Part shown: piece by piece, positions 1 to 32,000 of the stretch
Position numbering within the stretch: position 1 is the stretch's first letter
Layout: each line of letters opens with the position of its first letter
DNA from: Nostoc punctiforme PCC 73102
GTDB lineage: Bacteria; Cyanobacteriota; Cyanobacteriia; Cyanobacteriales; Nostocaceae
Length of the DNA: 32,000 nucleotides
Assembly: GCF_000020025.1 (NCBI RefSeq)
Contig: NC_010628.1
Location: 1,710,001-1,742,000, forward strand
Direction of reading: 5' to 3'
Notes under the pieces: generated by a model
The model's database searches: none
What the model was told of the DNA's origin: nothing
Seen by the model: only the letters and a program-made list of their open reading frames with translations
Made by a program: the position numbers and the translations under genes

Positions 1-563
1 TTATTCCACCAAGCGGTCATATTGCAGGAGTTTATGCACGGGTTGATGGACAAAGGGGAGTACACAAAGCCCCTGCCAATGAAACTATTTTGGGAGCTTT
101 AGATTTAAAATATAATCTCAGCAAAGCCAAACAAGATGGGCTTAATCCCGATGGAATTAACGTTATTCGCAAATTAAACGGGAATATCCGCGTTTGGGGT
201 GCGCGTACCTTGGGCGGAGATGCAAATACTGAGTTCAAATACGTCAATATTCGTCGGCACTTTAGTTACCTGCGAGACTCCATTGATAAAGGGACTCAAT
301 GGACAGTTTTTGAACCCAATACCCCCGAACTCTGGGCAAAAATCCGCCGCAATATCAGTGCTTTTTTATTGATAGAGTGGCGCAAAGGTGCATTATTTGG
401 CACAACACCCCAAGAAGCTTTTTATGTGAAATGTGATGCCGAAACCAACCCCCCAGAAGTGCGGGATTTGGGTCAAGTTGTCACAGAGATTGGCATAGCA
501 GTTGTGAAGCCGGCAGAATTCGTGATTTTCCGTCTGAGTCAGTGGACTGGGACGGGAACGTAG
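1..563 (+). CDS. Contractile tail sheath protein, C-terminal part (5' end lies outside the window), paralogue A
   Basis: Frame 3 is open from nt 3 (IPPSGHIAGVYARVDGQRGVHKAPANE...), so the ORF-track start at 90 is an internal Met. The blocks WGARTL, YVNIRR, FEPN..LW, EAFYVKCDAETNPPE are shared almost residue for residue with the next ORF and match the sheath C-terminal domain. Confidence 0.9.
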   Translation, partial: IPPSGHIAGVYARVDGQRGVHKAPANETILGALDLKYNLSKAKQDGLNPDGINVIRKLNGNIRVWGARTLGGDANTEFKYVNIRRHFSYLRDSIDKGTQWTVFEPNTPELWAKIRRNISAFLLIEWRKGALFGTTPQEAFYVKCDAETNPPEVRDLGQVVTEIGIAVVKPAEFVIFRLSQWTGTGT

Positions 564-580
564 GGGATGGGGAATAGACA

Positions 581-615
581 AATAGGCAATAGGCAATAGG
601 CAATAGGCAATAGGC
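581..615. repeat. Heptamer tandem repeat AATAGGC x5 (STRR-like) in the sheath-sheath intergenic spacer
   Basis: Five perfect contiguous copies were read directly. A second heptamer run, AATGACA AATGACA AATGCCA (649-669), contains the ATG of the next gene. Confidence 0.95.
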
Positions 616-663
616 AAATTTTCTTACTCCCCACTGAAAATAATTACGAATGACAAATGACAA

Positions 664-1764
664 ATGCCAACTTTAGAGCCAAAAATACCAGGTATCTCTT
701 TAAACTATGTCGTTCCTACTCCAGAACCTGAGTTACTAACAGGTGTTCCGGTATTCTTTGGTCTGGTTACAGAGGAAGTGAAAGAAGCAAAAAAGCTAAC
801 CTTGGCGACGCATTTTCAGCAGTATTTTGGTCAAGCTAAGGGATATTTAGCAGATGCAATCAAAGGATTTTTTGAAAACGGAGGTCGTCTTTGTTATGTT
901 ATAGCCTTATCTAACAATACTCTTGAAGCTCTGCAACAAGGTTTAGAGACAAGCGAAGTCTTAGAAAATATTGATTTGATTTGTGTTCCCGACATCATGC
1001 TTGGTTCAGATGGGGAAGTTATTCAGATGCAGCAAGCTATTTTAAAACATTGCGAGCAGATGGGCGATCGCTTTGCCATTCTTGATGCTTTGAATGATAT
1101 AGGAAAACTAAATGAGCAACGCAAACGAATTTCTAGTCAAAACGGAGCATTATACGCACCTTGGCTAAAAGTAGAATTTCGCGTCGATCCTATTCCTGCC
1201 TGTGGTCATATTGCAGGAATATATGCAAGTTGCGATCGCACAGTCGGGGTACATGGCGCACCTGCTAATATTCCACTTGCAGGGGTACTGGATCTCAGTT
1301 TTTCCCTAACTCCCACAGATCAAGAACAGCTGAATCCAAAAAACGAAGCGGGAGTCAATTGTATCCGTAGCTTCCAAGGACGAGGTATGCGAGTGTGGGG
1401 AGTACGTACCCTCAGCCCCATCCCAGAATGGCAATATGTCAACGTGCGTCGCTTATTTCTCACCTTTGGACGCTGGGTGAATCGTAATTTAGCCGATACA
1501 GTGTTTGAACCAAATGCTTTTCCTTTATGGGTGCGACTGCAAAGGGAATTAAGCATTTATTGTGAATCTTTATGGCGACAAGGCGCTATCCAAGGTGCTT
1601 TGCCACAAGAGGCATTCTATGTCAAATGTGATGCTGAAACGAATCCCCCTGAAAATCGAGAAATGGGACAAGTAATAGCAGAAATAGGTTTAGCCCCCAC
1701 TATTCCAGGGGAATTTATTCAACTTTTAGTTGTTCAAAGTAGTAGCGGAATTACACTTACTTAA
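664..1764 (+). CDS. Contractile tail sheath protein, paralogue B (366 aa)
   Basis: Motifs: CVPDIM, YAPWLKV, IPACGHIAGIYASCDRTVGVHGAPAN, GVNCIRSFQGRGMRVWGVRTL, YVNVRR, EAFYVKCDAETNPPE. It is colinear with the C-terminus of the preceding partial ORF. Confidence 0.9.
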   Translation: MPTLEPKIPGISLNYVVPTPEPELLTGVPVFFGLVTEEVKEAKKLTLATHFQQYFGQAKGYLADAIKGFFENGGRLCYVIALSNNTLEALQQGLETSEVLENIDLICVPDIMLGSDGEVIQMQQAILKHCEQMGDRFAILDALNDIGKLNEQRKRISSQNGALYAPWLKVEFRVDPIPACGHIAGIYASCDRTVGVHGAPANIPLAGVLDLSFSLTPTDQEQLNPKNEAGVNCIRSFQGRGMRVWGVRTLSPIPEWQYVNVRRLFLTFGRWVNRNLADTVFEPNAFPLWVRLQRELSIYCESLWRQGAIQGALPQEAFYVKCDAETNPPENREMGQVIAEIGLAPTIPGEFIQLLVVQSSSGITLT

Positions 1765-1791
1765 TTCAAATTTATTACAGGAGGTTCTTTT

Positions 1792-2232
1792 ATGCCTACG
1801 ATTTCTAACCCCCATGACCCATACAGTGGTTATAATTTCTGGGTGGAATGGGATGGTATTGTTCATGCTGGGTTTCGTGAATGTAGTGGTTTGACAGCGA
1901 CTCGCAAAGCAGGAACTTATCGAGAAGGAACAGATAAAGCATTAAGCCAACGTCAAATTCCCGGTCTTAATACTTATGGTAACATTACCCTAAAACGAGG
2001 AGTTACCGATAACAAAGAACTGTGGGAATGGCATAAAAAATTACAGAATGGTGAGACAGATAGACGTAATCTTTCCATTATTTTGGCTAACGATCAAGGA
2101 GAAGAAAAAATTCGCTGGAATTTAGAAAATAGCTGGCCTACTATTTGGAATGCTCCAGGTTTTAATGCCACCTCAGACGAGGTAGCGATAGAAACTCTCG
2201 AACTAGTTCATGAAGGTATTACCATTGGTTAA
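1792..2232 (+). CDS. CIS/phage tail tube protein (T4 gp19-like family), paralogue 1
   Basis: AGGAGG lies 8-13 nt upstream. N-terminal DPYSGYNFWVEWDGI..AGFRECSGL and C-terminal IETLELVHEGI are the typical conserved ends of gp19-type tube proteins. It sits immediately after the sheath. Confidence 0.85.
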   Translation: MPTISNPHDPYSGYNFWVEWDGIVHAGFRECSGLTATRKAGTYREGTDKALSQRQIPGLNTYGNITLKRGVTDNKELWEWHKKLQNGETDRRNLSIILANDQGEEKIRWNLENSWPTIWNAPGFNATSDEVAIETLELVHEGITIG

Positions 2233-2252
2233 TATTTCCTTTCAGTAAAATC

Positions 2253-2615
2253 ATGCAGCAAACTGAATTTCCTTTTATCTTGCCTCAAGGATATCTCGAC
2301 TCGGAAGGTAACACTCACCGCGAAGGCATTATGCGCCTTTCAACTGCCTATGATGAAATTGCCCCCATCCGAGATCCAAGAGTGCAGAAAAATCCTGGTT
2401 ATTTGGTGATTATTCTCTTAGCAAGGACGATAGTCCAACTAGGAACATTAGACCAAATTAATACCAAAATAATTGAGGGTTTATTTTCAGGAGATTTAGT
2501 CTATTTACAGGATTTTTATCAAAGGATTAACCAAAACGGTCATAGTCGTTTGCGGGTAGCGTGTCCCCATTGTGATGGAGAGTTTGAAGTGGAAACTATT
2601 CCCGTGGGGGAGTAG
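2253..2615 (+). CDS. Small conserved CIS protein with C-terminal CPHC zinc-ribbon-like motif; positional equivalent of a tail assembly chaperone
   Basis: The 120-aa ORF lies between the tube and the tape-measure candidate, as P2 gpE does. It ends ...ACPHCDGEFEVETIPVGE. The functional call rests on position only. Confidence 0.55.
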   Translation: MQQTEFPFILPQGYLDSEGNTHREGIMRLSTAYDEIAPIRDPRVQKNPGYLVIILLARTIVQLGTLDQINTKIIEGLFSGDLVYLQDFYQRINQNGHSRLRVACPHCDGEFEVETIPVGE

Positions 2616-2767
2616 TTTGCTACCCCACAGAACGACTGCTGGAGGAGGTAGCTTACCTTGCCTACAATTTTCATTGGTCTTACGAACAGATTATGACAAT
2701 GGAACACCGAGAACGTCAACAGTGGGTAACGCAGGTAGCACAAATTAATCAGCGACTTAGCGATTGA
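2588..2767 (+). CDS. Conserved mini-ORF (YPTERLLEEVAYLAYNFHWSYEQIMTMEHRERQQWVTQVAQINQRLSD) with no in-frame ATG/GTG/TTG before its conserved part
   Basis: The frame (nt mod 3 = 2) is open from the TGA at 2585-2587 to the TGA at 2765-2767. It is not in the ORF track. From memory, the peptide resembles a roughly 50-aa family found in CIS loci (annotated DUF6760 in some databases); this needs an HMM check. It overlaps the end of the 2253-2615 ORF and the TTG at 2764 of the next gene. Confidence 0.6.
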   Translation, partial: SGNYSRGGVVCYPTERLLEEVAYLAYNFHWSYEQIMTMEHRERQQWVTQVAQINQRLSD

Positions 2768-3261
2768 GCAAGAAAGAAATGAATCCCAAACTTATCGCAC
2801 TAAATGCAGCTTTAGCCGCAGGTTCAACAGCCAGTTTATTGGGACACGATCCCTACATGGCTTATAACTTTGCTGTTGAAATTGGAGGAGTTGTTGTTGG
2901 TGGTTTTAGTGAAGCTAGCGGTTTAAGTAGTGAAATTGAGTTGGAATCTTATCAGGAAGGAGGCTTAAACGATTTTGTTCATAAATTTCCCAAACATACT
3001 ACTTATCCAAATTTGGTTTTGAGTCGAGGATTAGTAAATATTGATTTGTTTTATATTTGGTATAAAGCAACTAGCCAAGGGTGGATTGAGCAGTTAAACG
3101 GTACGATTCTTTTACTTAATAGTCAGCAAATTCCGGTAATGTGGTGGACGTTTAAAAAAGCATATCCCGTCAAGTGGGAAGGGCCAACCTTTAATGCTAG
3201 TAGTGACGCAATTGCTGTAGAAAAAATTGAACTAGTGCATCAAGGAATTTCTAAGTTATAG
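2764..3261 (+). CDS. CIS/phage tail tube protein (gp19-like), paralogue 2, with an N-terminal extension of about 30 aa
   Basis: DPYMAYNFAVEIGG..GGFSEASGL and VEKIELVHQGI parallel paralogue 1. The start is either the TTG at 2764 or the ATG at 2779 (same frame). Confidence 0.85.
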   Translation: MSKKEMNPKLIALNAALAAGSTASLLGHDPYMAYNFAVEIGGVVVGGFSEASGLSSEIELESYQEGGLNDFVHKFPKHTTYPNLVLSRGLVNIDLFYIWYKATSQGWIEQLNGTILLLNSQQIPVMWWTFKKAYPVKWEGPTFNASSDAIAVEKIELVHQGISKL

Positions 3262-3273
3262 GAATTTAGAGGG

Positions 3274-3302
3274 AATAGGCAAATAGGCAATAGGTGATAG
3301 GT
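3274..3302. repeat. Degenerate heptamer run AATAGGC A AATAGGC AATAGGT GATAGGT, the same unit as at 581-615
   Basis: Read directly. It lies in the spacer between tube 2 and the tape-measure candidate. Confidence 0.85.
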
Positions 3303-3364
3303 AAGGAGGTTCTTATAGTTGTACTCAGCTTTGTAAAAATTGCATAGGAGTTTTGTGTTGCATC

Positions 3365-4909
3365 ATGGCAAATTTATCCAATTGGCAAGATTCACTGGAT
3401 GAGGCGTTAGTAAATCGCCTGCATCGTCCCTTACGTCAACCGGGAATGATGAAAATGGCGATGGGTCAGCGCATTATTAATCGTTGCGATCGCTTTTTAA
3501 ATCGTTTACCTCTTTTGACTCAACAAATGCAACGTTGGGGTAATACTAATAGCCTATCATCTGAGTCTATCCCCATTGTTTATGCACAGCCTGTTTCATT
3601 AGTAAAAGAACAAGAAGTAGAGAATAGAGTATATAATTTACCAACTGTCTCCCAAGTTGATCCTTCGGCTAATATAATTCAAAGAAAATTAGATTCTTCT
3701 CAATCTTTAGCAACTAAAACAGTTAATACTACTATCCCTGTCCAAAATATAACAGAATTCTCAAGCTCGGATGTTGCGGATGAAACAACCAAATCTTTAA
3801 CTTTAGAAACACAAATTAATAAAACCTCTATATCTTCATCTGAGCTTCCAGTAGTTTCGCCAAAACCAATTGCTGAACAATTACCAAAAACAGCAAAAGT
3901 GACGTTAGGAGATTCCACAGGCTCGCAAGCATCTTTGCCTAATAGTGCTGAATCAAATCTCAATCATTCATCTCAACCGATTCTAGATACCACTTCTATC
4001 TTTTCATCGGAAATTCCCGTAGTTTTGCCACAACCCATCGCTGAAGAATTCCCAAAAACAGCAGAAATGGCGTTAGCAGATTTGATAGGCTCGCAAACAT
4101 CTCTACCTAATAGCGCTGAATCAAATCTCAATCATGCATCTCAACCGATTGTAGATGCCAGTTTTATGTTTTCATCAGAAATTCCCGTAGTTTCGCCACA
4201 ACCCATCGCTGATCAATCGCCAGATACAGGAGAAATACAGTCATCACAAGAATTTCCCAGCTTTACTGATACAACCCTACCTATTATTCAAGCAAAACTT
4301 CAGAATTATTCCAGACCACAGCCATCTCTTCCTATTGTTAATAATTTAAATAATTTAGCTAACCAACAAACGCAAGTAGATAATTACGCAGGCAATTTAA
4401 GCTTAATCAAGCACGAACCAAAACAACTTCCTATCGTCACGGCTCAACCTCTAAGTCCTCAAGCTAATTTGCCTCAGCAGGAAATATCATTTGCTATCAA
4501 TTCGCTAACTTCTCAAAATAAATCTGGAAAGTTCCTCAACACACAACCTATTACTGTTTCTACCTCACAAATTAATCAAACTAATCACAAGCAAAATATA
4601 TCTTCCCTTCCCCTTGTCTCTGTAACTTCTACAAGTAACCCATCCTTAAAAGCTCAATCTTTGCCTTTAGCCGGAGCTAAAACTACCCCATCATCAAGGA
4701 GTAATAGCCAGCAATCAAACCTATCAAACCACAATTTAATATCAAATATTGATTCTTCATCACCTCCTATAACTTTTGCCAGTCCTGTATCACCAATAGC
4801 AACTCAATCCAATATTGACGTTGATGCTATAGCGAGTCAAGTTGAACGCAAACTAATGCGACGGTTAGTCATTGAAAGTGAACGCAGAGGGAAAAATCGA
4901 TGGCACTAG
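3365..4909 (+). CDS. Low-complexity S/P/Q-rich protein; candidate tail tape-measure / length-determining protein
   Basis: Its position (after tube/chaperone-like genes, before LysM and gpD-like) equals P2 gpT. It has a basic helical C-terminus, DVDAIASQVERKLMRRLVIESERRGKNRW. The ATG at 3365 is preferred over the track's TTG at 3353, because AGGAG at 3346-3350 is too close to 3353. Confidence 0.5.
   Translation: MANLSNWQDSLDEALVNRLHRPLRQPGMMKMAMGQRIINRCDRFLNRLPLLTQQMQRWGNTNSLSSESIPIVYAQPVSLVKEQEVENRVYNLPTVSQVDPSANIIQRKLDSSQSLATKTVNTTIPVQNITEFSSSDVADETTKSLTLETQINKTSISSSELPVVSPKPIAEQLPKTAKVTLGDSTGSQASLPNSAESNLNHSSQPILDTTSIFSSEIPVVLPQPIAEEFPKTAEMALADLIGSQTSLPNSAESNLNHASQPIVDASFMFSSEIPVVSPQPIADQSPDTGEIQSSQEFPSFTDTTLPIIQAKLQNYSRPQPSLPIVNNLNNLANQQTQVDNYAGNLSLIKHEPKQLPIVTAQPLSPQANLPQQEISFAINSLTSQNKSGKFLNTQPITVSTSQINQTNHKQNISSLPLVSVTSTSNPSLKAQSLPLAGAKTTPSSRSNSQQSNLSNHNLISNIDSSSPPITFASPVSPIATQSNIDVDAIASQVERKLMRRLVIESERRGKNRWH
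3827..4235 (+). repeat. In-frame 168-bp (56-aa) tandem repeat, about 2.4 copies, inside the tape-measure candidate
   Basis: Units start at 3827, 3995 and 4163. Compare SSSELPVVSPKPIAEQLPKTA...SLPNSAESNLNHSSQPI with FSSEIPVVLPQPIAEEFPKTA...SLPNSAESNLNHASQPI and with FSSEIPVVSPQPIADQSPDTG. Confidence 0.9.
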
Positions 4910-5562
4910 AGAAATTAACTATCAAGGCCGAAAAAAATAACCCAGGAGATTTTGCTGATAAATTTAAAGTTCTTTTTAACCCTAATCAAGTGGAAATTGT
5001 CAAAACAGGCTGGTCAATGGGAAACTATGGCCCAGTTGCATCTAAAGAATTAACTCAACTCAGTCTTGATTTGTTCTTTGACACCACGCTGATGGGATTT
5101 CCCCCAGAAAATGTCCAAAACTATACCCGCAAAATTTTTAGTTTGACTCAGTCTCGCATTGGCAAAAATCCTAAACGTCCCCCTCGTTGTCAACTGATTT
5201 GGGGAACTATATCAGGTAAAGATAGCTTGTTATTACCTGATGGTTTTTTAGAAAGTGTCACTAAAAAACTTACTCATTTTCTCGAAGATGGTACGCCTGT
5301 CAGAGCAACTTTAAACTGTAAATTTAAGGAGTGGAAAGAACCAAAAAAAAAGGCAAAGATTGCTAATCCCATTGATGATCCTGTGAGAATTGTTAAACGA
5401 GGAGAAACTTTAAGTAGTATTGCCACTGAAGAATATGGCGATCCGGCTCTATGGCGTGTAATTGCAGCAGAAAATCGCTTAAACAATCCTCGGATGTTAA
5501 ATCCTGGAACTGTGCTGACAATTCCTCCTTTGCGAATTACTAGCCTGACTCAGAGGAGTTAA
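4900..5562 (+). CDS. LysM-domain CIS protein (tube-like N-terminal part plus C-terminal LysM)
   Basis: The C-terminal VRIVKRGETLSSIATEEYGDPALWRVIAAENRLNNPRMLNPGTVLTIPP is a canonical LysM. Its ATG overlaps the end of the previous gene, which suggests translational coupling. Confidence 0.85.
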   Translation: MALEKLTIKAEKNNPGDFADKFKVLFNPNQVEIVKTGWSMGNYGPVASKELTQLSLDLFFDTTLMGFPPENVQNYTRKIFSLTQSRIGKNPKRPPRCQLIWGTISGKDSLLLPDGFLESVTKKLTHFLEDGTPVRATLNCKFKEWKEPKKKAKIANPIDDPVRIVKRGETLSSIATEEYGDPALWRVIAAENRLNNPRMLNPGTVLTIPPLRITSLTQRS

Positions 5563-5565
5563 ATC

Positions 5566-6636
5566 ATGCCAAATGATTCTTCATTATTAAATCCTAATGT
5601 CAAAATTTTGGTTCAAAATAAACCCCTAGCCGCAGAAATAGAAGCTGATTTAGTCTCAGTTTTAGTATCTGAGGATTTGGAAGCTCCTGGTATGTTCGAA
5701 CTGCGATTGATTACTTGGGACTTATTAAAACAAGAAATGACATGGGTAGATGACAAATTATTTGATATTGGCAATAAAGTAGAAATTCAGATGGGATATG
5801 AACAAGAAATAAAAACCATTATGGTGGGAGAAATTACGGGATTAGAACCAGAATACACGCAGGATGTAGCACCTATATTAGTGGTGCGTGGTCATGATTT
5901 ACGCCATCGTTTGTTGCGAGGCAGTCACACAAAATCCTTTCTAAAAATTAAGGATAGTGAAATTGTCAGTCAAATTGCTAGAACTAGAGGAATTACAGCA
6001 AAAGTTACTGATAGTAAAGTGAAGTTAGAATATATTTTGCAGCATAATCAAACAGATTGGGATTTTTTAAAAGAGAGAGCTAAACGTATTGGTTATGAAG
6101 TTGCAATGGAGCAAACAACTCTCTATTTTCGTCCCCATCAGAATGCTAAAGGTAAAGCTTTGACTTTAACTTATGGAGCAGATTTGCAAGAATTTTTGCC
6201 ACGCTTAAGTACTATGAACCAGGTACAACAGGTAGAGGTAAAAGGTTGGATTTATCAAGAAAAAAATAAAAAAGAAGTCTCAGGTAAGGCAGAAGTAGGA
6301 AAAGAAGGTGGCACAATGGGAGGTTTAACTTCTGGGGTAAAAGCAGTCAGAAAAGCCTTTGGTGAATCAAGCCATACGATAGTAAATCAACCTGTGTCAA
6401 GTAAAGAAGAAGCCGATAGCATGGCATTGGGGCAGTTTCAGGATATGGCGATCGCTTACATTACCGGTGAAGGAACTTGTCAAGGTAATCCCAATTTACG
6501 CGCTGGGAAAGTAATTGAAATTCTTGGAATTGGTAAAAGATTTAGCGGTCTTTATTATATTAAAAGTGCGGAACATAGTTGTTACCCAAATCAGGGTTAT
6601 AAAACTTCATTTACGGTAGGGAGAAATGCTACATGA
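5566..6636 (+). CDS. Phage late control gene D (gpD)-like baseplate hub protein
   Basis: The size (356 aa), the block QTDWDFLKERAKRIGYEV, the ending ...YKTSFTVGRNA, and the position directly before the spike gene support the call. Confidence 0.8.
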   Translation: MPNDSSLLNPNVKILVQNKPLAAEIEADLVSVLVSEDLEAPGMFELRLITWDLLKQEMTWVDDKLFDIGNKVEIQMGYEQEIKTIMVGEITGLEPEYTQDVAPILVVRGHDLRHRLLRGSHTKSFLKIKDSEIVSQIARTRGITAKVTDSKVKLEYILQHNQTDWDFLKERAKRIGYEVAMEQTTLYFRPHQNAKGKALTLTYGADLQEFLPRLSTMNQVQQVEVKGWIYQEKNKKEVSGKAEVGKEGGTMGGLTSGVKAVRKAFGESSHTIVNQPVSSKEEADSMALGQFQDMAIAYITGEGTCQGNPNLRAGKVIEILGIGKRFSGLYYIKSAEHSCYPNQGYKTSFTVGRNAT

Positions 6637-7340
6637 ACGGACTAGATGTTTTATTATCAAACAACCAAAATCATCATTTTTATGGTGTAACTATTGGTGT
6701 AGTCACTAATAACAAAGACCCAAAGAAGTTAGGAAGAGTCAAAGTAAAATTTCCTTGGCTATCTTCTGAAGAAGAAAGTTACTGGGCTAGAGTGGTAACT
6801 CTCATGGCAGGAAATGACCGGGGCATTTATTTTTTGCCTGAAGTTGATGATGAAGTTTTGGTTGCTTTTGAACAAGGTGATATGAATTTTCCTTACATTC
6901 TTGGTGCTTTATGGAATGGGAAAGATAAACCACCAATAACAAATGAAGATGGTAAAAATAATCAACGAGTCATTAAATCTCGAAGCGGTCACATGATTGT
7001 TTTAGATGATACTGAGGAAAACGAACAAATTATTATTCAAGACAAGACTGGTAAAAATAAAATTGTAATTAATTCTAAAGAAAATAAGATGAATATTCAA
7101 GTTGAAAAAGATTTAACTATTGAAACCAAAGGAAAAATTATCTTAAAAAGTAGCGATGATGATATCTCGATTGACTGTAAAAACTTGCAAATAAAAACTC
7201 AACAAAATTATCAATTAGAAGTAGGTGCAAATTGTACAATCAAAGCTAAATCTAAATATAAACTGGAAGCGCAATCTGGCTTAGGGATCAAATGTGCAGC
7301 CGGAGTGAAAATAAATGATGGTTCATTGGAAGTGATGTAA
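6633..7340 (+). CDS. Baseplate spike protein (gpV / gp5-OB / VgrG-like) with C-terminal beta-helix
   Basis: YGVTIGVVTNNKDPKKLGRVKVKFPWL....YWARV....AGNDRGIYFLPEVDDEVLVAFEQGDMNFPYILGALWNG is the OB-fold spike signature. The C-terminal part shows an alternating beta-strand periodicity. There is an ATGA overlap with gpD-like. Confidence 0.88.
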   Translation: MNGLDVLLSNNQNHHFYGVTIGVVTNNKDPKKLGRVKVKFPWLSSEEESYWARVVTLMAGNDRGIYFLPEVDDEVLVAFEQGDMNFPYILGALWNGKDKPPITNEDGKNNQRVIKSRSGHMIVLDDTEENEQIIIQDKTGKNKIVINSKENKMNIQVEKDLTIETKGKIILKSSDDDISIDCKNLQIKTQQNYQLEVGANCTIKAKSKYKLEAQSGLGIKCAAGVKINDGSLEVM

Positions 7341-7726
7341 TGGAGATTGATTTTTTAGGTGTGGGATGGGCTTTACCTGTCCAGCTTGATAAAAATGCTC
7401 AAATTGAGGTGGCGCGCTATGAAGATGTTGTGCGTCAATCAATTTGGATGATTCTCAGTACGGCCAAAGGAGAACGAGTAATGCGTCCTGATTTTGGCTG
7501 TGATATTCATGAAAAGGTTTTTTCTCCTAATAGTTTGGGAACGGTTGGACAAATTGTTAGTGATGTGCAAGATGCTTTAATAGAATGGGAGCCTCGCATT
7601 GATGTTTTAGATGTAGATACCATTCCCGATCCTAACCAACCGAATGTGATTTTAATTCAAATAAATTATCAAATTCGGACAACAAATAATATTTTTAATT
7701 TAGTTTATCCTTTTTATTTACAGTAA
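7340..7726 (+). CDS. GPW/gp25-family baseplate wedge protein
   Basis: GWALPV...SIWMILSTAKGERVMRPDFGCDIHEKVF plus the 128-aa size. There is a TAATG overlap with the spike gene. Confidence 0.9.
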   Translation: MEIDFLGVGWALPVQLDKNAQIEVARYEDVVRQSIWMILSTAKGERVMRPDFGCDIHEKVFSPNSLGTVGQIVSDVQDALIEWEPRIDVLDVDTIPDPNQPNVILIQINYQIRTTNNIFNLVYPFYLQ

Positions 7727-7731
7727 TTTTT

Positions 7732-10700
7732 ATGGCTTCTTTACCTCCCAAAATTGACCAGCGTACCTATGAGGAAATTGTTGAGCAAACCGAGAAGTTA
7801 GTAGAGCAATCTACCGACTGGAAAGCTACACCTGGAAATAAGACTGATGCTGGTGGGGCATTAATTCGCATCTTTGGGCGGATGGTAAAATTAGTCAGCG
7901 ATCGCATCAACCAAGTTCCAGAGAAAAATTTTCTGGCTTTCCTTGATTTAATTGGGGGAGAACTCAAACCTCCCCAACCTGCTAAAGTCCCTTTAACCTT
8001 TTATTTGGCACAAGGAAGCCCCACAGATGCGTTAGTTCCTGCTCATACTCAAGTTTCGGCACCACCAGCAGAGGGTGCTGATGAAGAAATAGTGTTTGAA
8101 ACAGATCGAGAATTAGTTGTCACAACAACGCAATTACAAGCAGTATTCCTGCGCGAACCCAATCAGGATAAGTATAGCGATCTCTCTGAGATGCTTTACG
8201 AGAAGCGCACTTTGTCAGGAACAGGACAACAAGACGGAGCTTTCTTAGCTTTGGAAGGCGATCGCTCTATTACCCATTCTCTTTATATAACTTGTCCCGA
8301 AATTCTTGCTTTACCAGAGTTAAAGGAACTACAACTAATTATTACTACCAATAATACGGTTGAAAGTGTCAATCAATTACAAACTTTACCGCTTAATTGG
8401 TCTTATTGGGATGGTTCTCAATGGCAAAGCATTCAAGCTCCTAGCCAAAGTCAGAACAATAATCAATCTACTATTACTTTTACTTTTGCCAATTTACCTA
8501 TTCCGGCTCCTTATGAGCTTCAAGGAAAAACAGCAAGATGGTTACAAGCCAATTTAAATAATATATCTTCTCTAATTGGTAATTTCCCTCAATTTACCAA
8601 TATTCAAGGTACTATTAATATTAAGCAATCTAACTTAATTCCTGAAGTTTGCTTATTTAATACTACTCCTTTAGACCTTACCAAAGATTTTTATCCCTTT
8701 GGCGAACAACCGGAAATTAATGATACATTTTATATAGCTTTAAACGATACATTTATTAAGCCAAATGCAACTATTAGTATTGATATAATTTTAACTTATA
8801 AACCTGTAAATATAAATAATTTAAAAATTGTCTGGGAAATTGGTAATGGTGGAGTGTGGCAAGAAATAGCAGATAAAAATAATCAACTTAAATGGATAGC
8901 ACAATCATCAGCAATTCAGTTTACTGAAAAAGATACTATCCAGGCGAAGTTACAATTTCCCAGCGCAGAAAACATACCTTCTCCTAGCACTGTAAATGGA
9001 GAAACTCGTTATTGGATTCGCGCTCGGATTACTCAAGGTCATTATGGCAAAGCCGCAGATGAGCGCCTGTATCCTGTTTATGATGACTTGGCAGTTCTGC
9101 GAAAGGAATTCAAACAAGGAGCCAACGAAATTGAAGTTGATACTTTAGATTTATTTAAAACTGGCGATGCAATTCGTATCCTTCCTTATACTGAAGGGTT
9201 TTCAGAAGAAAATAAAATTACACAAATCATCAAAGAGACTAATAGGCTGAAGCTAGAAACTGGAGTTTTGAACACCACCTTAGGGGTTGGGACGCGAATC
9301 ATGCGTAAGTTAATTATCACGGAAACGATTCCTCCAACTTACGATCCACCTCTGCTTAAGTCATTAAAATTAACCTACGAATTTACTCTGACAGAAAAAG
9401 CTATTTATTGTGCTGAGAATGATTTTATCTATTCTCATCCAGAAAAGTCGAGTACACAATCTTTTCAACCTTTTACACCTACGATAGATCGAGAACCAAC
9501 CCTTTATCTGGGGTTTGATAATTCATTTAATAATAAAACAGTTACTCTTTATACACAGTTTGAAGCCCCATTACCAAATGAATTATCTGCTGATATTACA
9601 GAAAAAACCGTCCTTGCATCAACAGTAAATACTGGAGACAAAACGCTACAAATTGCTGATTTAACTGGTTGGCAAACAGGCGATCGCCTACAAATTCAGA
9701 ACCCACTCAATACCAAACAATACGATAACTATATTATTAGTAATATTAGTAATAATTTAGTTACCACCAATCAACCTCTGCAACAAAATTATCCTCAGAA
9801 TACCCCAGTGATTCGCCCCCAGCAACCCCAATTAGTTTGGGAGTATTCTAGTCCTCTGGGTTGGCAACCATTAGGAGTAGAGGACGAAACTCAAGCATTT
9901 TCCCAACCAGGTTTAATTAGATTTATTGCTCCCGCAGACCTTAGCCCTAGAGAAAACTTTGGGAAAAAACTATATTGGTTGCGAGTTCGTTGGGTATCAG
10001 GGAATTTTCGGGTTAAACCTCGTTTACGTCGCTTGTTAACTAATACCATTTGGGCCGTTCAGGCAATTAGTCTCCAAGAAGAAGTATTAGGTTCAAGTAA
10101 CTACGAGCCAAATCAGGTTTTTATTGCCAATAATATTCCCATTTTGATGGGACAGCAGTTAGAAATCCAAGAAGCACAAATTCCCCTAAACATAGAATCT
10201 CATCGCATCAAGGTAATTAAAGATAATTTGGGAGAAATTGATGAAGTTTGGGTACTTTGGCAGGAAGTGGCAGATTTTTACGGTTCTAGTGCGAGCGATC
10301 GCCATTACACTTTGGATCGACAAACAGGCGAAATCCGCTTTGGAAACGGACAAGCCGGGATGATTCCCCCCAGAGGACGTAATAATATTCGATTGTCTTT
10401 TTATCGCACTGGAGGAGGTAAGCAGGGGAACGTCACTGCCCAAACCATTAGCCAACTGAAAACTACCATTCCCTACATCGATCGGGTAATTAACCTGGAA
10501 GCAGCAGCAGGTGGGGCGCAACAGGAAACTTTAGATCGTCTGAAAGAACGAGTACCAAAGCAACTACGTCACCGCGATCGCGCTGTTACTCTTGAGGACA
10601 TAGCAGATTTAGCTTACGAAGCTTCTACAGATGTGGCTAGAGTCAAAGTAGTTACACCAGATTTGCTGACGGCTGATTTTAGCCCTTTGAATGAAAAACT

Positions 10701-11277
10701 TTGGCTCGATCCGACTAAACCAAATGTGCTGTTTGAAGATAGTCTCCGGGAAAAGTTGCAGACAATTAATGCTACCGAAGCAGAGAACTTTGAAAAAATG
10801 ATGCGGGAAATTAACCGTCGTGCAGGGCAAGTTAAGCTAATGATTCTGCCCTACAGTAGCGATCGCCAACCAACCCCTAGTTTAGCTTTACTAGAGCAAG
10901 TCGAAACCTACATTCGTTCCCGTTGTGCGGGGACAGTAGATTTAGTGGTTACAGCCCCAAAATGGCGAGAAGTCACCGTAACTGCAACTATCACTCCTGT
11001 GTTGCTCGAAGATGCAGACATGGTGAGAAATATCGTTAGACAACACTTAGAAGCCTTTCTCCATCCCTTAACTGGGGGAACAGGGGAGGGCTGGCAATTT
11101 GGACGCTACCCGCAGAAATCCGATTTTTACGCCATTATTCAATCTATTACGGGAGTAGATCATGTTAATTCCCTAGAGGTGGAATTACCTACAACAAAAA
11201 GCAAGTCATTACTAAGTGCTGATTCTTTAATTTATTCTGGTCATCACACCGTCAATCTTAGTTCACTTTTAAATTGA
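7732..11277 (+). CDS. Giant baseplate J / gp6-like protein (1181 aa)
   Basis: The N-terminal DQRTYEEIVEQ...ALIRIFGRMVKLVSDRINQVPEKNFLAFLDLIG and C-terminal RDRAVTLEDIADLA...GWQFGRYPQKSDFYAIIQSITGVDHV are the conserved ends of baseplate-J-type proteins. It follows gp25 as in P2 (W then J). Confidence 0.8.
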   Translation: MASLPPKIDQRTYEEIVEQTEKLVEQSTDWKATPGNKTDAGGALIRIFGRMVKLVSDRINQVPEKNFLAFLDLIGGELKPPQPAKVPLTFYLAQGSPTDALVPAHTQVSAPPAEGADEEIVFETDRELVVTTTQLQAVFLREPNQDKYSDLSEMLYEKRTLSGTGQQDGAFLALEGDRSITHSLYITCPEILALPELKELQLIITTNNTVESVNQLQTLPLNWSYWDGSQWQSIQAPSQSQNNNQSTITFTFANLPIPAPYELQGKTARWLQANLNNISSLIGNFPQFTNIQGTINIKQSNLIPEVCLFNTTPLDLTKDFYPFGEQPEINDTFYIALNDTFIKPNATISIDIILTYKPVNINNLKIVWEIGNGGVWQEIADKNNQLKWIAQSSAIQFTEKDTIQAKLQFPSAENIPSPSTVNGETRYWIRARITQGHYGKAADERLYPVYDDLAVLRKEFKQGANEIEVDTLDLFKTGDAIRILPYTEGFSEENKITQIIKETNRLKLETGVLNTTLGVGTRIMRKLIITETIPPTYDPPLLKSLKLTYEFTLTEKAIYCAENDFIYSHPEKSSTQSFQPFTPTIDREPTLYLGFDNSFNNKTVTLYTQFEAPLPNELSADITEKTVLASTVNTGDKTLQIADLTGWQTGDRLQIQNPLNTKQYDNYIISNISNNLVTTNQPLQQNYPQNTPVIRPQQPQLVWEYSSPLGWQPLGVEDETQAFSQPGLIRFIAPADLSPRENFGKKLYWLRVRWVSGNFRVKPRLRRLLTNTIWAVQAISLQEEVLGSSNYEPNQVFIANNIPILMGQQLEIQEAQIPLNIESHRIKVIKDNLGEIDEVWVLWQEVADFYGSSASDRHYTLDRQTGEIRFGNGQAGMIPPRGRNNIRLSFYRTGGGKQGNVTAQTISQLKTTIPYIDRVINLEAAAGGAQQETLDRLKERVPKQLRHRDRAVTLEDIADLAYEASTDVARVKVVTPDLLTADFSPLNEKLWLDPTKPNVLFEDSLREKLQTINATEAENFEKMMREINRRAGQVKLMILPYSSDRQPTPSLALLEQVETYIRSRCAGTVDLVVTAPKWREVTVTATITPVLLEDADMVRNIVRQHLEAFLHPLTGGTGEGWQFGRYPQKSDFYAIIQSITGVDHVNSLEVELPTTKSKSLLSADSLIYSGHHTVNLSSLLN

Positions 11278-11302
11278 TCATTTTGATTACAGAGGAAAAA
11301 AG

Positions 11303-12250
11303 GTGACTTTACCCTTACCCAATCTTGACGATCGCAGCTATGCCAACTTACTAGAAGATGCAATTTCTCAGATTCCGCTTGAATACCCAGAATGGACAGA
11401 TCATAATCCTACAGATACGGGAATTATTCTGATTGAATTATTGGCATGGTTAACAGAAATGGTTCTCTACCGAGTTAATCAAATTCCTGATGAGAATTAT
11501 GCTAGCTTTTTGAGTTTACTTAAAGGAGAGGAATGGAATTTACCCATTAATATTTCTACCCAGGAACGACAAAATATTTTGCAATCAGAAATTCAAAAAA
11601 CTTTATTAGAAGTACGCAAAATTTATCGAGCCATTACTCCAGAAGATTTTGAAAAATTGGTAATTTTCGATTGGAATAAATCACAATATGCTGATAACTT
11701 AAAAATTGCTAGGGTTAAATGTTTAGCACAATGTAATTTAGAGTCAACATCTGATAACTTTGCTAAAGGACATATTAGTTTAGTAGTTGTTCCTGAAGAT
11801 AACGAAATAACTCAAGTAAATAAATATGAACCTTTATTTAAATTTCTTGACGATCGCAGACTTTTAACTACCCGACTGCATATCTTAGAACCTGAGTATG
11901 TATCCATAGCTATAGAATCAGAATTAGTGCTTCAGGATGGCGCACAAGCAGAAGCAGTTAAAACACAGGCAGAAAAGGAAGTCAAGATGTTTTTTGAACC
12001 CCTGCGATCGCAAAAATATTGGCAGGGAAAAGGATGGCCTTTTGGCCGGAGTGTTTATCTATCAGAATTATATAAATTATTAGATGACTTAGAAGGTGTA
12101 GATTATGTTGAAAACCTGCAAATTAAAGATAAGAATAATAACTCTAAATCTGAAATCAATTTAGCAGATAATCAGTTAGTTAAAATCAATCTCAAAGATA
12201 GCAAATTTACAATATTGGTAGAAGTTGGTAATGAACGTAAAAAAATCTGA
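11303..12250 (+). CDS. Mini baseplate-J paralogue (315 aa)
   Basis: GTG start with GAGGA upstream. The N-terminus (DDRSYANLLEDA...IILIELLAWLTEMVLYRVNQIPDENYASFLSLL) and C-terminus (RAITPEDFEKLV...GWPFGRSVYLSELYKLLDDLEGVDYV) align with the two ends of the 1181-aa protein. The central ~870 aa are absent. Confidence 0.7.
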   Translation: MTLPLPNLDDRSYANLLEDAISQIPLEYPEWTDHNPTDTGIILIELLAWLTEMVLYRVNQIPDENYASFLSLLKGEEWNLPINISTQERQNILQSEIQKTLLEVRKIYRAITPEDFEKLVIFDWNKSQYADNLKIARVKCLAQCNLESTSDNFAKGHISLVVVPEDNEITQVNKYEPLFKFLDDRRLLTTRLHILEPEYVSIAIESELVLQDGAQAEAVKTQAEKEVKMFFEPLRSQKYWQGKGWPFGRSVYLSELYKLLDDLEGVDYVENLQIKDKNNNSKSEINLADNQLVKINLKDSKFTILVEVGNERKKI

Positions 12251-13826
12251 ATCAGTTAGTACCTATCATCAATATTTACCAGCAATTCTCCAAAAAGATG
12301 TTTTTATTGCTCAGTTGTTGCTGTCATTTGAAAAAATTCTCAGTGGAGTAAGTGAAACTCCCAGTCAAGAGCAAATTATTACAGCCAAGACTCAAAATAT
12401 ACCAGGATTAGAAGAAATTATTGATAATATTCATGTTTATTTTAATCCTCAACATACTCCAAAGGAATTTTTACCTTGGTTAGCGGGTTGGGTAGCCTTG
12501 AGTTTACGAGATGATTGGGAAGTAGAAGTCAAAAAAGCATTTATTCAACAAATTGTTCACCTATACGGTTTGCGAGGAACAAAAGCAGGATTAATCGAAA
12601 TTTTGAGTATTTATTTAAAAAATTCAGGATTTGGAGAAAAAGTTGAAGTATTCGATCAATTTGATAATTTTCCGAATTATTTTCAAGTTCAACTAACTCT
12701 CAAAGACCGCGATCCTGATAAGTATTGGCGACAGGCTAAAATTGCTAAAGCAATTATCGATAGAGAAAAGCCTGCACAGACATTTTATTCATTAAAAATT
12801 CTTGTGCCAACGATGCAGCTAACTAAGCGATCGCACGTTGCTTATCCTTGCAAATTGTTTGCACCTCCAAAAAATCAAACCTTTGCCATAGAAGCCACGA
12901 TCACTCCCAACAACATTAATAGCATTCCAATTAATCAATTAGCGAACCAGTTAGCTATTCAGATCCAAGGAAACTCGGAATTAATTACCCCTTACTCACC
13001 AGAAACAATTATAACTAATCAATCATTTTCAACTAAACAAAATTTAAATTATCAGCATTTACAAGAAAACTTGGCAGGCTTCAATGTTATATTGTCAAAT
13101 CGAACCGATAAACAGTTTGTGGGCAATTTAACTATCAAGCTGTATTTTTCAATTAATGAAATTGAATATAACAATACACTCCTAGAACAACCTGTAAATT
13201 TATCACCAGTCCTAAAAATTTGTCGTGAAAATGAGAAAAGAGAAATTATTGCAGGAAATACAATTTTTAAACAAAATAGTCAGCCACAACAATCGGGAAT
13301 GAAGCTGACAGAGTTTATATGGACTAAACCCTATAACTTTCTACTGTTTGAACCACCAAAAATTCAGGAGTTACAACCTGATATAACTGCGATTATTGAA
13401 AAAGTGAAATTTGCAGCAATTGTAGAAATTACCCAACCAAATACAATCAACTCAGATTTACTAAATCAAATCACAGTTCGCCTTCAAGATGATGTTTCAG
13501 AATTTTATTTATTGACACCAGAAACTGTCAGACAAAATAATACAATTATAATTAAACGTACTCTTTATTACCAAGAGTTTATACATATAGATAAATTTAC
13601 AGTGATAATCAAAAACCTCAATAATCTTGATATTGCTGGTAAAGTAACTGTTCAAGCTTCCTTAAATATTAATCAGCGCTTATCTACTTATAAAATACTA
13701 GAGCAAACCTTTAACCTCACAGCCGTCTCTCCCTATAATATTTTACAAATTTGCCGTAAAAATGAGGAAGGTAAAATTATTTCTGGTAACACAATTCTAG
13801 GAACAACTAGTCAATCATTGAACTAA
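12231..13826 (+). CDS. P2 gpI-like tail/baseplate protein with a duplicated C-terminal module
   Basis: The N-terminal YLPAILQKD...FLPWLAGWVALSLRDDW....IVHLYGLRGTKAGLIEILSIY matches the gpI-type tail protein domain. The ATG at 12231 is preferred to the TTG at 12225. It overlaps the previous gene by 20 nt. Confidence 0.75.
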   Translation: MNVKKSESVSTYHQYLPAILQKDVFIAQLLLSFEKILSGVSETPSQEQIITAKTQNIPGLEEIIDNIHVYFNPQHTPKEFLPWLAGWVALSLRDDWEVEVKKAFIQQIVHLYGLRGTKAGLIEILSIYLKNSGFGEKVEVFDQFDNFPNYFQVQLTLKDRDPDKYWRQAKIAKAIIDREKPAQTFYSLKILVPTMQLTKRSHVAYPCKLFAPPKNQTFAIEATITPNNINSIPINQLANQLAIQIQGNSELITPYSPETIITNQSFSTKQNLNYQHLQENLAGFNVILSNRTDKQFVGNLTIKLYFSINEIEYNNTLLEQPVNLSPVLKICRENEKREIIAGNTIFKQNSQPQQSGMKLTEFIWTKPYNFLLFEPPKIQELQPDITAIIEKVKFAAIVEITQPNTINSDLLNQITVRLQDDVSEFYLLTPETVRQNNTIIIKRTLYYQEFIHIDKFTVIIKNLNNLDIAGKVTVQASLNINQRLSTYKILEQTFNLTAVSPYNILQICRKNEEGKIISGNTILGTTSQSLN

Positions 13827-13840
13827 ACTCAGGATAAAAA

Positions 13841-15712
13841 ATGGCTAAAACTACTGATTTCACCAATTTTGGTAATGAACGTCCTAACTATTTTGCAGGG
13901 CAATATCTGTTAGAAGATGATTTTGAAATTCAACATAAATATTTTAGCGATCGCCAACGCTACCATAATCAAAGTCTTCATATTTCAGGTATTGTTGAAG
14001 GGTTAGAAGTTGCAGTTATTCAGGATACAAAATCTGTTCAAATTAAATCTGGATCGGCTATCAATACTAGCGGCGATTTAATTATTTTAAAAGAAAATAT
14101 TACATTTTCCGACTTCAAAAATCTCATTGACGGCGTACTCTACATCCAATATGCCCAAGATAAACAAATTCAACAGCAAAAAGATGTACCAGATAGCTAT
14201 ACTCGTTGGATTGAAAAACCTATTTTGGGATTTGCAACTACAATTCCTGAAAATAGCGTCAACCTGGGAAAACTAACAATAGCTCAAAATACCATTACTC
14301 TTGATGCTAACGTTCGGGAATATTCTGGTTTATCCTTACCAAATTCTAATAGTAAAGCTTTAACTCTTCGCTCTGGAGGAAATGCCACTCCAAACTTAGC
14401 AGTTTTGACAGGTAGCTTAAAAATTGATGGGGATTTAACAGTAGCTGGGACAATCTCAGGAACAATAGATACAAAAAATATTACTTCTGGAATATTAAAT
14501 GTTGAAAGAATTCCTAATTTATCGACTGATAAAATCACTTCTGGAACATTAAATGTTGACAGAATCCCTAATTTATCGACTGATAAAATCACTTCTGGAA
14601 CATTAAATGTTGACAGAATCCCTAATTTATCAGCAAATAAAATCACTTCTGGAACAATTGTTGGCGATTTAACTGTTAATGGTAATATTACAGGTAAAAA
14701 CTTATCCCTTTCAGCAGACGGTAGTAAGCGTGGTGTATTATTTCTTGCTTCAATAGGAGACTATAACCACGTACTGTATAATAACCTGTCTAACATAGAT
14801 AATGAGGGAGTGTGGGATGGAGCCAAGTGGAATGTCTTTAACGGATTAAATATCCGAGTAGGAAGTGGTAGCTCTAAAAGTACAGCTTTTTATATCAATA
14901 ATAATGGTAATGTTGCCATTGGCATCAATAATCCAGGTGACTACAAATTAAATGTGCAAGGTAATCAGTTGCTTAAAGGTAGTCTAACTATTCAGGAAGG
15001 TAGAGTTAATCTTGATGGCAGTCAACAAATTGTTTTTTCAGATAATGGAACTACAAACCAGCTGAAATTACAACTTTGGAGTGGATATGGTCTCGGTATT
15101 AATGGTTCTACTTTATTCTATACAGCTAGCGGCAATCATTCTTGGCGAGATAGTCAAAATATTGAAAGAATGTTGTTAAGCACTGCTGTAGATGGTGGGT
15201 TAACAGTCAAAGGAACAGGAAGTTCTTCTTTTGCTGGAAATTTAACTGTAACTGGTTCTTTATCGGTGGGTATATCTGTTGGAAGTACAACGAATATTGA
15301 CCTATCAGGCCATATCCAACTCAAAGAATATGGACAACAGAATATTGCTTTTCTTCAAGCACGAGACGACTCATCCAATCGAAATATTGGTTTGAGAATT
15401 AGAACGCAAACACAAGGTAGTACACAAAGAACCCTTGTAGACGCAGTAACCATTACTCCCAGTGGAGAAATACAGGGAAAGATTTGGTATTCTGACGAAT
15501 ATGTATGGAAGAATGGTCAAACTGATGTCAAGATGGGACACAGTAGTAAATGCGTTGCATTTCTAACATATATGCAAGGAAAATTTGCTGGTAGTGGCGA
15601 ACAAGTTTTTACTTATATAGGAAGTGACGGATATTGGTATCTTGGTGGAAAGCAGGGAGGTGGAGGTGCTGATATAGTCGCCAAAGCAAGATGTATTGGT
15701 TCTCCTAGTTAG
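13841..15712 (+). CDS. Tail-fibre-like protein (623 aa)
   Basis: Its position after gpI-like equals P2 gpH. It has a tandem ITSGTLNVDRIPNLSTDK fibre-type repeat and is Gly/Ser/Asn/Thr-rich with a beta-rich periodicity. Confidence 0.65.
   Translation: MAKTTDFTNFGNERPNYFAGQYLLEDDFEIQHKYFSDRQRYHNQSLHISGIVEGLEVAVIQDTKSVQIKSGSAINTSGDLIILKENITFSDFKNLIDGVLYIQYAQDKQIQQQKDVPDSYTRWIEKPILGFATTIPENSVNLGKLTIAQNTITLDANVREYSGLSLPNSNSKALTLRSGGNATPNLAVLTGSLKIDGDLTVAGTISGTIDTKNITSGILNVERIPNLSTDKITSGTLNVDRIPNLSTDKITSGTLNVDRIPNLSANKITSGTIVGDLTVNGNITGKNLSLSADGSKRGVLFLASIGDYNHVLYNNLSNIDNEGVWDGAKWNVFNGLNIRVGSGSSKSTAFYINNNGNVAIGINNPGDYKLNVQGNQLLKGSLTIQEGRVNLDGSQQIVFSDNGTTNQLKLQLWSGYGLGINGSTLFYTASGNHSWRDSQNIERMLLSTAVDGGLTVKGTGSSSFAGNLTVTGSLSVGISVGSTTNIDLSGHIQLKEYGQQNIAFLQARDDSSNRNIGLRIRTQTQGSTQRTLVDAVTITPSGEIQGKIWYSDEYVWKNGQTDVKMGHSSKCVAFLTYMQGKFAGSGEQVFTYIGSDGYWYLGGKQGGGGADIVAKARCIGSPS
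14480..14662 (+). repeat. In-frame 54-bp (18-aa) tandem repeat, about 3.4 copies, inside the fibre gene
   Basis: Units start at 14480, 14534, 14588 and 14642 (partial). Copies 2 and 3 are nearly identical at nucleotide level. Confidence 0.95.
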
Positions 15713-15759
15713 TGCGATCGCCAAGCTTATAAAATATATTTGCAACTCAATATGACTCT

Positions 15760-16188
15760 ATGGCTGACTTCATTCTCATCACTGGCGATAAAGCCATATT
15801 TAACCCTACTTTTGGACAAGCCATTGTCACCGTCCGTCCAGGCGATCTAGTTGGCACAGGCAAGGATAAAATTAACCAGAAACTAGTCTGTGTAGATGGC
15901 GACGAAAAAAAAGTCATCGTTCCTGGTTGTCCTTATATAACTTCCCAATATAGTATCCCTGGAGTTGGGATACTATCCATTGAATCCCTTGCTGGCAACC
16001 AAAAAGCCAAAAAGACAAAATCTGGTGATAAACCAGTACTGCTCAAAGGTGCTTCATTTAAAGCCAAATTTCAAGTCCTGGTTCCCGCACAAAAACCTTC
16101 TGTACCTAGTCCCATACCCGATGCAACCCCCCAATATTCCGGTACTGGCACATTTATTTCTGTGAATAGCAAAGTCAAAGGAACTTAA
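15760..16188 (+). CDS. Hypothetical 142-aa protein at the distal end of the CIS operon (function unknown; spike-tip, cargo or fibre-chaperone role are guesses)
   Basis: It is an ORF on the same strand, 47 nt after the fibre gene. I recognised no motif with confidence. The C-terminal third is Pro/Ser-rich. Confidence 0.5.
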   Translation: MADFILITGDKAIFNPTFGQAIVTVRPGDLVGTGKDKINQKLVCVDGDEKKVIVPGCPYITSQYSIPGVGILSIESLAGNQKAKKTKSGDKPVLLKGASFKAKFQVLVPAQKPSVPSPIPDATPQYSGTGTFISVNSKVKGT

Positions 16189-16195
16189 TTAAATA

Positions 16196-16429
16196 ATGAA
16201 AGAACAATTAGAAAAACGCCTTACTGAGCTCAAAGCCGAATTGGTATCAGGACAAAAAGTCATGGCAGATTTAGAGGCGAAACAAGCAAATCTGCGCGAT
16301 ACCTTACTGCGGATTAGTGGTGCAATTCAAATTTTGGAAGAACTCACATCTTCTACTAAGCAAGATGATTATCAAAATAATAATTACGTACAAGAGGAAT
16401 CAAACGTTCAATATCAATTAAAAGATTGA
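16196..16429 (+). CDS. Hypothetical 77-aa coiled-coil protein
   Basis: It starts 7 nt after the previous stop. It shows a heptad-like pattern (LEKRLTELKAELVSGQKVMADLEAKQANLRDTLLRISGAIQILEEL) and an acidic/Q/N tail. Confidence 0.5.
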   Translation: MKEQLEKRLTELKAELVSGQKVMADLEAKQANLRDTLLRISGAIQILEELTSSTKQDDYQNNNYVQEESNVQYQLKD

Positions 16430-16621
16430 CATCCCTCTTGATTAAAACATAGGAAATTATGTGCTTTTACCCATAATTTAGCCAAAATTGTGAACCAAGA
16501 TCAGCGATCGCACGGCGGTAAATAGAGTTTTATGACATCTTGAGATGCAAAGATGTAAATAACTTTATCCTTTTCAACAAGGATATGTTAAGACAATACC
16601 AGATAATTGCACTACCAGGTT

Positions 16622-17971
16622 ATGCCCATAGATTTACGGGAATTTTATCAGGCTAGCGATCCCAGCAGAACTCTATTTGTCAACAATAGCTCTGATGGCA
16701 AGTATTACATAGATTTTTCCTCAGTCCGAGGTGGTGATATTCTTGGCAAGCTGAAGCAGAAAATTACCTTTTTTAAGCCCAATGAACCCACCTGCACTTT
16801 ATTTACTGGGCATATTGGTTGTGGTAAATCGACAGAACTATTACGATTACAGGCAGAACTGGAAAAATTAGGCTTCCATGTAGTTTATTTTGAGTCTAGT
16901 GACGACCTGGAAATGACCGATGTCGATATTGCTGATGTGCTGCTGGCGATCGCTCGTCGTGTGAGTCAAAGTTTAGATAAAATTATACTGGAGTCACCAA
17001 ACAAGTTTAATGAGTTGCTGCAAGGTGCTTGGAAGGTCTTAAACTCCGAGGTAACGGGAGTAAAAGTGAAGGTTCCCAATGTCGGCGATTTTGGTGTCAC
17101 CTCGGAAAAAGAAAAGTTGTCTCTGTCTGTGGGCATTGGTGAAATCACCGCCAAGATGAAAAATGACCCAACCCTGCGAGAAAAACTCAATCAGTATTTA
17201 GCACCGCAAAAAACTAAACTGCTGGAAGCGATTAATCAAGAATTATTGGAACCTGCGATCGCTAAACTCAAACAGCAGGGTAAAAATGGTCTGGTGGTAA
17301 TTGTCGATAATCTTGACCGCATAGATAATCGTGCCAAACCTTGGGGTCGTCCGCAGCAGGAATATCTATTTGTCGATCAAGGTGAGTTTTTGACTAAGCT
17401 GAATTGTCATCTCATCTACACCATGCCTTTATCGTTGAAGTTTTCCAATGATTACGGAATGCTGACTCAGCGTTTCCCAGAAGATCCCAAGGTTTTACCA
17501 ATGGTACCTGTACATTGGTCTGATGGCAGTCTTCATGCACAGGGAATGGCGCTCATGCAGCAGATGGTACTAGCAAGAGCTTTTCCTGACATGACACCAG
17601 AGGAGCGTTTAAATAAAGTTACCGAAATTTTTGATAGTGCTGCTAGCCTAGAACGGTTATGTCAAATGAGCGGTGGTCATGTGCGGGACGTGCTGAGGCT
17701 GCTAAATACCTGGATTATGGAAGAGATGAGTCTTCCCCTAACCCGTGACACCTTAGAGCAAGTTATTCGTTCTCGGCAGAATGAGATAATGTTGCCGATT
17801 TCTGAGGATGAGTGGCAATTGTTACGTCATGTCAAAGAAAAGAAAAAGGTGAGTGATGACCACGGATATCAAAAACTGATCCGCAGTCGATTTGTGTTTG
17901 AATATCGCGATTGCGGCGAGTCTTGGTTTGACGTTAATCCGGTTTTGGCTGAGGCGAAGGAGTTGCAATGA
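16622..17971 (+). CDS. P-loop NTPase (Orc1/Cdc6- or minimal-STAND-like ATPase), about 449 aa
   Basis: Walker A is GHIGCGKSTEL and Walker B is LVVIVDNLDRID, followed by a helical C-terminal region. The ATG at 16622 is preferred to the track's TTG at 16607. A ~190-nt gap separates it from the CIS operon. Confidence 0.75.
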   Translation: MPIDLREFYQASDPSRTLFVNNSSDGKYYIDFSSVRGGDILGKLKQKITFFKPNEPTCTLFTGHIGCGKSTELLRLQAELEKLGFHVVYFESSDDLEMTDVDIADVLLAIARRVSQSLDKIILESPNKFNELLQGAWKVLNSEVTGVKVKVPNVGDFGVTSEKEKLSLSVGIGEITAKMKNDPTLREKLNQYLAPQKTKLLEAINQELLEPAIAKLKQQGKNGLVVIVDNLDRIDNRAKPWGRPQQEYLFVDQGEFLTKLNCHLIYTMPLSLKFSNDYGMLTQRFPEDPKVLPMVPVHWSDGSLHAQGMALMQQMVLARAFPDMTPEERLNKVTEIFDSAASLERLCQMSGGHVRDVLRLLNTWIMEEMSLPLTRDTLEQVIRSRQNEIMLPISEDEWQLLRHVKEKKKVSDDHGYQKLIRSRFVFEYRDCGESWFDVNPVLAEAKELQ

Positions 17972-18055
17972 GGAGGCAGGAGGCAGGGCGAATGGAATTC
18001 GCGGCTATACAAACATAGACGCTTTGCGGCTTCCTAAAGAAAAATTAAATGTTTG

Positions 18056-18075
18056 AAACCCACAGAGGTGGGTTT
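18056..18075 (+). terminator. Stem-loop AAACCCAC-AGAG-GTGGGTTT between the ATPase and STAND genes (weak terminator candidate or repeat fragment)
   Basis: It is a perfect 8-bp stem, but the T-tract is mostly inside the stem and GC content is low. Confidence 0.25.
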
Positions 18076-18113
18076 TGCCTGTGTAGACGCGGTTTCTAAC
18101 TCCCTTTTAACTT

Positions 18114-21100
18114 ATGACAGACTCGCAACCACTAGAAGATCGCCATGTAAACAGTGATGTCTACGACGGGCTACACCTACGCTCTCTGAAACAATTAGCT
18201 TGGGCGATTGAATCCTCTGTGGGACAGTTTAAGCTGATTTTGGCACGGTGTAATTATGCTAGCTTGCGCGATCGCTTAATCTCCAGATTGCAGGAAATTT
18301 GTCAAGTCGAAATTCGTGTCTTGGCGGTGCAGCAATCTAACAGAACTCTTTATACTGCGATTCAGGAAGAATTCGGCGAAGAGATACCAGCCTGTGTGAT
18401 GGTTGTGGGTTTGGAATCAGTGCAGAATTTGTCTGTGATGTTAACTTCTGCGAATCAGGTGCGGGAAGAGTTTCGCAAGAATTTTGCTTTTCCTTTAGTG
18501 TTGTGGATTGACGATGAAATCTACAAGCAACTAATACAGCTTGCACCAGATTTGGAAAGTTGGGCAACTATGAGAAATTTTGAGATATCAACACAAGAAT
18601 TAGTAGATTTTGTCACCGAAACGGCTAATCAATGGTTTAGTAATAACTTAAAACTTAGCTATAATGAATATTTAAAACTTAAAACTGAATTAGAAACCGC
18701 GCAAAGATATCTGCTGAGTGATAAGTACGTTGCTAATTTAGAGGTTGAGGCTAATTTAGTATCTTTATTAGGTTTTGTTAGCCAGATTAACGATATAAAT
18801 ATCGCGCTGGAAAATTATCAAAAAGCCCAGTCAATGTGGCAAAAGCTTAATAATATAAAAAGACAAAATAAAATATCTTATAATACTGCTTTTTGTTATA
18901 ATATTAAATGTTTTAGAAATCTAGATATTAATCATTACGATTGGCAAGCTAATCGTAAGTATGCCCAAGAATATATCAAGTTTCTTGTACAATCTCAACG
19001 TCCAGATTTAATCGCTGATTCAATCTTTAAATTTGGTTATGTACTGCGGGACTTAAAAGAGTGGCAATGTTTAAAACAACTAGCTGAAATAGCTTTAGAA
19101 ATACATAAAGCTAACAATCAGCCAGTAGATTTAGCAAAAGATTATGGTTTTTTAGCTGAGGCGGCGCTGGCTCAAGAATATTGGCTTGAGGCAAATCAAT
19201 TAATTGAGAAAGCTTTAGAAATTTTCTTGCCAGTAATTCATAGCTTGAAATCCAAAAATATACCAGGATATTTATCAGAGATAAACGACTTATTCGACTT
19301 CGCCGATTTATTGTTCATACCAAATGATTTTAGTCTCTATATGTTTATAAAAGCGCGTTCTTTATATCATTTAGGACAACCTCACAAAGCAATTACTATA
19401 TTAGAAGCTTCAATACCTATCAGTGTTCCAAATTGTAATTTAAAACTTTATTTGGATATTATCAGATTTTTGCAGCAGCTTTATTTTGAGCAGAAAGAAT
19501 ATCTCAAAGCATACAAAATCAAACAGCAACAGCGTTCCATTGAACAGCAATTTGGCTTGCGGGCTTTTATTGGTGCGGGTAGGTTAGAAGCTACAAAACA
19601 GGCATTTGTAGAGACATTACGCTCAAACTCTCCCCAAGGAAACATTGCCCCAGAAATTGCTGCATCTGGTCGCTTATTGGATATAGAACGTTTAATTGAA
19701 CGCATGGGTCGCCCTGATTATAAGTTGATAGTAATTCATGGGCAATCGGGTGTAGGCAAAAGTTCCCTGGTGAATGCGGGACTAGTGCCGGCTTTAAAGG
19801 ATAAAGCGATCGGTGTTCAAGATTATTTGCCGGTGGTAATGCGGGTTTATACTAACTGGGCGGAAGAATTGGGGAGGCTTTTGGGGAGAGATTTGGTTCG
19901 ACTTCGCTCACCAACCGAGGGATGGGGAGATAAGGGGGATGAGGGAGAGTTAGAAGGTCAACTTCCACCCTCAGAAGGTCAACATTCAGCCTCAGAAGGT
20001 CAACATTCAGCCTCAGAAGGTCAACATTCAGCCTCAGAAGGTCAAGTTTCAGCCTCAGAAGGTCAAGTTTCAGCCTCAGAAGGTCAAGTTTCAGCCTCAG
20101 AAGGTCAACTTCCACCCTCAGAAGGTCAACTTTCATCCTCAGAAGGTCAACTTTCATCCTCAGAAGGTCAACTTTCACCCTCAGAAGGTCAACTTCCACC
20201 CTCAGAAGGTCAACTTTCATCCTCAGAAGGTCAAGTTTCATCCTCAGAAGGTCAACTTCCACCCTCAGAAGGTCAACTTCCACCCTCAGAAGGTCAACTT
20301 TCATCCTTAGAACTCGGAACTACGCAATATTTGATATCCAGACTCAAAGAAAACGAACAGCGCAACCTCCGCACGGTGTTAATTTTCGATCAATTTGAGG
20401 AATTTTTCTTTGTTTACACCGAACCTGCACAAAGGAAGCAATTCTTTGAGTTTTTGGGAGAGTGTCTGAATGTTCTATCGGTGAAAGTTATCTTATCGCT
20501 GCGGGTAGATTACATCCATTACTTGCTGGAGTGCAATGATTTGTCCAGTCTCAAGATTATTGGCAATGACATTCTCAGTAATAATGTGCTTTACAAGTTG
20601 GGGAATTTCTCACCGACAGATACCAAGTCAATTATTCAGCGTTTAACTGAAAATACTAGTTTTTATTTAGAACCTGCCTTAGTTGAACAACTGGTGCTAG
20701 ATTTAGCCGGAGAATTGGGCGAAGTTCGTCCCATTGAGTTGCAAGTTGTGGGGGCGCAACTGCAAACGGAGAACATTACAACTCTGGCAGAATATCGGCA
20801 GCGTGGCACTAAGGACGAATTGGTTAAGCGTTATTTGGATGAAGTTGTTAATGATTGCGGCGTAGAAAATCAGCAAGCAGCAGACATATTACTGTATTTG
20901 CTGACTGATGAAAAAGGAACTCGCCCTTTAAAAACTCGCGCTGAGTTGGAACGCGATTTGCAGGGTTACTTCTCGGAGATCCCCCCAACCCCCCTTAAAA
21001 AGGGGGGCTTTATTCTTTCAACCCCCTTTTTAAGGGGGTCGCCGCAGGCGGGGGGATCGGAAGCTAGGGCGAAACAAGCTTCTGAAATCAATAAATTAGA

Positions 21101-23615
21101 TTTGATTTTAGAGATTTTTGTCCAATCCGGCTTAGTGGTTTTGCTACCAGAAAACCCCGCCGACCGTTATCAACTGGTACATGACTACATCGCTGCCTTT
21201 ATCCGCCAGCAACAGGAACCGAAGTTAAAGCAGGTAATGGCGGAACTGGAAAAGGAACGAAAAGAAAGAAAACTGAGTGAGGCGAAACTGAATAGCTTTC
21301 TCAAACGCGCCCTTTTTAGTACCGTGGCCGCAGGTTTAGGATTTGCTGGGTTAGCAGCAGCAACATTCCAGTGGGCAGTAGAGGCAAATGTTAATCAAAT
21401 TAGCGCCATCAATAATTCTTCGGAAGCCTTTGCTCTCTCTGAAAAATATCCAGATGCTTTAATAGCAGCCTTAAAAGCAGGTAGCAAACTCAAGCATACA
21501 CTTTGGGCACAGCACAGAAGCGATATCTTAATGCAAACTGTGGTAACTTTACAGCAAGCGGTTTACTTAAAGCCAAAGGAGAAGAAAGAAAATCGTGCCA
21601 TAGAAGTGAATACTTTAGAAGGTCATAGCGATTGGGTCAGTAGCGTCGCTTATAGCCCCAATGGATACCAGTTAGCTTCTGCTAGTGCTGATAAGACCAT
21701 CAAAATCTGGGATGTTAGCAGTGGTCAACTCCTCAAAACCCTGACTGGTCATAGCGATAGGATCAGAAGCATCGCCTATAGCCCTAATGGACAACAGTTA
21801 GTTTCTGCTAGTGCTGATAAGACCATCAAAATCTGGGATGTCAGTAGTGGTAAACTCCTCAAAACCCTGACTGGTCATACTAGTGCGGTCAGTAGCGTCG
21901 CCTACAACCCTAATGGACAACAGTTAGCTTCTGCTAGTGATGACAACACCATCAAAATCTGGGATATCAGTAGTGGTAAACTCCTCAAAACCCTGCCTGG
22001 TCATAGCAGTGTAGTCAATAGCGTCGCCTACAACCCTAATGGACAACAGTTAGCTTCTGCTAGTAATGATAAGACCATCAAAATCTGGGATATCAATAGT
22101 GGTAAACTCCTCAAATCCCTGACTGGTCATAGCAGTGAGGTCAATAGCGTCGCCTACAGCCCCAATGGACAACAGTTAGCTTCCGCTAGTTTTGACAACA
22201 CCATCAAAATCTGGGATATCAGTAGTGGTAAACTCCTTAAAACCCTTACTGGTCATAGCAATGTAGTCTTTAGCGTCGCTTACAGCCCCAATGGACAACA
22301 CTTAGCTTCTGCTAGTGCTGATAAGACAATCAAAATCTGGGATGTCAGCAGTGGTAAACCCCTCAAATCTCTGGCTGGTCATAGCAATGTAGTCTTTAGC
22401 GTCGCTTACAGCCCCAATGGACAACAGTTAGCTTCCGCTAGTGATGACAAAACCATCAAAGTCTGGGATATCAGCAATGGTAAACCCCTCGAATCCATGA
22501 CTGATCATAGCGATAGGGTCAATAGCGTCGTCTACAGCCCTAATGGACAACACTTAGCTTCCCCTAGTTATGACAAGACCATCAAAATCTGGAATGTCAG
22601 TAGTGGTAAACTCCTCAAAACCCTAACTGGTCATAGCAGTGAGGTCAATAGCGTCGCCTACAGTCCCAATGGACAACAATTAGCTTCCGCTAGTTGGGAC
22701 AAAACCATCAAAGTCTGGGATGTCAATAGTGGTAAACCCCTCAAGACCCTAATTGGTCATAGCAGTGTGGTCAATAGCGTCGCCTACAGTCCCAATGGAC
22801 AACAGTTAGCTTCCGCTAGTTTTGACAACACCATCAAAGTCTGGGATGTCAGTAGTGGTAAACTCCTCAAAACCCTAACTGGTCATAGCAATGCGGTCAG
22901 TAGCGTTGCCTACAGTCCCAATGGACAACAGTTAGCTTCCGCTAGTCTTGACAACACCATTAAAATCTGGGATGTCAGTAGTGCTAAACTCCTCAAAACT
23001 TTGACTGGTCATAGCGATGCGGTCAGTAGCGTCGCCTACAGTCCCAATGGACAACAGTTAGCTTCCGCTAGTGATGACAACACCATCAAAATCTGGGATG
23101 TCAGCAGTGGTAAACTCCTCAAATCCCTCTCTGGTCATAGCAATGCGGTCTATAGCATCGCCTACAGCCCCAATGGACAACAGTTAGCTTCTGCTAGTGC
23201 TGACAATACCATCAAAATCTGGGATGTTAGCAGTGGTAAACTCCTCAAATCCCTCTCTGGTCATAGCGATTGGGTCATGCGCGTCACCTACAACCCTAAT
23301 GGACAACAGTTAGCTTCTGCTAGTGTTGACAAAACAATAATTTTATGGGATTTGGATTTCGATAATTTATTACACAGTGGTTGCAATTTGCTAAATAATT
23401 ACTTGATTGGTCATCCAGAAGTGTTAGAAGAGTTGCAATCATGCCAAACTCCATCTCGTTTAGCGCAAGGTGCGACAACATTAGTCATCCAAGGTGAAAA
23501 GTTAGCGCGAAATGATGATATTAATGGCGCTGTTGAAAAGTTTGACAAAGCACAGCAGTGGGATAATAAATTAAAGTTTGATTCTCAGGCGAGAGCGAAA
23601 GAGTTGGCGAAGTAA
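18114..23615 (+). CDS. NLR-like STAND NTPase with 14 WD40 repeats (1833 aa)
   Basis: Walker A is [22 protein letters not shown] (nt ~19738-19800) and Walker B is [13 protein letters not shown] (~20370-20405). Further elements are the coiled coil [18 protein letters not shown], the hydrophobic helix [24 protein letters not shown], and 14 GHS...WD repeats. The N-terminal ~540 aa is a P-loop-less module ([12 protein letters not shown] / [10 protein letters not shown]) plus TPR-like helices. Confidence 0.9.
19950..20306 (+). repeat. 17 x 21-bp in-frame minisatellite encoding SEGQ(L/H/V)(P/S)(P/A/S) heptapeptides
   Basis: The period is exactly 21 bp from 19950 to 20306. The variant order is LPP, HSA x3, VSA x3, LPP, LSS x2, LSP, LPP, LSS, VSS, LPP x2, LSS. 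Confidence 0.97.
20978..21058. mobile_element. 81-bp nested-palindrome insert (MITE/small-dispersed-repeat-like) lying in frame within the STAND gene
   Basis: The termini GATCCCCCC (20978-20986) and GGGGGGATC (21050-21058) are inverted repeats. There are two internal perfect hairpins: CCCCCC-TTAAAAA-GGGGGG (20989-21007) and CCCCC-TTTTTAA-GGGGG (21022-21038). It translates as [27 protein letters not shown]. Confidence 0.6.
21621..23357 (+). repeat. 14 tandem 126-bp WD40 repeat units with very high nucleotide identity
   Basis: Units start every 126 nt from 21621 to 23259 (GGTCATAGC...). The consensus is [42 protein letters not shown]. Confidence 0.95.
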
Positions 23616-23787
23616 GGCAAGGTTGAATCAGGCTCTTTGAGTTGTATGGAGTTTTTTCAAAAATTAAATAAGAGTTCTATGAATCTATCCCACTACGGTA
23701 GGGCATATCGGAAGTTAGAGCTTTTATACAAGACGCTGCACGAAGGCGATCGCGTTATTTTTAACCACCTTATATCTCAATATATCT

Positions 23788-24001
23788 CAATACAGTTCAG
23801 ATAAGACCAAAACACTTGTAGAGACGGCAATTTATCGCATCTCAAAACCCACGATTTTGTACAAGTGGCGCTTAACCCAAGCGTATTGCCTTATATCTCA
23901 ATACGGTTTAATTAAAGGTTATTGGTGTAGATAATTGGTTTTTCAAGACGCGAGAAATCGCGTCTCTACATGAGGGTTTTGGGCTTATCTGAACTGTATT
24001 G
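23788..24001. mobile_element. Foldback MITE-like element (~214 bp) with long terminal inverted repeats
   Basis: CAATACAGTTCAGATAAGACCAAAAC (23788-23813) matches the reverse complement of 23976-24001 at 25 of 26 positions. The similarity continues inward through TGTAGAGACG... arms. There is an internal hairpin, GACGCGA-GAAA-TCGCGTC. Confidence 0.6.
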
Positions 24002-24003
24002 GG

Positions 24004-24080
24004 TTAAAGGGCAATGGGGAAAGGGAAATTTAAACCCTTTCCCTTTCCCTTTTTCCCCAAAACCCGAAAAGTATTGGGAG
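24004..24080. repeat. GGGAAAGGG...CCCTTTCCC hairpin repeat ending in AAGTATTGGG (dispersed family, copy 1)
   Basis: GGGGAAAGGGAAATTTAAACCCTTTCCCTTTCCC followed by CCGAAAAGTATTGGG. Related copies lie at 28925-29030 and 29051-29145. Confidence 0.75.
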
Positions 24081-24669
24081 TGATGGGGTTTCTGTTCGCC
24101 TCCGATCTCTTAAAGAAGGCGCTTATGCCGCCGCGCCCATTACCGAGAATAATTACTCTATAACTTTTTAGCCTGAAGCCCAAGTAGAACCAAGTCAATC
24201 TGCTTCCTCGATCGCTGAAAACTGAATTTTGCGTGTTCGTGGAACATCTCGTAGAGAAGAAGCGAAAGTGGCCCTCACTTCGGGCTAGAATCCTCTGTTT
24301 TGAGTTGTTGCTTGAGTACTGGACGATCCGACTCTGCTGATAGCCATCAATAAATAGAAGAGTGAAATTTCCGCAGTGGTCGATCGCTTGTGTAGACAGG
24401 GGATGGGAAATTAGATGAGTGGAAGGATATACCAAATCTATGACTAATTATAGATTGATTTTAGATTAAAAATGCCCCTAAAGAGAGTAGTTTTGCAAGA
24501 CTGCTTAAACAATACGAGAATGAATTTCACCCTTTTACTAAGCCGATAGTGCAATGGCAAAAGCCTATCAATTAAGTGAATCTATTTATAGATATAATAA
24601 TTGTCCTTAATTTGAGAACTCAATTTTCATGAAAACTTTCAAGTATTACTTGTTAATTTATGTAATCGT

Positions 24670-25488
24670 ATGAAAAAATTAATTAAAGGTTTGCGCGAAT
24701 TCAAAAGTAGTTATTTTTCCGCGAATGAAGAACTGTTTGAACAACTTTCTCATGGTCAAAAGCCCAGAGTATTATTTATTACCTGTTCTGATTCGCGTAT
24801 CGATCCAAACCTGATTACACAAGCCGGGTTAGGCGAATTGTTCGTTATCCGCAATGCAGGCAACATTATTCCACCATTTGGTGCGACTAATGGCGGTGAA
24901 GGAGCAACAATTGAATATGCTATTCAAGCATTAGATATTCAGCAAATTATTGTCTGTGGCCACTCTCATTGTGGTGCTATGAAAGGGTTAATGAAGTTAG
25001 ACAGTTTGCGGGTAGAAATGCCGCTTGTACATGACTGGCTCAAGTATGCAGAGGCAACCCGACGGCTGGTGAAAGACAATTATAGCCACTACGAAGGGGA
25101 AGAACTCTTAGAAATAATTATTGCTGAGAATGTACTCACCCAAATAGAAAATTTGCGGACTTATCCGGTGATCCGCTCTAAGCTCCACCAAGGGCAACTC
25201 AGTATTTATGCTTGGATTTATCAAATCGAGACAGGAGAAATTTTGGCATACGATCCACAAAAACACGCCTATGTCTTGCCCCAAAATCAGCTTCTCTCAT
25301 CGGAGATAGATGAGACATTACTTAGCCCACCTTTAAATAGCAATGTGGAAATACATTTTACTAAAACTCAACAACGACCATTTCAATCGTCCGGCGAACT
25401 CCCTATTCCTACACATGAATGGTTTCCAATGACAGTGCTTTCTCCAGAGCAAATGGAGCGAATTTATCGAGGCTCGGCAACAAAGTAA
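24670..25488 (+). CDS. ccaA: Beta-carbonic anhydrase, carboxysomal CcaA/IcfA type (272 aa)
   Basis: It has the CSDSR and HSHCGA zinc-ligand motifs and LFVIRNAGNIIPP. Length and the C-terminal extension ending ...PEQMERIYRGS are as in cyanobacterial CcaA. Confidence 0.9.
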   Translation: MKKLIKGLREFKSSYFSANEELFEQLSHGQKPRVLFITCSDSRIDPNLITQAGLGELFVIRNAGNIIPPFGATNGGEGATIEYAIQALDIQQIIVCGHSHCGAMKGLMKLDSLRVEMPLVHDWLKYAEATRRLVKDNYSHYEGEELLEIIIAENVLTQIENLRTYPVIRSKLHQGQLSIYAWIYQIETGEILAYDPQKHAYVLPQNQLLSSEIDETLLSPPLNSNVEIHFTKTQQRPFQSSGELPIPTHEWFPMTVLSPEQMERIYRGSATK

Positions 25489-25521
25489 AAATGTATTGTA
25501 TAAATTTTTGAATAGCAGTAT

Positions 25522-26061
25522 TTACAACTTAATGATAAAACTGTCTCGCAGATGAAAGTCAGCCTCTGTGCCTCGATGAGTTAACGCCCAGTAAGTCACT
25601 TTACCATCTCTATCTTTAATAACGGTAGTAATGGCAACTTCAATTGCTTGCTCCACAGAAATGATTTTATCTAAATCAACATTTAAGGCTAGTGCTAAAC
25701 TATCAGCTTGATTTTGAACATTAATTGGGAGATTTTCAAAAGCTGTTTCCTTTTGCATTCCTTGACGATACCCATCAAGGCGATAGACATTCCAGTGTCC
25801 GCTCGGAGAAAGATTGAATTCCCAATACTGTTGAGAATTTTTGATGCCAAGGAAGAACTCGAAGCAGGTTTCTTTCCACAATTCATGCTTGCGTGACGGT
25901 GTGTTTGATGGCAGAGCGATCGCAATTTCTTTTAAATCGCCTTCAAGCAGATAATGGATGGCAAATTGATTACCATTTCGGCTGATATTGCCTGCAATTT
26001 TCAAATTAGGCATGGATTCAGTAGAAGGGAAGGGTTGTAGGGAAAATGTCTGGTTGTTCAT
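25522..26061 (-). CDS. CBM9/DOMON-like domain protein (179 aa)
   Basis: ELWKETCFEFFL....YWEFNLSPSGHWNVY resembles the CBM9/DOMON-like fold signature. There is a 4-nt ATGA overlap with the upstream kinase gene. Confidence 0.55.
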   Translation of the reverse strand: MNNQTFSLQPFPSTESMPNLKIAGNISRNGNQFAIHYLLEGDLKEIAIALPSNTPSRKHELWKETCFEFFLGIKNSQQYWEFNLSPSGHWNVYRLDGYRQGMQKETAFENLPINVQNQADSLALALNVDLDKIISVEQAIEVAITTVIKDRDGKVTYWALTHRGTEADFHLRDSFIIKL

Positions 26062-27191
26062 TTCATGTCTTTGATAATGTTACGAATCTGCGTTTCTTGA
26101 GATTCAATACTTTCGGTAAGCTTAAACTGCACGATCGCTCTTGCCAAGTTATGTTCTGGGTGCTTAACTTTAAAGTAGACATTCCCGGCTAAATAATCGG
26201 CAAAAAATCTCAATCCTAATTCAAAGGCAATGAGACGGATGGCATCATATATATATGCATAGTCATTCTCGGTAAGAAACGCCTTTGCCACAGAGAGATA
26301 GCCTTGCAAGATTCCCTGACACAGGCCAGGATCGAAATGAACACTTTCCCAATTTTCGGTTTCCTCTCCAGCCTGATTGCAGCCCGATCGCAAACAATCG
26401 CCAATATCATAATGTACTAGACCGGGTTTAACGGTGTCGAGGTCGATGACGCTGACGGCTTGCTGGGTAACAGTGTCGAACATAACGTTATTAATTTTTG
26501 GATCGCCGTGCATCAGACGCAGAGGTAGTTTGCCCTCAGCTTTGGCATTTTCTAGGATATGTGCAAAGGCTTGGCGATCGCTAACAAACTGTAAGCAATA
26601 ATTAACTTCCGAAGATTGACTAGCACTAGTTTTCGCCAACACTTCCTCGTAATGCTGGAGGTAAAGCGGTGTAATATGAAATCCTTGAAGGGTGTCAGCA
26701 AGTTTTTCTGGTGGCAAATCACTGATTAAATTGTGGAACATCCCCAAGGCATAACCAATTTCTTTCGCTTGTGAGCGATCGCGCATAGTATCAAAAGACT
26801 GGGAACCTTCAATAAAGCTAATCGCCCGCCAAAAGGAGCCGTCTGAATCCTGACAGTGGTCTTGAGCATCCTTAGTTAATAGTACGCGCGGTACTTCCCA
26901 GCGACGATTGAGGGGGGTGTGCTGTAACCGTTTATGAACATGCTCAGTGAAGGTACGCATATTCTGCATAATCAGTTTTGGCTGCCGAAACACCTGCGTG
27001 TTGATGCGTTGCAGGACAAAATGTTGTTCTTTTGAGGAATCTAGAGTCACTAAGAAAGTGTCATTGATATTACCACTTCCAAAGGCTTTAACGGCTGTAA
27101 CCTTTCCCAGTTGGGCGAATTGGTTAGCGATCGCAATCAAATTCTCTGCACGTTGCCTATTAAATTTTTCTGTCATCTGTTTAACCTGCAC
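26058..27191 (-). CDS. Aminoglycoside-phosphotransferase-fold kinase, NahK-like sugar-1-kinase family (377 aa)
   Basis: The catalytic loop is HGDPKINNVMFD and the metal-binding motif is VIDLDTVKPGLVHYDIGD. The N-terminal nucleotide-binding lobe has GSGNINDTF. Confidence 0.75.
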   Translation of the reverse strand: MQVKQMTEKFNRQRAENLIAIANQFAQLGKVTAVKAFGSGNINDTFLVTLDSSKEQHFVLQRINTQVFRQPKLIMQNMRTFTEHVHKRLQHTPLNRRWEVPRVLLTKDAQDHCQDSDGSFWRAISFIEGSQSFDTMRDRSQAKEIGYALGMFHNLISDLPPEKLADTLQGFHITPLYLQHYEEVLAKTSASQSSEVNYCLQFVSDRQAFAHILENAKAEGKLPLRLMHGDPKINNVMFDTVTQQAVSVIDLDTVKPGLVHYDIGDCLRSGCNQAGEETENWESVHFDPGLCQGILQGYLSVAKAFLTENDYAYIYDAIRLIAFELGLRFFADYLAGNVYFKVKHPEHNLARAIVQFKLTESIESQETQIRNIIKDMK

Positions 27192-27246
27192 TACTCCTCA
27201 CATACATTGCACGAAGGCAATAGGGGATATAGTAGCGCGTCAAAAT

Positions 27247-27274
27247 AATTCGTAATTCGTAATTCGTAATTCGT
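27247..27274. repeat. Heptamer tandem repeat AATTCGT x4 (STRR-like)
   Basis: Four perfect copies were read directly, just upstream of the kinase gene start (minus strand). Confidence 0.95.
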
Positions 27275-27350
27275 AATTTTTAAAGGTACTAATGCTAGCA
27301 CAGGGTGCGACACCGATAGCGAGTATTCATCCCCTGTGGGGAGGCAGGCT

Positions 27351-27376
27351 ACGCGCAGCGTCTCTTAGAGAGCGTC
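27351..27376. repeat. Dispersed repeat core ACGCGCAGCGTCTCTTAGAGAGCGTC
   Basis: It shares CGCGCAGCGT..TAGAGA with the reverse complement of 28833-28852. It is flanked by the inverted TAGCACAGGG / CCCTGTGCTA arms at ~27295 and ~27405. Confidence 0.6.
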
Positions 27377-27428
27377 ATAACCCATCGTAGATATTGCTCT
27401 TGTCGGCCCTGTGCTACTAATTCAGTAG

Positions 27429-28739
27429 TTAAGAAATTTCGTCGCTATCAACCCACTCATCATAAGATGAATCATAACCAACATAGTGAACAAAGTATTG
27501 CTGATTTTGGATTTGCTGAATCGTTGCGGAATACCAAGCTTCTTGGTCTTCATCCCAACATTTTACTTTTTGACCAACTGCATATCCATTGTCATCCGCA
27601 GAGCGAAGATCGCGAGTCCGAATGTCATCTTCACCTACCCACTCGTCATAAGATGAACCGTAACCAAGGTAATGAATAAAGAATTGTTCATCTTGGATTT
27701 TCTCAATTGTTCCCTGATACCAATCTTCCTCCTCACCATCCCAGACTTCTACTGTTTTGCTGACTTCATACTGATTCTTATCTGACTTGACAGCAGAAGC
27801 TGACGAAACATCTTGAATAGGCTTTTGTTGCTCTTGTTTAATTTCCTCTTTTACTAAAGCATAAGCTTCCAAAATCAAGCCGCGAGCGACGGTTTGAGTT
27901 CCCGTATGCTCGTAGTAATTGGTAGTTTGATCTAGGAATACCGCGACAAAATCTAAATTATCATCAGCAATCTGAATAAAACTACCCAAATTACTAGAAA
28001 TTGATTGTGGGGTTATACCTGTCTTAGATACTAAGTTATTCATCCAACCTTGTACGGAGTTAAAACTCTGACCGATAAAACCAACTTTATCAGAGGGGTT
28101 ACTACCTGGTAGAAAGTTATTGATGGCTAAGAAAACCGGATTTTGAGTTATTGCACCAGCATCAGTGCCACTAATTACTCCGTGAATTTTGCTGAGAAAG
28201 TCGGGACCTAATGGCAGAATCCCGTCTATACAAACTAAAGCTACCATCCGCATTAAGGAGGCATTTTGATAGTTGTTAGCAAGAGAATTAGCAAACTCTT
28301 GGGGGTTAGGTTGAGGAATGCCATTTAGTTTGCAAAAAGCGATGATTTCGACAGCGATTTTTAGCGCCAAGTCAATAGATTGAGTTACATCAGCTTTGGG
28401 AGTAATGTTGCCTAAAAAAGACAGAAAGCCGATTTTCTCACTAACTTTATTCGCTAAAGCTGCTGCTGCCATAGCTGTGTCTGCCTTATCAATTGTTTGA
28501 TAAAGCTTGATTGCAAACTGGTAGCCTTTTTGAGGATCTTCGTATAATACGACAGCGCGATCGCGGATTCTCTGAATTACCTTAACATCGGTTTCTCCAG
28601 TAATGCTGCGAATACTATTTTCAAATCCCGTCAAATTGCTCCACTCACCTGGTGCTACGTAATCAAGAGCCTTTAAAACTTTGACAGTGATATTGTCAGT
28701 TGGTAATTCGTCAACCAACTGAATAATTGATTTATCCAT
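27429..28739 (-). CDS. Protein of unknown function with two C-terminal Tudor/Agenet-like domains (436 aa)
   Basis: The two copies are VWDGEEEDWYQGTIEKIQDEQFFIHYLGYGSSYDEWVGEDDI and CWDEDQEAWYSATIQQIQNQQYFVHYVGYDSSYDEWVDSDEI. The ATG at 28739 (GAGGAT 8 nt upstream) is preferred to the track's TTG at 28784. Confidence 0.8.
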   Translation of the reverse strand: MDKSIIQLVDELPTDNITVKVLKALDYVAPGEWSNLTGFENSIRSITGETDVKVIQRIRDRAVVLYEDPQKGYQFAIKLYQTIDKADTAMAAAALANKVSEKIGFLSFLGNITPKADVTQSIDLALKIAVEIIAFCKLNGIPQPNPQEFANSLANNYQNASLMRMVALVCIDGILPLGPDFLSKIHGVISGTDAGAITQNPVFLAINNFLPGSNPSDKVGFIGQSFNSVQGWMNNLVSKTGITPQSISSNLGSFIQIADDNLDFVAVFLDQTTNYYEHTGTQTVARGLILEAYALVKEEIKQEQQKPIQDVSSASAVKSDKNQYEVSKTVEVWDGEEEDWYQGTIEKIQDEQFFIHYLGYGSSYDEWVGEDDIRTRDLRSADDNGYAVGQKVKCWDEDQEAWYSATIQQIQNQQYFVHYVGYDSSYDEWVDSDEIS

Positions 28740-28832
28740 CAGCCGATCCTCAAAACTCAAAGTTATGCTTACAACACAGTTCAACTAAACCCACAACAAT
28801 TAATACCAGTTGCTTACCTTACGGGAAGCCTT

Positions 28833-28852
28833 TCTCTAGTCAACGCTGCGCG
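28833..28852. repeat. Dispersed repeat core (inverted copy of the 27351-27376 motif)
   Basis: The reverse complement of 28811-28862 reads ...CGCGCAGCGTTGACTAGAGAAAGGCTTCCCGTAAGG... Confidence 0.55.
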
Positions 28853-28924
28853 AATTACTGAACCGTATTAATAGAGTTCCCCGACTTGACCAAAAAATAA
28901 CAAGTGGCGATCGCTACCAATATT

Positions 28925-29030
28925 TTTCGGTTAAGGGGGAAAGGGGAAAGGGAAAAGGTTTGAATTTACCTTTCCCCAGACCAAAAGAGAGATTATTGGG
29001 TTTATCTGAAAAGTATTGCGATCGCTACCT
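28925..29030. repeat. GGGAAAGGG hairpin repeat family, copy 2
   Basis: GGGGGAAAGGGGAAAGGGAAAAGGTTTGAATTTACCTTTCCCCAGACC...TTATCTGAAAAGTATTGCG. Confidence 0.7.
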
Positions 29031-29050
29031 CGTAAAACTTCTCTGTTCAA

Positions 29051-29145
29051 GTGGAAGGGTTTAAAGTCATTCCTTTCCCTTTTCCCCACAACGGATTCCC
29101 AGACCACACCAGAGATAGAAAGTACTTATCCGATAAGTATTGGAT
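29051..29145. repeat. GGGAAAGGG hairpin repeat family, copy 3
   Basis: GGAAGGGTTTAAAGTCATTCCTTTCCCTTTTCCCCA...CCCAGACC...TTATCCGATAAGTATTGG. The track ORF 29051-29233 is a translation of this repeat. Confidence 0.7.
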
Positions 29146-29569
29146 TGCTTCTCATCTGCTGACTTTTCAATCATCTGAGCGCAATTCCATGCCAAAAATT
29201 TGTTTTTTTAACCTTTTGCTAGCTGTTCCTTAAACTTACCGGGATAAGTTGAAGTTGATAAGTACGAATTAATACTAATAAAGTATGTAGCTATTTTTTG
29301 CTAGTTACTTCGGTCTTTCATGCCATCTTGTCTCATGTTCACCCAAATACTGAAGTAAGTTTTTGCATCTATCCTTTTGTAGTTATGGGAGCGATCGCCC
29401 CACTAATGAGTCTAATTGCTCTGGTGGAGATGGCGATCGCTTTTGGACTGTTAGGAAGTGCGACTAACTTTGGATCATCACCAAGGCGATCGCACTTAAT
29501 ACATCGCTTCGGATAATTTGGTTGATTTTTTGAGAATTTGAAACAAACTAAAGAGGTTAAATAATTCCT

Positions 29570-32000
29570 ATGGCTTTAACACAAGGGGATATTGCTTTTA
29601 TATCCTTCAATGCTGATGAAGATGGCTGGTCTATTGTTACATTTGTAGATATAGACCCGAATACGACGATTTATTTCACTGATAATGAAGCTATTAGCAC
29701 GACAGCTTTTAACACTGGTGAGTCTTATTTTCAATGGACATCAGGATCTAGTACGATCAATGCTGGTACAGTAATTCGTTTTAGTGCAGTTGATGTTGCT
29801 ACGCTTTCCGCATCAGTTGGAACTCTCTCTCGTGCTACAGTCTCAGGTAGCAGTAACTACGGTCTCTCTGCAAGTGGTGACGTTATCTATGCTTTTGTTG
29901 GCTCTAGTGCAGCTGCTCCAACTACTATTTTAACTGCGGTATCATCGGGAGATGTTGTAACACCTGGTGATCCAATTACAAATGCAGGATTAACGGTTGG
30001 AGTTAACGCAATAGTATTAAGAACTAGTGCTGACTATGGTGAATATAGTGGCTCTAGAACTGGACAATCTAGCTTTGCAAACTATAAATCTTCGGTCTTT
30101 AATGTTAACAACTGGACGGTCGATCAAATTGATGGTAATTATACCACAACTGCTCCAAATACCACAAATTTTACGATCGCCGCATCAACCCCCACTGTCA
30201 CGATCGCAGCCCAAGATGCCAACGCCGCCGAAACTGGCACTGATCCTGGCACCTTCCGCATCTCTCGCACAGGCAGTACCACCGATGCCTTGACGGTAAA
30301 TTACACCATTGCTACGGGTGCTGGACAAGCCACAAGCGCAGATTACACACCAACCCTAACAGGCACAGCAATCATCGCTGCCGGAGAATCCTTTGCTGAT
30401 ATCACCATTACACCTGTAGATGATCAGACAGTTGAAGGAACTGAAACCGTTACTCTGACTCTCAATAGCAGCACCAACTATACTTTTGGTGCTACTGCTA
30501 GTGCAACAGTAGCGATCGCTGACAACGATACGGCTGTAACTTCCATCGATCTCTCCACCTATGTCCGCATCGGACGTTACGATCTGCCCGAACCTACGCG
30601 AACCAATCCCCCACTCAACAGCTTGTTGGCTCAAGAAGCCTCAGCAGTGACCTATAACAAGGATACCGACACGCTGTTCGTTGTCGGTGATGGCGGGAGA
30701 GCGATCGTGCAAGTATCGAAGACGGGACAATTAATCGACTCAATGACGCTAGCTTCTGGCAGTAGTCCCCAAGGAACAGAATTTTACGATACAGAAGGGC
30801 TTACCTATGTTGGTGACGGCAAGTTTGTCTTGATTGAGGAGCGAGATAGACAGGCTAATTTGTTTACCTATGCCCCGGGAACCACCCTTACTAGAAGCAA
30901 CGTACAAACCGTAAAACTCGGTACGACGGTCGGAAATATTGGGATTGAAGGTATCTCCTATGACCCACAGACTGGTGGCTTCATCGCAGTTAAGGAGATT
31001 ACACCCGAAGGAATTTTTCAAACAAACATCGATTTTGCGGCGGGAACTGCAAGCAACGGTTCGCCCACCACAGTTAACTCTACCAACCTTTTCGATCCAG
31101 CATTGGCTGGGCTTGCGGACTTCGCGGATGTTTTCGCATTGTCGAATCTATCAGCCTTGAATGGGCAACCCAACTCCAGCCACCTGCTAATTTTGAGCCA
31201 AGAATCGGGCAAGATCGTCAACATCGATCGCACTGGGAATATCTCTAGCTCATTAACCATCGTCTCCGATGCAGGTAATCCTTTATCCGTTGTGGATCAG
31301 GGGAATGAAGGAATCACGGTAGACAAGAATGGATTGATTTATATCGCTAACGAGAATGGCGGAGGTGATATCGATCACCCTCAACTTTGGGTCTATGCAC
31401 CGTCCTCATTTACATATACCAATCAAGCCCCTGTAGCTGTCAGCCTTGCAAATACCGTCACCAGCTTGTCAGAAAGCACCAGTATTGCAACTCCCTTTAA
31501 AGTCGGTAACATTATTGTCAGTGATGACGCTCTGGGAACAAATACCCTTAGTTTGACTGGTGCAGATGCCAACTCTTTTGAGATTACAGGCAATGGTTTA
31601 TTCCTGAAAGCGGGAACTACCCTAGATTTTGAAACGAAAACCAGCTATAACGTCAGCGTCAATGTCAATGACACCACCGTTGGCAGTAACCCAGACGCAA
31701 CTACAGCATTTACCTTCTCAGTCACCGATGTAAATGAGAATCCCACCACCAGCGGTATCTTCATCACTGAAGTAGCTCCTTGGAGCAGTGGCAATTCGCC
31801 CGTCGCTGCTGACTGGTTTGAGCTTACCAACACTGGTACGAGCGCTGTGGATATCACGGGCTGGAAAATTGACGACAATTCAAATAGCTTTGCTACATCC
31901 GTTGCCTTGAGCGGTATCACCAGTATTGGCGCAGGTGAATCGGTAATCTTCATTGAAGGAGCTACCGTCAATCCTACTTTCCTATCCAACTGGTTCGGCG
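29570..32000 (+). CDS. Large multidomain exoprotein, 5' part (over 810 codons, 3' end outside window): Calx-beta, SdiA-regulated/YjiK-like, cadherin-like and lamin-tail (LTD) domains
   Basis: My manual translation from the ATG at 29570 (AGAGG ~15 nt upstream) to nt 32000 met no stop. Calx-beta: TVTIAAQDANAAETGTDPGTFRISRTG...LTVNYTIATG..ATSADY...ITITPVDDQTVEGTETVTLTL. YjiK-like: EASAVTYNKDTDTLFVVGD...TEGLTYVGDGKFVLIEERD...IEGISYDP. Cadherin-like: FEITGNGLFLKAGTTLDFETKTSYNVSVNVND...FSVTDVNENP. LTD: IFITEVAPWSSGNSPVAADWFELTNTGTSAVDITGWKIDDNS. Confidence 0.85.
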   Translation, partial: MALTQGDIAFISFNADEDGWSIVTFVDIDPNTTIYFTDNEAISTTAFNTGESYFQWTSGSSTINAGTVIRFSAVDVATLSASVGTLSRATVSGSSNYGLSASGDVIYAFVGSSAAAPTTILTAVSSGDVVTPGDPITNAGLTVGVNAIVLRTSADYGEYSGSRTGQSSFANYKSSVFNVNNWTVDQIDGNYTTTAPNTTNFTIAASTPTVTIAAQDANAAETGTDPGTFRISRTGSTTDALTVNYTIATGAGQATSADYTPTLTGTAIIAAGESFADITITPVDDQTVEGTETVTLTLNSSTNYTFGATASATVAIADNDTAVTSIDLSTYVRIGRYDLPEPTRTNPPLNSLLAQEASAVTYNKDTDTLFVVGDGGRAIVQVSKTGQLIDSMTLASGSSPQGTEFYDTEGLTYVGDGKFVLIEERDRQANLFTYAPGTTLTRSNVQTVKLGTTVGNIGIEGISYDPQTGGFIAVKEITPEGIFQTNIDFAAGTASNGSPTTVNSTNLFDPALAGLADFADVFALSNLSALNGQPNSSHLLILSQESGKIVNIDRTGNISSSLTIVSDAGNPLSVVDQGNEGITVDKNGLIYIANENGGGDIDHPQLWVYAPSSFTYTNQAPVAVSLANTVTSLSESTSIATPFKVGNIIVSDDALGTNTLSLTGADANSFEITGNGLFLKAGTTLDFETKTSYNVSVNVNDTTVGSNPDATTAFTFSVTDVNENPTTSGIFITEVAPWSSGNSPVAADWFELTNTGTSAVDITGWKIDDNSNSFATSVALSGITSIGAGESVIFIEGATVNPTFLSNWFG

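Follow-up and report, generated by a model that had tools for sequence, protein, structure and literature searches.

The window, that is the whole 32,000-nt stretch of DNA analysed here (Nostoc punctiforme PCC 73102, NC_010628:1,710,001-1,742,000), is filled from nt 1 to nt 16429 by 16 genes that all run in the same direction on the + strand, as judged by Pfam search and the ORF list. An exact-sequence look-up identifies their proteins as ACC80110-ACC80122 of N. punctiforme. The original prediction of about sixteen same-strand genes encoding a full tail-plus-baseplate set is borne out gene by gene:

1-563, + strand: 3' 186 codons of the long sheath paralogue Npun_F1402 (481 aa; Pfam Phage_sheath_1 and sheath_1C, match 3-563)
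664-1764, + strand: short sheath paralogue Npun_F1403 (366 aa; Pfam sheath 1.6e-16)
1792-2232, + strand: inner tube protein Npun_F1404 (146 aa; Phage_T4_gp19 1e-43, TIGR02241 8e-42)
2253-2615, + strand: tail-assembly-chaperone-like protein Npun_F1405 (120 aa) with a C-terminal CPHC...zinc-ribbon-like motif (phrog_508 'tail assembly chaperone', E 0.0024)
2588-2767, + strand: unannotated -1 frame encoding DUF6760 (Pfam DUF6760 6.8e-13; Phage_P2_GpE 0.021)
2779-3261, + strand: second tube paralogue Npun_F1406 (160 aa; Phage_T4_gp19 2e-38)
3365-4909, + strand: Ser/Pro/Gln-rich protein (514 aa; an alternative start at 3353 gives 518 aa), by position a tape-measure candidate
4900-5562, + strand: Afp7/Cis7-type tube-baseplate adaptor with LysM (CIS_tube 2.6e-21, LysM 9e-7)
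5566-6636, + strand: gp27/gpD-like N-terminal half of a split spike, Afp8/Cis8 (VgrG_rel positions 5-349, 6e-56; phrog_52 1.8e-32)
6633-7340, + strand: gp5/gpV-like C-terminal half of the split spike, OB fold and needle (Phage_base_V 1.9e-31; VgrG_rel positions 370-541, 9e-46)
7340-7726, + strand: gp25/TssE-like sheath-baseplate adaptor, Cis9 (GPW_gp25 1.7e-27)
7732-11277, + strand: long Afp11/Cis11 wedge protein (1181 aa, ACC80119; Baseplate_J 1e-17, TIGR02243 1.6e-77)
11303-12250, + strand: short Afp11/Cis11 paralogue (315 aa; Baseplate_J 20.2 bits, cut-off 21.1; TIGR02243 2e-39; PDB Cis11 2.7e-28)
12231-13826 (ORF from 12225), + strand: Tail_P2_I/TssG-like wedge protein, Cis12 equivalent (531 aa from the ATG at 12231; Tail_P2_I 7e-11, TIGR02242 5e-16)
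13841-15712, + strand: tail fibre (623 aa) with a TssK-like N-terminal anchor, ITSGTLNVDRIPNLSTDK repeats and a variable tip (conservation pattern and AF2 model)
15760-16188, + strand: spike tip protein, Afp10/PAAR-like (CIS_spike_tip 1.6e-53, full length)
16196-16429, + strand: conserved 77-aa ORF that closes the conserved block (ORF list and homologues)

The tight packing that had been described is real when the junctions are checked base by base: the gene that starts with the ATG at 4900 shares 10 nt with its predecessor, ATGA and TAATG junctions lie at 6633-6636 and 7338-7342, and the ATG at 12231 lies within the preceding gene, whose stop at 12250 makes the overlap 20 nt long. Profile searches matched every tail family that had been named, with Phage_GPD (27.9 bits against a cut-off of 30.1, in the gp27/gpD-like half of the spike) and the Baseplate_J match of the short Cis11 falling marginally below the Pfam cut-offs; three ORFs (2253-2615, 3353/3365-4909 and 13841-15712) have no Pfam match.

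The long sheath gene begins 883 nt before the window and is seen whole at 8455-9900 of the upstream stretch (L001). Its best PDB match is the Streptomyces CIS sheath (8bky, 2e-106, versus 3e-45 for Anabaena All3325), and the short paralogue, 41% identical to it, matches 8bky at 7.6e-70, Pvc2 at 4e-42 and All3325 at 1e-38. Both sheath paralogues occur in all 46 related full-length loci. The second tube paralogue, for which gene callers take the ATG at 2779 while the first in-frame start codon is the TTG at 2764, scores 114 bits with CIS5_fam, under the cut-off of 260, and is probably a tube initiator or adaptor.

The small ORF following the first tube gene had been called chaperone-like, in agreement with its phrog_508 match and with the name 'phage tail assembly protein' that NCBI gives to close homologues. 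Its family, which makes up 1331 clusters in the representative library, shows 75-98% identity among cyanobacteria; the final residues, G119 and E120, are invariant. In 81 of 82 cyanobacterial loci DUF6760 lies in the -1 frame relative to this ORF, and at the present locus that frame contains no ATG, GTG or TTG ahead of its conserved YP..RL.EEVAY segment. A putative slip site, GGGGGAG(T), occupies 2606-2613, with predicted stem arms at 2619-2624 and 2647-2652 (fold z-score -2.0); GGGGGAGT and GCTACCC are invariant across the cyanobacterial loci compared, and a perfect 6-bp stem lies 8 nt downstream in 62 of 73 unique sequences. Given the invariant GGGGGAGT, the conserved stem and the start-less -1 frame, we therefore predict that DUF6760 is reached from the chaperone ORF by a -1 ribosomal frameshift resembling that of P2 E/E+E', which would be the sole possibly new element in an otherwise catalogued locus.

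That the next ORF occupies the tape-measure position, as originally proposed, is correct, but its role stays that of a candidate. The 514-aa protein has no match in Pfam, NCBIfam, PHROG or PDB. Besides position, the assignment draws on conserved ends (the N-terminal 75 aa in 79 loci, the C-terminal 49 aa in 67) flanking a middle that is conserved in just 23-25 loci, with homologues ranging from 355 to 1377 aa.

Of the two Cis11 copies, the long one consists of N-terminal helices, an insertion of about 600 aa, the Baseplate_J core and a C-terminal domain; in the PDB it matches Streptomyces Cis11 (9gtp, 7.6e-65) and, with its C-terminus only, Anabaena All3317 (3e-5), and cyanobacteria prevail among those of its 739 homologues that are named. 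Of these modules the short one has kept just the first ~75 aa and the C-terminal domain: its residues 1-73 align with Cis11(Sc) 1-73 and 178-273 with Cis11(Sc) 519-612, and in the long copy the paralogous regions are residues 3-77 and 1028-1159. It recurs in relatives' loci L005 and L006 and, across the set of 46 loci, in 34, a count limited by locus ends. The 531-aa Tail_P2_I protein matches Streptomyces Cis12 (9gtp_E, 1e-4) and reaches 54 bits with CIS12_fam, whose cut-off is 860. The Streptomyces CIS wedge is built of two Cis11 and one Cis12 (PMC12237407), and because the short Cis11 retains exactly the N- and C-terminal modules, we propose that each of the six wedges would combine a single long and a single truncated Cis11 with one Tail_P2_I protein, as a heteromeric version of the (Cis11)2:Cis12 unit solved in Streptomyces, with the gp25-like protein joining the wedges to the sheath.

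The N-terminal ~190 aa of the fibre are almost invariant and the remainder is variable, relatives' tips carrying Peptidase_S74 and other domains; this matches the Tail_P2_I-linked fibre class of PMC12923769. In the AF2 model, which has a low mean pLDDT of 64 and can be used for its two terminal domains only, the N-domain resembles TssK (5y0e, E 4e-5) and Anabaena 7b5h chains AA-AC (probability 0.97-0.98), and the C-terminus weakly matches H-type lectins. The tip, possibly lectin-like according to the model, is fast-evolving and probably sugar-binding. By Kyte-Doolittle analysis the fibre has no hydrophobic helix, no segment of the structural-operon proteins in the window reaches 1.6 with a 19-residue window, and no transmembrane or amphipathic anchor was detected in these proteins. 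The final 77-aa ORF shows heptad-like Leu/Glu/Lys repeats, as judged by eye, and in Calothrix PCC 7507 and Leptolyngbya PCC 7376 homologues of 68 and 72 aa likewise come after the gene for the tip.

An AAA+ ATPase and a cap protein had been noted as missing. This is true of the window but not of the locus, in which both sit just upstream of nt 1; their apparent lack arises because the window edge cuts the locus. Npun_R1398 (AAA, divergently transcribed), Npun_R1399 (DUF4157/eCIS_core) and Npun_F1400 (Pvc16_N cap) lie 1.7-6.6 kb away, and the 10 kb upstream additionally contain a gene for a Rieske protein and an ORF of 126 aa that Pfam does not match; the operon table of Geller et al. 2021 places a P450 and a HAD hydrolase still further upstream. 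The absence of prophage functions noted in the sequence was confirmed: Pfam found no capsid, terminase, integrase or lysis family anywhere in the window, which also holds no tRNA or Rfam match, and head, packaging, terminase, integrase, repressor and lysis genes are absent from the 10 kb upstream, as head, terminase, integrase, repressor and lysis genes are from the 15 kb downstream.

Counting the upstream cap and ATPase, all eight eCIS core components are present, each core part with a family match (Pfam, NCBIfam/TIGR profiles). From the cap to the long Cis11 each gene is kept in 41-46 of 46 full-length cyanobacterial loci, the synteny extends through the tip gene and the small last ORF in L005 and L006, and the operon is widespread by vertical descent and syntenic across cyanobacterial orders. 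The locus itself is already published in the eCIS catalogue of Geller et al. 2021 (Supplementary Data, operon 66540, NC_010628:1697384-1735488), with its genes labelled afp15, afp16, afp2_3_4 and afp1_5. Comparison with the classification of Chen et al. 2019 (dbeCIS; section 10) places it in lineage II, where a pair of afp11 genes, the upstream being the longer, and an afp8 split into gp27 and gp5 ORFs are traits of IIa/IIc; IIa fits best, with IIc as the alternative, on a call made by gene content and not from an Afp11 tree. The tandem sheaths, the two tubes and the long and mini J proteins had been listed as departures. They are instead ordinary, because two afp11, a split afp8 and multi-copy afp1/5 are published eCIS traits (sheath and tube genes commonly exceed one copy, afp1/5 is mostly multi-copy and AFP itself has three sheath genes; Chen et al. 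2019), and the layout is kept among cyanobacteria. The literature searched records neither purification nor imaging for any member of this cyanobacterial branch, and a search by the locus tags Npun_R1398, F1400, F1402-F1404 and F1411 found no papers on them.

Taken together, we argue that the locus is a contractile injection system and that nt 1-16429 very probably represent the structural operon of an eCIS-family particle of lineage II, with subtype IIa as best fit, minus its first 2.25 genes (Npun_F1400 onward). In the assembly that we propose, the split spike and its tip, together with the LysM adaptor and the second tube paralogue, would nucleate the baseplate, and the tube would polymerise around the Ser/Pro/Gln-rich 514-aa protein, aided by the 120-aa chaperone and the predicted frameshift product. 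The two sheath paralogues would enclose the tube, the Pvc16-like cap would end it, and the AAA+ ATPase may help assembly or cargo loading. Trimeric fibres, anchored via their TssK-like N-domain, would recognise a target surface and elicit sheath contraction, pushing the spike and its cargo, conceivably the DUF4157 protein Npun_R1399, into the target. The particles are probably not membrane-anchored and are most likely soluble in the cytoplasm, to be exposed or released upon cell lysis; no lysis cassette that could provide a release route is visible in the window or 10 kb upstream.

Since the Streptomyces and Anabaena systems, the best studied of the eCIS family in multicellular bacteria, both act inside the producer, it is the fibre alone that points to an extracellular mode. 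It is perceivable, if rather unlikely, that this particle, too, works within the cell that makes it as a stress-triggered cell-death device, its fibres docking to an internal membrane or partner, in the manner of the cytoplasmic Streptomyces CIS and the ghost-cell-associated Anabaena tCIS. This would be consistent with the intracellular action of its closest solved relative, the Streptomyces CIS (PMC12237407, PMC10066040), with the multicellular and differentiating habit that N. punctiforme shares with both precedents, and with the missing lysis genes. However, the loci of Streptomyces are fibreless and rely on the membrane protein CisA, no membrane anchor was detected here, and the Nostoc fibre is a classical one whose hypervariable tip, with endosialidase-chaperone domains in relatives, is expected for recognising diverse external surfaces.

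The original prediction also regarded the locus as an orthologue or variant of the thylakoid-anchored tCIS of Anabaena PCC 7120; as an orthologue, its particle would be held in thylakoid stacks by baseplate and fibre extensions. The host is indeed a heterocystous cyanobacterium, the long Cis11 approaches All3317 (1231 aa) in size and weakly matches its C-terminus, and the fibre N-domain is similar in fold to 7b5h chains AA-AC and weakly matches CIS13_fam. Nevertheless, orthology is highly improbable and largely refuted by sequence comparison. All compared proteins are much nearer to Streptomyces than to Anabaena (sheath 1e-70 versus 1e-38, cap 5e-14 versus 0.012, Cis11 8e-65 versus 3e-5), and tCIS-specific features are missing: the Tail_P2_I protein has no PDB match to All3315 at E<=0.1, CIS12_fam (54/860 bits) and CIS13_fam (33/370 bits) miss their NCBIfam cut-offs more than tenfold, and the fibre lacks a transmembrane helix and finds no 7b5h chain by phmmer at E<=1. 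Moreover, Table S2 of Weiss 2022 does not list N. punctiforme where it gives genomes with Cis19, a Cis12 extension or a Cis13 transmembrane helix, and its Table S1 names no Cis15 ATPase for Anabaena, whereas an AAA+ ATPase is part of the Nostoc locus. Tolypothrix PCC 7101 and Nostoc carneum NIES-2107 have this cluster type and are also listed with tCIS features; going by this listing, the features not being located in the two genomes, the two may be separate, coexisting systems.

A defective P2-/Mu-like prophage remnant or an R-type tailocin is scarcely credible: despite internally P2-like blocks that include a chaperone with a likely -1 frameshift, and four near-identical loci classed as viral in IMG/VR, the locus carries eCIS-specific markers that P2 and R-pyocins lack (the Pvc16_N cap, CIS_tube, CIS_spike_tip, DUF4157/eCIS_core and the AAA+ ATPase), head, terminase, integrase, repressor and lysis genes are missing from the 10 kb upstream and the 15 kb downstream, and the operon is vertically widespread.

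How, then, does this injection system compare with known ones? The gene order had been read as that of P2 and not of Afp/PVC, which holds inside each block (sheath-tube-chaperone-TMP-...-D and V-W-J-I-fibre) but not for the whole, the LysM-to-fibre stretch being collinear with afp7-afp13 and eCIS-only markers being present. In P2 and R-pyocins the V-W-J-I-H block stands ahead of the sheath. P2 tail operons (FI-FII-E-E+E'-T-U-D; V-W-J-I-H-G) and R-type pyocins thus share the within-block order and the gpD-, gpV-, gpW-, gpJ- and gpI-type proteins, with the two blocks swapped; the Nostoc locus lacks lysis and regulatory genes and adds a tube paralogue, the LysM/CIS_tube adaptor, a Pvc16-type cap, the ATPase, DUF4157 and CIS_spike_tip. 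As in P2, the gene for the small chaperone is trailed by a short -1 frame, here weakly similar to Phage_P2_GpE, although the predicted slip site is a G5 run and not the canonical X XXY YYZ heptamer; in related actinobacterial-type loci DUF6760 is a separate coupled gene, whereas in the Nostoc frame no start codon precedes the conserved N-terminal segment.

The Anabaena tCIS (PDB 7b5h, 7b5i) has in common a long Cis11 with extra domains, a PAAR-like tip and a TssK-like N-terminal fold in fibre or crown proteins. Its Cis19 crown orthologue, Cis12 extension and Cis13 transmembrane helix are missing here, and Weiss 2022 names a single sheath (Cis2) and a spike (Cis8), against two sheath genes and a split spike in Nostoc.

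Among structurally solved systems, sequence comparison puts nearest the CIS of Streptomyces coelicolor (CISSc, subtype IId; PDB 8bky, 9gtp, 9gts), which ranks first in the PDB for the sheath, Cis11 (8e-65, 3e-28), Cis12 (1e-4) and the cap (5e-14). It shares the sheath-to-wedge gene order, including the extra tube paralogue, and, in the wedge proposed above, the plan of two Cis11 and one Cis12. CISSc differs in having one sheath gene and a contiguous spike, one 652-aa Cis11 used twice in place of a long and a truncated copy, a 190-aa Cis12 in place of the 531-aa protein, and the membrane adaptor CisA in place of a true fibre. To eCIS lineage II/IIa, finally, the locus shows no structural difference, its DUF4157 gene adjoining the ATPase, and with subtype IIa it shares two afp11 copies, the upstream one longer, a split afp8, a PAAR-like tip (afp10) and divergent afp12/13 equivalents.

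The 16 plus-strand genes that fill positions 1-16429 of the window encode a headless contractile injection system, as the original prediction held: each of the tail families it named was matched in Pfam, NCBIfam and PHROG searches, the gene junctions it quoted are exact to the base, and family searches of the window left no trace of capsid, terminase, integrase or lysis genes. The locus is already catalogued as an extracellular contractile injection system (eCIS), being operon 66540 (NC_010628:1697384-1735488) of Geller et al. 2021 (PMC8213781), whose Supplementary Data place Npun_F1403 at NC_010628:1710664-1711764 (window 664-1764), and the locus itself adds nothing to existing surveys. Only two features might be new, a predicted frameshift and a heteromeric baseplate wedge. 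We consider it moderately probable that a programmed -1 frameshift of Npun_F1405, marking a 514-aa protein as tape measure, and an obligate heterodimer of a long and a short Cis11 together describe this system. The genes on which the argument draws are the following:

Start of the window, +: two sheath genes (Phage_sheath_1, Pfam), the first cut by the window edge
+: two gp19-type tube proteins (Phage_T4_gp19, 1e-43 and 2e-38), both also matching TIGR02241
2253-2615, +: Npun_F1405, chaperone-like, 120 aa
3365-4909, +: tape-measure candidate, 514 aa
+: CIS_tube and LysM protein, Afp7 equivalent (Pfam)
5566-6636 and 6633-7340, +: Phage_GPD ORF and Phage_base_V ORF, together the Afp8 equivalent, or spike (Pfam)
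+: GPW_gp25 protein, Afp9 equivalent (Pfam)
7732-11277 and 11303-12250, +: Afp11 equivalent, Baseplate_J twice, long Cis11 (1181 aa) and short Cis11 (315 aa)
+: Tail_P2_I protein, 531 aa (Pfam, NCBIfam and PHROG searches)
13841-15712, +: fibre, 623 aa
+: spike tip (CIS_spike_tip, 1.6e-53, Pfam)

Of the core parts in the backbone of Chen et al. 2019, the Afp2/3/4-type sheath and the Afp1/5-type tube are each present in two copies, and in a PDB search the window sheaths match Pvc2/3 and Afp2/3 at 1e-33 to 1e-44. The split spike is directly visible against the NCBIfam VgrG_rel profile, the GPD ORF covering positions 5-349 and the V ORF 370-541, with the ATGA at 6633 as their junction. The Afp11 equivalent matches Baseplate_J at 1.4e-17, TIGR02243 at 1.6e-77 and, weakly, Afp11 itself (6rao_I, 7.5e-7). 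Exact-sequence matches assign the encoded proteins to Nostoc punctiforme PCC 73102 / ATCC 29133, the window corresponding to NC_010628:1,710,001-1,742,000, and identify the 366-aa sheath as ACC80110, the 1181-aa J protein as ACC80119 and the 623-aa ORF as ACC80122; the start codons judged more likely are ATG 2779, 3365, 12231 and 16622, and tRNA and Rfam scans of the window returned no match.

Npun_F1405 sits between the tube and the tape-measure candidate, with one extra tube gene intervening. Its matches to chaperone families are weak (phrog_508 at 0.0024 for the 120-aa ORF; Phage_TAC_7 at 0.18 for one actinobacterial homologue), and the AF2 model of the 120-aa protein, at a pLDDT of 50, is unusable. 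Overlapping its 3' end lies a short frame (2588-2767), -1 relative to the 120-aa ORF and open from 25 nt before its stop, which when translated matches Pfam DUF6760 at 6.8e-13, the sole other match being to Phage_P2_GpE, the P2 E' extension family, at 0.021. In N. punctiforme no ATG, GTG or TTG precedes the conserved DUF6760 segment. DUF6760 lies overlapping in the -1 frame in 81 of 82 cyanobacterial loci; none of the 82 has a start codon before an invariant Tyr-Pro, and 46 have none before the whole conserved region. The element GGGGGAGT is invariant in 73 unique sequences, being read in the 0 frame as xxG GGG GAG, after which most loci have a stop codon, and the last two chaperone residues, Gly-Glu, are invariant too. 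Eight nucleotides after GGGGGAGT begins an equally invariant GCTACCC (73 unique sequences), whose "GC" is fixed although the codon's first base varies and the amino acid with it, which points to a constraint at the level of RNA. GCTACC pairs with a GGTAGC 22 nt downstream in a perfect 6-bp stem in 62 of the 73, synonymous positions are unusually fixed (GAG 93%, GTA 90%), and folding of the local sequence gives a z-score of -2.0.

A programmed -1 frameshift behind the 120-aa ORF is, on these sequence patterns, the probable reading. The predicted elements in the window are

2606-2613, +: predicted slip site (GGGGGAG, a G5 run)
2619-2624 and 2647-2652, +: the two arms of the predicted stem

Normal termination of Npun_F1405 would yield the 120-aa protein, and -1 slippage on the invariant G GGG G run, aided by the hairpin 8 nt downstream, would yield a fusion to DUF6760 of about 171 aa with the predicted junction peptide ...ETIPVGGVVCYPTER. 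Non-canonical initiation of the DUF6760 frame is a possible alternative. As a slip site G GGG GAG departs from the canonical X XXY YYZ heptamer, and variation in the stem is too small to show covariation. The comparison with actinobacterial-type relatives supports a lineage-specific -1 frameshift and a fusion of about 171 aa. Among 80 such loci from metagenomes, 74 could be scored, and in 70 of these DUF6760 forms an ORF of its own with a start codon, which often overlaps the preceding stop in the ATGA manner; no one frame prevails throughout (47 in -1, 22 in 0, 5 in +1). An in-frame fusion of the actinobacterial proteins to the start of DUF6760, through a C-terminal RRxxIEEV motif, was considered and dropped, DUF6760 beginning further downstream as its own ORF.

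None of the public annotations and gene calls examined includes the predicted frameshift, and in Leptolyngbya a 44-aa DUF6760 gene is called after the 120-aa ORF. The eCIS papers and full texts searched make no mention of it and hold nothing relevant on DUF6760 or on eCIS frameshifting, and a literature search for six Npun locus tags found no relevant paper. In five metagenome loci (L142, L158, L161, L168 and L169) DUF6760 also lies in -1 and is preceded by a run of G5-G8, so that the predicted frameshift may extend beyond cyanobacteria; their chaperone homologues are of a CPxC type, although the displayed part of L161 does not contain it. A genuine frameshift would mean that bacterial injection machines share one of the most conserved recoding events of tailed phages, and the annotation of hundreds of genomes would be corrected.

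The frameshift would also mark the 514-aa protein as the true tape measure. This Ser/Pro/Gln-rich protein has no database match, PDB sequence search included, and its family ranges in length from 355 to 1377 aa, with the N-terminal 75 aa conserved in 79 loci, the C-terminal 49 aa in 67 and the middle in only 23-25. Conserved ends around a variable middle are compatible with a ruler and are no proof of one. If the frameshift is real, the long-sought length-determining module of lineage II, where afp14 is reported to be generally absent, would be identified.

The second potentially new feature, the heteromeric wedge, is best seen against the eCIS subtypes. According to Chen et al. 2019 (PMC6899500), subtypes IIa and IIc carry two afp11 copies of which the upstream one is longer (section 10), a division of afp8 into a gp27-like and a gp5-like ORF is common to IIa, IIb and IIc, afp10 is missing only in IIb, and divergent afp12/13 are kept in IIa and IIb. 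The Nostoc locus carries afp11 twice, first with 1181 aa and then, downstream, with 315 aa, the copies being paralogous at both ends; the split afp8 (GPD and V), afp10 (CIS_spike_tip) and divergent afp12/13 (Tail_P2_I and fibre) are all present. With every trait of subtype IIa present we infer that subtype, an assignment made by gene content, with the double afp11 and split afp8 shared by IIc. The tandem sheaths, two tubes and "mini-J" had been taken for visible departures; they are subtype traits or ordinary features, because double afp11 and split afp8 are published traits, afp1/5 homologues are usually multi-copy and even AFP encodes three sheaths, afp2/3/4 (Chen et al. 2019, PMC6899500).

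In the solved Streptomyces wedge a single 652-aa Cis11 is used twice, together with one Cis12, as in R2 pyocin (PMC12237407). The short Cis11 of Nostoc aligns to residues 1-73 and 519-612 of the Streptomyces Cis11(Sc) and to residues 3-77 and 1028-1159 of the long copy, and is without the central Baseplate_J core. We propose that the wedge here would combine a long Cis11, a short Cis11 and a Tail_P2_I protein, one of each, and that a two-Cis11 wedge would have diverged into an obligate long/short heterodimer. The pair offers a natural test of how such a wedge diverges into distinct subunits.

The fibre bears on the mode of action. Across 563 relatives its N-terminal ~190 residues are nearly invariant and the rest varies in length and sequence, many relatives ending in Peptidase_S74 (an endosialidase-chaperone domain) or other domains; the Nostoc protein carries three ITSGTLNVDRIPNLSTDK-type repeats. 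Its AlphaFold model has a mean pLDDT of 64, with block means of 73-91 in the N-domain and mostly 77-93 in the C-domain. In this predicted model the N-domain fold (~140 residues) resembles TssK (5y0e, E 4e-5, probability 1.0) and also the Anabaena baseplate chains 7b5h AA-AC (probability 0.97-0.98), and the C-terminus weakly matches H-type lectins. The protein fits the class of Tail_P2_I-linked, TssK-like fibres described in PMC12923769. A fixed anchor, a fast-changing tip and no membrane segment form the pattern expected of a receptor-binding fibre, and because of this pattern an extracellular or exposed mode of action is slightly favoured within the overall explanation. An intracellular role in cell death, as in Streptomyces and Anabaena, is a possible analogy, with which the lack of lysis genes in view agrees; the fibre pattern is what tilts us towards the exposed mode. 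In 13 of 46 related loci (L039 3117-3704 and 12 others) the N-terminal anchor domain of the fibre recurs in another gene, upstream of the cap gene, so that some genomes may have additional or alternative fibres.

The original prediction had further proposed an orthologue or variant of the thylakoid-anchored CIS (tCIS) of Anabaena PCC 7120. As judged by sequence similarity, the Streptomyces CIS ranks first for every part tested against the PDB and the Anabaena tCIS is always distant.

PDB sequence matches of individual parts to the Streptomyces CIS and the Anabaena tCIS (E-values)
Short sheath: Streptomyces 8bky, 7.6e-70; Anabaena All3325, 1e-38
Long sheath: Streptomyces 8bky, 2e-106; Anabaena All3325, 3e-45
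Long Cis11: Streptomyces 9gtp, 7.6e-65; Anabaena All3317, 3e-5, C-terminus only
Short Cis11: Streptomyces 9gtp, 2.7e-28; Anabaena, none at E<=0.1
Tail_P2_I protein: Streptomyces Cis12 9gtp_E, 1e-4; Anabaena (All3315), none at E<=0.1
Cap: Streptomyces Cis16 9gts, 5e-14; Anabaena All3327, 0.012

The tCIS is defined by a Cis19 crown, a ~500-aa Cis12 extension that contacts the membrane (residues 610-1100) and a C-terminal transmembrane helix of Cis13 (Weiss et al. 2022). The Cis12 extension was not found, the Tail_P2_I protein being only 531 aa long and scoring 54 bits against the CIS12_fam cut-off of 860 (NCBIfam); nor was a Cis13-type fibre (CIS13_fam, 33 bits against a cut-off of 370, NCBIfam). 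In a simple 19-residue Kyte-Doolittle hydropathy test, as distinct from TMHMM, the structural-operon proteins in the window all stay below 1.6, with a fibre maximum of 1.03. Among the candidates queried for Cis19, the 623-aa, 514/518-aa and upstream 212-aa proteins match no 7b5h chain (phmmer, E<=1). N. punctiforme is not among the genomes listed with tCIS features (Weiss et al. 2022, Table S2). The PDB comparisons, the NCBIfam cut-offs, the hydropathy scan and Table S2 together lead us to reject tCIS orthology. The cluster type of the Nostoc window also occurs in Tolypothrix PCC 7101 and Nostoc carneum NIES-2107, both of them on the tCIS list of Weiss, so that the two systems may coexist rather than replace each other.

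The prophage reading is rejected as well, for the neighbourhood is without head, packaging or integration genes. The exact protein of the 366-aa sheath is found on many public contigs, one of which (L001) reaches 10 kb upstream of its gene and contains, beginning with a Rieske protein:

L001 2714-4942, -: AAA+ ATPase with winged-helix domain (AAA and WHD), 742 aa
L001 5020-6672, -: Npun_R1399, DUF4157/eCIS_core protein, 550 aa
L001 7084-7668: Pvc16_N cap protein, 194 aa
L001 7683-8321, ~1.0-1.7 kb upstream of window nt 1: Npun_F1401, CarboxypepD_reg/transthyretin-like protein, 212 aa
L001: long sheath gene, 481 aa, whose 3' end opens the window

Upstream head genes had been proposed as the test of a prophage; none appear in these 10 kb, and capsid, portal, terminase and integrase are likewise absent from the window and from Geller's operon table, so that the locus is not a prophage. 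What does lie there, adjacent to and outside the window, are both the Afp15 AAA+ ATPase and the Afp16 cap (Pvc16_N/DUF4255), the latter matching Afp16 at 1e-11 and Pvc16 at 7e-9 in a PDB search, and the absence of the two from the window, once held to be a peculiarity of the locus, is an artefact of its edge. Geller et al. 2021 (PMC8213781) label the corresponding genes afp15, DUF4157, afp16 and afp2_3_4, and the homologue table of Weiss et al. 2022 has no Cis15 ATPase for Anabaena. The DUF4157/eCIS_core domain, an HExxH metalloprotease-like motif according to Geller 2021 (PMC8213781), occupies residues 193-269 of Npun_R1399, the C-terminal half of which has no assigned domain. The protein is the likeliest candidate for a cargo or toxin-handling component, and among the 46 related loci only 17 have a DUF4157 gene in the 10 kb upstream. 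The 212-aa CarboxypepD_reg protein, for which the PDB sequence search gave no usable match, is encoded between the cap and the first sheath gene and could be a cap or sheath decoration.

Scanning one genome per species with the 120-aa protein gave 511 relatives, and the best 80 loci of these are almost all labelled cyanobacteria of many orders, one bearing an Actinomycetota MAG label. Across the 46 loci with full 20-kb coverage, all counted genes keep the same order and strand: both sheaths, both tubes and the 120-aa ORF occur in 46, the 514-aa ORF in 45, the cap, LysM adaptor and GPD in 44 each, V and gp25 in 43 each, and CarboxypepD_reg and the long Cis11 in 41 each. In Leptolyngbya PCC 7376 and Calothrix PCC 7507 synteny continues through the short Cis11, Tail_P2_I, fibre, spike tip and a ~70-aa ORF and then stops. 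In Nostoc, a 77-aa ORF (MKEQLEKRL...LRISGAIQILEE, 16196-16429) follows 3' of the spike-tip gene, as it does in these two genomes, and by eye has heptad-like Leu/Glu/Lys repeats. An alignment of the chaperone against viral_contigs returned only four loci, which are probably cyanobacterial, being 76-80% identical to the query.

Downstream of the operon the window holds

16622-17971: P-loop/STAND-like protein, 449 aa, directly downstream of the operon
18114-23615: TPR-nSTAND1-WD40 protein, 1833 aa, with 14 WD40 stretches listed
27429-28784, -: Tudor-knot protein, 451 aa
29561-32000, +: adhesin-like ORF, at least 813 aa, running off the window end with no stop in the window
Rest of the window: beta-carbonic anhydrase and APH-type kinase

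The first two were considered as effectors or regulators and rejected, being absent downstream in L005 and L006, two of the related loci. The P-loop gene occurs in none of the 46 full-length related loci, and the WD40 gene has only two weak repeat matches there. They are probably unrelated neighbours and, not being conserved, are left out of the list of parts; in the operon window of Geller et al. 2021 (PMC8213781) they figure as flanking genes only. A promoter and terminator scan of 15500-24700 gave results at or below shuffle expectation. The 451-aa protein ends in two Tudor-knot/chromo-like (Agenet/SAWADEE-like) repeats, a domain type unusual in a bacterium, and the Thr/Ser/Val/Ala-rich ORF at the window end, with Calx-beta/adhesin-type repeats by eye, accounts for the rise in GC there.

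The Anabaena tCIS is the only cyanobacterial CIS studied so far. N. punctiforme, a genetically tractable, plant-symbiotic and differentiating organism whose fibre-bearing eCIS clearly differs from it, would be a good model for what the widespread non-tCIS cyanobacterial systems do.

The P2 gene order originally ascribed to it holds inside each half (sheath, tube, chaperone, tape-measure candidate, LysM, D; then V, W, J, I, fibre), and in P2 and R-pyocins the V-W-J-I-H block stands before the sheath block. The further statement that the order is that of P2 and not of Afp/PVC holds only in part, the stretch from LysM to fibre being collinear with afp7-afp13; what sets the locus apart from AFP and PVC is where the cap, tape-measure candidate, tip and ATPase lie. 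The Streptomyces-type CIS (subtype IId) is fibreless, with a single afp11, a contiguous afp8 and, downstream of its baseplate genes, the membrane adaptor CisA, whereas in the Nostoc locus afp11 is doubled, afp8 is split and a fibre gene takes the place of CisA. Finally, the predicted frameshift of Npun_F1405 would be the eCIS counterpart of E/E+E' in P2 and G/GT in lambda, and it would be lineage-specific, given that the actinobacterial-type relatives carry DUF6760 as a separate, translationally coupled gene.

What the first reader, a model, noticed from the sequence alone, without database searches (positions are those of the whole stretch)
2588..2767. Conserved CIS mini-ORF with no start codon: candidate programmed frameshift or homopolymer error at the chaperone position
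A 59-codon open frame that is absent from the ORF track encodes YPTERLLEEVAYLAYNFHWSYEQIMTMEHRERQQWVTQVAQINQRLSD. From memory, I recognise this as a short family recurrent in CIS loci. In its frame there is no ATG, GTG or TTG between the upstream TGA (2585-2587) and the conserved YPTERL. Three readings fit the sequence. (i) A -1 slip of the upstream 120-aa ORF on the G5 run at 2606-2610 (GTG GGG GAG TAG read as ..GGG GGA GTA GTT TGC TAC CCC..) would give a fusion of about 171 aa. (ii) Initiation at the TTG at 2617 followed by a +1 slip on the C4 run at 2623-2626. (iii) A one-base homopolymer assembly error or a recent inactivating indel. The location (after the tube, before the tape-measure candidate) is where P2 gpE/E+E' and lambda G/GT use a conserved -1 frameshift, so a recoding event here would have a functional precedent.
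Basis: partly seen in the sequence, partly recalled or inferred. Interest (0 to 1): 0.65.

Follow-up and report, generated by a model that had tools for sequence, protein, structure and literature searches.

The report
Frameshifted chaperone gene in injection system
The start-less mini-gene is most likely the second half of a tail-assembly chaperone, reached when the ribosome slips back one base on a run of Gs; phages are known to do this, but here it is conserved in the contractile injection systems of many bacteria and some archaea, where I found no report of it.

Summary
Window 2588-2767 is an open frame with no ATG/GTG/TTG before its conserved part, and it matches Pfam DUF6760 (E 9e-13).

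It lies in the -1 frame of the 120-aa ORF at 2253-2615, which NCBI names "phage tail assembly protein" in orthologues.

I compared 85 loci from about ten bacterial phyla and from archaea:
- In 84, DUF6760 is -1 to the upstream ORF.
- In 77, a G GGG Gnn heptamer sits in a fixed register, while the 0-frame stop moves by up to 12 codons.
- 37 have no canonical start codon at all.
- A stable hairpin follows the heptamer after 4-7 nt. It shows compensatory changes and strong synonymous-codon bias.
- Firmicutes loci without the G-run carry T TTT TTG, T TTT TTA or A AAT TTT instead.

One clade has the two parts fused in frame, and a second chaperone paralogue without the extension sits just upstream. 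DUF6760 is a remote homologue of the P2 E' extension (hhalign 86%).

Conclusion: this is a programmed -1 ribosomal frameshift that gives a 120-aa short form and a 171-aa long form, equivalent to P2 E/E+E'. Assembly error and the +1 reading are rejected.

I found no paper describing it for contractile injection systems. No experiment supports it yet.

The parts
2253..2615 (+). Short-form ORF of 120 aa, a gpE/gp41-like tail assembly chaperone. Its 0-frame ending is GTG GGG GAG TAG.
   Evidence: ORF list. Orthologues are named 'phage tail assembly protein' by NCBI. Weak phrog_508 'tail assembly chaperone' hit, E 0.0024. Family members give sub-threshold Gp41_Mu and Phage_TAC_7 hits. An AF2 model of a homologous fusion matches T4-like baseplate hub assembly proteins and a Mu-like tape measure chaperone in BFVD.
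2606..2612 (+). Proposed slippery heptamer G GGG GAG, written in the 0-frame register X XXY YYZ. tRNA-Gly on GGG (2607-2609) can re-pair with GGG (2606-2608).
   Evidence: 77 of 85 loci have G GGG Gnn in this register. The Gly codon is GGG in 81/85 against 23% background, and the third base of the preceding codon is G in 83/85 against 32%. In-frame -1 stops lie as close as one codon upstream of the run.
2613..2615 (+). 0-frame stop codon TAG, which ends the short form.
   Evidence: Across loci the position of this stop varies from 0 to 12 codons after the heptamer, while the heptamer itself stays fixed.
2615..2656 (+). Hairpin 3' of the heptamer. The core stem is 2619-2626 (GCUACCCC) paired with 2644-2645 and 2647-2652 (GG, GGUAGC). 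An inner stem pairs 2628-2630 with 2639-2641. The spacer from the heptamer to the core stem is 6 nt.
   Evidence: MFE -17.2 kcal/mol, z -3.31, with 0 of 200 shuffles folding as well. 74-76% of cells are paired against 32-54% for slid controls, with compensatory changes at alignment pairs 16-51 and 21-46. In 68% of 84 loci the 48-nt MFE is in the lowest 5% of the locus. GUA is used for 26 of 36 Val codons against 5% background, and CCC for 31 of 36 Pro codons against 26%, in loci with GC >= 60%.
2609..2767 (+). -1 frame extension: GVVC linker, then the DUF6760 / P2 E'-like domain (YPTERL...QRLSD, 2621-2764), then stop TGA at 2765-2767.
   Evidence: PF20546 at E 8.9e-13. Phage_P2_GpE (PF06528) sub-threshold in 28 of 75 members, window E 0.016. 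PF06528 maps to the E' part of P2 E+E'. hhalign probability 86%, E 4.8e-6.
2253..2767 (+). Predicted long form, join(2253..2609,2609..2767), 171 aa, with junction ...ETIPVG-GVVCYPTER...
   Evidence: Conceptual translation. A homologue with a G8 run is a single ORF with junction PVGGVVGYP (P0288). In-frame fusion clade: P0132, P0136, P0282-P0286.
1792..2232 (+). Tube protein gene (gp19 family) immediately upstream (context).
   Evidence: PF06841 at E 1e-43. Closest solved structures are the AlgoCIS and tCIS tube proteins.
2779..3261 (+). Second tube paralogue immediately downstream (context).
   Evidence: PF06841 at E 2e-38.
3353..4909 (+). 518-aa repeat-containing ORF. It is the candidate tape measure protein, the presumed client of the chaperone pair (inferred, not shown).
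   Evidence: No Pfam hit even at E<=5. A 168-nt tandem repeat lies at 3827-4217. Orthologues vary in length from 378 to 508 aa. It sits between the tube genes and the LysM tube initiator.

Best explanation
Genes 2253-2615 and 2588-2767 form one recoded gene. Most ribosomes translate the 120-aa tail assembly chaperone and stop at TAG 2613-2615. A fraction slip back one nucleotide on G GGG GAG (2606-2612). The likely event is that tRNA-Gly re-pairs from GGG 2607-2609 to GGG 2606-2608, helped by the hairpin that starts 6 nt downstream (core stem 2619-2652). These ribosomes continue in the -1 frame to TGA 2765-2767 and make a 171-aa protein: the chaperone plus a C-terminal DUF6760 domain.

By homology with P2 gpE/gpE+E', Mu gp41/42 and lambda G/GT, I infer the function. 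The short and long forms would together coat and deliver the tape measure protein (candidate: ORF 3353-4909). The extension would dock the complex to tube subunits so that the tube polymerises to the right length. The chaperones would then be discarded.

Shown computationally:
- the frame arrangement;
- the absence of a start codon;
- conservation of the slippery run and of the hairpin;
- natural in-frame fusions;
- remote homology of both halves to the P2 pair.

Inferred only: that slippage actually occurs, its efficiency, which tRNA slips, and what the two products bind.
For: 1. Frame and register. In 84 of 85 loci DUF6760 is -1 to the upstream ORF of at least 79 codons. The loci come from Cyanobacteria, Actinomycetota, Chloroflexota, Acidobacteriota, Planctomycetota, Myxococcota, Proteobacteria, Desulfobacterota, Bacillota and methanogenic or methanotrophic archaea. 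There is no intergenic spacer except in L081. The offset between the 0-frame stop and the Tyr codon takes five values (+5, +2, -10, -19, -31 nt), while the G-run stays fixed, so the -1 frame always reads G-G-x-x-x-Y-P.

2. No start codon. 37 of 85 loci have no ATG/GTG/TTG in the open -1 frame. 19 more have only NTG triplets created by the Cys codons of the CxxC motif, 17 and 20 codons upstream. Of the 29 with a nearby start, 27 are [A/G]TGA overlaps with a TGA stop. PGAP had to use ATT in one Nostoc and CTG in another.

3. Selection at synonymous sites of the 0 frame. The Gly codon is GGG in 81/85 against 23% background. The preceding third base is G in 83/85 against 32%, although that amino acid varies (V, A, M, L, S, P, Q).

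4. Different slippery sequences at the same junction. Bacillota loci that lack the G-run have T TTT TTG (L079), T TTT TTA (L084) or A AAT TTT (L086), and the -1 frame is open from there.

5. Downstream hairpin. In the window it folds at -17.2 kcal/mol, z -3.3. 68% of loci are in the lowest 5% of their own background. 74-76% of cells are paired against 32-54% for slid controls, with compensatory pairs. In GC-rich loci GUA is 72% of Val codons at the pairing site against 5% background, and CCC is 86% of Pro codons against 26%. Streptomyces changes YP/EV to YA/EI and re-forms an 8-bp stem, CGUACGCG/CGCGUACG. The loci without a G-run also lack the hairpin.

6. Natural fusions. Seven clusters of 150-160-aa in-frame chaperone+DUF6760 proteins occur in CIS loci. 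In the two loci checked, a second chaperone paralogue without the extension sits directly upstream (34-45% identity, E 5e-25 and 2e-27). The short and long forms are therefore encoded by two genes where there is no frameshift.

7. Homology.
- DUF6760 against Phage_P2_GpE: 28 of 75 members hit, and hhalign gives 86% with the FHW(x15)W motif aligned. PF06528 covers residues 104-139 of P2 E+E', which is the part encoded in the -1 frame.
- The N-terminal part gives sub-threshold Gp41_Mu and Phage_TAC_7 hits.
- BFVD fold matches have probability 0.99-1.0.
Against: - There is no experimental evidence: no proteomics, Ribo-seq or reporter assay.
- G GGG GAR is not a canonical X XXY YYZ heptamer. After a tandem slip, tRNA-Glu would face GGA with a G.U pair in the middle position. 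Only 26 of 85 loci have the canonical G GGG GGA or G GGG GGG.
- 29 of 85 loci do have a nearby start codon. One locus (L081) encodes DUF6760 as a stand-alone gene with its own Shine-Dalgarno sequence and TTG start, so a free DUF6760 protein can evidently work.
- The hairpin is built from codons of conserved residues (G/C-Y-P and E-E-V-A), so part of its conservation is protein-driven.
- RNAalifold with default settings did not recover the hairpin as the consensus.
- Two Chloroflexota loci have the G-run but no hairpin.
- The 80 fetched loci are the best tblastn matches out of at least 599, so they are biased towards relatives of the window.
- Homology to the P2 and Mu families is below the curated thresholds.
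Confidence: 0.8

Rival explanations
1. DUF6760 is a separate small protein. Ribosomes terminating at the upstream stop re-initiate, or initiate de novo, a few codons before YP. The G-run acts as a Shine-Dalgarno-like element, and the start is a non-canonical codon where no ATG/GTG exists (GUA or GUU in the window, AUU in Nostoc UIC 10890).
For: GGGGG can pair with the anti-SD CCUCC. 29 of 85 loci have ATG/GTG/TTG within 4 codons of YP. L081 shows a stand-alone DUF6760 gene with a proper SD and TTG start. Database entries and PGAP annotate it as a separate gene.
Against: - The distance from the G-run to the putative start is 1-4 nt, too short for an SD by established E. coli spacing rules (my own knowledge).
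- 56 of 85 loci have no nearby canonical start.
- GUA and GUU are not recognised initiation codons.
- Nearby starts track the use of TGA as the stop codon: 27 of 29.
- This reading does not explain T TTT TTG, T TTT TTA or A AAT TTT in Bacillota, the hairpin at the spacing typical of frameshift stimulators, or the in-frame fusion clade with a separate short paralogue.
- The P2 E' homologue is known to be made only as a fusion (P2 record annotation).
Confidence: 0.1
2. The same fusion protein is made, but by transcriptional slippage. RNA polymerase adds one extra G in the G-run, and the edited mRNA is read straight through.
For: The shift site is a homopolymer of 5-8 G. One extra G gives exactly the observed in-frame variant (the G8 locus L094/L095, P0288). 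The protein product would be identical, so the comparative data on frames do not separate the two mechanisms.
Against: - Known bacterial transcriptional slippage sites are mostly A or T runs of at least 7-9 nt (my own knowledge). Here G5 is the commonest length, as in the window.
- A conserved hairpin 4-7 nt downstream is the signature of ribosomal frameshifting, not of polymerase slippage.
- The Bacillota sites A AAT TTT and T TTT TTA are heptamers of the ribosomal type.
Confidence: 0.06
3. The arrangement is an artefact or decay: a one-base homopolymer assembly error, or a recent inactivating indel in a gene that is normally fused or normally has its own start.
For: Homopolymer runs are error-prone. 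A G8 variant that fuses the frames exists.
Against: - The identical GGGGGAGTAG junction occurs in several independent Nostocales genomes, including a complete chromosome.
- The same -1 architecture is present in 84 of 85 loci across phyla.
- The DUF6760 frame stays intact and highly conserved: 24 invariant columns in the cyanobacterial set.
Confidence: 0.02

Closest known systems
Bacteriophage P2 gpE / gpE+E' (conserved -1 frameshift in the tail assembly chaperone gene)
   Same: - Two overlapping ORFs lie downstream of the tube gene of a contractile tail, and the second is in the -1 frame with no start of its own.
- The result is a short form plus a long form that share an N-terminus.
- The N-terminal part is related to Phage_TAC_7 / Gp41_Mu (sub-threshold).
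- The extension is related to PF06528, which covers the E' part of P2, with the shared motif FHW-x15-W.
- Bacillota members even use P2's own heptamer, T TTT TTG.
   Different: - The host element is a chromosomal contractile injection system, not a phage: tblastn of the fusion against 50,697 phage records finds nothing.
- The usual slippery site is G GGG GAR or G GGG GGN, not T TTT TTG.
- The short form carries an extra C-terminal CxxC hairpin-like tail.
- A second tube gene separates the pair from the tape-measure candidate.
- A conserved coding-region hairpin follows the site.
- Sequence similarity is below the Pfam thresholds.
Phage lambda gpG / gpGT and the general tail assembly chaperone frameshift of long-tailed phages (Xu, Hendrix and Duda 2004; cited from my own knowledge)
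   Same: - The same logic of evidence applies: conserved gene position, a -1 overlap, a slippery sequence that differs between lineages while the arrangement is kept, and no start for the second ORF.
- The proposed function is also the same: the short form binds the tape measure, and the extension of the long form recruits tube subunits.
   Different: No detectable sequence similarity to G or T. Lambda uses G GGA AAG and needs no strong downstream structure (my own knowledge). Here a hairpin appears to be selected.
Pfam DUF6760 (PF20546), annotated as a family of unknown function
   Same: The mini-ORF is a bona fide member, scoring 48.6 bits against a cut-off of 27.
   Different: Pfam and NCBI treat it as an independent small protein. 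The evidence here says it is normally the C-terminal, frameshift-encoded domain of the neighbouring chaperone.
Cis6 / Afp6 / Pvc6 'spike plug' of tCIS, AFP and PVC (a protein of about 50 aa)
   Same: It is a very small protein encoded next to the tube genes of a contractile injection system (PMC8894136).
   Different: There is no detectable homology. A DUF6760 profile search of all PDB chains, which include the tCIS structure 7b5h, gives no hit at E<=10. The window's locus belongs to a different CIS lineage from Anabaena tCIS: its tube matches All3324 only at E 2e-22.

Membership tests
Tail assembly chaperone pair with programmed -1 frameshift (P2 E/E+E', Mu gp41/42, lambda G/GT) | Position in the tail module: after the tube (major tail) gene and before the tape measure gene. 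| tested here: inconclusive
   The pair lies directly after tube gene 1792-2232. It is followed by a second tube gene and then by the 518-aa repeat-containing ORF 3353-4909. That ORF fits a tape measure by position, tandem repeat and length variation, but it has no family match.
Tail assembly chaperone pair with programmed -1 frameshift (P2 E/E+E', Mu gp41/42, lambda G/GT) | Two overlapping ORFs, the second in the -1 frame and without its own initiation signals. | tested here: met
   In the window there is no ATG/GTG/TTG before YPTERL and the frame offset is -1. 84 of 85 loci are -1. 37 have no start and 19 have only incidental far-upstream NTG triplets.
Tail assembly chaperone pair with programmed -1 frameshift (P2 E/E+E', Mu gp41/42, lambda G/GT) | A slippery sequence lies in the overlap. 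It is conserved in position but may differ in sequence between lineages. | tested here: met
   G GGG Gnn occurs in 77 of 85 loci. Of these, 26 are the canonical G GGG GGA or G GGG GGG, and 48 are the near-canonical G GGG GAA or G GGG GAG. Bacillota loci have T TTT TTG, T TTT TTA or A AAT TTT.
Tail assembly chaperone pair with programmed -1 frameshift (P2 E/E+E', Mu gp41/42, lambda G/GT) | Sequence or fold homology of the two parts to known chaperone (E/gp41) and extension (E') families. | tested here: inconclusive
   All matches are below the curated cut-offs, but they are consistent:
- Phage_TAC_7 in 7 of 51 members (best E 2.3e-4) and Gp41_Mu in 8 of 51;
- Phage_P2_GpE in 28 of 75 DUF6760 members (best E 0.0027);
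- hhalign against P2 E' at 86%;
- BFVD fold hits to T4-like hub assembly proteins (E 5.5e-6) and a Mu-like tape measure chaperone (probability 0.99).
PDB has no significant fold hit. YqbN (3klu) ranks fifth with probability 0.18.
Tail assembly chaperone pair with programmed -1 frameshift (P2 E/E+E', Mu gp41/42, lambda G/GT) | Both the short and the long product are made, and both are needed for tail assembly. | not testable with these tools
   There is only indirect support. Loci with an in-frame fusion gene also carry a separate short paralogue directly upstream.
Tail assembly chaperone pair with programmed -1 frameshift (P2 E/E+E', Mu gp41/42, lambda G/GT) | The products bind the tape measure and tube proteins and are absent from the mature particle. 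| not testable with these tools
   [quoted passage not shown] I did not verify that sco4251 is the orthologue.
Canonical -1 PRF cassette (slippery heptamer, 5-9 nt spacer, downstream RNA structure) | A stable downstream structure at the correct spacing, under selection. | tested here: met
   The spacer is 6 nt and the hairpin folds at -17.2 kcal/mol, z -3.3. It is enriched in 68% of loci. Compensatory pairs and slid controls support it, as does synonymous-codon bias. There is no Rfam match.
Pfam DUF6760 (PF20546) | Score above the curated gathering threshold. | tested here: met
   48.6 bits against a cut-off of 27, E 8.9e-13.
Cis6 / Afp6 spike plug | Sequence similarity to the solved Cis6 chain of tCIS (7b5h) or to its homologues. 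| tested here: not met
   The profile of 75 DUF6760 sequences finds no CIS chain among all PDB chains at E<=10. The 171-aa fusion also finds none.

The most novel reading that the evidence does not exclude
This is a previously undescribed cellular recoding event, conserved across both prokaryotic domains. It is a programmed -1 frameshift on a G-run (mostly the non-canonical G GGG GAR) plus a coding-region hairpin, kept in contractile injection systems of about ten bacterial phyla and of Methanoperedens and Methanosarcinales archaea.

The hairpin's pairing needs appear to have shaped the protein's own signature: YP pairs with EEVA, and Streptomyces switches to YA with EIA when the stem re-registers.

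If true, DUF6760 becomes the E'-like extension of a chaperone. These injection systems would then build their tubes with a phage-type short/long chaperone pair that the structural literature on them has not listed.
Probability: 0.65. Interest if true: 0.65.

Novelty: new member of a known kind. Interest (0 to 1): 0.6.

Why it matters
1. It assigns a function and a mode of expression to a widespread domain of unknown function. DUF6760 has 440 representative clusters and at least 599 genomic loci.

2. It explains a systematic annotation defect. Gene callers give truncated proteins, proteins with out-of-frame N-terminal extensions, or ATT and CTG starts.

3. It adds a tape-measure chaperone pair to the parts list of a large lineage of contractile injection systems, including the Streptomyces, cyanobacterial and archaeal ones. 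The papers I could search list the neighbouring gene as 'unknown function' and mention neither a chaperone nor a frameshift.

4. It has a practical consequence. These systems are being re-engineered as protein-delivery devices. Codon optimisation, or cloning the ORFs separately, would destroy the G-run and the hairpin, and with them the long form. That could explain failed heterologous assembly.

5. For the recoding field, it supplies many independent examples of a G-rich slippery site with a co-evolving hairpin, including archaeal ones.

Tried and rejected
- NCBIfam scan of the 120-aa ORF, the mini-ORF and the fusion: no hit.
- PDB sequence searches with the fusion and with a DUF6760 profile: nothing relevant. 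The idea that DUF6760 is the 50-aa Cis6 spike plug of tCIS was therefore dropped.
- tblastn of the fusion against 50,697 phage genomes: no match.
- AlphaFold2 of the 120-aa ORF with a shallow cyanobacterial alignment gave pLDDT 47 and was unusable. It was replaced by a model of the homologous 177-aa fusion P0288 with a more diverse alignment (pLDDT 85.5).
- Foldseek against PDB: no significant hit.
- MAFFT misaligned the short DUF6760 sequences onto the N-terminus in alignment A3, so A3 was not used.
- RNAalifold with default settings proposed a different, weak consensus of -1.65 kcal/mol and did not recover the hairpin. I specified the hairpin by hand from single-sequence folds and tested it with pair counts and slid controls.
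- Rfam: no family. Promoter and terminator scan: nothing on the + strand between the genes.
- Reading (ii), TTG 2617 plus a +1 slip on CCCC: rejected because the TTG is not conserved.
- Reading (iii), assembly error: rejected because the arrangement recurs in independent genomes.
- P0288 (a G8 run giving one ORF) was not counted as an independent natural fusion, because a one-base homopolymer difference could be an error.
- Pfam scan of the tape-measure candidate at E<=5: nothing.
Full report
**1. The observation**

The frame 2588-2764 is open for 59 codons. It lies between TGA 2585-2587 and TGA 2765-2767 and contains no ATG, GTG or TTG before the conserved YPTERL. The first canonical start is the ATG at 2693. 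The frame matches Pfam DUF6760 (PF20546) well above threshold: E 8.9e-13, 48.6 bits against a cut-off of 27.

The frame is -1 relative to the 120-aa ORF at 2253-2615, which ends GTG GGG GAG TAG.

The surrounding genes form a complete contractile injection system (CIS) locus:
- two sheath genes;
- a gp19-type tube gene (1792-2232);
- the ORF pair under study;
- a second tube gene (2779-3261);
- a 518-aa repeat-containing ORF;
- a CIS_tube/LysM tube initiator;
- GPD, a gp5 OB-domain gene, gp25, Baseplate_J, P2_I and CIS_spike_tip.

By tube-protein similarity, the closest solved systems are AlgoCIS and the Anabaena tCIS, but only distantly.

**2. It is not an error**

Close orthologues have the same start-less junction. 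These are Nostoc sp. UIC 10890, the complete chromosome of Nostoc sp. TCL26-01, Richelia, and further Nostoc and Prochloraceae genomes. All read ...GGGGGAGTA(G/A)TTTGCTACCCC.

NCBI's pipeline coped by calling an ATT start in one genome and a CTG start, which removes nine conserved residues, in another. Pseudanabaena has GTG, but only because its 0-frame stop is TGA (GAGTGA).

**3. The family-wide pattern**

A HMMER search of 1.84 billion cluster representatives found 440 DUF6760 proteins. Their called N-termini are chaotic. Some start just before YP. Many are truncated inside the domain. Many carry 16-25 extra residues that end in a recurrent GG[IVA]xxYP.

I then fetched DNA for 80 loci: the best tblastn matches out of at least 599 pattern matches in one genome per species. 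They come from Cyanobacteria, Actinomycetota (including many Streptomyces), Chloroflexota, Acidobacteriota, Planctomycetota, Myxococcota, Desulfobacterota, Proteobacteria, Bacillota and archaea (Methanoperedens, Methanosarcinales).

Together with the window and four earlier loci, this gives 85 loci:
- DUF6760 is in the -1 frame of the upstream ORF in 84. L075, which the script scored as +1, is also -1 by inspection. The real exception is L054, which begins too close to its contig end for the upstream ORF to be scored.
- 77 have a G GGG Gnn heptamer in one fixed register, so the -1 frame reads G-G-x-x-x-Y-P. The counts are GGGGGAA 32, GGGGGAG 16, GGGGGGG 15, GGGGGGA 11 and GGGGGCA 3.
- The 0-frame stop sits 0, 1, 5, 8 or 12 codons after the heptamer.
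- In several loci an in-frame -1 stop lies only one or two codons upstream of the G-run, which confines any frame change to the run itself.
- At sites that are synonymous in the 0 frame, the Gly codon is GGG in 81/85 against 23% background. The third base of the preceding codon is G in 83/85 against 32%, although that residue varies (V, A, M, L, S, P, Q).

**4. Start codons**

- 37 loci have no canonical start anywhere in the open -1 frame.
- 19 have only NTG triplets 17 and 20 codons upstream. These are generated by the two Cys codons of the CxxC motif in the 0 frame.
- 29 have a start within four codons of YP, and 27 of those are [A/G]TGA overlaps with a TGA stop. Of the 42 loci in which a TAG or TAA stop lies within one codon of the heptamer, 40 have none.

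The nearby starts therefore look like by-products of stop-codon choice. They also lie only 1-4 nt from the G-run, which is too close for the run to serve as a Shine-Dalgarno element (established spacing rules; my own knowledge).

**5. Alternative slippery sites**

Three Bacillota loci lack the G-run. A few codons upstream they carry classical heptamers instead: T TTT TTG (L079; this is P2's own site), T TTT TTA (L084) and A AAT TTT (L086). In each, the -1 frame is open from that point.

One locus (L081, Oscillospiraceae) differs. It has a 23-nt spacer, a GAGGTGA Shine-Dalgarno sequence and a TTG start, with no slippery run and no hairpin. There, DUF6760 is a stand-alone gene.

**6. The downstream hairpin**

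In the window a hairpin begins six nucleotides after the heptamer. GCUACCCC (2619-2626) pairs with GG (2644-2645) and GGUAGC (2647-2652), and there is a small inner stem. It folds at -17.2 kcal/mol, z -3.3, and none of 200 shuffles folds as well.

Across 84 loci, the 48 nt after the heptamer fall in the lowest 5% of all same-size windows of their own locus in 68% of cases (mean z -2.1). The loci without a slippery G-run also lack the hairpin.

I tested the hairpin on an ungapped 83-sequence alignment. 74-76% of cells are paired, against 32-54% when the 3' partners are slid. Compensatory changes occur at pair 16-51 (GC 38, CG 13) and pair 21-46 (CG 61, UA 4, UG 4).

The stem is made of the codons for (G/C)-Y-P and E-E-V-A, so protein conservation contributes to its conservation. 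Even so, in the 50 loci with GC >= 60% the Val codon is GUA in 26 of 36 cases against 5% background. GUA is the codon that pairs with the Tyr codon UAC. The Pro codon is CCC in 31 of 36 cases against 26%.

Streptomyces has YA and EIA in place of YP and EVA, and forms a re-registered 8-bp stem, CGUACGCG/CGCGUACG.

RNAalifold with default settings did not recover this hairpin. I derived it from single-sequence folds, which is a caveat for the slid-control comparison.

**7. Natural fusions**

Seven protein clusters of 150-160 aa are in-frame fusions of the chaperone-like N-terminus with DUF6760, and they lack the CxxC tail (P0132, P0136, P0282-P0286). The two founding members, P0132 and P0136, are 44% identical over their whole length, including the linker, so they are real genes rather than errors.

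They sit in CIS loci (L091, L093). The gene immediately upstream is a paralogue of the chaperone part without the extension: 34% identity, E 5e-25 in L091, and 45% identity, E 2e-27 in L093. Those loci therefore encode a short form and a long form as two genes, which is what a frameshift would deliver from one gene.

A relative in the same clade (L089) is unfused. It is -1 and reads GAG GGG GGA ATT TTT TTT at the junction.

Another homologue (P0288) is a single ORF through a G8 run. Its junction, PVGGVVGYP, mirrors the PVGGVVCYP predicted for the window. Because one G more or less could be an error, I do not count it as independent evidence.

**8. What the two parts are**

NCBI names the 120-aa family 'phage tail assembly protein'. 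Members give recurrent sub-threshold hits to Gp41_Mu (8 of 51) and Phage_TAC_7, described as 'E, or 41 or 14' (7 of 51, best E 2.3e-4). The window protein hits phrog_508 'tail assembly chaperone' at E 0.0024.

DUF6760 members hit Phage_P2_GpE (PF06528) in 28 of 75 cases (best E 0.0027; window E 0.016). No other family exceeds two members.

I translated P2 E+E' from NC_001895. PF10109 covers residues 7-85, and PF06528 covers residues 104-139, which is the part encoded after the annotated -1 shift. hhalign of the DUF6760 profile against P2 E' gives 86% probability and E 4.8e-6, aligning FHW-x15-W in both.

An AlphaFold2 model of the homologous fusion P0288 (pLDDT 85.5, with a low-confidence linker exactly at the junction) has no significant PDB neighbour. 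YqbN, which I recall as the XkdN-type chaperone of a PBSX-like element, ranks fifth with probability 0.18. In BFVD the model matches T4-like baseplate hub assembly proteins (E 5.5e-6) and a Mu-like 'tape measure chaperone' (probability 0.99).

**9. Mechanism proposed**

Most ribosomes finish the 120-aa chaperone at TAG 2613-2615. A fraction pause on the hairpin with G GGG GAG in the decoding centre. tRNA-Gly slips from GGG 2607-2609 to GGG 2606-2608, and translation continues with GGA GUA GUU UGC UAC CCC.... The product is the 171-aa long form, join(2253..2609,2609..2767).

Which site slips (P, A or both) is not determined. G GGG GGA and G GGG GGG (26 loci) allow a canonical tandem slip. G GGG GAR (48 loci, including the window) would leave tRNA-Glu with a central G.U pair, so a single-tRNA slip is more likely there.

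By analogy with lambda G/GT and P2 E/E+E' (my own knowledge of those systems), the two forms would chaperone the tape measure protein and hand it to tube subunits. The 518-aa ORF at 3353-4909 is the candidate client. The grounds are its position, its 168-nt tandem repeat and its variable length in orthologues, but it has no family match.

**10. Rivals**

- **Separate initiation, with the G-run acting as a Shine-Dalgarno element (about 0.10).** This is weakened by the missing starts, the spacing, the Bacillota heptamers, the hairpin, and the fusion clade with its short paralogue.
- **Transcriptional slippage on the G-run (about 0.06).** It would give the same protein and cannot be excluded from DNA alone. 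G5 is short for this mechanism, and the hairpin and the A/T-type heptamers point to the ribosome.
- **Assembly error or decay (about 0.02).** Excluded by recurrence in independent genomes.

**11. Novelty**

The kind of event is classical: the conserved tail-assembly-chaperone frameshift of long-tailed phages. I found no description of it in contractile injection systems.
- No paper in the searchable library contains 'DUF6760'.
- None combines 'contractile injection' with 'slippery'.
- Papers combining it with 'ribosomal frameshift' or 'tail assembly chaperone' are about phages.
- The tCIS paper and one of the two Streptomyces CIS papers mention no chaperone. The other Streptomyces paper and a 2023 review each use the word once, for a pilus-assembly and a tail-fibre chaperone respectively. 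None of the four mentions a frameshift, and neither term occurs in the hot-spring CIS paper.
- One Streptomyces paper calls the neighbouring gene sco4251 a protein of unknown function.

The library lacks most subscription journals, so prior description cannot be ruled out. I classify the finding as a new member of a known kind. Its distinctive features are a G-run slippery site, a co-evolving coding hairpin, and presence in both bacteria and archaea.

Noticed in passing
window 581-617: A perfect heptamer tandem repeat, (AATAGGC) x 5.3, lies in the spacer between the two sheath genes. It looks like a cyanobacterial short tandem repeat. Several spurious minus-strand ORFs run across it.
   Followed up: no
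window 3353-4909 (repeat at 3827-4217): The 518-aa ORF after the second tube gene contains a 168-nt tandem repeat (2.3 copies, 85% identity). It has no Pfam match even at E<=5. Its orthologues are 378-508 aa long. It is a plausible length-variable tape measure, but unproven.
   Followed up: partly
L001 3001-3153; L002 3001-3129: NCBI's pipeline annotates the same DUF6760 gene with an ATT start in Nostoc sp. UIC 10890. In Nostoc sp. TCL26-01 it uses a CTG start that removes nine conserved residues. Across databases the family's N-termini are inconsistent: truncated, or extended by out-of-frame sequence.
   Followed up: yes
L081 about 2440-2510 (Oscillospiraceae MAG): In this locus DUF6760 is a stand-alone gene. 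It has a 23-nt spacer after the chaperone's stop, a GAGGTGA Shine-Dalgarno sequence and a TTG start, with no slippery run and no hairpin. It is the only such case among the 85 loci.
   Followed up: partly
L094 and L095, about 3340-3380: A G8 run (GTG GGG GGG GTA GTG GGC TAC CCC) puts the chaperone and DUF6760 in one 177-aa ORF (P0288). It appears in a JGI assembly and in a Logan assembly. It could be a real homopolymer-length variant, which would hint at phase variation, or a shared sequencing error.
   Followed up: partly
L089, L091, L093 (metagenomic CIS loci): Loci of the fusion clade carry three tube paralogues in a row and two chaperone paralogues. L089 has both a G6 run and a T8 run at its -1 junction (GAG GGG GGA ATT TTT TTT).
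   Followed up: partly
L028 and L059 (Chloroflexota), junction: These two loci have a G7 run and a GTGA overlap, but the segment after the run folds worse than the locus background (z +1.2 and +1.7). They are exceptions to the hairpin rule and remain unexplained.
   Followed up: no
window 2555-2600 (C-terminus of the 120-aa ORF): The short form ends in a conserved CPxC-x-x-F-E-V-E segment that gives weak zinc-ribbon-type hits in several members. This tail is missing from the in-frame fusion clade. It contains only one CxxC, so metal binding would need a partner or a dimer.
   Followed up: no
window 18114-23615: A 1833-aa ORF lies downstream of the CIS core and of an ATPase-like gene (16607-17971). 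It was not examined and could be a fibre or an effector.
   Followed up: no

Follow-up and report, generated by a model that had tools for sequence, protein, structure and literature searches.

A predicted transmembrane nSTAND1-WD40 receptor gene and a linked ORC/Cdc6-like ATPase gene downstream of a CIS operon in Nostoc punctiforme

Introduction

The window analysed here (the whole stretch of 32,000 nucleotides from Nostoc punctiforme PCC 73102) begins with a contractile injection system (CIS) operon at 1-16188, whose genes encode sheath, tube, gpD, a VgrG-like protein, gp25, baseplate J, Tail_P2_I and the spike tip, followed by two genes, geneA (16622-17971, + strand) and geneB (18114-23615, + strand). 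Do these two genes serve the CIS, or do they have a function of their own? The first-pass annotation had suggested a possible regulatory or cell-suicide coupling of sensor and CIS; on this hypothesis, stress or invasion would be sensed by the STAND-WD40 protein, which with the ATPase would regulate CIS assembly/firing or CIS-linked suicide, geneA replacing a missing CIS AAA+ ATPase. We consider this coupling very improbable, and favour, with some reserve, the reading that the two genes make up an ancient module that works on its own: geneB would be a transmembrane NLR-like (nSTAND1) receptor, geneA its obligate ORC/Cdc6-like AAA+ partner, and the adjacency to the CIS the result of a lineage-specific rearrangement.

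Results

geneA models as an ORC/Cdc6-like ATPase

The description of geneA as a single-domain P-loop NTPase of about 449 aa held, the ORF, GHIGCGKSTEL and VVIVDNLDRID all being found; the 449 aa are counted from an ATG, and the other possible start is a TTG at 16607. The protein models as a bare module of NBD, helical lid and C-terminal winged helix, ORC/Cdc6-like (ATPase_2/AAA_22-type): Foldseek searches with the AF2 model (pLDDT 87) matched Orc1/Cdc6, SSO1545 (2fna), PAB2304 (2qen), Apaf-1/CED-4 and RdrA, while every Pfam match was sub-threshold and a PF00004 match was absent. Three motifs stood out in the 53 sequences of alignment A1: Walker A (GHIGCGKST, aa 63-71, 16808-16834, +), with G63, H64, G66, G68, K69, S70 and T71 invariant; Walker B (LVVIVDNLDR, aa 224-233, 17291-17320, +), with D229, N230, L231 and D232 invariant; and the lid-domain motif SGGHVR (aa 350-355, 17669-17686, +), with S350, G351, G352, H353 and R355 invariant, placed by the AF2 model in helix 354-368 and possibly comparable to the Cdc6/Orc1 sensor-2 motif. 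Identity to geneA ranged from 49 to 96% (Nostocales, Oscillatoriales, Desulfobacterota).

geneB joins an nSTAND1 NTPase to a predicted transmembrane helix and a variable WD40 array

The 1833-aa ORF of geneB was recovered with all the motifs quoted for it, and its product is predicted to be a membrane-anchored nSTAND1 receptor. Its NTPase (NOD) module (19656-21233, +), annotated at first as a bona fide STAND-type NTPase, belongs by HMM to nSTAND1 (Pfam PF20703, E = 1.2e-31, 111 bits against a cut-off of 27.1 bits, scored after removal of the WD40 region), with Walker A at 19740-19766 (+) and Walker B at 20376-20402 (+); at the sequence level the Walker motifs of both NTPases, geneA and geneB, are intact. 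Between Walker A and Walker B of geneB is inserted a 21-nt tandem repeat encoding the heptapeptide SEGQxxx in 17 copies (19952-20312, +; TRF: period 21, 17.2 copies, 93% matches), and the distance between the motifs is 212 aa in the window versus 77-86 aa in distant orthologues. Strains differ in the copy number and unit sequence of this array, which is in frame wherever the ORF is intact.

The N-terminal module of geneB (aa 20-175, 18171-18638, +) is a real, confidently modelled alpha/beta domain, with five strands in the order b-a-b-a-b-a-b-a-b (block pLDDT mostly 88-96 in the AF2 model), but the descent from a P-loop NTPase suggested for it could not be demonstrated. Residues conserved among family members include F39, C46, R117, F120, F126 and W150; a search with the domain gave 884 representative clusters at E <= 1e-3, and comparison with Pfam and the PDB gave no consistent match. 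The TPR-like helices that follow (aa 183-480, 18660-19553, +) were borne out by both the AF2 model and Foldseek (LGN/Pins/KLC TPR domains, E about 1e-7). This solenoid exists as discrete allelic cassettes: the class common to the window and L054 (~96% identity) is 35-60% identical to the majority class, whereas the flanks are 96-100% identical.

A hydrophobic helix had been noticed between the NOD and the sensor, and it was located at aa 1067-1085 (21312-21368, +), preceded by a coiled coil and basic residues. The helix is Gly/Ala-rich and borderline in hydropathy (19-residue Kyte-Doolittle mean 1.65); a hydrophobic segment with K/R on its N-terminal side occupies this position in 85 of 100 geneB family representatives, its position being kept and its sequence not. 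From hydropathy and the positive-inside rule, a single-pass N-in, C-out topology is predicted. The order N-domain, TPR, nSTAND1, hydrophobic helix and repeats was the same in all 100 long representatives.

The C-terminal part (21621-23384, +) holds 14 WD40 repeats (14 Pfam matches) of exactly 42 aa each (TRF: period 126, 13.6 copies), in agreement with the double seven-bladed sensor first described, the two seven-bladed propellers being a prediction. Variation is concentrated at repeat positions 4, 5, 7, 23 and 42, which makes four or five variable sites on the surface of each repeat; there, nonsynonymous and synonymous codon differences number 358:3, versus 604:462 elsewhere. The dN/dS of the signalling core is 0.18-0.29, indicating purifying selection. 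These sequence data support a hypervariable-surface signature as expected of a recognition receptor and, with the nSTAND1 assignment, agree with the view of geneB as an NLR-like STAND protein whose sensor is a WD40 array.

Such variation could also belong to a cytoplasmic Avs/bNACHT-like antiphage abortive-infection system, in which geneB would sense a phage protein via TPR and/or WD40 and oligomerise, the N-terminal domain or geneA would kill, and the helix would be only a tether or not be inserted. The hypervariable WD40 surface positions and the swapping of TPR cassettes do resemble arms-race signatures, the nSTAND1 clade has been placed among conflict systems (PMC8195603), and Apaf-1-like WD40 sensors have been described in STANDs of bacteria, above all of cyanobacteria (PMC13581612); yet profile searches of geneB found no recognised effector domain, and the basic-flanked hydrophobic segment argues for real membrane insertion. 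Likewise, geneA matches PADLOC PDC-S20 and mad8 and an NCBIfam antiphage model, but weakly (18-23 bits), and the PADLOC match of geneB is to WD40 repeats alone. Considering also the unusually high conservation of geneA across phyla and the gene neighbourhoods described below, we regard an antiphage system as unlikely.

The two genes are linked across cyanobacterial orders and Desulfobacterota

geneB lies directly 3' of geneA in 81 of 83 loci, the exceptions being one contig end and one deletion (81/82 when informative Nostocales loci alone are counted). The pair was also found in Moorena, a 1.4-Mb metagenome contig, Desulfobacteraceae/Desulfobulbaceae, Scytonema, Leptolyngbya, Trichodesmium and an Oscillatoriales MAG; geneA of the distant loci (Moorena, Desulfobacterota, Scytonema and others) is 49-59% identical to the window copy. 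The two genes are strictly linked across cyanobacterial orders and Desulfobacterota, and the pair is operon-like in distant lineages, where the genes overlap by 4 nt (L089) or are 1 nt apart (L091). From this linkage we infer a physical interaction of the two proteins. In the window, the spacer between them (17972-18113, +) is occupied by a small dispersed repeat that contains the hairpin AAACCCAC-AGAG-GTGGGTTT; 20 sequences, the window among them, carry copies of 50 nt or longer, some of which lie elsewhere or are inverted.

The commonest upstream neighbour of the pair is a divergent leuC/leuD (46 loci), and in Scytonema, Trichodesmium and the Oscillatoriales MAG the pair is divergent from ftsQ-ftsZ; in most genomes the gene upstream of the pair runs in the opposite direction. 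The neighbours are housekeeping genes (leuCD, ftsQ-ftsZ, proB-like, mgtE) and not defence islands, which speaks against the antiphage system. The same neighbourhoods suit a signalling module with a housekeeping or developmental function in filamentous bacteria, for instance in division-linked surveillance (envelope, septum or cell-cell), with no part in conflict: the chromosomal positions of the pair are conserved, its signalling core is strongly purified by selection, and the named homologues are nearly all from filamentous cyanobacteria and Desulfobacterales. A sensor of that kind would, however, be unusual in having hypervariable positions, polymorphic TPR cassettes and a varying repeat number, and T. 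variabilis 0441, Kovacikia and Nostoc UHCC 0702 are viable with geneB lost or degraded; this alternative seems to us quite unlikely.

The CIS is a neighbour in a single small clade

CIS genes lie upstream of the pair in 3 of 80 informative loci (L010, L019, L026), three other Nostoc genomes that keep the arrangement and share one 7-tip clade with the window in the tree. The pair was thus found in relatives at positions unrelated to CIS loci, the outcome that the first-pass annotation had itself named as speaking against a functional link. In the distant loci, searches detected no CIS structural genes. A CIS_TMP gene does lie about 6 kb upstream of the pair in one of them (L087), but three integrase genes separate the two.

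Within the window, the last recognisable CIS structural gene is the spike-tip gene (15760-16188, +; Pfam CIS_spike_tip, E = 1.6e-53), which is context outside the geneA-geneB module. It is followed by geneA on the same strand after 434 nt, an arrangement compatible with coupling. The gap (16189-16621) holds a 77-aa coiled-coil ORF (16196-16429, +) as the tail of the CIS context, and the stretch 16150-16640 as a whole, this ORF included, aligns solely to the three CIS-adjacent loci. Synteny with non-CIS genomes breaks at about 16534, where a conserved 5' leader, probably containing the promoter, starts (16534-16621, +): in blastn, the last ~88-107 nt before geneA were 90-97% identical in about 70 non-CIS loci. 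This leader of ~90 nt is kept in CIS-adjacent and non-CIS loci alike, with the conserved blocks TGTAA-N7-TAT, CAAGGATA, AGATAA and ATTACYAG (alignment A4). Since the pair is divergent from leuC/leuD in 46 loci, it probably has its own promoter; read-through transcription from the CIS operon into geneA may occur in the window strain, because no + strand terminator was predicted between them.

That the CIS lacks an AAA+ ATPase was correct within the window, but a 742-aa WHD+AAA (PF00004) gene, divergently transcribed, lies just upstream of it, as seen in a contig that matches the first 11 kb of the window without a difference. The argument from a missing ATPase is therefore void, and geneA, lacking the PF00004 AAA domain, differs from the eCIS Afp15-type AAA+ ATPase. 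The operon is a CIS of the same general kind as the Anabaena thylakoid-anchored CIS (tCIS), here in a Nostoc-clade genome, and the link of that system to stress-induced ghost cells lends some appeal to a suicide function; however, the description of the tCIS cluster mentions no STAND, WD40 or ATPase component, and neither geneA nor geneB is among its listed components (Weiss et al. 2022, PMC8894136). Judged by synteny, the coupling of the pair to the CIS is largely refuted.

Discussion

We propose that the N-domain, TPR and nSTAND1 modules of geneB are cytoplasmic, that the single helix crosses the membrane, and that the double WD40 propeller faces the periplasm or the thylakoid lumen. A ligand on the variable propeller surface would release the autoinhibition of the nSTAND1 NOD, which would then swap nucleotide and oligomerise at the membrane, and the clustered platform of N-terminal alpha/beta domain and TPR would recruit or activate geneA. 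As a sensor-less NBD-lid-winged-helix ATPase, geneA might act as helper or executor, and its output could be nucleic-acid binding via the winged helix or nucleated co-oligomerisation. An extracytoplasmic WD40 sensor, with the membrane between sensor and NOD, departs from the Apaf-1-type autoinhibition model, and for this reason the signalling step is speculative.

A formal parallel to the predicted topology is offered by PknD-type receptor kinases, in which one transmembrane helix connects a cytoplasmic signalling domain with a beta-propeller outside the cytoplasm. geneB would share with them the N-in, C-out single pass and the C-terminal beta-propeller as external sensor, but its cytoplasmic signalling module is a STAND NTPase instead of a kinase, and its topology is a prediction. 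Sensor/helper NLR pairs such as NAIP-NLRC4 and the plant sensor-helper NLRs are analogues of the geneA-geneB pair. In bacteria, Kaur et al. 2021 described a two-gene system, the nSTAND2 pair, both genes of which code for a STAND NTPase (PMC8195603); as there, geneA and geneB are adjacent and each encodes an NTPase of the CDC6/Orc lineage, one member being large and sensor-bearing and the other compact and a possible helper or executor, but geneA is not an nSTAND paralogue, being ATPase_2/AAA_22-like with a fold closest to Orc1/Cdc6 and the archaeal SSO1545.

With its intact nSTAND1 module and its C-terminal propellers as presumed sensor, geneB resembles the nSTAND1-clade or Apaf-1-like STAND-WD40 proteins of bacteria, multicellular cyanobacteria among them (PMC8195603; Nature 2026 survey, PMC13581612). 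It differs from them in having an unannotated alpha/beta domain and a TPR solenoid at the N-terminus instead of an EAD, Death-like, caspase, TIR or other known effector domain, in the conserved predicted transmembrane helix between NOD and WD40 array, in the obligately linked ORC/Cdc6-like ATPase gene and in the location of the pair outside defence-island contexts. Near-identical 42-aa repeats, with variation limited to a few predicted top-surface hotspots, are also found in fungal HET-E/HNWD-type and cyanobacterial 'highly repetitive' WD40 proteins (Hu et al. 2017, PMC5587647); the HET-E/HNWD-type proteins are cytosolic NACHT proteins, whereas the geneB array lies behind a predicted transmembrane helix, is joined to nSTAND1 and is paired with geneA.

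The most likely role of the pair is the recognition of non-self or of environmental/cell-surface cues in filamentous bacteria, and not control of the CIS. For an immune system the pair would be atypical in being highly conserved, apparently inherited vertically and set among housekeeping genes, features that could indicate a cellular role outside conflict.

Linkage of the gene pair and its relation to the contractile injection system

A scan with geneA, the gene of the small P-loop ATPase (16622-17971, + strand; 449 aa counted from the ATG), in one genome per species gave 80 loci, to which three Trichormus loci were added (83 loci), and linkage was tested by tblastn of the window proteins against this set. 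geneB, which encodes the giant nSTAND1-WD40 protein (18114-23615, + strand; 1833 aa), lies directly 3' of geneA in 81 of the 83 loci, the exceptions being a contig end and a strain in which geneB is deleted. The pair is intact in Moorena, a 1.4-Mb metagenome contig, Desulfobacteraceae/Desulfobulbaceae, Scytonema, Leptolyngbya, Trichodesmium and an Oscillatoriales MAG, geneA of the distant lineages sharing 49-59% identity with the window copy; the two genes overlap by 4 nt in one locus (L089) and are 1 nt apart in another (L091). The pair is strictly linked and operon-like.

The operon of the contractile injection system (CIS) occupies window positions 1-16188 on the + strand (ORF calling, Pfam) and includes genes for two sheath proteins, two gp19-type tube proteins, CIS_tube-LysM, gpD, a VgrG-like OB-fold spike, gp25, an 1181-aa baseplate J protein, a J-like protein, Tail_P2_I and a spike-tip protein. 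Directly 3' of the spike-tip gene there is a 77-aa coiled-coil ORF (16196-16429, + strand; below the 100-aa listing cut-off), which is kept in CIS-adjacent loci only and probably closes the operon; the gap that the first-pass annotation placed upstream of geneA stands only in part, part of it holding this ORF. A contig of the same genome, which has the same sequence as the first 11 kb of the window, carries more CIS genes 5' of window position 1, divergent from the operon (L093:2714-8321): a 742-aa WHD+AAA (PF00004) ATPase and a 550-aa eCIS_core (DUF4157-type) protein, followed by Pvc16_N and CarboxypepD_reg cap-region genes and a 481-aa sheath gene. The earlier argument from a missing AAA+ ATPase of this CIS therefore does not hold.

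The adjacency of the pair to the CIS had been read as a sensor-to-CIS regulatory or cell-suicide coupling. Such a coupling is disfavoured by the neighbourhoods of the pair across relatives: CIS genes lie 5' of it in only three of the 80 informative loci (L010, L019 and L026), which together with the window fall in a 7-tip clade of the geneA tree, a distribution consistent with a single rearrangement as the origin of the adjacency. No distant locus with the pair has CIS structural genes matching the CIS proteins of the window. The commonest upstream neighbour is a divergent leuC/leuD (46 loci), others being mgtE, a LuxR-type response regulator gene and an aminotransferase gene. The leader of geneA tells against coupling too: conserved blocks are found in CIS-adjacent and non-CIS loci alike, non-CIS genomes share no more than the ~88-107 nt immediately 5' of the ATG (16534-16621), and the sequence 5' of 16534 is common to L010, L019 and L026 only. 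Furthermore, the CIS locus has its WHD+AAA ATPase of its own, and the published Anabaena tCIS cluster was described without a STAND, WD40 or ATPase component. The results thus give no support to the framing of the pair as a CIS-coupled sensor. Apart from these loci, a CIS-related gene was seen near the pair just once: a CIS_TMP gene in a distant metagenomic relative, ~6 kb 5' of the pair and beyond three tyrosine-recombinase/integrase genes (L087:1-6146), which we put down to coincidence or to both residing in a variable region.

In Scytonema hofmannii, Trichodesmium and the Oscillatoriales MAG, ftsQ (POTRA_1) and ftsZ divergently adjoin a paralogous ATPase/nSTAND1-WD40 pair (L090:6077-11338, L092:6082-11232, L097:4272-8323), an arrangement that may reflect where the pair lay ancestrally or may hint at a connection with cell division. 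This synteny, found in three loci and two orders, suggests a housekeeping or division-linked signalling role, with which the hypervariable sensor of geneB and the loss of geneB in some strains fit poorly.

Decay of the pair was observed among L002:10001-12203, L085:7655-12823 and L096:8305-11575: T. variabilis 0441 keeps geneA without geneB; Kovacikia is without geneA, and its fragmented geneB carries a GVRSQES repeat in the N-domain; and a second copy in Nostoc UHCC 0702 retains an uncalled geneB remnant beside a DDE transposase. The cluster look-up gave no PCC 7120 orthologue or locus tag of the pair, and for this reason the transcriptome and mutant literature is not tied to it.

geneA encodes a putative ORC/Cdc6-like NTPase

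All the motifs quoted in the first-pass annotation were found in geneA and geneB, and both NTPases keep intact catalytic motifs. The Pfam matches of geneA are all below threshold (AAA_22, 26.8 bits against a cut-off of 27; ATPase_2, PF01637, 24.8 against 33.2 bits; NPHP3_N; nSTAND5; KAP), and many of its orthologues have precomputed PF01637 or PF13401 matches. The AF2 model, built with 53 homologues as input (pLDDT 87, pTM 0.87), predicts a P-loop domain, then a helical lid, with a winged helix at the C-terminus, the arrangement of the ORC/Cdc6-like or ATPase_2 type. The top Foldseek matches of the model in the PDB were Orc1/Cdc6 (2qby), ORC subunits of human, fly and yeast, SSO1545 (2fna, TMt 0.50) and PAB2304 (2qen, TMt 0.53), the last two being archaeal archetypes of ATPase_2; Apaf-1/CED-4, RdrA and NLRP3 were matched as well. 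Sequence searches of geneA and of geneB residues 1-1140 against the PDB gave nothing meaningful. The geneA family shows no variation in Walker A, Walker B or an SGGHVR motif of the lid. Because of these Pfam matches, the model, its structural matches and the invariant motifs, geneA is predicted to be a bare NOD-like, ORC/Cdc6-like NTPase without sensor or effector.

Two other assignments of geneA were rejected. One was a CIS accessory ATPase of the Afp15/Cis15 type: Pfam found no PF00004 (classical AAA) match in geneA, a real WHD+AAA gene lies upstream in the CIS locus, and the co-location with CIS structural genes expected of such an ATPase occurs in 3/80 informative loci and in no distant locus. 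The other was a KAP NTPase: PF07693 scored 18.8 bits against a 20-bit cut-off, and no hydrophobic helix of the KAP-style transmembrane kind is present in the insert between Walker A and Walker B, which includes a polar and charged 23-residue loop of low confidence (aa 144-166). We take the likeness to KAP to be limited to the DxLDR-type Walker B.

The nSTAND1 module and the N-terminal region of geneB

The earlier reading of geneB as a STAND-type NTPase was confirmed by a match to nSTAND1 (PF20703) well above the curated threshold (E = 1.2e-31, 111.2 bits against a cut-off of 27.1 bits, in aa 501-1130 with the WD40 repeats removed). Walker A (GQSGVGKSS) and Walker B (VLIFDQFEE) are both intact and conserved in orthologues. 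Of the tripartite STAND layout, the NOD (the nSTAND1 NTPase module) and the WD40 sensor are present, the N-terminus consists of an alpha/beta domain plus TPR, and the canonical order is interrupted by a predicted transmembrane helix.

The AF2 model of geneB aa 1-500 (pLDDT 87) predicts a five-stranded alpha/beta domain at aa 20-175 (the N-domain) and an LGN/KLC-like TPR solenoid at aa 183-480, TPR matches dominating its Foldseek results. No Pfam family matched aa 1-250 at E <= 0.05, and a Pfam scan of 12 diverse members together with a PDB profile search returned no consistent family for the N-domain, only scattered single matches (KaiA_N, AAA_22, SIR3, NA-iREase1). The N-domain family comprises 884 representative clusters (242 at E <= 1e-30); of the 150 representatives listed, all but one have the domain at or close to the N-terminus, and the order N-domain, TPR, nSTAND1 is found in 100 of 100 representatives of at least 1000 aa, 82 of which also have WD40 repeats. 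The first-pass annotation had considered this region a P-loop remnant, with which the predicted strand-helix order is compatible: the b-a-b order fits a P-loop fold as well as several other Rossmann-like folds. In hhalign, the N-domain scored a probability below 1% against both the geneA family and nSTAND1, in a comparison whose control between two real NTPases reached only 13%.

A putative membrane helix and a hypervariable sensor in geneB

In geneB, a coiled coil followed by a hydrophobic helix (aa 1067-1085) separates the NOD from the WD40 array. Of 100 representatives, 85 have a hydrophobic segment at the position of this helix, its hydrophobicity being conserved and its sequence not, with basic residues on the N-terminal side. 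From these features we infer that geneB may be a single-pass, N-in protein whose WD40 propellers would lie outside the cytoplasm.

The sensor consists of 14 WD40 repeats of exactly 42 aa each, with 88% nucleotide matches between repeats and variation concentrated at repeat positions 4, 5, 7, 23 and 42; the ratio of nonsynonymous to synonymous codon differences is 358:3 at the hypervariable sites and 604:462 elsewhere. Near-identical repeats with few variable surface positions place geneB among the highly repetitive (HIC) WD40 proteins, and repeats of this type with variable hotspots have been documented for cyanobacteria already (PMC5587647).

In addition to the WD40 hotspots, geneB varies in a heptapeptide array and in TPR cassettes with sharp boundaries. 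The array is a 21-nt tandem repeat of 17 copies encoding SEGQxxx heptapeptides (19952-20312), located between the Walker A and Walker B of nSTAND1, which are spaced by 212 aa in the window geneB versus 77-86 aa in distant orthologues without the insert. Copy number and unit sequence differ among Nostoc orthologues, in frame where the ORF is intact. Assemblies frequently break at this array.

The TPR module (~18620-19460; aa ~170-450) occurs as discrete allelic cassettes, which explain the low identity of the window copy: it is ~96% identical to that of L054 and only 35-60% identical to the majority class (48 loci), with 96-100% identity in the N-domain and NOD on either side. In CIS-adjacent relatives, too, the other cassette is found. 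Uniformly fast evolution of the TPR region was rejected (median dN/dS 0.29), and purifying selection acts on the conserved signalling core (dN/dS 0.18-0.29).

The pair could also be read as a cytosolic Avs-like antiphage system, but the conserved membrane segment argues against this, and neither an effector nor a match to a defence model nor a defence-island setting was found. No effector domain (nuclease, protease, TIR etc.) was recognised by Pfam in geneB aa 1-250 or in the 12 diverse N-domains. For geneB, PADLOC gave HEAT-ARM_XIII, spanning the WD40 repeats, and a single marginal CARF_HEPN within that array; the matches of geneA were weak, at 22.8 bits with PDC-S20, 18 bits with mad8 and 18 bits with NCBIfam DS41_1 (cut-off 370 bits). 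The identities of the neighbours (leuCD, mgtE, two-component, ftsQ-ftsZ, proB-like) did not indicate a defence island.

Intergenic elements and window flanks

The geneA leader contains TGTAA-N7-TAT (GTA-N8-TAT; 16555-16568), which is similar to a half-consensus of NtcA and is kept in many Nostocales. An NtcA-type site was rejected because the element lies 15 or 33 nt from candidate -10 hexamers, versus the canonical ~22 nt, and the motif is left unassigned. The geneA-geneB spacer (17972-18113) corresponds to a small dispersed repeat, containing the hairpin AAACCCAC-AGAG-GTGGGTTT, copies of which are seen at other positions and in other orientations in other Nostoc loci; in orthologous loci the spacer measures between about 80 and 1220 nt. 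Just 3' of the geneB stop there is an imperfect self-complementary (palindromic) stretch of ~214 nt (23788-24001), for which a MITE-like element and a bidirectional terminator are both conceivable. Scans for Rfam families and tRNAs over the window gave nothing.

Further downstream, a 451-aa protein (27429-28784, - strand) has two C-terminal Tudor-knot/Agenet/chromo-like modules, domains usually linked with eukaryotic chromatin readers. The window's 3' end appeared free of listed ORFs because an ORF of at least 813 aa (29561-32000, + strand) runs off it.

Proposed mechanism and significance

An external or lumenal ligand would bind the WD40 propeller surface and the signal would cross the membrane from the geneB sensor; the nSTAND1 module would exchange nucleotide and oligomerise, and the N-domain plus TPR platform could then engage geneA as helper or executor. 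Sensor/helper NLR pairs are a functional analogy for geneA and geneB. The nSTAND2 pair (PMC8195603), with a STAND NTPase in each gene, is a precedent that is, like geneA-geneB, a two-gene NTPase system.

We tentatively propose, with low confidence, that the pair represents an undescribed class of transmembrane NLR-like receptor, having a hypervariable double WD40 propeller outside, one helix, a cytoplasmic nSTAND1 switch, a new N-domain and an obligate ORC/Cdc6-like AAA+ helper; it would be vertically inherited in filamentous cyanobacteria, ancestrally by ftsQ-ftsZ, shared with Desulfobacterota, and engaged in surface or periplasmic surveillance of non-self, kin or envelope in multicellular bacteria. 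Cyanobacterial STAND-WD40 proteins, nSTAND1 and highly repetitive WD40 repeats are already known; the literature searched gave no description of the pair, of an obligate ORC/Cdc6-like partner or of the N-domain family, nor of a transmembrane nSTAND1-WD40 protein or a conserved membrane helix between NOD and sensor.

CIS adjacency in one genome is no evidence of coupling; annotation of the pair as CIS accessory genes is to be avoided, and geneA should not be taken for the CIS ATPase. The pair is an uncharacterised system of two NTPases, widely conserved in filamentous bacteria and carrying an unannotated N-domain family of ~900 representative clusters. If the predicted topology holds, its unusual arrangement of an outside sensor with an inside STAND module would extend the repertoire of bacterial NLR-like receptors, and the class proposed here, if true, would be a prokaryotic counterpart of a cell-surface pattern-recognition receptor on an NLR chassis. 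The pair is a tractable target, in Nostoc or Anabaena, for learning what such receptors sense in multicellular prokaryotes.
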